A stretch of DNA of 64,000 nt from Zootoca vivipara (Eukaryota). The notes beneath the pieces were generated by a model. That model saw only the letters and a list, made by a program, of their open reading frames with translations. It made no database searches and was not told the DNA's origin. Both the position numbers and the translations under genes were made by a program. The DNA is taken from positions 12,214,001-12,278,000 of the forward strand of contig NC_083287.1 of NCBI RefSeq assembly GCF_963506605.1, written 5' to 3'. This document shows positions 1-64,000 of the stretch, one piece after another (within the stretch, counting starts at the first letter, position 1; each line of letters begins with the position of its first letter).

Positions 1-12903: not shown

Positions 12904-13485
12904 GCTACATGCCTTGGCTACCACAAAAGCCTGCTTTTCATTTACCCAGATTCCACTATACAGAACTCTGAGTGAATGAAGGAAACAGGTCCCAACCCTA
13001 TAGACATTTATCCAGGAGAAAGCCCAGCACTGAATTCAAATTTCCAGTGTTATATCTCCCATGCCATATGGCAGAAATGAAGCTCAGTAGTAGGCCATTT
13101 GCTTTAGAGGCAGAAGTTCCCTGTTTCAATCCCTGAGCACTTCAAATAGTAAAGACTCCTGCCTGAGTGCTTGGAGAGTTCTTAGACCAATGATCTAATT
13201 CAGTATTGGACAGTTTCCTGGGTAACAGTGAAGACATTCAGGGGGAGAAGCTGGTCAGACAGACATTTAGAGGATTTTATGCCAGTATCTTAACATGAGT
13301 TTATTCTCCATATTTTGTCACTGCTTTACCCTTTATTGTTTGCATTTAGCCAGCCGGACAATATACCGATCCTCATCAAGAGACTATATATTTAGCATTA
13401 TAACTGATTAAAATACTTGGTTTAATTGTCGTTGTTGTTTCTTATTTCATTGTATATAGATTCTTCATATTCAGTGGCAGAGAAG

Positions 13486-14559
13486 ATGGACGATTCTTCC
13501 ACGATGCCAGATTATGAAATAAGCACAACTTTTGACTATTCGGGTTTAGTATCCCTAGTCATTGACAAAAATGTGAAAAGATTCACCTTTTATTTTGTGC
13601 CACCGCTTTACTCTTTGGTGTTCATATTTGGCCTGCTGGGCAACTCACTGGTGGTTCTGATCCTCATCAGATACAAGAAACTCAAGAGCATGACCGATAT
13701 CTACCTGCTCAATTTAGCCATCTCGGACTTGCTTTTCATCTTCTCGCTCCCATTTTGGGCTTACTACGCAGCGCACGAGTGGATATTTGGAGATGCAATG
13801 TGCAAAATTCTCTCTGGGATCTACTGCGTAGGCTTCTACAGTGGAAGTTTTTTCATAATCCTTTTGACTATCGATAGATACCTGGCCATCGTCCATGCCG
13901 TGTTCGCATTAAAAGCCAGGACGATCACCTATGGCACCTTCACAAGCGTTGCCACTTGGGTGGTGGCCTTATTAGCCTCTCTGCCAGAATTTGTATTTCA
14001 TCATGTTCAAATGGAATCTGAGAGCCACAGCTGTACCATTCATTATCCCACCCAAAAGGAAAAAGAATGGAAGCAATTTATAACTTTGATGAAGTTCATT
14101 TTGGGCCTAGCCATTCCTGCAGTCATTATTATCTTCTCTTACATGCAGATTATAATGATTTTGATTAAGGGTAGAAATCAGAGAAAGCAGAAGGCTTTCA
14201 AGCTTATTGCTGTGATCATGGTTGTTTTTTTCCTCTTCTGGATGCCATTCAACATTGCCCTGTTGGTGCGGACCTTTCAAGATTCATTTTTCCCATCTAA
14301 CTCAGAGAATAATATTGAGGGCAAGGTAACTTTAGGAATTGAAGTCACAAGAGTAATTGCTCTGGTTCACTGTTGCATCAACCCTGTGATTTATGCCTTT
14401 CTGGGTGAAAGATTTCGGAAATATATCTCTATCTTTTTCCAAAAGTGCATGTTAGTTCTTCTCTGTAGGCTCTGCCCTGGTCGAAATTATCCTATTTTGG
14501 AACGGTCTACTTCCTCCTATATAAGTTCAACAGAACATGACATTTCTATTGGTTTGTGA
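13486..14559 (+). CDS. C-C chemokine receptor, CCR5/CCR2-like, paralog A (357 aa, single coding exon)
   Basis: 7TM ORF with [43 protein letters not shown] and C-terminal ISIGL. Likely start is AAG-ATG-G at 13486; the track's TTG start lies in the intron/acceptor region. Confidence 0.93.
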   Translation: MDDSSTMPDYEISTTFDYSGLVSLVIDKNVKRFTFYFVPPLYSLVFIFGLLGNSLVVLILIRYKKLKSMTDIYLLNLAISDLLFIFSLPFWAYYAAHEWIFGDAMCKILSGIYCVGFYSGSFFIILLTIDRYLAIVHAVFALKARTITYGTFTSVATWVVALLASLPEFVFHHVQMESESHSCTIHYPTQKEKEWKQFITLMKFILGLAIPAVIIIFSYMQIIMILIKGRNQRKQKAFKLIAVIMVVFFLFWMPFNIALLVRTFQDSFFPSNSENNIEGKVTLGIEVTRVIALVHCCINPVIYAFLGERFRKYISIFFQKCMLVLLCRLCPGRNYPILERSTSSYISSTEHDISIGL

Positions 14560-14612
14560 AGTGATTTCCAGTTGTCTTTGTCCATCTTTTCTTTCTAAAC
14601 ACTTTAGTTGGT

Positions 14613-14848
14613 TAGGGTTGCCATACATCCGGGATTTCCAGGACGTAGCTGGAATATAGCAGTCAGAAACATTGTCCGGGGGGAAATCGCTTAAATGTCC
14701 AGGCAAATCCGTACGTATGGCAATTCATGTCGGGAGTCTAGTTTGGGGCAAGTTTTCTTAAAGCTGCTTCTTCTTTTTTGAGATTTTGCAAAAGAAGCTC
14801 AACAACTCTTGCGTCCAGATTTTCACTTTTTGAAATTTGCCAACCCTA
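14613..14848. mobile_element. hAT-type MITE in the 3'UTR of CCR paralog A
   Basis: TIR TAGGGTTGCCA / TGCCAACCCTA; duplicated GTTGGT flanks; absent at the homologous site behind paralog B. Confidence 0.8.
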
Positions 14849-15392
14849 TGTTGGTATATCGGACCAAAGTATGTCAGACTGCTAAGGGGGAAATGAAAAC
14901 AATATGTTAGGATACTGTATAACCTTTGGAGGGAAACCATTCCTGTGCCCCTTCCCCCTTGGGGCTCCTGTGGGGGAAGGGAGCAGGCAGATCTGGTAAG
15001 ACATATTTTGATGAACTACAATTCCTGTTCTGATAGGTGGTGCAAAACTGCTCACACAAATTATTGAAAAATACTGAGTTTGTACAAATAAATGCCGAAC
15101 TCTAGCTTTGGAAGTCAGTTGTATCAGGAAAGTGAAGACAATTCCTATCAAATTTCTCTCAATATGAGATGCAGAAATGGATCCAAGTATCACGAAGCCC
15201 AGGATGTTAATGAGTTATCTCTGCCATTATCTGGTCTTCCAATTGAGGGAGCCATAGGGACAGGTTCATATGGACATCTGAAGCAGCCTTAAGTGGGCCA
15301 GAACATTGGTCCATTATTAACCCAATACCTGGATAGGCTGCAGCTGATTCAGGACTTCAGGCTGAGTTTTTCTCAAGTCCTGCTACCAGAAG

Positions 15393-16338
15393 GCCCTATA
15401 AGTGAAGATGTCAAGGACTGAAGTTAGTACTTTCTCCATTTAAGCACCACCAAATTCAATGGAACTTACTCCCAGTTCACTCTGTATATAACTGCAGTCA
15501 TGCTGATTCTAATAAATTCTGTATTATGCCACCTTTGGGAGAGTGCATATTATTTTACAATAGATCAACACAGGAGCTGTTTTTCATCCTGGGGTTCTGG
15601 GAAATGTCACGATGTCTCCTGTACTACCTACACCTCTGTCAGGCGCTGCTCGTCATATTCCTAAACTTTTGGCTTCTTTGGAGAAGAGGTCTTACGCCAT
15701 TAAGGTACATCAAACCATGATCAGCATTTTCTTGTTTGACAAAGGAAATGGCAAGGTCAGAACTCTGAGCAATGCTTATTCTCGTGAACCTGCCCTGGAA
15801 TCCAACCGGAGAGAATGTGGTTGGTGACAGATGGAGCAGAAAAAATGGTTGGGAGGGGAAAGGCAAGGAATCCGGCTGCCTCTCTCTCCACCCATCAGAA
15901 GCTCCTCCATTCACAACGGCATCTTCTCAAAACCAATTTAGTATTTTTTTAAAAATGTGACTGCAGCAGCTCCCTTACACACGTGGTTTCCCCTTGAGAT
16001 AATGACATGGTAAGATAAAGACAAGGTTCTATTACTATTATTATTATCTTTAATAAGCCATATTAAAACTGTATTTTACTGGGGGAATGGCAAATAAGAG
16101 TTATGTCCAGTTTAATAGGTGCTATAGTTGGAAATATCCACACCTCTGCAGATTTCCAGGACGTCACCCATCATTTTTAAAGGACATATACTGTAGATGC
16201 AATTTTGGTCACTGAGTTCGAGCCAGAAAACAACCCTGTCAACATGCTGTACTCTACATTACAGTATTCAATTTCTTTTGAAAGATGACTAAGGGCCTCA
16301 CTCAGGAAAGAGTTTTGTGGAAGCCTATTGGACTCAGA
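15393..16338 (+). repeat. Partner of the inverted duplication; part also tandemly repeated at ~16420-16735 and homologous to ~27570-27925 behind paralog B
   Basis: Direct sequence comparison. Confidence 0.85.
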
Positions 16339-17061
16339 TAGTCCTCTCAGAACCTGCTCCAAGTACCGTGATGCCCAAGATGATATATAGTTCCTCTGTT
16401 ACCTGATCTTCTACTAGAGGGAGACATTAAGCCCTGGATAGTTGCATATGAACATTTGAAGCTGGCATTGGCAGTGTTATACTCTTGGTTCATTAATCCA
16501 GTATTGTCTACTTGGATAAGCAGCAACTGATCCAGGAATTCAGACTGAGTTTTCCTCAAGTCCTGCTACCAGAAGGCCCTATAAGTGAAGATGTCAAGGA
16601 CTGAAGTTGGAACCTTCTGCACGTAAAGCACCTTTGAGTTCAATGGAACTTACTCCTCGTTTACTCTGTATACAACTGCATTCATGTGGATCCTAATAAA
16701 TAGTGTATTGTGCTATCTTTGGGAGAGTATTGTATTAATACAGCTGTTTGCCTTTTTATACCTTTAGAAGACACCTGAAGGCAGTCCTGTATAGGGAAGT
16801 TTTTTTAAAAAAAATATATTAATGTGTTATTATGTTTTTATATATGTTGGAAGACGCCTAGGTGGCTGGGGCAACCTAGTCAGATGGGTGGGGTACAAAT
16901 AGTAAAATTATTATTGTTGTTGTTGAATTGGACGTCCCTATTTTCATCGGATAAATATTTGAGAGTATGATGGCCTATGAAGAAATGTTGCAGCATTTGG
17001 GGATTTTTAGTTTAGAGCAGTGATTCCCAACCTTTTTTTGGCCATGCCCCACCTGACCATC

Positions 17062-17564
17062 TGTCAGGAGGAAGGCAAGTAAGAGGAGACAAGATAGAAG
17101 AGGAGATGTCACATGACTGTCAGAGACATGGCCGGCAGAGAGGACTCAGCAGAGGGGGAGGAAGAGGCAGAGGAAAACAGGAACTTGGTTCATTCACACT
17201 ACGAAAGTGAGACAAGCCCTTCTTGCTCTGGGTTGCTGCCTGTAAGTTTTCGCAGCAGCACAGAGATGAAGGAGCAGGATGCAGGTGGTCGAAGGGGGTT
17301 GAATTCAACTCCAGAGGAGGCGGCATTGGCTGCACCTGAGTCTCCAAGAAGTAGGCAGACCAGCAGGAAGCGGGGGGCGGGCTTGGCGTATATCTGGCCT
17401 TGGAAGGGGCTGGAAGAAGCCAGTTGAGTCAACTGACTCTTTGACAGTGAGGTATGAGTTGTGGGAAGCTCGGATTGCTGAAAGCCTGTTGTTGATAAAT
17501 AAACCTCAACTTGTCGAGCTGCTGGTGTGTCGTGTCTTGTGTGGGAGAAGTGCTAAACCTGACA
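17062..17564 (+). mobile_element. Solo-LTR-like element
   Basis: TGTCAGG...CCTGACA termini, AATAAA ~65 bp from the 3' end; no clear TSD. Confidence 0.55.
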
Positions 17565-18454
17565 GCGACATGGCACGAAGATCAAGTGGAAAGAGAAAGG
17601 TTTATCTCCCTGTCTCATAGCAATAGAACTTGTGGACGTCAAATGGAGCAGAATGTTTGAAGATTCGGAACAGATGAAATAAAGCACTTCTTCATGAGGT
17701 GTGTAGTTAAATCATGGAACTCATTCCTGCGGGAGGCAGTGGTGGCCACCAAATTCATGGAGAGGGCTATTGAAGGCTACTAGCCATGTGGCCATGCTCT
17801 GTCTCCACAGAGGAAGCAATGCTTCTGAATACCAGTTTCAGGGAACGGCAAGGGGTGAGGAGAGTGCTCTAGTGCTCACGCCCTGCTTGCTGCTTTCTCA
17901 CAGGAACCTGCTTGGCCACTGTGAGGACGGGATGCTCAACCAATAGCCTGATCCAGCATGTACCAATAGCCTGATCCAGCAGGCTCCTCTTATGAGTTTC
18001 ATTTAATAGTCTTATTTAAAACAGTTCCTTAACATCAGCCAACTCGTCCGTTTGTATTTACTGAATTATCTGGACCCTGTTCGCACACACAACTTGTGGG
18101 TAGTGCGTGGACCCCTTCTCCGTGGTTATGTCCTCCGTTGCAGCATTGTGCACATAAATACAGGAACCACACGAGTGGGGTGAAAACCAGCCGTGTGGGT
18201 CCTTCTCACTCAAGTGCCATTTGGAAAGGAGAGAGGGTACAATTTATGAATGGAAAGGAATTGGCCACATTCCTCAGGTTTTGTCAAAGCTTCGGAAAAG
18301 CTATTCCTCCCCCAGTTGCAGCAAGAGCAGAGAAAACAAGGTAGAGTCCTTTTTAATGGGATTTACTCATATATAATAGTGAGAGGCAACAGAACGCCGC
18401 AATGCTGCATTCCTCTTCTCCTTCAATGTCAGGAGAATGGGGTGGGGTGGGGGG

Positions 18455-18903
18455 CAGTGCCGGATTTACATATAACCTAAAGAAGCTATAGCTTAAGGCC
18501 CCACTCTCTTGGAGGGGTCCAAAAAAATTTAAAGGAAAAAAACTGGATGTACATTTCCAAAATATAAGAAAAAAAGCAAATAAAATAAAACCTACATACA
18601 GCAACAGTGTTTTGTGTTGTGTAGGCTCCTATGGTGTAAGTAATCCCCCCCCCCCCCGGCTAGCCTGCTCCCTAAAATATCACTGGTTTGCTCATTTCTA
18701 TATCAATTACTTTGATAAAATACATATTTTGTTATGTGCAAATGGCTTTAGATACCTATTAGGTCCATAAATTACCATATAGCATATATTCAACACAAAA
18801 AACAGCGACAATTTGTTGTTGACAAAGGACAGCTGGACATAAACAGTAAAGGGCCCCATTCTCTTCAGTAGCTTAGGGCCTCATCAAACCTAAATCCGGC
18901 CCG
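18455..18903. mobile_element. hAT-type non-autonomous DNA transposon
   Basis: TIR CAGTGCCGGATTTA / TAAATCCGGCCCG. Confidence 0.7.
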
Positions 18904-19302
18904 GGGGGGGGGGCGCCTGATCTCCACCATTCCTCTTCCCTCCTGTCCCCTTGAGTCCGATCCCTGACAAGTTTGATATCTGGGAGTTTTCGGCAATGTC
19001 ATTGGACCTTGCCAAAGCAAAACAGTTTCCTTGCTGCAAAAGGCATGTATGAATGGGGGCCAAGTTTCCACCTCATATGTAGTAACTGGGCTTGCGTTTT
19101 GAGAATCTTTGCAGCACAGCTTTGATGCTCTTATACATGAGGACCTATTGAAAGAATCACCCCAAATGTGCTACCCACAGACAGTTATATAGCTGAAGCT
19201 TTGGCAACCAGGCAAGTACAGCACTTGTCGGACAACCTTGAAGCAGTATTGAGACTCTTGTGTGAAGGCATTGGGGCAGGGAGTTATGAAGACTGCTTCA
19301 GA

Positions 19303-19392
<90 letters not shown>
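19303..19392. repeat. (AAT)n(TTA)n self-complementary microsatellite
   Basis: Direct observation; L2 tail. Confidence 0.95.
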
Positions 19393-20700
19393 GTACCCTG
19401 CCCATCCGGCTGGGTCTTCCCAGCCACTCTGGGTGGCTTCCAACAAAGATTAAAAATACTGTACATTAAAATGTCACACATTTAAAACTTCCCTAAACAG
19501 GGCTGCCTTCTAAATGTCAGGTTTATCTCTTTGACATCTGATGGGAGGGCATTCCACAGGGCGGGTGCCACCACCGAGAAGGCCCTCTGCCTGGTTTCCC
19601 TGTAGCTTTGCTTCTCGCAGTGAGGGTACCACCACAAGACCCTCAGCGCTGGACCTCAGTGTCCGGGCAGAACGATGGGGGTGGAGACGCTCCTTCAGGT
19701 ATACTGGGCCAAGGCTGTTTAGGGCTTTAAAGGTCAGCACCAACACTTTGAATTGTGCTCAGAAACGTACAGGGAGCCAATGTAGGTGTTTCAGGACTGA
19801 TGTTATATGGTCTCGGTGGCCACTCCCAGTCACCAGTCTAGCTGCCGCATTCTGGATTAGTTGCCGTTTCCAGGTCACCTTCAAAGGTAGCCCCACGTAG
19901 ACTGCATTGCAGTAGTCCAAGCGGGAGATAACTAGAGCATGCACCGCTCTGGTGAGAGAGTCCACTGGCAGGTAGGGTCTCAGCCTGCGTACCAGATGGA
20001 GCTGGTAGACAGCTGCCCTGGATACAGAATTGACCTGTGTCTCCATGGACAGCTGTGAGTCCAAAATGACTCCCGGGCTGCGCACCTGGTCCTTCAGGGG
20101 CACAGTTATCCCATCCAGGGAGTCCTCTACACCAGCCTGCCCCCTGTCCCCCACGAACAGTACTTCTGTCTTGTCAGGATTCAACCTCAATCCATTAGCC
20201 GCCATCCATACTCCAACCACCTCCACGCACTCACACCGGACCTTCACTGCCTTCACTGGTTCTGATTTAAAAGAGAAGTAGAGCTGGGTGTCAGGGATGA
20301 TCCAGTGGCTTCCGGTTCCCCAGAGGGGAAACTGGCCGGGGGGGGGGGGGAGAGACATTGTCAGGAGACTCTCGTGGTGATTGTTGTGAAGAGAGGAAGC
20401 CCCGTCAGACCAGACCCGGAGGCAGGTATGCTCTACAAACAACGACTAAGCCTGCCTCCTCGGTAATGACATGGTCTAGTCTTAGCGTAACTCCTCCTCC
20501 TGCCCATGATCACTGAGATTGGATGTCCCAGTGCACCCCCCCCGGTGGAACTTGCCATTCTATTGGCTGGGGCCCACTCCCAGGCAACCCTGATCCCGCC
20601 CCTTAGAAACAAAATGCAAACTACTGTATACAACAACCAATAAAACAATAAAACAATAAAAAACAAAAACAAAACAACAGTTATACTAAAATTAACCCCC
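19340..20700 (-). mobile_element. L2 LINE: 3' RT/tail portion (to ~20293) joined to a probable 5' portion
   Basis: DTQLY...LRLNPDKTEVL...SRLDYCNAVYVGLP...QNAAARLVTG; L2 tail cccagccggatgggcagggta(TAA)n. Confidence 0.85.
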
Positions 20701-20859
20701 AACCAGATATCCATCCCACCCACCCCAACAGAGCAAAAAGGGGGGGGGGAATAAGAAAAAGTGCCACCGACTGCTTAAGGACATTATAAAACACATAAAA
20801 TCCCATATAAACAGTCCTGTGAGACTTCGTTAGATTGCTTTTGGTATTTTTTGCAATTC

Positions 20860-21159
20860 AGCATAAACAGCAACTCAAAATTGTGCAACGAAAGTCTAGT
20901 AAGATACTTTGCAGTTTTCTAAATCCTCTGCAGGAGTACGGAAACAGATGTTGCTGACCAGGCAAATGATTGCTGTTAGAATAAGGGAACTATTTCTTGA
21001 TTTTAAGGAGTCACGTTTGTCCACTAGAAATTTGTAGAACAAACTTTTCTTCCCACAGGAAAGGGCTGTTTGTTTCTGGTTTCCACAACGTACCTGTTCC
21101 AAATAATCCAACTTTCACCACCATATCTTAAAAGCAAGCACCTTTGTAAATTGGTGAGT
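20860..21159 (+). promoter_or_regulatory. Putative promoter / non-coding exon 1 of CCR paralog B (donor TTG|GTGAGT at 21154)
   Basis: ~300 bp block repeated upstream of paralogs B, C and D, each ending at a consensus donor; contains a C/EBP-like ATTGTGCAAC. Confidence 0.6.
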
Positions 21160-24100
21160 TAATCTGAGGGATGCAGGGAGGGGGGATGCATTTGTGTGAA
21201 TTTTGTGCCTGACTTTGCACGTTTCCTTCTTCCTTCCCCACCCTTTATTCTCTTTGCGTTTTGTCTTTTTCAATTGTAAGCTTGAGGATTGTGATGGTGT
21301 TATTTTTATCCACCTGTAAGCCATCTTGGGAGCCTCTGTAGTTGAATCTTCTGAATCAATCAGTACATCCTCTGTATTTCATGACTCTTGGCAAGTTCAT
21401 TATAATGAGTGATTAAGATAACAGATTGCATTGAACCAGCATGTTGAATCTTTGCAGCTAAGACTGCAAGCTCCAGAGCAGTTTCTCCTACTCATTTTTG
21501 GAACTGCAAGTACAATTCACTACATTTCTGCATCAGCTTGTGATCTTTTTTCAAACAAGTTCTCATTAAAATTCTCACACGCCACCATCCTTCTTTCTTT
21601 TACACGTTCTGCATGCAATTTGATCTAACTTCCTCACAATAGCAAGCAATTTTAGCTTAACCTTATGCATTTTGTATATCGTCACAAATATATGAATTTC
21701 CACACACATAGTCTCCTAACATAAAGTATGCCCATTGCCCACGTTTTTTTCATTGGAGAACTTTGGAAAAGTGTGAATTTTGAAGGAGACCTGCATTTCA
21801 GTTCATACATTATTTTGGGAAGTCTGAATCACAATGGTTTGCAAACTCAACTCAATTTCTCCCCCATCGCTTTTGCGAGTGGTGGGTGGCAAACCTCAGT
21901 GCCTTATGTTTTTCATCAGTTTGGGAATCTGGAATATATAATATTACAGTTTGGAACATCAAAATATCAAAAATACTCAAAACAGCCAAAATATCACTGA
22001 CAAACACAAACAGGCTTAAATCTCATCAATTTTGCAGAAGATCAAGATGGGGAAAATGTACTGATATGAATGTCTGCTAGGTAGAGTCAACTGGAATTGT
22101 TTGTGGTTCTTATTGTTGGAAGGAAAGTCCTAGACTTTCATCCTGAAATGCAGATACTTGTTAACTTAAGAGAAGGACAGAAAGGAAGGCCTATTTTAAA
22201 GTTACTTTTGAAAGGAGGGGCAGGAAAAGGAAATTAACACTGTGGTACAGTCTAATGAGCAGCCAGCCATCTGCCTCACTGGAAACGGGGCACATTTTAG
22301 CCTGTCCTGCAATCAAGACTCCAATTGATAGATCAATCAATCAGTTTGGCAGGTGTTCTGCTGGCATTGTTTTCTATAACTAATAGGGTGAGTGCTTCAA
22401 AGTACCATTGTTTTATTTAAATTGACTTCCTTCATTTCATTCAGTCCTTTATCGCGCGTTGGGGGTGAAAGAATCTACCAGTTTTGGTTTCTCAGTTATT
22501 CAGTCCTAGATGCAATTCTTCTTTGTGATTAAAAACAAAACCAATCCTCGTGAAAATTCTTCAGAATTTTAGTACGAATTCCTACTAACAAACCATTATT
22601 ATTTTTTACAATCAGTTTTGAATAATGTACACATTTTTGCAAGCATTTCCCCCGTGCTTGTTTTTATAGGCACTTTCCCCTAATTTATGCATTTTTATTA
22701 GCCTTGTTTGGCTGGAGAACTGCATCACAAAAAGTGTGGATTTTGAAGGCTGCAAGATTTTCGGTTCTTGTAATGTTTTGGAAAGTGTGAATTGGATAAC
22801 TTCTGCTTTAAATGGAAACCAAATAAAATTTATCCTCCATCCCTAATTGCAATGAAGCCCAGTTTGGGATGCCTAGTGGTTGGAATGCCTAAGGCTGCAT
22901 GTGGATGTAACTTGTCCTATCTATCTCATGGGATAGTTGCAAAAATAAAAGAAACAAGAATGGTGGAACATACTGTTAACCAAGAGGATGGGAACTCTGT
23001 CAACCTCCTAAATTAGCTCTGAGTGTGGGAATCAATATCCTTTAGAGGTAAATCTAGTTAGTGTTAGAATGATGCATTTCTCAGTTGTGGTTCCTTGTAT
23101 CTGAATGAAATAAGCTCAATAAGCTCAGGAAAGCAATGAAATCTTTACAGGCAGCCCTGTTTTGGAATGTTTTTAATGCTTGATGTTTTACTGTGTTTTT
23201 ATATGTGCTGTAAGCCGCTCAGAGTGGCTGGGGAAACCCAGCCAGATGGGCGGGGTATAAATAATAAAATTATTATTAAAAATTATTAGTAGTGATTTTG
23301 CCAAGTCCTTGAGCCCTAGTCTGCTGGGGCTGCAATGACTTTTGGCCAGGGATAGGGAAACTGCAGCTCTCCAAACGTTGCTGGTCTCCCATTTCCCCTA
23401 GCATTTGGCCAGATTGGCTGGGGCAGGTGGAATTTGGCATTCAATAACATCTGGAGAGCTAACCAGCTGCTCCAGTTTTTGATATTTCCTCCCAATTTTG
23501 TTATGATTAGGCTTTGCCGATGCAATTCCCAGCATTGTATTTTTTGCCGTGCATCCCACCTTCATGACTTCCTTAGTGAGATGCAGAATGAACATCGCAA
23601 CATAAATCAATACCGTATGATAAAGCTGTGGCTGCAAAACTCAGTGTGACAGCAGAAAACCCCTGGGAATCTCTTCTTCTTTGCTAGAACTCCACATCTC
23701 TAATTCTAGACTGAGCTAAACTTTTTTGGTTCAGCTGCAATGGCAGGCAGCGATAATATAGTAGCATTGGGAAAGCATCAGGGAACAGCGGATAAAAGAC
23801 ATTGATGTGTTGACAGTCCACCAAGAATGCACTATTATTGTGCCAATGACATGTTGCAGAATTCATCCACAAAACCACCAGTCTGGAGTTGCCCAAAGCT
23901 GTGGAGACAGCAGGCCACTTCCTCTGGTTTGGTGTGCTAGATCTGGCTTGCCAAGCACAGTCTAGCATTCCTGTCCTATACACAGACTTGGACCAAAGTC
24001 TCCCCCTTTCCTGCCATTCCACGGAAACTGCTGGATGTACATGAAGGACTTGCAGCCAGCCTGTTTTTAGAACTCCTGCTCCTCCTATAGACACCCAACT

Positions 24101-25320
24101 TTTTATCATTTCTTACAGCTGGCAGCCGAGAAAACAGAACAAGCAGCATTGAGCATTTCCCGAACAGCTGCTCTAAGATTTGCACAGCTCACTACAGTGA
24201 TTTGGAATTGCAAGGGAAATAAACTGACTGTTTCAATAGTCAGGAGAGGTTTGGGTAATCAAAGTCCTTGAATTCTCACCTCCTGTGCTGGATTTTACCA
24301 ATTGCACAGTAAGTGATACTAACATTTTACTTATAAGCTACATGGCTTGGCTGCCACAAAAGCCAGATACCACTATACAGAACTCTGAATGAATGAAGGA
24401 AACAGGCCCTAAATCTATAGACACTTTTCCAGGAGAAAGCCCAGCATTGAATTCAATGGGACTTATGGACACATATTGGTTTACCCAGTTATATGGTAAC
24501 CAGTTATATGGTAACATTTAAACTTACCACAAAGTTCTGCTTTTCATTAACCCAAATGCCACTTTTCAGTGCTCTTAATGTGCACAGAAAACTTAGGTTC
24601 TTATAGATACTGACCAAGGACTAAGCCCTCCCCCCCACTTCCAATTTCCAGTGGTATATCTCCCATGTATTATTCCATATGGCAGAATTAAAGCTCAGTA
24701 GTATACCATTTGCTTTAGAGGCAAAAGGTCCCTGTTTCAATTCCTGAGAACTTCAAATAGGATTGGTAAAGACTCCTGTCTGAACCCTTTGTGAGTTCTT
24801 GCAGCCTCCCTTGGGAGCTTTCTAGCGTCTCCTTCCTTGGAGGTTTTTACCCTGTCCTGGATTCTTTAGCTGGAAGGGTTACCTTCCAACTCTACAATTC
24901 TATAATCCCTGTTGCTGGTTATTGTAGATAATACCAGTGTTCTAATTCAGTATAAGAAAGTTTCCTGGATAATAATAATAATAATAATAATAATTTATTT
25001 ATACCCCACCCATCTGGCTGGGTTTCCCCAGCCACTCTGGGTGGCTTCCAACAGAAAAATAAAACACAATAGTCTATTATACATTAAAAGCCTCCCTGAA
25101 CAGGGCTGCCTTCAGATGTCTTCTAAAAGTCTGGTAGTTGTTTTACCATTGAATTGATTCAGGGGGAGGAGCTGCTCAGACAACCATTTAGAAGGTTTTA
25201 TGCCAGTAACTTGAATTTATTCTCCATTTTTGTCACTGCTTTAATATTTATCATTTATATTTAGTCTGCGGGACGATACACTAATCCACAGCAGTAGACC
25301 ACATATTTAGCATTATCACG

Positions 25321-25751
25321 TGTAAGGGGGAGGGCTTATAGGGAACAGCCCCCCCCTCATCAGGAGCAGCCCATCTCCCAGCAGTAATGAAAGCGAAGGG
25401 TCGGAAGGGGAAAGTCAGGAGACAGAGAGGGAGTGCCAGAGTTCTGGCAACATCCAAGAGGCACTGCTCCTCATACAGGAAGAGAGGGGAAAGAGAGGAT
25501 GGGACTCAGACGGGCCGGAGACCTTTCACCCCGACATCGGAATTAAGGAGGAGGAGAAAGGGGAGGAGGTTCGCTGCCCCGCGACTCTTATGTTGGTCAA
25601 GGTCGCGAAAGGGGGCAGTGCCGGATTCTGATTCGGACTGATGAGACATGAAACCAGCAGCTCACTTCCCTGTAATGTGCACCAATAAAAGTTCCTGAAA
25701 GACAAGCATGTGGAGGGTCGTTACTCAAGAGTAGTTGCAAAAACCCTGACA
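25321..25751 (+). mobile_element. Solo LTR (431 bp) upstream of the paralog B coding exon
   Basis: TGTAAGGG...CCCTGACA termini, AATAAA at 25684, 5-bp flanks TCACG/TCAAG; empty site visible in paralog A near 13400. Confidence 0.75.
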
Positions 25752-25971
25752 TCAAGGATTAAAATACATGGTTTACTTAACATCAGTGCATTCCCCATTT
25801 TCTGTCACTGCTTTAATCTTTGTTGTTTATATTTGGCTATATACTGATTATCATCAGAAGATTCAATATTCAATATTCTCATTGATTAAAAATACATTAT
25901 TTTACTGTTTTATTTAATTGTTGTTTCTTTTTATCATCTACATAGATTATTCATATTCTGTGACAAGCAAG

Positions 25972-27030
25972 ATGGACAATTTTGCCATGATGCCAGATGA
26001 TGAAACAACTTTTGACTATGGTCCGGATACGGCCCCAGTTCACAGCGAGGCGGGAAAAACATTTGCATCTAATTTTGTGCCACCGCTTTACTCTTTGGTG
26101 TTCATATTTGGCCTGCTGGGCAACTCATTGGTGGTTCTGATCCTCATCAGATATAAGAAGCTCAAGAACATGACTGATATCTACCTGCTCAATTTAGCCA
26201 TCTCGGACTTGCTTTTTATCTTCTCACTCCCATTTTGGGCTCATTATGCAGCCCGCGAGTGGGTATTTGGAGATGCAATGTGCAAAATTCTCTCTGGGGT
26301 CTATTGTGTAGGCTTCTACAGTGGAAGCTTTTTTATCATCCTTTTGACTATCGATAGATACCTAGCCATCGTCCACGCAGTGTTCGCATTAAAAGCCAGG
26401 ACGATCACCTATGGCACCTTCACAAGCGTCGTCACTTGGGTTGTGGCCTTATTAGCCTCTGTGCCAGAATTTATATTTCACCATGTTCAAAAGGAATCTG
26501 AGACCTACAAATGTACCATTCATTATCCCTCTGAAAATGAAAAAGAATGGAAGCAATTTCTAATTTTAATGAAGTTCATTTTGGGCCTAGCTCTTCCCGC
26601 AGTCATTATTGTCTTCTGTTACATGCGGATTATAAAGATTTTGATTAAGGGTAGAAATGAGAGAAAGCAGAAGGCTGTCAAGCTTATTTCTGTAATCATG
26701 ATTGTTTACTTCCTTTTATGGATGCCATAAAACATCACTCTTTTGTTGCAGACCTATCAAGATTCAGTTTTCTCATGTGGCTTAAAAAATGATTGTGAGA
26801 GCAAGTTATCTGTAGCCATTGCTGTGACAGAGGCAATTGCTATGATCCACTGTTGCATCAACCCTGTGATCTATGCCTTTGTGGGGGAAAAATTTAGGAA
26901 ATATCTCTCTATTTTTTCCCAGAGGTGTATGTCAGCTCTCCTCTGTCCAGGTCGCGATCACCCTCATTTAGACCGGTCTACTTCATCCTATACCAGTTCA
27001 ACAGAACATGACATTTCTGTTGGTTTGTGA
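25972..27030 (+). pseudogene. C-C chemokine receptor CCR5-like, paralog B, with a single premature stop (TAA 26728-26730) in TM6
   Basis: ORFs 25918-26730 and 26743-27030 are in the same frame. TAA replaces the TAC (Tyr of WMPYNI) seen in paralog C. Otherwise intact, 352 aa, ending ISVGL. Confidence 0.88.
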
Positions 27031-28289
27031 AGTGATTTCCAGTTTTCTTTGCAAAGGGTTTAGTTGGTATGTCTGGGAGAAGTATGCCAGACTGCTAAGG
27101 GGGAGAGAGAAATGATAGCCTATGATCTTTAGAAGGACACCATTTCATTGCCCCTTCCCACTTATAAATCTCATGGGGGAAGGAAGCAGGCAGATTTGAT
27201 GAGACACATTCTGGTGAACTAATCCGTTATAATAGGTGTTGCATAACCAACCACTCACACAAATGACTGAAAAGATTGTGCATGTATAAATAGATCCCAC
27301 CTTTGGAAACCAGTTGTGTTTGGAAGGTGAAAACAATTCATACAGGACTTCTCTCAATATGAGATACAGAATCTGATCGAAGGACCATGAAGCACAGGGT
27401 GTTAATTAAATACCTCCATCAACATCTAGTCTTCCTTGGTAGGTTCATATGAGCATTTGAAGCTGTCTTAGGTGGTCCATGGACCCATTACTTTCTACTT
27501 AAATAGGCAGCAGTTGATCCAGGGCTTCAGGTTGTATTTTTCTGCTACCATAGGATCATTTAACTGAAGCAGGAACTTCCTCCATGTTAACCACCACCAA
27601 ATTCAATGGAACCTACTCCCAGTGAACTCTGTATACAACTGCAGTCTTGCTGATCCTAATAAATTGTGTATTATGCCACCTTTGGGAGAGTGTATATTAT
27701 TTTATAATAGATCAGCACTGTTGCTTGCCTGTTTGGAATACTACTTGGGAGTGGAATTACGGGGAATGTTATGATGAGCTCCTGTATTTCCTACACCACT
27801 GTCTGTCACTACTCGTACACCTAAACTTTTGGCTCCTTTGGAGAACAGATCTTAAGCCATTAAGGTATATCAAACCATTATTTACTTCTTCCTGTCTGAC
27901 AAAGGGTATGAGAAGGTCAGTACCCTGCACAAAATGTAAACAGAGAATCCTTTGCATTGGTCCAGGAACAAGCTCTAATCCTACTTGCTAGATGTATGCC
28001 TCCTGACAGGATAGGCCAGTGCATTTCTGTGTGTTGTTCAAGTAGTGGCTGGAGGGGAATATTCTTCCACCAGTTCTTCAGCCTCTATTTGATGGGATGT
28101 TCCCAACTTCTCTCTGTCCTGGTTTCGGAATAGAGATGAAGAGCTTCTAGCACATTGTCTTTTTCTGAAAATGCACCATTTGAGTCTTTCCCACTTGTGG
28201 CGAATGAGGATTGAGACCTATTCCACTTTTCTCTGCTTTCACATATGCACAGTGCCCACTCGTAGACCATGTAGTTCAGCATCCTGTTC

Positions 28290-28428
28290 TCATAGAATCA
28301 TAGAATTAGAAGGGACCCTGAGGATCATCTAGACCAACCCACTGCAATGCAGCAATATCCCCCTTATGGGAATTGAACCTGAGACCTTGGCGTTATCAGC
28401 ACCATGCTTTACCCAACTGAGCTATCCA
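28290..28428 (-). mobile_element. tRNA-head/CR1-tail SINE (Squam2-like); related copies ~43855-43990(+), ~57268-57380(-), ~62305-62445(-)
   Basis: GGATAGCTCAGTTGG tRNA-like head and (ATTCTATG)n CR1 tail. Confidence 0.7.
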
Positions 28429-28698
28429 GCAAATTATGCAGTAGAGTTTCCTGCATTTGGAAAAAAAAATCACAGGATGGATAAGCCTTACCCTGGAAGA
28501 ACCACTTTCATGGGCAAACTGTCTGCATCAAATGTTTAGTTTCCTTATTTAAAACATTTCCATCGCATCCATTTAATTCAGATCCTGCCCCTAGTCAGGA
28601 AGGAACACATAAATCCAAGAACCAAGTGAGTGGGATGAAAGCCAGTTGTATGGATCCTGTGTGGTATTATTACTCAGGTTTTGATATTTGGGAACTGT

Positions 28699-29389
28699 TG
28701 TGACGTGGGGTTCGTGATTTCAGCTCTCTTGACATAATGTGCTGGAGACAGTTCTCTAGTAACACTTCTTTATTAAAGCAAACAAGGCTGAGCTCTGAGG
28801 AGAGGAAAACTACATTTATAGGGACAGGGGACTGGCTAGAAAGGGATACATTTTGGAGGGAACAATATCAGGCAATCACAGTGCTGCCTTTTGGAGGAAA
28901 CCAATAAGACAGAAGATCCAAATACAGCAGCTTAAATGAACCAATAGTAGCTGTACCTTCTGGAACCAAAAGGCAGTTACTTTACCCTAATGCAAATACA
29001 GTGGAACCTCGGTTTATGAACACCTCGGTTTATGAATTTTCGGTTTATGAACGGCGCGGACCCATCTGGAACGGATTAATTCACTTTCCATTACTTTTAA
29101 TGGGAAAGTTCGCTTCAGTTTATGAACGCTTCAGTTTATGAACAGACTTCCGGAACCAATTACACCCATGTTTCAGTTTATGAACGCTTCAGTTTAAGTA
29201 CTCCGCGGACCTGTCTGGAACGGATTAATCCACTTTCCATTACTTTCAATGGGAAAGTTCGCTTCAGTTTATGAACAGACTTCCGGAACCAATTGTGTTC
29301 ATAAACCGAGGTACCACTTGTACAGACAATAGCAACACAGATATAAAACCCTTTGACTCAATACACAACAGGAACTTTCATCCATGACA
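28699..29389 (-). mobile_element. Probable solo LTR interrupted by a MITE
   Basis: TG...CA ends, minus-strand TATAAA and AATAAA; interrupts homology with ~18970-19040. Confidence 0.45.
28999..29320. mobile_element. Tc1/mariner-type MITE (2 internal units)
   Basis: CAGTGGAACCTCGGTTTATGAAC / GTTCATAAACCGAGGTACCACT, TA flanks. Confidence 0.85.
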
Positions 29390-29459
29390 TGGGATCCCCT
29401 GCTGGTTAGAGAGGCATAGATGAATGGGGCCCAAGCCATCACCTCGTACATGGTAACTA

Positions 29460-29762
29460 CAGAGCCAGCCCAAGACATTTCGCCACCTGAGGCAAACCAC
29501 AAAATGGAATGCACACCCTGCCAGGGAAGAAGGAACAAGGGGAATTAAAGATCTACATTGGGGACAAGGGTGGGAGGAGACCACCAGTGCTTCCTATTAG
29601 CCAAGAGGCTGCTGTAGAGGCGGCATTCTGCAGCCGTCGCTGCCCCTGCTGTGGCAACGGTGGGGGTGGGGTGCATTTCTTGGGAGGTCAGATCTCCTGC
29701 CCCTGTGGATCCCGCCACCTGAGGCAGCCGCCCCACTTTGCTTCATAGGTGGGCTGGCCCTG
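29460..29762. mobile_element. hAT-type MITE
   Basis: TIR CAGAGCCAGCCCA / TGGGCTGGCCCTG; 8-bp TSD GGTAACT(A/G). Confidence 0.75.
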
Positions 29763-30261
29763 GGTAACTGAGCTTCTCTTCTGAAGATCTCTGCTGCCTA
29801 ATGGTGGTGCTTTTCTACACGAGGACCTCCTAGGTTAATTTTATTAAGACAAGTGACTCGCTGAAAGACTCTGTCGGAAGAATCATCCTCAATCTGGGCT
29901 ACCCAGAGATGTTGCTCTCCTGATGAAGTTTGGGGCCTCTGGTTTAGTGAGCACTTGTCACATATTAAGCCTATACTTCATGGATTACTAAGACTCTTAT
30001 ATGAAGACACTGGGCAAGACAACTCTGGGAGGTTTTTTGGTCTTTTTTGAGTGGGTTAAATGAACAACCACATGTTCACTTCTGATATCATTCTCAGAAG
30101 TGATATCCTTATCATAATCCGCTGAGTGAGAAACCTTTTAAAGTGAGCACTTGTCAGACAAACATTTCAAGGCAGGCAGTTTTGAAGACCACCTCAAAAA
30201 TACTTTGTGGACAGCCCTGTGAGTTGATGGGAATGGGTTTTTGGGAATTATTCGATTTGGC

Positions 30262-30566
30262 AACATAAACTGTAACTCAAAATTGTGCAATGAAAGTCTA
30301 GCAAGATACTGTACTTCAGTTTTCAAAACCATCTGTAGTAGTACAGAAATAGCTTTTGCTGACCAAATGATTACTGTTAGAAGGGAACTACCGTAGTCTT
30401 GATTTTGAGCAGTAATGTTGGGCAGCTAGAAATTTGCAGAACAATTCCTTCTTCACAGAGAAAAGGGCTTATTTCTTACTTTCTGGTTTTTACAATGTTC
30501 CTGTTCCAAAGAATCTAGCTGTCGCCATCATCTTTTAAAAGCAAGCAACTTTGTAGATTGGTAAGT
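30262..30566 (+). promoter_or_regulatory. Putative promoter / non-coding exon 1 of CCR paralog C (donor TTG|GTAAGT at 30561)
   Basis: Homologous block with C/EBP-like ATTGTGCAAT at 30281. Confidence 0.6.
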
Positions 30567-31873
30567 TAATTTAGGGGGGGGCAGTTGCCTTTATGTGAAT
30601 AAACAGTGAAAAAGTAAACATGGATATGAATGTTGCACGAATTTCTAAGCCTGTAAACTGACCTACTGAGATGTAAAAAGGGCATCTATTTCATACCACA
30701 ATTTGTGAATATTGATGAATAATGAACCAGTTAGCACTTTCCTGTTATGTTCATATTGTTCAGAACATTGGAATTCCATAGTCAGTTTTTGTAATCAAAG
30801 TTCTTTAATTTTTACTTCCATTGCTGGATTTTACCAATGATAAGGTAAGTGGTGCTAACATTTAAACTAATATACATGCCTTGGCTACCACAAAAGCCTG
30901 CTTGTAATTGACCCAAATACCACTTTCCAGTACTCTTGAATGTGCAGAGGAAGCTAAAGCTCCAATCCTATAGCCAGTTACCCACGAGGAAGCCCCACCG
31001 AATTCAATGTGTATGTACAGGACTGCCCAGTGAATGTACAACTTGCCCCAGTTGGAGCTGACCCATTTACACAATTTCAGTGATGTGAAAGTAGAGTTTT
31101 GAAATTAGTATCACCCTAGTTCTTAAAACACTATCCGGAGGAAATGAATATGTAGGCAGAGTATTTTGAAAGTCGACCAGAGTTTTGTTTGTTTTGTTTT
31201 TAAAGTAAAGTAATACTCTGCATAGGTTAGCCAAAGTCTAATGAAAGCAGGACCTCTGCACTTTACAGTTGTGTAGATGACCCTGAATATTAATTTATTA
31301 ATTAATAAAAATGTATAAATACATCACCTGGTTGCAACCCCCCCCAACAACCCTCAAAGTGGTTTTGTATTATTAATATGTGGTTTTATAATACAAAAAG
31401 AGAGAGTAAAGGACTCCTGGACGGTTAGGTCCAGTCAAAGGCAACTTTGAAAGTTTCTGAAATGTGGTATCCAATATTTGTGGTTTAGCAGCTGTGTCAG
31501 CGTTGCTTTTTACAGAAAAGCCCTTGATAAAGACAATCATGCCAAAACGTGCTGGACATATCTATAATAAAACATGCCCTTGTTTTTAAATCTTTGAGAC
31601 ATATTTCTCCTTTTTGTTCTGCACTTCTGGATACTTCCTTTTTCATGTTGTTTGCTTGTTTCTGAAGGATTGTTTGTTGCCAAAGGCAACAGACATGCTG
31701 TAAAATGGCTGTTTTAACCATGTCTACTCAGAAGTAAATCCCACTGGTAAGTGGGGTTAGGATTTCAACCTTAACCTGCTTCCTATTGTGAATTTTTAAC
31801 TCATGGTTTTTCCTTTCACTTGGTTAGAAGTGATCACTTTGGTATCTTCTTATTTTGTTACTACTCCTTAAAG

Positions 31874-31963
31874 CATAGCTGTCAAACTTTCCCTTTTCTC
31901 GTGAGGAAGCCTATTCAGCATAAGGGAATTTTCCTTAAAAAAAGGGAGAACTTGACAGCTATG
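31874..31963. mobile_element. 90-bp hAT-type MITE
   Basis: TIR CATAGCTGTCAA / TTGACAGCTATG; perfect 8-bp TSD CCTTAAAG. Confidence 0.88.
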
Positions 31964-32086
31964 CCTTAAAGTAGTCTATTTCCCCCCAAAGTAGGAAGAA
32001 CCAGCAGGATTCGACTGCCTATTTTTGACCACCCAAAGCCTGCATTTTAAATTAAATTTTAAATTCCTCCCCTCCTCTCCACATTA

Positions 32087-32423
32087 CAGTGGTACCTCGG
32101 TTTACAAACACAATTTGTTCCGGAAGTCTGTACTTAAACTGAAGCGAACTTAACCTGAAGCAAACTTTCCCATTGAAAGTAATGGAAAGTGGATTAATCT
32201 GTTCCAGACGGGTCTGCAGAATATTCAACCTGAAGCGTACTTAACCCCAGGTATGAGTGTAATTGGTTCCGGAAGTCCGTACTTAAACTGAAGCGAACTT
32301 AACCTGAAGCGAACTTTCCCATTGAAAGTAATGGAAAGTGGATTAATCCGTTCCAGACAGGTCCGCAGAGTACTTAAACTGAAAATACTCAAACCGAGGC
32401 GCACTTAAACCGAGGTATGACTG
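32087..32423. mobile_element. Tc1/mariner-type MITE (2 internal units)
   Basis: TA-CAGTGGTACCTCGG...CCGAGGTATGACTG-TA. Confidence 0.85.
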
Positions 32424-33104
32424 TAAACCGTCCCTTTCCACTGCCTAGCTCTGTCTGCCCGGTTGGCAGCAGCTCTGATGTACAATATTTCAGGCAGGAT
32501 TCTCTCTCAGCCCTGCCTGGAGACACCAGTGACTGAACCTGGGACCTTCTCCATGCAAAGCCGATGCTGTAACACTGAGTTATGGCCCTTCTAGAACTTT
32601 ATACTGAACTGCAATCCTAACCCCATTTATCTGGGACTAAACGCCACTGAATTCAGCGGGAGCTACTTTTCTGAGCAGACACTTTGGTTTGCAGCCATAG
32701 AAGGCTTGGGTGATGTGCTCTTAAGTCCCTTAATTCATTTTGTTTTTAAGGCGTCATAAGGCTCTTCTGTTTGTGCAGAACACTAACTGAGTGATCTGTT
32801 TCCTTATGCTGGAAGGGAACCCAAAGGAATGCAGTTGATTTGCAGATATCTGTTGATGACTGAGATTTTGGTGTCTATTGTGTGCTACACAAAAGAGAAC
32901 ATACCGGTATATTTCTGCATTAACGAAAGACAAAGTGGCACACAGACTTGTGCAATTGGAGTTTAACAGAAAATACCAGCTGAAAGTGTGAATGAATGGC
33001 AGAATGGATTGAGGTGTGTTTGAACATCGCTAACCAATAAAGACATTCAGTGGGAGAAGGTGGTCAGAAATAAAACCAGAGCATTATAGGCAAATATGTT
33101 AACA

Positions 33105-34170
33105 TCTGCAGGGTTCTGTCTCGGGTTTGCTGTTGTTCAACATCATTATAAACAACTTGGATGATGGTGTTGAGGGGATTCTTATCAAATTTGCAGATGA
33201 GACCAAACTGGGACGGGTAGGCAATGCCGCAGAAGACAGAAGTGGAATTCAAGTTGACCTAAGCAGATTGGAGAACTGGGCTAAATCTAACAAAACAAAT
33301 ATCAATAGGGTCAAATGTATGGTTCTACACTGAGGCAGGAAGAACCAGCTGCACAAATATAAGATGGGAGACACCTGGCTTGCCAGAAGTACATATGCAA
33401 AGGACCTAGAGGTCTAAGTAGACCACAAGCTTAACATGAGTCAACAGTGTGATGCTGCAGCAGCAGCAAAAAAAGCTAATGCTATTCTAGGCTGCATCAA
33501 AAGAAGTCTAACGTCCCAATCAAGGGATGTAATAGTGATAAAGGTCCAGTCCATTAGGTCCAGTCGTGACCGACTCTGGGGTTGCGTGCTCATCTCGCAT
33601 TATTGGCCGAGGGAGCCGGCGTACAGCTTCCAGGTCATATGGCCAGCATGACAAAGCCACTTCTGGCGAACCAGAACAGCACACGGAAACGGCATTTACC
33701 TTCCCGCTGTAGCGGTCCCTATTTATCTACTTGCACTTTGACATGCTTTCGAACTGCTAGGTTGGCAGGAGCTGGGACCGAGCAACGGGAGCCCACCCCG
33801 TTGCAGGGATTCGAACCGCCAACCTTCTGATCAGCAAGCCCTAGGCTCTGTGGTTTAACCAACAGCGCCACCTGCGTCCCATAATAGTGATAGCCACCTT
33901 CAAATACCTAAAGCGTTGTCACATGGAGGAAAGAGCTTGTCTTCTCCTGCTCTAGAGGCTAGGAACCAAACCAATGCATTCAAGTTATAAGGACAGGACA
34001 TTTCAACTAAACATCAAAGAGTTTTCCAACAGCATGAGCTGTTTGACAATGGAACAGACTCCAAGAGATAGTGGTCTCTCCTTCCATGGAGGTTTTCAAG
34101 GAGAGGTTGACATGTGTGATCTAGTTGAGATTCCTGCATTGCAGAGGGTTTGACTATATGACGCTCTATG
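33105..34170 (+). mobile_element. CR1 LINE 3' part, split by a Sauria SINE
   Basis: LFNIIINNLDDGVEGILIKFADETKLG (RT motif), KKANAILGCI, CR1 tail CTATGATTCTGTG. Confidence 0.85.
33541..33880 (-). mobile_element. Sauria SINE inserted in CR1, TSD TAATAGTGATA
   Basis: Direct repeats at 33530-33540 and 33882-33892. Confidence 0.9.
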
Positions 34171-34396
34171 ATTCTGTGATCCATTTCCCCTCCTCTCTCT
34201 TTTTTGCTTCTTTATTCTTATTCTTTCTTAATATTTAGTCTGTTTGCCAATATCTTGATCCTGATAAGCAGACTAAATAAATATTCAACATTAGCAATAG
34301 ATTTTTTTAAAAAAATAAATAAATTATATATTACAATAAAGTTTCATGCTGATATCTTTTATGATGTCTGTGAATTCTTTATTCTCAGGGAAGAAG

Positions 34397-35464
34397 ATGG
34401 ATGATTATATTGATTTGCCAGAAGATTATGGTCTAACCACATCTTATTACTATGATACGGGAGTAGCCCCAGTCCGCATCTTGGCAGGGAAATCATTTGC
34501 ATCTTATGTTGTGCCACCACTTTACTCTTTGGTGTTCATCTTTGGCCTGCTGGGCAACTCACTGGTGGTTCTGATCCTCATCAGATACAAGAAGCTCAAG
34601 AACATGACCGATATCTACCTGCTCAATTTAGCCATCTCGGACTTGCTTTTCATCTTCTCGCTCCCATTTTGGGCTTATTACGCAGCGCACGAGTGGATAT
34701 TTGGAGATGCAATGTGCAAAATTCTCTCTGGGATCTATTACGTAGGCTTCTACAGCGGAAGTTTTTTTATCATCCTTTTGACTTTCGATAGATACCTGGC
34801 CATCGTCCATGCAGTCTTCGCATTAAAAGCCAGGACGATCACCTATGGCACCTTCACAAGTGTCATAACTTGGGTTGTGGCCTTATTAGCCTCTGTGCCA
34901 GAATTTGTATTTCACCATGTTCAAACGGAATCTGAGACCTACAAATGTACCATTCATTATCCTTCAAAAAATGAAAATGATTGGAAGCAATTTCTAACTT
35001 TAATGAGGGTTGTCTTGGGCCTAGCTCTTCCCGCAGTCATCATTGTTTTCTGTTACATGCAGATTATAAAGATTTTGATTAAGGGTAGAAATGAGAGAAA
35101 GCAGAAGGCTGTCAAGCTTATTTCTGTAATCATGATTGTTTACTTCCTTTTATGGATGCCATACAACATCACTCTTTTGTTGCAGACCTATCAAGATTCA
35201 ATTTTCTCATGTGGCTTAAAAAATGATTGTGAGGGAAAGTTATCTGTAGCCATTGGGGTGACAGAGATAATTGCCATGATCCACTGTTGCATCAACCCTG
35301 TGATCTATGCCTTTGTAGGGGAAAAGTTTAGGAAATATCTCTCTATCTTTTTCCAGAAGTGTACATTAGTTCCTCTCTGTCCAGGTCGCGATCACCCTAG
35401 TTTAGACCGGTCTACTTCCTCCTACATGAGTACAACAGAACATGAACTTTCTATTGGTTTGTAA
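34397..35464 (+). CDS. C-C chemokine receptor CCR5-like, paralog C (355 aa)
   Basis: Intact 7TM ORF with DRYLAIV and NPVIY. Acceptor ttctttattctcag ends at 34388, followed by GGAAGAAG-ATG. Tyr/acid-rich N-terminus. Confidence 0.94.
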
Positions 35465-35886
35465 AGTGATTTCCAGTTGTGTGTTGTTTTTGTTTGTGTG
35501 CCTCTGTTTAGTTGTTATGCCTGGGAGGTATTTCAGACTTCTAAGGAGCAGGGGACCATCATGATGAACTCCTGCACTTTAAAATTTGTAAGTATACCAC
35601 TGCCAGGCTAGGCATGGTCAAATCTGTCAGTTTTCAATTTCAGCAAGTTTCTGATTTTTCCATTACTGCATTATGTTTTGTTCTCTACATTTCCACAGCA
35701 GTTTGTGCTTTTTTTTTTTTTAAAAAAAGTGTCATCATATAAATTCACCAGTATTTCCACTAATATTTTTTCTATGCAATGTCTTCTAACATACACATTT
35801 TTGCAAACTGATTTTCTGCAATATAATGCACTTTCATATGCCATTTTCACTAACGTGCATTCTAATAGGCATTTTATATCCTAGCA

Positions 35887-36222
35887 CAGGGGTGGCCAAC
35901 TCCAAAGAGACTGCGATCTATTCACAGAGTTAAAAACTGGCAGTGATCTACCCCCTTTTGGGAGGCTTAGGTCAGAGTTGTTGAGATTTTTTTAGGAAGG
36001 AGGAAGGCCAATTTTTTTTTAGGGGTTCAGGACAGAGTTGTTGAGCTTTTCTGAGGCGGGAGAAAAGCCCTGTTTTAGGGGGTGAAGCGCTAAAATGTTG
36101 AGCATTTTTAGGGGAGCCAAAGTTGTTGAGGTTCTTTGGGGGAGCCAGTGATCTACCAGTGATCTACCACAGACGTCCAGTGATCTACCAGTAGATCATA
36201 ATCTACCTGTTGGACGTGCCTG
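35887..36222. mobile_element. hAT-type element with internal tandem repeats
   Basis: CAGGGGTGGCCAAC / GTTGGACGTGCCTG; 8-bp TSD TCCTAGCA. Confidence 0.85.
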
Positions 36223-36276
36223 TCCTAGCATATTCATTTTTGTACACCTTAATTGGCCAAAGAACTGAACTGCAAA

Positions 36277-36465
36277 CAGGGCCGTCTTAAGCGTAGCTGG
36301 TGCCTTGGCGCCGTGATGCGAACTATCCCTCTGGTGCCCCCCCCCCGTTTCGGAGCGCGCAGCTGTCTGGCGGGCACAGTGCGCAGCGCGGCTTTCGCAG
36401 GTGCTGCAGTGCAGCGCCCCCCTGGCGGCCCTGCGCCACCCAGTCTTGCCTTAGGGCCGGCCCTG
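36277..36465. mobile_element. GC-rich hAT-type MITE
   Basis: CAGGGCCG / CGGCCCTG; 8-bp TSD ACTGCAAA. Confidence 0.85.
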
Positions 36466-37406
36466 ACTGCAAAATTTGGAGAAATGCACATTTTCAAGGG
36501 TTTTGGTTCTTGCATTGCATTTGAAAGAACAAATTAAGTAGCCTTGTCTGTAAATGCGAACTGAATCTAATTTCTCCCCAATCCCTACACATAGCACAGA
36601 TCTGGGGAAATGTTTTGTTACTTTAGAAGAAATTAAAATGCTGGTGAATTTTCTGGAGAACTTAACATATATGATGCAGGGAGAACTGTCTCACAGACAC
36701 ACAGATCGTCCGTGATCTGTCGTCTCGCATCAAGGTGCGATCAGCAGGGACGCTGGGTCTAAGAGCATGGCAAAGCTGGCGCTCTCCAGAGCCACTCCTA
36801 CATGTAAGATACACCTGTTTTACATAACTATAACATGGGGGGGGGGGACCAGGCATGTTCCAGATGGAGGAGGAAAAAAGGAAAAAACTACTAAATTATA
36901 CAGTCATTGGATGTTGAATTTCGGACTTTAAACGGACTCTCATCTTGAAACGTGGATTAAGGAGGTGAGCAACCTCTATCTTTCCGTACTTGCTACATTA
37001 CATCATGATTTGGTGAAGCTCAGCCAGAAAGAATTTAATTACTTAAACGAAACAAAAGAGGCAAAGGTTATAATTGAATGCATGATATACAGCCCTCAAA
37101 AACTCTAATGAGAAGTTGACAAAACAAGATCAGACATGGCAGCTCGGATTGAAGACAGAAACAAAATGGTGATCATTATTGCACAGTTACAAAAAAGAAG
37201 AAGAAGGAATTCTTATGGAAAAGAGCTCCTTTGGACTTAGGGTGTACTGTATTTCGTTCTAAAATATATCTGCTTGTGTGGATTATTTTTATACATGATT
37301 GTGGACAGAAGGACGGAGAGCGCTGGATCTCTGCCAGGAGCTTTGGGGGGGGGGGTGTCCTGTTGTTCTTGGAGGAATTTAAATAATTTTCATATAATAT
37401 ACACTA

Positions 37407-37631
37407 CAGTGGTACCTCTACTTACGAATAACTCTACTTACGAATGTTTCTACTTACGAACGGAGCTCCGTCCGCCATCTAGGATGTGGTTGAGATAGGA
37501 TTTTTTCTACTTACGCATTTTTAGATGCATTTTTTCTCCCAATGCATTCCTATGGGATTCAACTTACAAATTTTTCCGACTTACAAATGTGTGTTCGGAA
37601 CACATTAAATTCGTAAGTAGAGGTACCACTG
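37407..37631. mobile_element. Tc1/mariner-type MITE
   Basis: Perfect TIR CAGTGGTACCTCTACTTACGAA, TA TSD. Confidence 0.88.
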
Positions 37632-39744
37632 TACATGGGAAGCACGTCCGACAATACAGCAATATATACAGACATATACGGACACCAGCTCATTAAAAGA
37701 CATCGGAGAGAAATTTATAAACTTTATAAATTTATAAACTTTACTTTTAGAACGAAGCCCAGTGTCTTTAATGAGAACTAGACAAACAAAGGAGAGATAA
37801 GAGGACTGAATACCAAATAATTGGGCAGAGAATAAGATGATTTAAAAAATGGCTCTTGTGGGTTAACAACACAGAAACTTGGCTACAGAAGATGCGAGCC
37901 ACAGAAACAACAGCACATTAGACTGAGAATAAAGATGGATATTAGTTTTGAATTTGAAAAATACCGAAAATGCAGAGACATGAATGAGGATGATTATCTC
38001 TAGACACCTGGAACATGGGAAGTCCCAAGAATTTTTTTATAATTGGAATATATAATTGGTGTATTATTATTATTGTAATTTGGATTTATTTGCTTTAATT
38101 TGTCATTAATTGGAAGATTGTTATTGAAAGTGAATAATTTTTTAACAAAATAAATAAATAAATAAAAGTATGCTGCAAACTGATGTAGAAATGTGGACAG
38201 ATGAGAAATGAGAAAATGGGGGCACTTTCGCACTTACCTTTTAAAGTGGTATCATTACTATTCCCTCTCGCTTTAATATTTGCATACTACAGTGTGATGT
38301 TGTCATTATTCATCTACTGTGTCTGAATAATGCAAAGTTTTACAAAACTGCAAAGATCTTCCCTTTATGAAATATCTGGAATAGATTCTCAATATTGTTA
38401 TTTGTTTGGCATGTATACAAGTACAATCCCACTTTCTATGTGGAAGGGGTAGGGGTTGATGGGCATTGTTTTGGAGACACCTGTTTTGTGCCCCACTTCC
38501 CTTTGACTGGTGCCAAGCTGTCAGTTTGTGAGCTATTTAGTTCAGAGGAGAGAGATGGCAGCCAGCAAAGGGAGATCAGGGACGAGCTGTAGTGGGCCAT
38601 GGGGTTTCATGGAGACTTCAAGAGGCAAGTTCAGGACTTGGTGTCAGTAGTTATCTAAATGTGCAGTGTCATGCCTGTGCATTTTAAAAAAACAAAACTA
38701 ACACGTTTTTGCCATCCATTTGTCTCCGTTGCTGGGGGTTAAGTCAGACCACTGTGTTCACACCATCCAAGTGACCTACCTGGGGTGCAAGCCTGGGCTG
38801 GCAGTGTGTATGGAATTCCTGGGCTGCCCAGATGACAAGACCCCTCTCTTGGCCAAAGTAAAGCAGAGCAATGCATTTGGGACCAGCTTAGCTGCAGGAG
38901 TTGGCAGAAGAAGGTGTACAAGGCACCACCCAACCGTCTTAGGGAATCCACTCCGGATTTGTGTAGGGTTTGCTCCTTAACCCTTCGTTCTCCCAAAGGT
39001 ATCCTGCAAAGCAGCGGAAGTTTAGGATCAGAGCTTTTCGCCTAACCTCTTCTAATCTCCTATACACTTCCAAATGGTTAGAATTCTGGAATACTAGGCT
39101 TTCTGCACTGCCCTCACTCCCACAAAAGGGCTATCTCAGTATACATGCTCCTGGCTAACATCTACTGGCTAGAGGAACATGAGGGTACATAAGGGATGTG
39201 ACCATAGCAACAGGACTTTTCTCAAATTGGGCACCACCCACCATTAATGTGGAAGGGGGAAACAACAAATGACCATCAGTGCAGAGAATCAGCTCCAAAA
39301 TCACTTGTAAAACTGTGCCAGTATACATGGCAAGTGTAGAAAGCCCTGAGAGAACCTAAAATGCCAGATCCAGCCTTCTCTAGGTACTTGGAGATGTAGC
39401 CATACTGCTGAAGTTTGGGGCAGCTGGTCCAGTAAGCCCTTCCTGTGCATCAAGGCCAACCTTCAAGGATTTCTGAGACTCTTGCATGAACATTGGGCAA
39501 GGCAGCTTTGAAGACAACCTCGGAAGTCCTATATAAACAGCTCTGCAAGTTCTTCGGAGTGTATTAAATGAAGAACCAGATGCTCGCTTCTGATACCATT
39601 ATCAGTAATCCACAGAGTGAAAAACCCTTAAATGGAACCCATTTCCTATGTGAAAAAATATATGTGGTTTCATAAAGATATTGAACAGCAAAATTGGTAG
39701 ATGAAGATTTTCTTTGTTGTCTTTTTGTGTTTTACAGCATGGGC

Positions 39745-40051
39745 TGCTGCAATCCAGTTTTGTGCAATTGAAATCCACGGAGTAGTAAGATACATTGCAG
39801 TTTTTAAAATCCTCTGCAGAGGTACAGAAACAGAGTTTTGCTAGCCTGCTAAACAATTATTTTTAGAAGGAGGGAACTGTTTCTTTATCTTTTTTTTTTT
39901 TTTAGAAAGGAGAAACATTTGTTCACTAGAAATTTGCAGAACAAGTATTTCTTCACACAGGAAGGCACTTTTTTTTTTACAACGTGCCTGGTCCAAAAAT
40001 TCTAGCTTTCACCAGCATCTCTTAAAAGCAAGCGACTGTAAATTGGTAAGT
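39745..40051 (+). promoter_or_regulatory. Putative promoter / non-coding exon 1 of CCR paralog D (donor TTG|GTAAGT at 40046)
   Basis: Homologous block with TTGTGCAAT near 39760. Confidence 0.6.
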
Positions 40052-40288
40052 AAATTTGAATTGGGGGGTTGCATTTATATTTATTAATTAACAGCAAAAA
40101 AAAGTTAAGAATGATTAGGAATGATGCATGAAAGTACCAGTAACCCACCAAGATGTAAAAAGGGCCGTTATTACATATTACAAACCCTGAAAACTGATTA
40201 TTAATATTGATGACCCAGTTAACGCCTTCTTTACATTCATATCATTCAGAAAAAAAGCGATGAAGACAGAATTGGTCTATTCTGCCAT

Positions 40289-40289
40289 T

Positions 40290-40343
<54 letters not shown>
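40289..40343. repeat. (TA)n(GA)n compound microsatellite
   Basis: Direct observation. Confidence 0.95.
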
Positions 40344-40346
<3 letters not shown>

Positions 40347-40733
40347 AGATGCAGTTAATAGTTTTTCAATAGTTTGAATTAGATATGAAAGAGCTATTCT
40401 TCTCCGCAGTGAGGTATCCAATCAGATCGTTGTCCTGAATTTTGACAAGAGAATACTGTGGGCAGTTGTTCCCTGGGCAAAAGTAGCAAAATCCTTCCCC
40501 CTTTAAATCTTGGATGTCATTTATTCATATGCAGACTGAGGGCCATTTAACAAGGAAAACACTCCTATGTGAGTAATACAATACCGCCAAAAAAGAATGT
40601 GTATCTAATACTGTGTTGTCATGACAGGCTGCCACAAATGCATGCCTTGCACATGACTGTGTAAATATGGACCACATGCTATTTTTTGATATTTTGTTAT
40701 TAGGGAAGTTTGCTGTTTGCCGTATGCCATTTT

Positions 40734-42475
40734 TAAAAAAAATAATATTTATTGAATTTTCCAACATTACAAATCAATATACCTTCACATCAGCTTTATA
40801 TCTTCAGCAAAAAAGAGCAACAAAAATAAGAAAAAGAAGAAAGAAAAAATACAAAAAAGAGAAAAAACAAACACATTAAAAAAAATTAAACAACTAATAT
40901 ATAGACCATTGTAATAAACTTTGACTTTCCCGTTCCATCCTTCCCAAGTCTTGTTAATATCCCATTTTGGCAATTTTCCTAATTCTTTACATTTATCCAC
41001 ATATCTCAAATAAATCCTTATAATATCAAATTACATACAATCCCTTCAATTATACTCCCCACACTTTAATTCTATAACAATCCCCTTTAGCCTCCTGTTT
41101 TCCCTAAAAATCTCCTCAAATCTCTATTTCTAGCAGTTTCTAACAAAAAAGAACATTTATTATTTTACAAAAGATCACCCTCCTTCACCCGGGTGCCCTT
41201 CTCTGGATGACCCGACCAGCATCTTTAAACAGTCCGATTTTAAACCGTATTATCCGTCTCTTAGTTGTAATGTCCTCTGGCAATCAACCTATTCCGTCTC
41301 TCACCCACTCCAACCCCCTCTCTTCTTTCCAGCAACCCTTCTGTCTCCCCCATTGTTCATATCCTTCGCCCGGACCTACCCTCCCCTCTCTCACTGAGGA
41401 GGTTCGACTCCGGGCCATCGCTTGCTTATTTTTCCCTGGAGCCAGCTCTCCTCCTCTCACTAGGAGAGATAGCTCCTGGGTTTCTTTACGCATTGGAGCT
41501 CCTTGGTAGCAATCTAGGTCCTGCGCAAACTCTCTCACCGCTTGCGCTTCGATCCAAAACTTCTTCTCCTCTTGTTCTGTCACCTTTGTATCAGTATTTT
41601 TGTCATCCTCTAGTTCGTCCTCTTGTTTTTCCTCCTTGTCAATGGAGAGAAGTCGTTGCTGTGTCTCAAGGCATAACTTTGTAATCCTTTTGTATTCTTT
41701 TACTCCTTCAAAGATTTCGTAGATTTTCCCCCAGACTCTTTGTATCCCATTCTCTCCCATCTTGTGATGTTGTTTAGTCTAGGGATTTCCTTTGTCCTCT
41801 CCAATTTCAATTTGGCGATCAGGCAGAAGTGTCGGAGACGTGTCTTAAACTTCGCCAGCCGGGGCTCCAGATTCCCGCTCCCGGTTTCCAAAGGGGTCGT
41901 CAATTAGAAAAATAAAACCAATTTTGCAGAAATCCAATCTTGTAACATAGAATCGTCTCCCCTTGGCTCTGCTAACCACAGGGGAGAACTCCTGCTTGCT
42001 ATTTTTAGGGAGATTCCAAGTCCCGTTCCAGCTTAGTAGCTGCAGGCTCAGTAATTGCGTCTAGAGAGCCTCAGTGAAGGGGGGGGAACGACCTCCGTCA
42101 TCTTTAAATTCCTCCCCCAAGTCCGAATTATTTTCAATTTAAATATAAAAGCTTACTTGAAAGTCCAATTTTGATTTTGGAGGCATCTGGTGCACAGTTG
42201 GTGTCGGCTCGGAGCTTTGCGCCGCAGAGTAAGCGTATCGTCCCGAGGCTCCGTCGCGCGCCGCCTGCTGACTTCACCCCCTAAAAAAGGGGGGTTACTC
42301 GCAGCGGCCGCAACTTTAAGGAGCTCTGCCGGGTGCCACGTCCCTGGACAGCCGTCCAGGGGTTCTCTGGGGGGCCACCTCGCTCGGATGGCCTTCCCCC
42401 CCCCCCTGCAACGCCCGGGGATCTCGGAGATCGAGAATCCCCCGCCGATACCAGTGGCCGCCAGACCGGAAGTCC
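40734..42475 (-). mobile_element. Short (~1.74 kb) L1-dependent non-autonomous retroelement with CpG-rich 5' end
   Basis: 15-bp TSD GCCGTATGCCATTTT (40719-40733, 42476-42490), TTTT/AA target, 5' end GGACTTCCGG, AATAAA near the 3' end. Confidence 0.75.
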
Positions 42476-43071
42476 GCCGTATGCCATTTTAAATACGTGG
42501 TATGATAACGATTTCGAATGAAAAAGAGGAGGCTTACTATTGGATTAGCAAAATGCCCATCACTTTGGGCACTGAAGGAGAGACCTGAATTTTGCAGGGA
42601 ACCCTGCGGGCATCTATGCGCACTGCTTGTGGGCACATCTACCCATGGGATTCCTGCTAGGGAGGGCAGGCTATTCGGTGAACAGATTTTGCCCTCGCTC
42701 CAACAACGTCCCTGAAAATGTTGCCGAGTTTCCCCATAGGAATGAATGGCTCCTATCTGTTTAAGTGGAATAAATTAAAGGGAAGCCATAGCTATCTGCT
42801 CCCTGCACCTGGACATCCTAGCCTTCAGGGGAAATGACTGTAGCTTGGTGAGGAGGTGTCTGTTTTCCATGTAGAAGGTCCCCGGTCTGACCTCAGCCAT
42901 CTCTGGTTGGGGCTGGAAATACCCCTTTATGAAAACCCTGTCAGCGTAGAGATAGTATTCATGGTTGGTCTGATTTGGTATTAGGAAGTTTCCTATATTC
43001 TCATCAAAGTCTTCATTTACCTAGGCTGTATAGCTCCATCCTGGGTTTTCCAATCATGCTTTGGTTCCAGC

Positions 43072-43204
43072 CAGTGCTGTTTTTCTAGAAAAGGAGGTGC
43101 CACGAACTTCTGCCGTGTTCACTTAGAATGGCAATGGCACCTACCTGAGAGGTGCCGGAGCTGAGATCCGATGAGCTGGCTGAAAAAAGAAAATAAAAGC
43201 CCTG
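43072..43204. mobile_element. hAT-type MITE
   Basis: CAGTGCT / AGCCCTG ends; TSD GTTC(C/T)AGC. Confidence 0.6.
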
Positions 43205-46200
43205 GTTCTAGCATTGGTTATTTAGATTGAGCTACAATCCACCGTGTTCCCAGTCACGCCCCAGCTTTAAAGCTGCTACATGTCTATCAAGCACAACGCT
43301 AACTCAGGGATCAAAGACAGAGGCGATGAAGTGGGATAATTTAGTTGCAAACCAGGCCGTATCCAGTTTACCGTTTGGTCCATTCACCTCAGTGCTTGAA
43401 GTGGGAAGAAAAAGAGGGTGTGTTAGTATTTTGGTCTGCTTTTTGATTTGTTCTGTTTTTGATCTTTTTGGAAAGAAGCAGGATGACATCCCACTTGCTG
43501 CCAACCAACTGTGAACACTGCATTTAAGGAAAGTGGCCGAGAGCGCCTCACCCATTAAATTTCAAACGCAATGCAATTATTGCTATTATATTTCTAGCCA
43601 ACTCTATGGTTATGAACTCTATGGTCCATAACACGATGATGACAATCATTGGGCCAAGCACACTAGAGTGGAAGCCCCAGAAGGAAGCCCCACTGAGTTC
43701 AAACGTGTATTAGAACTGGTCTGCTTCTGACTGTTCTTAGAAACACTTTACTAGGTCCATGTACTAAGTATGCATGGTAAAATCAGCAGCCTCTTTGCTA
43801 AAAAAAGAAAGGGGTGGGTGACATATTTTATACCATTATAAAGTGAAATCACAATGTTGTTAGAACGTGATGCTGATAATGCCAGGGTTGCAAGTTCAAT
43901 CCTCATATTGGATAGCTGCCATATTCCTGCACTGCAGGGGGTTGGACTAGATGATCCTCAGGGTCCCTTCCAACTCTACAATTCTATGCTGCTAACAAAT
44001 GCTCCTAAAACACAAGGCTCGTTTTGCAATTGGTAATACCCGAAAACAAGCCTCTCAGCTTCGCTGAAAATGTTGCCTTCCTCCCTACTGAAATCTGAAA
44101 TATCATTCTTGCAAAAGCACCATTATCTTTGAGTCACAGCTCCTCCAGCCAACCCCACCCTGTACTCTGTGATATGGAGATAACGACGACTTATCTTACA
44201 GAGTTGTGAGGAGGATTACATGTGTGTGTGTGTGTTAGCTTGCAAAATTCATTCGCTCTGGCAAATGAGGTTTGCCCACCTCTATACATCGAATGCAACC
44301 TAGCATTAATTATTGGCATGACTGGTGTTTAGCAACATTAAATATTCCTAGAGAGAGTCTAGTCAGTGGCTAAGTTCAATGTTTTGTCTTCAGCATTTAT
44401 GGAAGGTTGATGTACTTGTCTGTCTTGGCACATGAGTTTGCAAAAGCGGGTTAGTAAAATTTTTAGCACGTGTTATTAATTAATTAACAGGAAACTCTGG
44501 GAACTGCAGTTCTGGAAGGAGGGATGGAATGGTGTGTGTGTGTGTGTGCGTGCCTAACTGATCATTCTCTGCATACTCATTAAACTACTGTTCCCAGGAA
44601 TCTTTGCAGAACACCACAGTTAAAGCGGTATAGAGGCCATTATCAGGTGTTTTGCTGATCATTTTCTTGGGAAAATGTATGTGCACAGACATGAAGGCAA
44701 TTTAAACTATTATGTTCAATCCATTCCTGACACAGAAACACATCTTTCCCATAGAAAGCATATGCATTTTAAGTGGAAATCTAACCACTGGAACAGTTGC
44801 TCCATGGCTATTTATGTGGCTAGGATTGCACCATAAATCTTCAGTTAAATTATTGCAACAGTGCCTTCTTTCTGATTTTGTTAGTTCATTTCTGTAGCCC
44901 CTCTGTGTCTTCTTTTCACAAGAATTCATTATTCATGCTCATGTAGGATAACCTGCACAAACATCTCTTTTTGAAAGTTATAAAGGTAGTCTACCAACCA
45001 AGAACGACGCTTCCAAGAGTTTTAGGGCTGCTTCAGGAATTATCTAGTTAACAAATGAGCATGTCATGATGAGTACGTTCTACAGCAGGGATGATAAACC
45101 TATGGGCCACATTTGCACCTAGCAAATGTGCCTGTCCTGATATGAGGACAATGTAACAGAGATGGCGAGTCGCTGACCCTCCAGATGTTGCTGTACTACA
45201 GCACCCCACCCTTCATCACACCAGCTGAAGATGATGAGTCAACAACCTCTGGAGGCACAGAGGTTTCCCATCTGCATGGTATAGGAAGCCATGACCAATT
45301 GTTTATTCCTGTGCCATGGAGTTGCAGGAAACGCTTATTTCAAAACACGAATAGCAGGGCAAAGAACTGCAAAACGTATTTTGGAAGTCCTAAGGAGGTT
45401 GAGATTTGGCTTCCATCAGCAGCCCTTTGTGCAATGTGGCAAACTGCTCTTGAAACCAAGGCAGTTTTTTTCTCTTGTAGCTGATTTTTAACTAAAGCAG
45501 CCTTGGGAAACTTGTTAAGTTTGAATTAAGGGGCACCTTGATTTGTTTAACTAAAAATTCACACACACCAGCTCCCACCTCCCCCCCGTGAGCAAAACAA
45601 CAATCCAACATTATTGTGTGTAGGGCAGAGGTTGAGAAGAAAAATATTTGGGTGGGGGACAGCTTATTTATTCATTTAATAACATTGCTTTACTGGCTTG
45701 GTTATAGAAGGGTTAAACGGCCCCTATCATATCACCTGACGAACAATTTTTATTTTCCATTTCCCAGTCTCAGACTCTACACAGTTCCCAGGTGACACCA
45801 GAACTTCAGTGGCCATTTCTGCATCTTCCAGGGTGACCCCATTTCCCATAGGGACATTATTCCCTGTGTTGGTACTGTTTAAATCATGTTAAAAAGTAAT
45901 TTACACCTTGTGTTCAAGACTGCCTTCAACCTTTTGCAGGGTTGTAACTGTTCCTAGAGGCGAGGCAAGAAACCTTCAGCTCGAGGTGAGTTCTTGTATT
46001 TCTAGGTCAATAGTGTCGAACATCTGCCCTTTGGGCCAACCTGGGCCTACCAGGCTTCCCCATTTGGTCTGTCAGGCCATTTGGGGCAAGCCAGAAGCAC
46101 CCACACTACACCTGATGTCATACAGGTAAGGAAAGAGCTTGACTAGAAGGGCACAGCTTGGGGACCTAGCACTAAGCATATTTGTTCTCCCTGGCGGACT

Positions 46201-47605
46201 TTAGGCTTTCCAATTTCAATGCCAAAATTCAGTGCCCCCTGCCTCTCACCTTCTGTTCCAAGTCATAGTTGTGTCCCCCTTCCAGCTCGGTGCTCATTGT
46301 GGGTAAACTGGTTGCATTCCCTTATATTCACCTCTGGGAGACAGATGCTGCTGAGGTCATGGGCAGCAACACAAAGTAGGAGTTAAGAGACAGGGGGAAA
46401 TGGGAGTAAGCAAAACAGGGTGATGTTACAAGGCGTAGGAGCATGTAAGCGATTTAAAAATACTTTTTGCATCACCATCGATTAGTTGATTTTAGTTCCA
46501 GAAAAACAACGTATCACCTAGTCACAGTAGAAATGTCATGCGGTTCCTACCCCAAAAATGAAGGAACGAGCAAACCACAAGGCAAAGTTTGAGATGGTTA
46601 AGCCCTCTGTCCTTCAACCACATTCGAGCTTGAAAAATGTAACTATAGCTCCTCCAAATGGCAGAAAAGTAGTTGCAATGCACTCTCTTCGTTTCTACAG
46701 GGCTGACTACTAAAGAAATCCTCAGCCAACTTTTGCCCAGTGATATACTGTACACATTTACTAACATACTTTGTCAGAGAATGGGGTGGGTGGAGACAAA
46801 ACTTTTCACAAGATAACCATTTCATGTTGATTTTTTTCTGAGCTTCATTACAGCAACTGGGCATCCAACAGTTTCTTCACGTTTTGTTAAGATACTTTTC
46901 GGGCTGTACAAAATTTGGGTCAACATCCAAGGGTGATTTCATATGGCCATCTTTTTTGGGCGACTTTAATAAAAATGAAACTACTATATACTAACAATGA
47001 TGAAGATGCTTTCATTCAGCCTCTTTCATTTTGGATACGGTACGACACTTTTTCCAACAGAGGCTGCTCATTTGTTAAACTGCAAGTGATCAGTGTAGAA
47101 TCTACTGAGTGATGCAATGGGTTTCCAAGGTTTACATTAGACTACCTGTAATTCCTCTCTCTCTTCATGATTGTAATGATATGTACAAAATATACGTACC
47201 GTACAATGTGGGATTCAAAATGTGCTGAAACAGTGCTGGGGCACCAAGCAAACTATAATGGAAAGAATGGCATTTTGGCAATAGGCTCACTGCTTATAAT
47301 CACTCCTATACAACTGTTTCTGCACAGATACCCAATGTTGTTATTATTGAGTTGCATAATTGCACATCTGTAGATTGATGAAGTCCCAGCAGTTATTGAT
47401 CTTTAATAAGCAGGTGCTTAGCCCAAACATGAAAACATCTGCATGAACAAAATCTTTTGTTTTCTGTATTTTGATTTCTCCCCTCCTGTGTTGAAAGTTC
47501 AGTATATTCTCCTATGTACGGAAACCAGCATTTTATTATTACTGTGCATGCAGTTTGGATGTGTAAATATAAATGAACATATCTTCTACAATTGCAGAGA
47601 ACAAG

Positions 47606-48682
47606 ATGTCCATTACTATGAGCACATCAGACTACGGAGATGTAACAACCACAGAATACATTTATGACGAAACAGCAGAACCATGCCCAAGTGACAATGT
47701 TAATGAATTTGCTTCCCAGTTCCTGCCACCGCTTTACTCTTTGGTGCTCATATTTGGCTTGCTGGGCAACTCACTGGTGGTGCTGATCCTCATCAGATAT
47801 AAGAAACTCAAGAACATGACCGATATCTACCTGCTCAATTTAGCCCTCTCGGACCTGCTTTTCATCTTCACACTCCCATTTTGGGCTTATTACGCAGCCC
47901 ACGAGTGGATATTTGGAGATGCAATGTGCAAAATTCTCTCTGGGATCTATTATGTAGGCTTCTACAGCGGAAGTTTTTTCATAATCCTTTTGACGATCGA
48001 TCGATATCTAGCCATCGTCCATGCGGTGTTTGCATTAAAAGCCCGGACAGTTACCTATGGCATCCTCACAAGCGTTGTCATGTGGGGCGTGGCATTCCTA
48101 GCCTCTGTGCCGGTATTGGTCTTCAACAGATTACAAAAGGAAAACGATCGTTCAGTGTGCACGCCTCATTTTTCTTATGAAACTCAGATCGGCTGGAACC
48201 AGTTCTTTACACTGAAAATGAACCTTATAGGCCTGATATTTCCAATGATCGTCATGACCTTCTGTTATGCACAGATCATAAAAACTCTAATGAAATGCAG
48301 GAATGACAAGAAGAGCAAAGCGGTCCGGCTGATTTTTATCATCATGATAGTTTATTTCATTTTTTGGGCCCCGTACAACATTGTTCTTCTGCTACGGACA
48401 TTCCAAGATGCATTTGATCTCAGTAATTGTGCCTCTATTAGTAATTTGGCTATAGCAGCACAAGCGACAGAAACAATTGCAATGGCTCACTGCTGCATCA
48501 ATCCTGTGATCTATGCTTTTGCTGGCGAGAAGTTCAGAAAATATGTTTGCTGCCTTTTCCGAAAGCATGTGGCTCTCCACCTTCCAAAAACATGCCTCTC
48601 TCTGTATACAGAGCCTCTGGAACGTGCCAGTTCCACATACTCCCAGTCTACTGGGGAGCATGACATGTCAGCGGTATTGTAG
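47606..48682 (+). CDS. CCR5: C-C chemokine receptor type 5-like, paralog D, canonical (358 aa)
   Basis: EPC N-terminal Cys, TLP (TxP) motif, [16 protein letters not shown] (Glu7.39), tail [14 protein letters not shown] resembling human CCR5; acceptor attgcag|agaacaagATG. One-to-one orthology within CCR1/2/3/5 cannot be proven from this window, so the symbol is provisional. Confidence 0.85.
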
Positions 48683-49456
48683 TGGCTTTCCAGAGAGAAT
48701 AAGTAAAACTTACTAGATCCATTGAGTATCACAGTCTAAACTCAGTCTAAAAGGACTGAGTTACTTCTGACAAAAGCTGCTTTTATGGCAAGAGAGAAGA
48801 TCTGGCTTGGATGTATACTGAAATTGCTTGGCTTATGTCAGCTCACAAGCTACGTGATAAACAAATGTTACATGCAAGGCCAATGGAGATGTTATGAACA
48901 TCACCAGGGGTTTAATATCAAGCACATCTTATACGCTGCTCTCTGTTGCATTTGAAATGCATGTGTGTCTTTTCTAAGGTGGGCAAATGTATGCCAAATT
49001 CTTATACGAATGTGTGTGCAAATTGGCATGCTATAGTTCCTTGCAGAATTGAGCCTATTGCTCTGTCCTTAAGGACACTGAACACCCTGCTCCCACACCC
49101 AGTTTGTTTTCTGCAAGGCCATGCATTAACAGACAAAAACCATGTCTTCATTTCACCACCTGCAGCTAGAATGTTGGAAGGGAGCAATGGAAGGGAGCAA
49201 TGGCTATCCACTTTCCTGTCCCTGACAGATCAAACTATGCATCCAAATTATGTTGCATCTGAAGCAAAGGGAAGGTAGGTGCACTGGGAAAACTGGTTGC
49301 AGAGTAAATAGCAGAGCAATTTCCTTCCCAGTTCCAACCATGGCAAAATGAGCCATTGGCATGCAAACAACCTACCCAACTCTTTCCAAGGAAATTATAC
49401 TGAGTGCAAGATCATTGCACTTAACGTCTGGCCTAATGTTGGTTCGAGGCCTTGTA

Positions 49457-50032
49457 CAGTGGAACCTCAGTTTATGAACACCTCGGTTTACAAATTTTCA
49501 GTTTACGAATGCCGCGGACCTATCTGAAACGGATTAATTCACTTTCCATTACTTTCAATGGGAAAGTTTGCTTCAGTTTATGAACGCTTCAGTTTATGAA
49601 CAGACTTCCGGAACCAATTACACCCATGCTTCGGGTTAAGTACGCTTCAGGTTGAGTACTCCGCGGACCCGTCTGGAACAGATTAATCCACTTTCCATTA
49701 CTTTCAATGGGAAAGTTCGCTTCTGGTTAAGTATGCTTCAGGTTAAGTACGGACTTCCGGAACCAATTACACTTATACTTCGGCTTAAGTACGCTTCAGG
49801 TTGAGTACTCCGCGGACCCGTCTGGAACGGATTAATCCACTTTCCATTACTTTCAATGGGAAAGTTCGCTTCAGTTTATGAATGCTTCAGTTTAAGTACT
49901 CTGCGGACCGTCTAGAACAGATTAATCCACTTTCCATTACTTTCAATGGGAAAGTTCGCTTCAGTTTATGAACACTTCAGTTTATGAACAGACTTCTGGA
50001 ACCAATTGTGTTCATAAACTGAGGTACCACTG
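49457..50032. mobile_element. Tc1/mariner-type MITE with 4 internal units
   Basis: TIR CAGTGGAACCTCAGTTTATGAAC, TA TSD; repeated ttccattactttcaatgggaaagt. Confidence 0.88.
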
Positions 50033-50123
50033 TACTATTATGATGCCACAAGCCTGATTGGCAGTAGTTTTCCTTGACAGGTTCTGTGAAGAGAGAGAGA
50101 TGGACTATCATTTTGGGAATGTA

Positions 50124-50373
50124 CAGCTGTACCTTGGTTTTTGAACAGCTTAGTTCTTGAACATTTTGGCTCCCAAACGCCGCAAACCCGGAAGTGAGTG
50201 TTCCGTTTTACGAACTGTTTTTGGAAGCCGAACTTCCGATGGGGCTTCCGCGTCTTCCGATGGGCTGCAGGAGCTTCCTGCAGCTGATCAGAAGCCATGC
50301 TTTGGTTTTCAAACATTTTGGAAGTCGAACAGACTTCTGGAACGGATTCCGTTTGACTCCCAAAGTACGACTG
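50124..50373. mobile_element. Tc1/mariner-type MITE (partial relative at ~5731-5880)
   Basis: TA-CAGCTGTACCTTGG...CCAAAGTACGACTG-TA. Confidence 0.7.

Positions 50374-64000: not shown

Follow-up and report, generated by a model that had tools for sequence, protein, structure and literature searches.

This locus raises the question of what kind of receptor results when residue 7.39, the most familiar anchor in the pocket of CC chemokine receptors, is changed from Glu to Arg in one member of a tandem gene cluster. Glu7.39 (E283 in CCR5) is a contact of maraviroc. The window analysed here, a stretch of 64,000 nt from the genome of Zootoca vivipara (a lacertid lizard, as the closest named proteins of a protein search indicate), contains four CCR-like genes in tandem, all on the forward strand (paralogs A to D; Table 1), and the genome locus reads in the order XCR1 (reverse strand), A, B, C, D and TOPBP1. 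The true XCR1 is a separate, adjacent gene about 23 kb upstream of A (E 4.6e-89 to human XCR1). A fifth paralog, E, is present in Podarcis (P0008, P0132, P0133), with Glu7.39, no Cys in ECL3 and a short C-tail (326 aa); a tblastn search of the Zootoca genome found neither paralog E nor CCRL2 remnants between XCR1 and TOPBP1, and this absence, with the stop codon in B, marks birth and death of genes in the cluster. The stop in B appears to be an allele or an assembly error, because a full-length intact protein matching B (P0131) has Tyr at 6.51 and intact B orthologs are also on record. Between A and B, an open frame on the reverse strand (19759-20445) resembles a fragment of a LINE reverse transcriptase, and further repeats surround A.

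Table 1. Genes of the receptor cluster and residues of paralog A, with positions in the window
Feature	Position	Strand	Basis
Paralog A CDS, CCR2/5-group receptor, 357 aa, open frame	13486..14559	+	ORF, PDB sequence matches, fold
Cys114 = 3.33; common to paralog B and the Rhineura gene	13825..13827	+	
DRYLAIV motif, intact, from residue 130	13873..13893	+	
Lys203 = 5.42; basic in lacertid A, B, C and E; adds to basic pocket	14092..14094	+	
Phe255 = 6.51, TTC; same codon in sample X12	14248..14250	+	
Arg262 = 6.58; Gln in B, C and E; Arg in all A rows, also in D	14269..14271	+	
ECL3 without Cys; two Cys there in B and C; loss common with paralog E	14275..14322	+	
Glu286 = 7.36, GAA, one turn above Arg7.39	14341..14343	+	
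Arg289 = 7.39, AGA	14350..14352	+	11 residues before P300 = 7.50; Arg in 6/6 A rows
Leu293 = 7.43; Leu in all A rows	14362..14364	+	
NPVIY (NPxxY), intact, from residue 299	14380..14394	+	
Paralog B, Glu7.39, TAA at the 6.51 codon (26728-26730) in the assembly	25972..27030	+	
Paralog C, Glu7.39, open frame	34397..35464	+	
Paralog D, Glu7.39; a canonical CCR (Cys in N-terminus and ECL3) from a separate squamate clade	47606..48682	+	
TOPBP1 exon, gene closing the cluster downstream	58468..58650	+	E 3.7e-35

The best matches of A among PDB sequences (phmmer) are CCR1 (E 1e-114) and CCR5 (8e-112), the predicted model (pLDDT 70) has seven long helices and a helix 8 with CCR5 and CCR1 as nearest folds, and only CCR clusters were returned for it by the ESM Atlas. 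The preliminary description had read A as an open frame with intact DRY and NPxxY motifs, and the frame and both motifs were confirmed; the P5.50, Y5.58 and D2.50 motifs are intact as well, and A retains Tyr1.39, Trp2.60, Tyr3.32, Trp6.48 and an acidic, Tyr-bearing N-terminus. Its Cys residues lie at 106, 114, 183, 296, 297, 321, 327 and 330 only, including the TM3-ECL2 pair (C106, C183). Two family-typical features are lacking in A: Glu7.39, replaced by Arg289, and the disulfide from the N-terminus to TM7/ECL3, with Cys absent at both places. By sequence alignment R289 corresponds to the TM7 Glu of human CCR5 and CCR1, and the AGA codon, the Glu three residues earlier and the motifs VTEA, VTEI and ATET of B, C and D (all with Glu7.39, GAG or GAA) were found as first described. 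With CCR5, CCR1 and the sauropsid CCR2/5G receptors A shares the best sequence and fold match, the type of locus after XCR1, DRYLAIV and NPxxY, but it differs from the CCR2/CCR5 group in having Arg for Glu7.39, Leu for Met7.43, Arg6.58 and Lys5.42, in the missing N-terminal/ECL3 disulfide, and in belonging to a squamate-specific clade; it is not a one-to-one ortholog of CCR5.

The Arg is not private to this assembly. A protein search with A gave 461 matches at E <= 1e-100, and among the best 120 of these, the 118 homologues that remain once A and the truncated B are set aside have Glu (112), Arg (3), Gln (2) or Lys (1) at 7.39. When further members of the protein clusters are included, Arg7.39 occurs in Lacerta agilis (P0002) and in three species of Podarcis, P. 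muralis (P0003), P. raffonei (P0121 and P0123) and P. lilfordi (P0122), and Arg7.39, Arg6.58 and Leu7.43 are found together in all six A rows (Zootoca and the four named species). Another P. muralis protein with Arg7.39 (P0004), counted among the three Arg of the 118, was excluded from the ortholog counts as an apparent chimera, with an E-type N-terminus and a duplicated stretch of TM6. A contig from a second sample of this organism (X12) spans 14341-14939 with two differences, both 3' of the stop codon, and a second contig spans 14109-14325 of A with none. Four runs from three other organisms cover the A-type TM6-TM7, and among the differences listed (all but 18 rows) none falls at 14341-43 or 14350-52; these organisms (B-D) are possibly among the named species and are not counted as extra species. 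An in-frame deletion of 12 bases lies in the A-type ECL3 of organism B (runs X14 and X20; window 14305-14316). In the protein searches no A ortholog was seen in snakes or in lacertids other than Lacerta and Podarcis, and a second search with residues 165-357 of A gave 12 proteins and no new A-type ortholog. The chance that Arg7.39 is an assembly or sequencing error, or was copied from XCR1 by gene conversion, is negligible: XCR1, close by, does carry Arg at the same position, but the bases of the second sample and the four named species rule out the error, and the codons (AGA in A, CGC in XCR1) and a DNA identity of 57% over residues 281-310 rule out the conversion.

A tree built from the C-terminal half (59 rows) unites the six A rows in a single clade (95/95), which lies within a squamate clade (100/99) and is sister to Podarcis paralog E with its Glu7.39. 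On this tree Arg7.39, Arg6.58 and Leu7.43 can be placed at one origin on the lacertid A stem, and the change from Glu (GAG/GAA) to Arg (AGA) takes at least two base changes. In a second tree (27 rows) A lies inside the CCR1/2/3/5 radiation (98/97), and a clade uniting A with CCRL2 is rejected (AU p = 3.7e-6; 27 rows), which rules out A as a CCRL2 ortholog; A as an XCR1 ortholog is ruled out too, since A groups with the CCRs and XCR1 is a separate neighbouring gene. Basic or otherwise altered residues at 7.39 also appear in other members of the squamate clade, with Lys7.39 and Glu7.36 in Phrynocephalus forsythii (P0016), on a separate branch, and Gln7.39 in Salvator (P0018) and Hemicordylus (P0048). 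Beyond A, B and C the clade includes P0005, P0009-P0016, P0018, P0048 and P0120. In the open papers and preprints searched we found no literature on this squamate CCR clade or on lacertid Arg7.39; a survey of 18 species reports CCRL2 only in mammals and three CCR2/5-group genes in the anole (PMC3568907).

Over residues 41-150 (window 13606-13995) the TM1-TM4 DNA of A, B, C and D is 89-99% identical, including the distant D, against 42-90% in other parts, and A is 91-99% identical to B and C over residues 41-170. We read the TM1-TM4 identity as a sign of gene conversion among the paralogs, and exchange with B and C by this route may account for the low TM1-4 divergence of A. In mammalian CCRs, gene conversion and positive selection on extracellular parts have reportedly been found.

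Several residues had been named as marks of a remodelled pocket, and they fared differently. The pocket is indeed remodelled towards basic, and what sets A apart is Arg7.39, Arg6.58 and Leu7.43, common to all lacertid A orthologs seen; Met7.43 is found in 113 of the 118 homologues (among the best 120 of 461 matches). Phe6.51 is present in Zootoca A, but it is not an innovation of A: it is private to Zootoca among the A orthologs (Tyr in 5/5 named orthologs), all four runs of other organisms have a Tyr codon, and Phe occurs in 59 of the 118 listed homologues, commonly in birds and turtles. The PYNI motif with which A had been contrasted does not hold for B, owing to its TAA codon. Cys3.33 is present but not specific to A, and the same applies to Glu7.36, which stands beside Glu7.39 in Rhineura, Phrynosoma, Sceloporus and Anolis; because of this co-occurrence in other squamates, Glu7.36 is probably ancestral rather than a shifted replacement for Glu7.39. 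The lack of N-terminal and ECL3 Cys in A is real, but the N-terminal loss extends to B and C and indeed to 33/33 rows of the squamate clade. Most rows of this clade have two Cys in ECL3 instead, which may form a disulfide inside the loop in place of the usual bridge between TM1 and TM7. A, E and four other rows lack this pair, which is missing on several separate branches. A crocodilian CCR (P0055, P0084), on a separate branch, also has no N-terminal and ECL3 Cys.

By residue count over listed positions, which is not an electrostatic model, the pocket of A is the most basic of 30 rows, with a net charge of +4, or +3 if the Glu in the column labelled 4.60 (actually 4.59) is counted, and the same count gives +2 for B and C and 0 for D and E (before the correction for Glu4.60). 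Besides Arg7.39 and Arg6.58 the basic residues of A are Lys1.28, Lys5.35 and Lys5.42, and we take 5.42 to face the pocket by analogy with I198 of CCR5. Glu7.36 may be a partner of Arg7.39 and may partly offset its charge.

In a survey of the best 150 representatives at 50% clustering, of which 94 had a readable TM7 motif (102 motifs), we counted 55 Glu, 15 Arg and 4 Lys. The records of 10 of the 17 basic-7.39 proteins were consulted: two are CCRL2 clusters, three are XCR1-like, three are 'CCR3-like' proteins of fish or sharks, one is a CCR9 and one is CCR6-like, and the named relatives with a basic residue are mostly labelled chemokine receptors. CCRL2 has Lys in the possum (P0168) and Arg in a deer cluster (P0194/P0301). 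Within Zootoca itself, XCR1 (L041) has Arg7.39 with Asp7.36, and receptors that we label from their motifs have Gln7.39 (CCR4-like L005, G000:C12:10358440-10359411), Tyr7.39 (CCR7-like L009) and Thr7.39 (L007). XCR1 resembles A as a G-protein-coupled chemokine receptor with Arg7.39 and, in Zootoca, an acidic residue at 7.36, but it belongs to another lineage, uses another codon and has HRY/LRY in place of the DRY of A, the rest of whose pocket is CCR-like. In the Gi complex of human XCR1, R273(7.39) binds the backbone carbonyl of XCL1 Gly2, not Glu4 (PMC11621518).

Our preferred reading, plausible but held tentatively, is that A would be a G-protein-coupled chemokine receptor with shifted ligand selectivity, which arose as a lacertid-specific duplicate of a squamate CCR2/5-group receptor. 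The acidic, Tyr-containing N-terminus of A would dock the core of the chemokine, whose own N-terminus would then enter the net basic pocket; there Arg7.39 would hydrogen-bond to backbone carbonyls, like R273 of XCR1, so that a chemokine N-terminus with acidic residues would be preferred, with Glu7.36 perhaps offsetting part of the charge. The ligand would most likely be found among the expanded lizard CC chemokines. In Zootoca a CC-chemokine cluster of 130 kb lies on contig C15 (G000:C15:16.75-16.88 Mb; L011-L035) and comprises at least nine CC-chemokine exon-2 frames with diverse N-terminal segments, which are the candidate ligands, and some of these chemokines have Asp or Glu directly before the CC motif (e.g., L034); signal-peptide exons were located for only part of the loci. 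Among 30 chemokine loci read in the Zootoca genome, no XCL gene was identified.

The reading of A as a signalling chemokine receptor is favoured by residues that are fixed in a single clade, by an intact DRYLAIV, unlike in CCRL2, and by XCR1, which signals through Gi with Arg7.39 (PMC11621518). Of 23 human chemokine receptors only 70% have Glu at 7.39, and the exchange E7.39K leaves CXCR2 with about 75% efficacy, but it makes CXCR1 non-functional (PMC10425996). CXCR6 is described as a chemokine receptor without the TM1-TM7 disulfide (PMC12435897); it resembles A in having no N-terminal and TM7 Cys, as does its Zootoca copy (L042), and differs in Glu7.39 and in its distant lineage. Against this, A lacks that disulfide, whose region Kleist et al. 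describe as the general hotspot of chemokine recognition. The rodent Ccr1l1 is likewise a lineage-restricted orphan duplicate in a CCR cluster with its signalling motifs kept, but it has retained Glu7.39 (E288; PMC7949164).

The mutant data bear on a further reading, in which A is a chemokine binder with weak or no signalling that would serve beside its paralogs as a decoy, presenter or dampener. In CCR5, E283 contacts the chemokine backbone, the contacts of Y251 are water-mediated, and E283A and M287A each lower Emax by 40-70% with EC50 unchanged (PMC8208711); both of these TM7 relay positions (7.39 and 7.43) are altered in A, which argues for weak signalling and against our preferred reading, as does the silent CXCR1 mutant. 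CCRL2 (ACKR5) points the same way, having a basic 7.39 and a non-Met 7.43 and being non-signalling (PMC2556791). We nevertheless find a weakly signalling A distinctly unlikely, because A keeps the DRYLAIV motif that atypical receptors usually lose (PMC2556791), together with all other microswitch motifs checked, and because XCR1 signals with Arg at this position.

The preliminary description had gone further and proposed A as a signalling-competent receptor for an acidic or non-chemokine ligand. Its signalling motifs are indeed intact; the step away from chemokines is not supported, given the precedents of XCR1 and CXCR6. Charge reversal alone does not imply an acidic ligand, because E283 of CCR5 contacts backbone and E283A lowers efficacy but not EC50; the acidic residue can also serve as an anchor of basic antagonists, as E291 does in CCR2 (PMC10680698). 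That A has gone over to an acidic ligand outside the chemokines, such as chemerin, a different peptide or a lipid acid, and signals in response to it is very doubtful. The nearest model is CCRL2, a fast-evolving offshoot of the mammalian CCR cluster with Lys/Arg7.39 that binds chemerin without signalling and has no DRYLAIV (PMC2556791, PMC10792014), and the basic pocket of A and its missing N-terminal and ECL3 Cys fit such a switch. CCRL2 and A have in common that they are cluster-derived CCR duplicates with a basic 7.39 and a non-Met 7.43, but CCRL2 has lost DRY (HRY/QRY), has kept the N-terminal and ECL3 Cys and was found in mammals only in the 18-species survey, whereas A keeps DRY and has an independent origin. 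Simulations locate the contacts between CCRL2 and chemerin in the N-terminus and ECL2 of the receptor, mostly away from the TM bundle (PMC12728923), so the basic 7.39 of CCRL2 need not be ligand-driven. Furthermore, A keeps Tyr1.39, Trp2.60 and Tyr3.32 and the acidic N-terminus typical of chemokine receptors, and the labels of its basic-7.39 relatives speak against the switch as well. The boldest form of this idea, that A is the third independent origin of a basic 7.39 after XCR1 and CCRL2 and a signalling-competent lizard counterpart of CCRL2, which left the chemokine system for chemerin or an acidic ligand with its G-protein switches kept, is in our view very unlikely to be right.

Whether A is under constraint at all is a separate matter, and the evidence for selection is mixed. 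A could be a redundant duplicate under relaxed constraint, in which drift fixed Arg7.39 at an early stage and the residue matters little for function; we consider this a serious rival, possible if somewhat unlikely. The A orthologs are 85-88% identical, compared with 93-96% for the orthologs of B, C and D, so that protein divergence is 2-3 times as high, and a rough neutral simulation predicts 87.5-90% identity, with a neutral rate taken from the same gene region and therefore partly circular. In the 3' half of A, pN/pS is 1.31, 0.93 and 0.52 (13/3, 9/3 and 12/7; from the listed differences only, which are incomplete and not independent). The conserved WxFG motif of ECL1 has changed in L. agilis and in the two P. 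raffonei copies, the P. lilfordi model is 104 residues short at its N-terminus and ends in an unusual C-terminus, and the cluster shows birth and death. All of this favours relaxation and weighs against our preferred reading, as does the possibility that the TM1-4 similarity stems from gene conversion. A neutral gene would remain free of stop codons on the three branches with a probability of 0.06-0.10 (substitutions only; frameshifts would lower the figure), and a single invariant TM site is the norm among the three A orthologs (163/190 TM columns invariant).

On the other side, five of the six A rows are full-length with open frames, only one of the five ortholog models being truncated, so that the orthologs are mostly not pseudogenes, and no indel seen breaks the frame. 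Every A row has an intact DRYLAIV, and DRY, ICL1, ICL2 and NPxxY are invariant among the A orthologs. Variable columns among the three A orthologs are concentrated outside the cell (33/86 extracellular versus 27/190 TM, p = 1.5e-5), with the N-terminus (15/36) and ECL2 (11/26) far above the rest; B, C and D have the same extracellular bias at about half the level of A. Within a single short stem three pocket residues were replaced, one of which needed two base changes, and this too argues against relaxation. Expression adds little to this picture: none of the listed data sets containing the gene is recorded as RNA, three RNA runs of 2026 from the same organism (about 6% of each, tissue unspecified) gave 3, 0 and 1 reads on A, and contigs from runs that are only guessed to be RNA (X12, X17, X18 and X20) cover the A-specific TM6-TM7 or 3' half, a weak hint that A is expressed.

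Paralog A is a genuine pocket variant, spread across lacertids, of a familiar kind of receptor and not a new system. A basic residue at 7.39 has evolved repeatedly in one gene cluster, in XCR1, in CCRL2 and in lacertid A, with Lys in one agamid gene, and the natural exchange of Glu for Arg beside sister genes that are about 75% identical to A and all bear Glu (B, C and E) offers a ready test of whether 7.39 governs selectivity or efficacy. If A bound a non-chemokine ligand, it would be a model for the start of CCRL2 before its loss of signalling; if instead it is no more than a relaxed duplicate, it would be a case of ordinary birth-and-death evolution.

What the first reader, a model, noticed from the sequence alone, without database searches (positions are those of the whole stretch)
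13486..48682. Expanded lizard CCR array with rewired extracellular disulfides: N-terminus-ECL3 bridge lost, apparently replaced by an intra-ECL3 Cys-x5-Cys
Seen: paralog D keeps the N-terminal Cys (EPC, 47684) and one ECL3 Cys (48428). A, B and C all have Val at the aligned N-terminal position (14 residues before PPLY) and no other N-terminal Cys. B and C carry two ECL3 Cys (SCGLKNDC; 26776/26794 and 35210/35228). A has lost both in a gap-free alignment (TCT 14296, ATT 14314). Established: nearly all chemokine receptors staple the N-terminus to ECL3/TM7 (CCR5 C20-C269), shaping the chemokine docking site; CXCR6 is a known exception, and intra-ECL3 Cx5C bridges occur in melanocortin receptors. 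Inference: the cysteines change in pairs, which suggests a selected structural rewiring and a derived receptor subfamily with a free N-terminus and altered ligand range.
Basis: partly seen in the sequence, partly recalled or inferred. Interest (0 to 1): 0.82.

Follow-up and report, generated by a model that had tools for sequence, protein, structure and literature searches.

The report
Squamate CCR2/5-like receptors with rewired disulfides
Four tandem chemokine-receptor genes of a lacertid lizard include three from an old, squamate-wide subfamily that dropped the hallmark N-terminus-to-helix-7 cysteine bridge and carries a cysteine pair inside extracellular loop 3 (or none), so nature has tested whether that bridge is needed.

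Summary
The window holds four + strand, single-exon CCR2/CCR5-like genes. D has the canonical cysteine pair, one in the N-terminus and one in ECL3. A, B and C have Val at the N-terminal Cys column. B and C carry Cys-x5-Cys in ECL3 and A has no ECL3 cysteine.

The pattern is not local. A maximum-likelihood tree of 77 sauropsid relatives, built without the trait columns, puts all 31 'rewired' sequences on one branch (support 100/100). They come from geckos, skinks, cordylids, a teiid, an amphisbaenian, lacertids, an anguid and iguanians. Turtles and birds are all canonical, and every sampled squamate group also keeps a canonical D-type gene.

The states seen (N-terminal Cys, ECL3 Cys) are (1,1), (0,2) and (0,0). 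No sequence has an unpaired state. Both ECL3 cysteines were lost together six independent times, and A belongs to one of those losses.

Signalling motifs are invariant and dN/dS is 0.3-0.4 outside a gene-conversion tract, so these are constrained receptors.

Three things are not shown: the intra-ECL3 disulfide itself, the ligand range, and the 5' exon structure. B has an in-frame stop, yet letters specific to B turn up in RNA reads.

I found no paper describing this. I class it as a new variant of a known kind.

The parts
13486..14559 (+). Paralog A, 357 aa. It belongs to the rewired subfamily and has secondarily lost both ECL3 cysteines: Val codon at 13558, TCT at 14296, ATT at 14314. It also has Arg in place of the TM7 Glu (motif VTR).
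   Evidence: Its orthologues in Podarcis muralis (P0005) and Lacerta agilis (P0006) share the Cys-free loop and the Arg.
25972..27030 (+). Paralog B, rewired type: Val codon at 26038, ECL3 Cys codons at 26776 and 26794 (Cys-x5-Cys). The frame is interrupted by TAA at 26728-26730 in TM6.
   Evidence: The intact Podarcis muralis orthologue P0002 is 94% identical. Letters specific to B appear in RNA run X21.
34397..35464 (+). Paralog C, 355 aa, the intact rewired type: Val codon at 34472, ECL3 Cys codons at 35210 and 35228. A candidate splice acceptor (pyrimidine run then CAG) lies 8 nt before the ATG.
   Evidence: RNA reads cover the 3' half of the CDS at depth 2-7.
47573..48682 (+). Paralog D, 369 aa, canonical type: N-terminal Cys codon at 47684 (motif EPC) and ECL3/TM7 Cys codon at 48428.
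   Evidence: It is 96% identical to Podarcis muralis P0031 and sits in the canonical squamate clade (support 100/98).
47726..48077 (+). Gene-conversion tract in D (approximate ends), running from TM1 to the start of TM4. The matching tracts are A 13600-13950, B 26080-26430 and C 34514-34865. It begins about 14 codons after the N-terminal Cys/Val codon and ends well before ECL3.
   Evidence: D versus A/B/C: nucleotide identity is 91-96% in the tract and 45-60% on either side. dS is 0.28-0.32 in the tract and above 2 downstream of it.

Best explanation
The window is a lacertid CCR2/CCR5-like tandem array that holds both members of an old squamate gene pair. D is the canonical receptor, with the N-terminus stapled to the top of TM7 (Cys1x22-Cys7x24). 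A, B and C belong to a sister subfamily that arose by duplication no later than the squamate crown. In the ancestor of that subfamily both canonical cysteines were replaced: Val or another residue follows the conserved Pro in the N-terminus, and two new cysteines appeared in ECL3 on either side of the old 7x24 position. These two cysteines most likely form a short intra-loop disulfide that stiffens ECL3 and the TM7 entry while the sulfotyrosine-type N-terminus is left untethered. The receptors keep everything needed for Gi-type signalling, so they most likely still act as leukocyte chemokine receptors with a changed docking geometry. When one ECL3 cysteine is lost the other is purged quickly, giving Cys-free derivatives such as A. 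Shown: the sequence states, the single origin, the paired changes, purifying selection and transcription. Inferred: the disulfide, the ligand class and the change in docking.
For: Family: Pfam 7tm_1 at E about 1e-67. The best solved relatives are CCR1, CCR5 and CCR2 at E 1e-118 to 1e-114, with the query Val aligned to CCR5 Cys20.
Single origin: the 31 rewired rows form one branch at 100/100 on a careful ML tree that left out the N-terminus and ECL3. The same branch gets SH-aLRT 100 on the TM4-to-C-terminus columns alone.
Paired states: 44 rows are (1,1), 21 are (0,2), 12 are (0,0) and none is unpaired. The extra Cys counted in Pogona lies at the edge of TM1.
Paired losses: 6 of 6 independent losses removed both cysteines, sign test p = 0.031. 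Some sit on short branches, for example Sceloporus against Phrynosoma.
Loop conservation: the two cysteines are the only conserved loop residues, and the residues between them vary freely.
Constraint: D-R-Y-L-A, V-H, N-P-x-x-Y, the TM6 W-x-P, Cys3.25 and the ECL2 Cys are invariant in 28 rewired sequences. dN/dS is 0.30-0.42 from TM4 to the C-terminus.
Transcription: low-depth reads on C, oriented as for + strand RNA if the library is of the usual stranded type, and reads carrying B's letters.
Precedents: MC4R has an ECL3 C271-C277 bridge (PMC6685040). CXCR6 is the only human chemokine receptor that lacks the bridge (PMC12435897).
Against: No direct evidence shows that the two ECL3 cysteines are bonded. 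The AlphaFold2 model was poor (mean pLDDT 59) and no coordinates were available. No ligand or cell type is known. The 5' exon structure was not seen in reads. In this genome one of the two Cys-x5-Cys genes, B, carries a stop, and A has lost the pair. In lacertids, therefore, the pair is clearly dispensable for at least some copies. The N-terminus and ECL3 evolve fast (omega 0.6-1.3), as expected for ligand surfaces but also for relaxed constraint. The sister relation of the two squamate clades has only moderate support (84/91).
Confidence: 0.7

Rival explanations
1. The two ECL3 cysteines are functional but not bonded to each other. They might form a metal site, an intermolecular disulfide (receptor dimer or ligand), or a bond to another partner.
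For: Paired gain and loss would also fit a two-ligand metal site or any function that needs both residues. No structural measurement was possible.
Against: No other extracellular Cys is free: Cys3.25 and the ECL2 Cys are invariant and pair with each other. The spacing varies from x2 to x6. A closed loop tolerates that, a defined metal site less so. Intra-ECL3 bridges of the same spacing are documented in MC4R (PMC6685040).
Confidence: 0.1
2. Relaxed constraint: the A/B/C lineage is a decaying set of duplicates, and the cysteine changes are neutral side effects.
For: B has a nonsense codon. A lost both cysteines and the TM7 Glu. The N-terminus and ECL3 have omega near 1.
Against: The subfamily is retained with intact frames in every sampled squamate group, geckos included. 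Signalling motifs are invariant. Omega is 0.3-0.4 outside the conversion tract and below 0.15 inside it. No unpaired Cys state occurs in 31 sequences. A's Arg and its Cys-free loop are shared by three lacertid genera.
Confidence: 0.07
3. A spliced upstream coding exon supplies an N-terminal cysteine, so the canonical bridge, or an equivalent, still exists.
For: The frame is open for 18-20 codons upstream of each ATG, and candidate acceptors lie there. Reads could not settle the 5' structure.
Against: The position of Cys1x22 is encoded in the same exon and is Val. The 7x24 Cys is also gone, and the ECL3 cysteines are even in number, so no partner is free. Nearly all rewired-type database models, from more than 15 species and mostly NCBI-named, start at the homologous Met; only the Lerista model is drawn with a longer N-terminus. 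The open upstream stretches contain no Cys.
Confidence: 0.03

Closest known systems
Human CCR5, CCR2 and CCR1 (solved structures 7o7f, 7xa3, 7vl8)
   Same: Same fold and family, about 55-60% identity over the whole length. Shared features are DRYLAIV, NPxxY, the TM3-ECL2 cysteines, an acidic Tyr-rich N-terminus and a Ser/Thr-rich tail ending in a hydrophobic G-L. The coding region is a single exon.
   Different: A, B and C lack both Cys20 and Cys269 (CCR5 numbering). B and C have two new cysteines in a loop that is 2 residues longer. D is fully canonical.
CXCR6
   Same: It is the only human chemokine receptor with no Cys at 1x22 and none at 7x24 (PMC12435897). It shows that a signalling chemokine receptor can work without the bridge.
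   Different: It is a single gene in a different branch (the CXC receptors). As far as I recall it has no replacement ECL3 pair. It is not related by descent to this loss.
Melanocortin receptors (MC4R C271-C277)
   Same: An intra-ECL3 Cys-x5-Cys bridge supported by mutagenesis (PMC6685040), with the same spacing as in B and C.
   Different: It is an unrelated class A branch that lacks the TM3-ECL2 bridge. MC4R may also have an N-terminus-to-ECL3 bridge (C40-C279), so it is not a replacement case.
Crocodilian CCR2-like (Alligator P0129, Crocodylus P0130)
   Same: An independent, paired loss of both canonical cysteines in a sauropsid CCR2/5-like receptor.
   Different: No ECL3 pair was gained. 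It lies on a separate branch of the tree.

Membership tests
Class A GPCR, CC chemokine receptor group CCR1/2/3/5 | Rhodopsin-type 7TM domain | tested here: met
   PF00001 at E 1e-57 to 1e-68 for A, B (N-terminal piece), C and D.
Class A GPCR, CC chemokine receptor group CCR1/2/3/5 | Closest relatives by sequence and by descent are CCR2/CCR5-type receptors | tested here: met
   Top solved matches are CCR1, CCR5 and CCR2. On the tree the genes nest among sauropsid CCR2/5-like genes.
Class A GPCR, CC chemokine receptor group CCR1/2/3/5 | G-protein signalling motifs (DRYLAIV, NPxxY, TM6 W-x-P) and TM3-ECL2 cysteines | tested here: met
   Invariant columns in 28 rewired sequences and present in A-D.
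Class A GPCR, CC chemokine receptor group CCR1/2/3/5 | N-terminus-to-TM7 disulfide cysteines (1x22 and 7x24), a hallmark of all human members but CXCR6 | tested here: not met
   Absent in A, B and C and present in D. I treat it as a hallmark rather than a condition of membership, because CXCR6 lacks it too (PMC12435897).
Class A GPCR, CC chemokine receptor group CCR1/2/3/5 | Binds CC chemokines and drives chemotaxis | not testable with these tools
GPCRs with an intra-ECL3 disulfide (MC4R-like arrangement) | Two cysteines within ECL3, 2-6 residues apart | tested here: met
   B and C have Cys-x5-Cys. Other members of the clade have x2, x3, x5 or x6.
GPCRs with an intra-ECL3 disulfide (MC4R-like arrangement) | The two cysteines are actually bonded | not testable with these tools
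   The AlphaFold2 model had mean pLDDT 59 and no coordinates were returned. The only support is the indirect evidence from paired loss.

The most novel reading that the evidence does not exclude
A squamate-wide receptor subfamily, present in every sampled squamate group including geckos, signals without the chemokine-receptor hallmark bridge. It has shifted its docking site (the region around the receptor Pro-Cys motif that contacts the chemokine's own disulfides) to a distinct, co-evolved set of squamate ligands. The lacertid locus then offers all three natural states side by side: stapled, ECL3-bridged and Cys-free.
Probability: 0.35. Interest if true: 0.7.

Novelty: new variant of a known kind. 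Interest (0 to 1): 0.6.

Why it matters
The N-terminus-to-TM7 bridge is treated as a near-universal, functionally essential feature of chemokine receptors. It is also described as part of the generic recognition hotspot for chemokines (PMC12435897, PMC7949164). A whole clade that replaced it and stayed under constraint in every sampled squamate group, and then lost the replacement pair six separate times, is a ready-made comparative experiment. It bears on what the bridge is for, on how ECL3 rigidity can substitute for it, and on how disulfide partners co-evolve. It also shows that 'CCR5-like' labels in squamate annotations hide two structurally different receptor types.

Tried and rejected
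Structure: AlphaFold2 on C with the 28-sequence clade alignment gave a poor model (mean pLDDT 59.3, pTM 0.53). No coordinate file reached the scripting machine, so the SG-SG distance could not be measured.

dN/dS therefore rests on the four paralogs in the window only, and no branch-site test was possible.

RNA: read laying on 29500-35499 gave only 0-7x depth on the CDS of C and no joint into it. Neither the acceptor nor any 5' exon could be seen. The deep piles at 31.9-32.5 kb and 33.5-33.9 kb are repeats.

Literature: three searches found no paper on squamate or reptile CCR cysteine patterns.

Pfam on three other ORFs in the window found nothing.

Not done: the third word search and the big representative search were not spent on snakes or tuatara. 
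Full report
WHAT IS THERE. The window carries four + strand, single-exon genes for rhodopsin-type receptors: A at 13486-14559, B at 25972-27030, C at 34397-35464 and D at 47573-48682. A tblastn of C and D against the window finds exactly these four and no fragments, and the window has no N runs. The closest solved structures are human CCR1, CCR5 and CCR2 (E 1e-118 to 1e-114). The closest database proteins are 'CCR5-like' and 'CCR2-like' proteins of lacertids and other squamates. On the conserved columns A is 90% identical to a Lacerta agilis protein. B is 94% and D 96% identical to Podarcis muralis proteins. The genome is therefore a lacertid, but neither of those two species.

CHECK OF THE OBSERVATION. 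D has Cys codons at 47684 (motif E-P-C, 14 residues before P-P-L-Y) and at 48428. A, B and C have Val at the aligned N-terminal position (13558, 26038, 34472). They have no Cys in the whole N-terminus, nor in the open frame upstream of the ATG. B and C have Cys codons at 26776/26794 and 35210/35228 (S-C-G-L-K-N-D-C). A has TCT and ATT at the same positions in a gap-free alignment. In the alignment to CCR5 the Val falls on Cys20, and the loop corresponds to the one that holds Cys269. The finding does not mention that B has an in-frame TAA at 26728-26730 where C has TAC. A separate note of this scan (s1-851047) does record it.

THE PATTERN IS SQUAMATE-WIDE. A word search with C and a profile search with 28 clade members returned the same picture. 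I tabulated the N-terminus and ECL3 for 77 sequences. The set holds the window's four genes, 28 other 'rewired' squamate proteins, 13 other canonical squamate proteins, 16 turtle, 2 crocodilian, 13 bird and 1 mammal sequence. All 31 rewired rows lack the N-terminal Cys. The conserved Pro is kept and is followed by V, I, F, M, A, D, E or G. Twenty-one of them have exactly two ECL3 cysteines, spaced as follows:
- x5 in lacertoids, iguanians, cordylids and a teiid
- x6 in Phrynocephalus
- x3 in geckos and Tiliqua
- x2 in Lerista

Ten have none. All sampled turtles and birds, and the D-type genes of every sampled squamate group, have the canonical one-plus-one arrangement. No sequence has an unpaired state. 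The single apparent exception (Pogona, D-type) is an extra Cys at the membrane edge of TM1. Neither new cysteine sits at the old 7x24 column. In the gecko form they lie two residues either side of it. The x5 forms have a 2-residue longer loop.

PHYLOGENY. A careful ML tree (LG+C20+F+G4, 290 columns, with the N-terminus and ECL3 left out so the trait cannot drive it) puts the 31 rewired rows on one branch at 100/100. The 14 canonical squamate rows form another branch at 100/98. Inside the rewired clade the grouping follows the major squamate groups: geckos; skinks and cordylids; lacertoids; an anguid plus iguanians. The two squamate clades are sisters relative to turtles, birds, crocodilians and the mammal, with moderate support (84/91). 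Geckos are included, so the duplication and the rewiring date at least to the squamate crown. No snake and no tuatara protein was among the 120 best hits of either search. I did not pursue this, so their status is open.

THE CYSTEINES CHANGE IN PAIRS. Within the rewired clade the ECL3 pair was lost six independent times:
- the lacertid A lineage together with a Podarcis raffonei paralog
- Sceloporus (its sister Phrynosoma keeps both)
- Elgaria
- an unnamed skink-like sequence
- one of three Hemicordylus paralogs
- Euleptes plus Sphaerodactylus

In all six both cysteines went (6 of 6, two-sided sign test p = 0.031). Several of these losses lie on short branches. That fits rapid purging of an unpaired partner. 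Crocodilians independently lost both canonical cysteines. The residues between the two cysteines vary freely, so the cysteines are the only conserved feature of the loop. This is the behaviour expected of disulfide partners, but it is indirect evidence.

CONSTRAINT AND EXPRESSION. In the 28-sequence clade alignment D-R-Y-L-A, V-H, N-P-x-x-Y, the TM6 W-x-P, Cys3.25 and the ECL2 Cys are all invariant. Among the window paralogs dN/dS (NG86) is 0.25-0.44 overall. It is 0.30-0.42 from TM4 to the C-terminus without ECL3, and 0.5-1.3 in the N-terminus and ECL3. So the core is under purifying selection and the ligand-facing parts evolve fast. This is not the omega near 1 that would refute the reading.

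RNA-seq runs carrying the same species label as the DNA runs that hold the stretch were laid on 29500-35499. About 6% of each run was read, and the tissue is unknown. Reads cover the 3' half of C at depth 2-7 with the first mate on the minus strand. This fits + strand RNA if the library is of the usual stranded type. In run X21 the reads carry G at 35201, A at 35234 and C at 35236. These are exactly paralog B's letters, so B appears to be transcribed despite its stop. I cannot say whether those transcripts carry the TAA.

THE UPSTREAM-EXON TEST. The reads were too thin at the 5' end to show an acceptor or a 5' exon. The indirect evidence is strong.
- The Val occupies the very position of Cys1x22, in the same exon.
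- The 7x24 Cys is gone as well.
- The remaining ECL3 cysteines are even in number, so none is left without a partner.
- The open frame upstream of each ATG contains no Cys.
- Nearly all rewired-type database models, from more than 15 species and mostly NCBI-named, start at the homologous Met. The Lerista model alone has a longer N-terminus, and it holds a Cys upstream of the homologous Met; I take its start to be mis-set.
- Candidate acceptors lie 8 nt (C) and 11 nt (A) before the ATG. From memory, human CCR5 also has an acceptor about 11 nt upstream of its ATG behind non-coding 5' exons.

GENE CONVERSION (seen in passing). From the P-P-L-Y of TM1 to the start of TM4, about 350 bp, D is 91-96% identical in nucleotides to A, B and C. 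On either side identity is 45-60%. dS is 0.28-0.32 inside the tract and above 2 downstream of it. The tract starts about 14 codons after the N-terminal Cys/Val codon and ends far before ECL3, so both cysteine-bearing modules escaped homogenisation. A tract reaching either module would have made a mismatched receptor. The clade result does not depend on the tract: a tree on the TM4-to-C-terminus columns alone gives the same single rewired branch (SH-aLRT 100).

HOW IT MOST LIKELY WORKS. These are most likely Gi-coupled leukocyte chemokine receptors. Their acidic, Tyr-rich N-terminus is no longer tied to TM7, and the TM6-TM7 loop is closed locally by a short disulfide. Some descendants, A among them, do without any bridge there. 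Precedents exist for each element. CXCR6 is the one human chemokine receptor without Cys1x22 and Cys7x24 (PMC12435897). MC4R has an ECL3 C271-C277 bridge (PMC6685040). The canonical bridge is reported as essential for chemokine binding in many receptors and as part of a generic recognition hotspot (PMC7949164, PMC12435897). A changed docking geometry or ligand set is therefore plausible but untested.

LIMITS.
- The AlphaFold2 model was poor (mean pLDDT 59) and no coordinates were available.
- Only the best 120 hits of each search could be inspected.
- No paper on this pattern was found, which is weak evidence of novelty.

VERDICT. It is a new variant of a known kind, of moderate to high interest.

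Noticed in passing
A 13600-13950, B 26080-26430, C 34514-34865, D 47726-48077: A gene-conversion tract of about 350 bp (TM1 to the start of TM4) is shared by all four paralogs, canonical D included. Nucleotide identity is 91-96% and dS about 0.3 inside, against dS above 2 downstream. It stops short of both cysteine-bearing segments.
   Followed up: yes
window 26728-26730: B has TAA where C has TAC (the TM6 Tyr of W-M-P-Y-N). The rest of B is intact and 94% identical to an intact Podarcis muralis orthologue. RNA reads in run X21 carry B's letters 40-75 nt downstream of the stop. It could be a young pseudogene, a null allele or an assembly error.
   Followed up: partly
window 14344-14346 region (A, TM7 motif V-T-R): A has Arg where B, C and D have the conserved TM7 Glu. 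The Podarcis muralis and Lacerta agilis A orthologues share both the Arg and the Cys-free loop. The A type is therefore a conserved lacertid receptor form and not a one-off decay.
   Followed up: partly
window 31900-32500 and 33500-33900: High-copy repeats between B and C. DNA word depth is 1e5-1e6, with many RNA reads on both strands carrying loose ends and back-joints. These are probably transposable-element copies expressed elsewhere in the genome.
   Followed up: no
P0129 (Alligator), P0130 (Crocodylus): The crocodilian 'CCR2' proteins have lost both canonical cysteines (T-P-F in the N-terminus, D-N-A in ECL3) without gaining an ECL3 pair. This is an independent paired loss.
   Followed up: partly
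(hit lists): No snake and no tuatara protein is among the best 120 hits of either search, in either the rewired or the D-type clade, although many snake genomes are annotated. This could be loss, strong divergence, or the word filter of the search.
   Followed up: no
window 19759-20442 (- strand): A 227-aa ORF between A and B has no Pfam match. Its nature was not established.
   Followed up: partly
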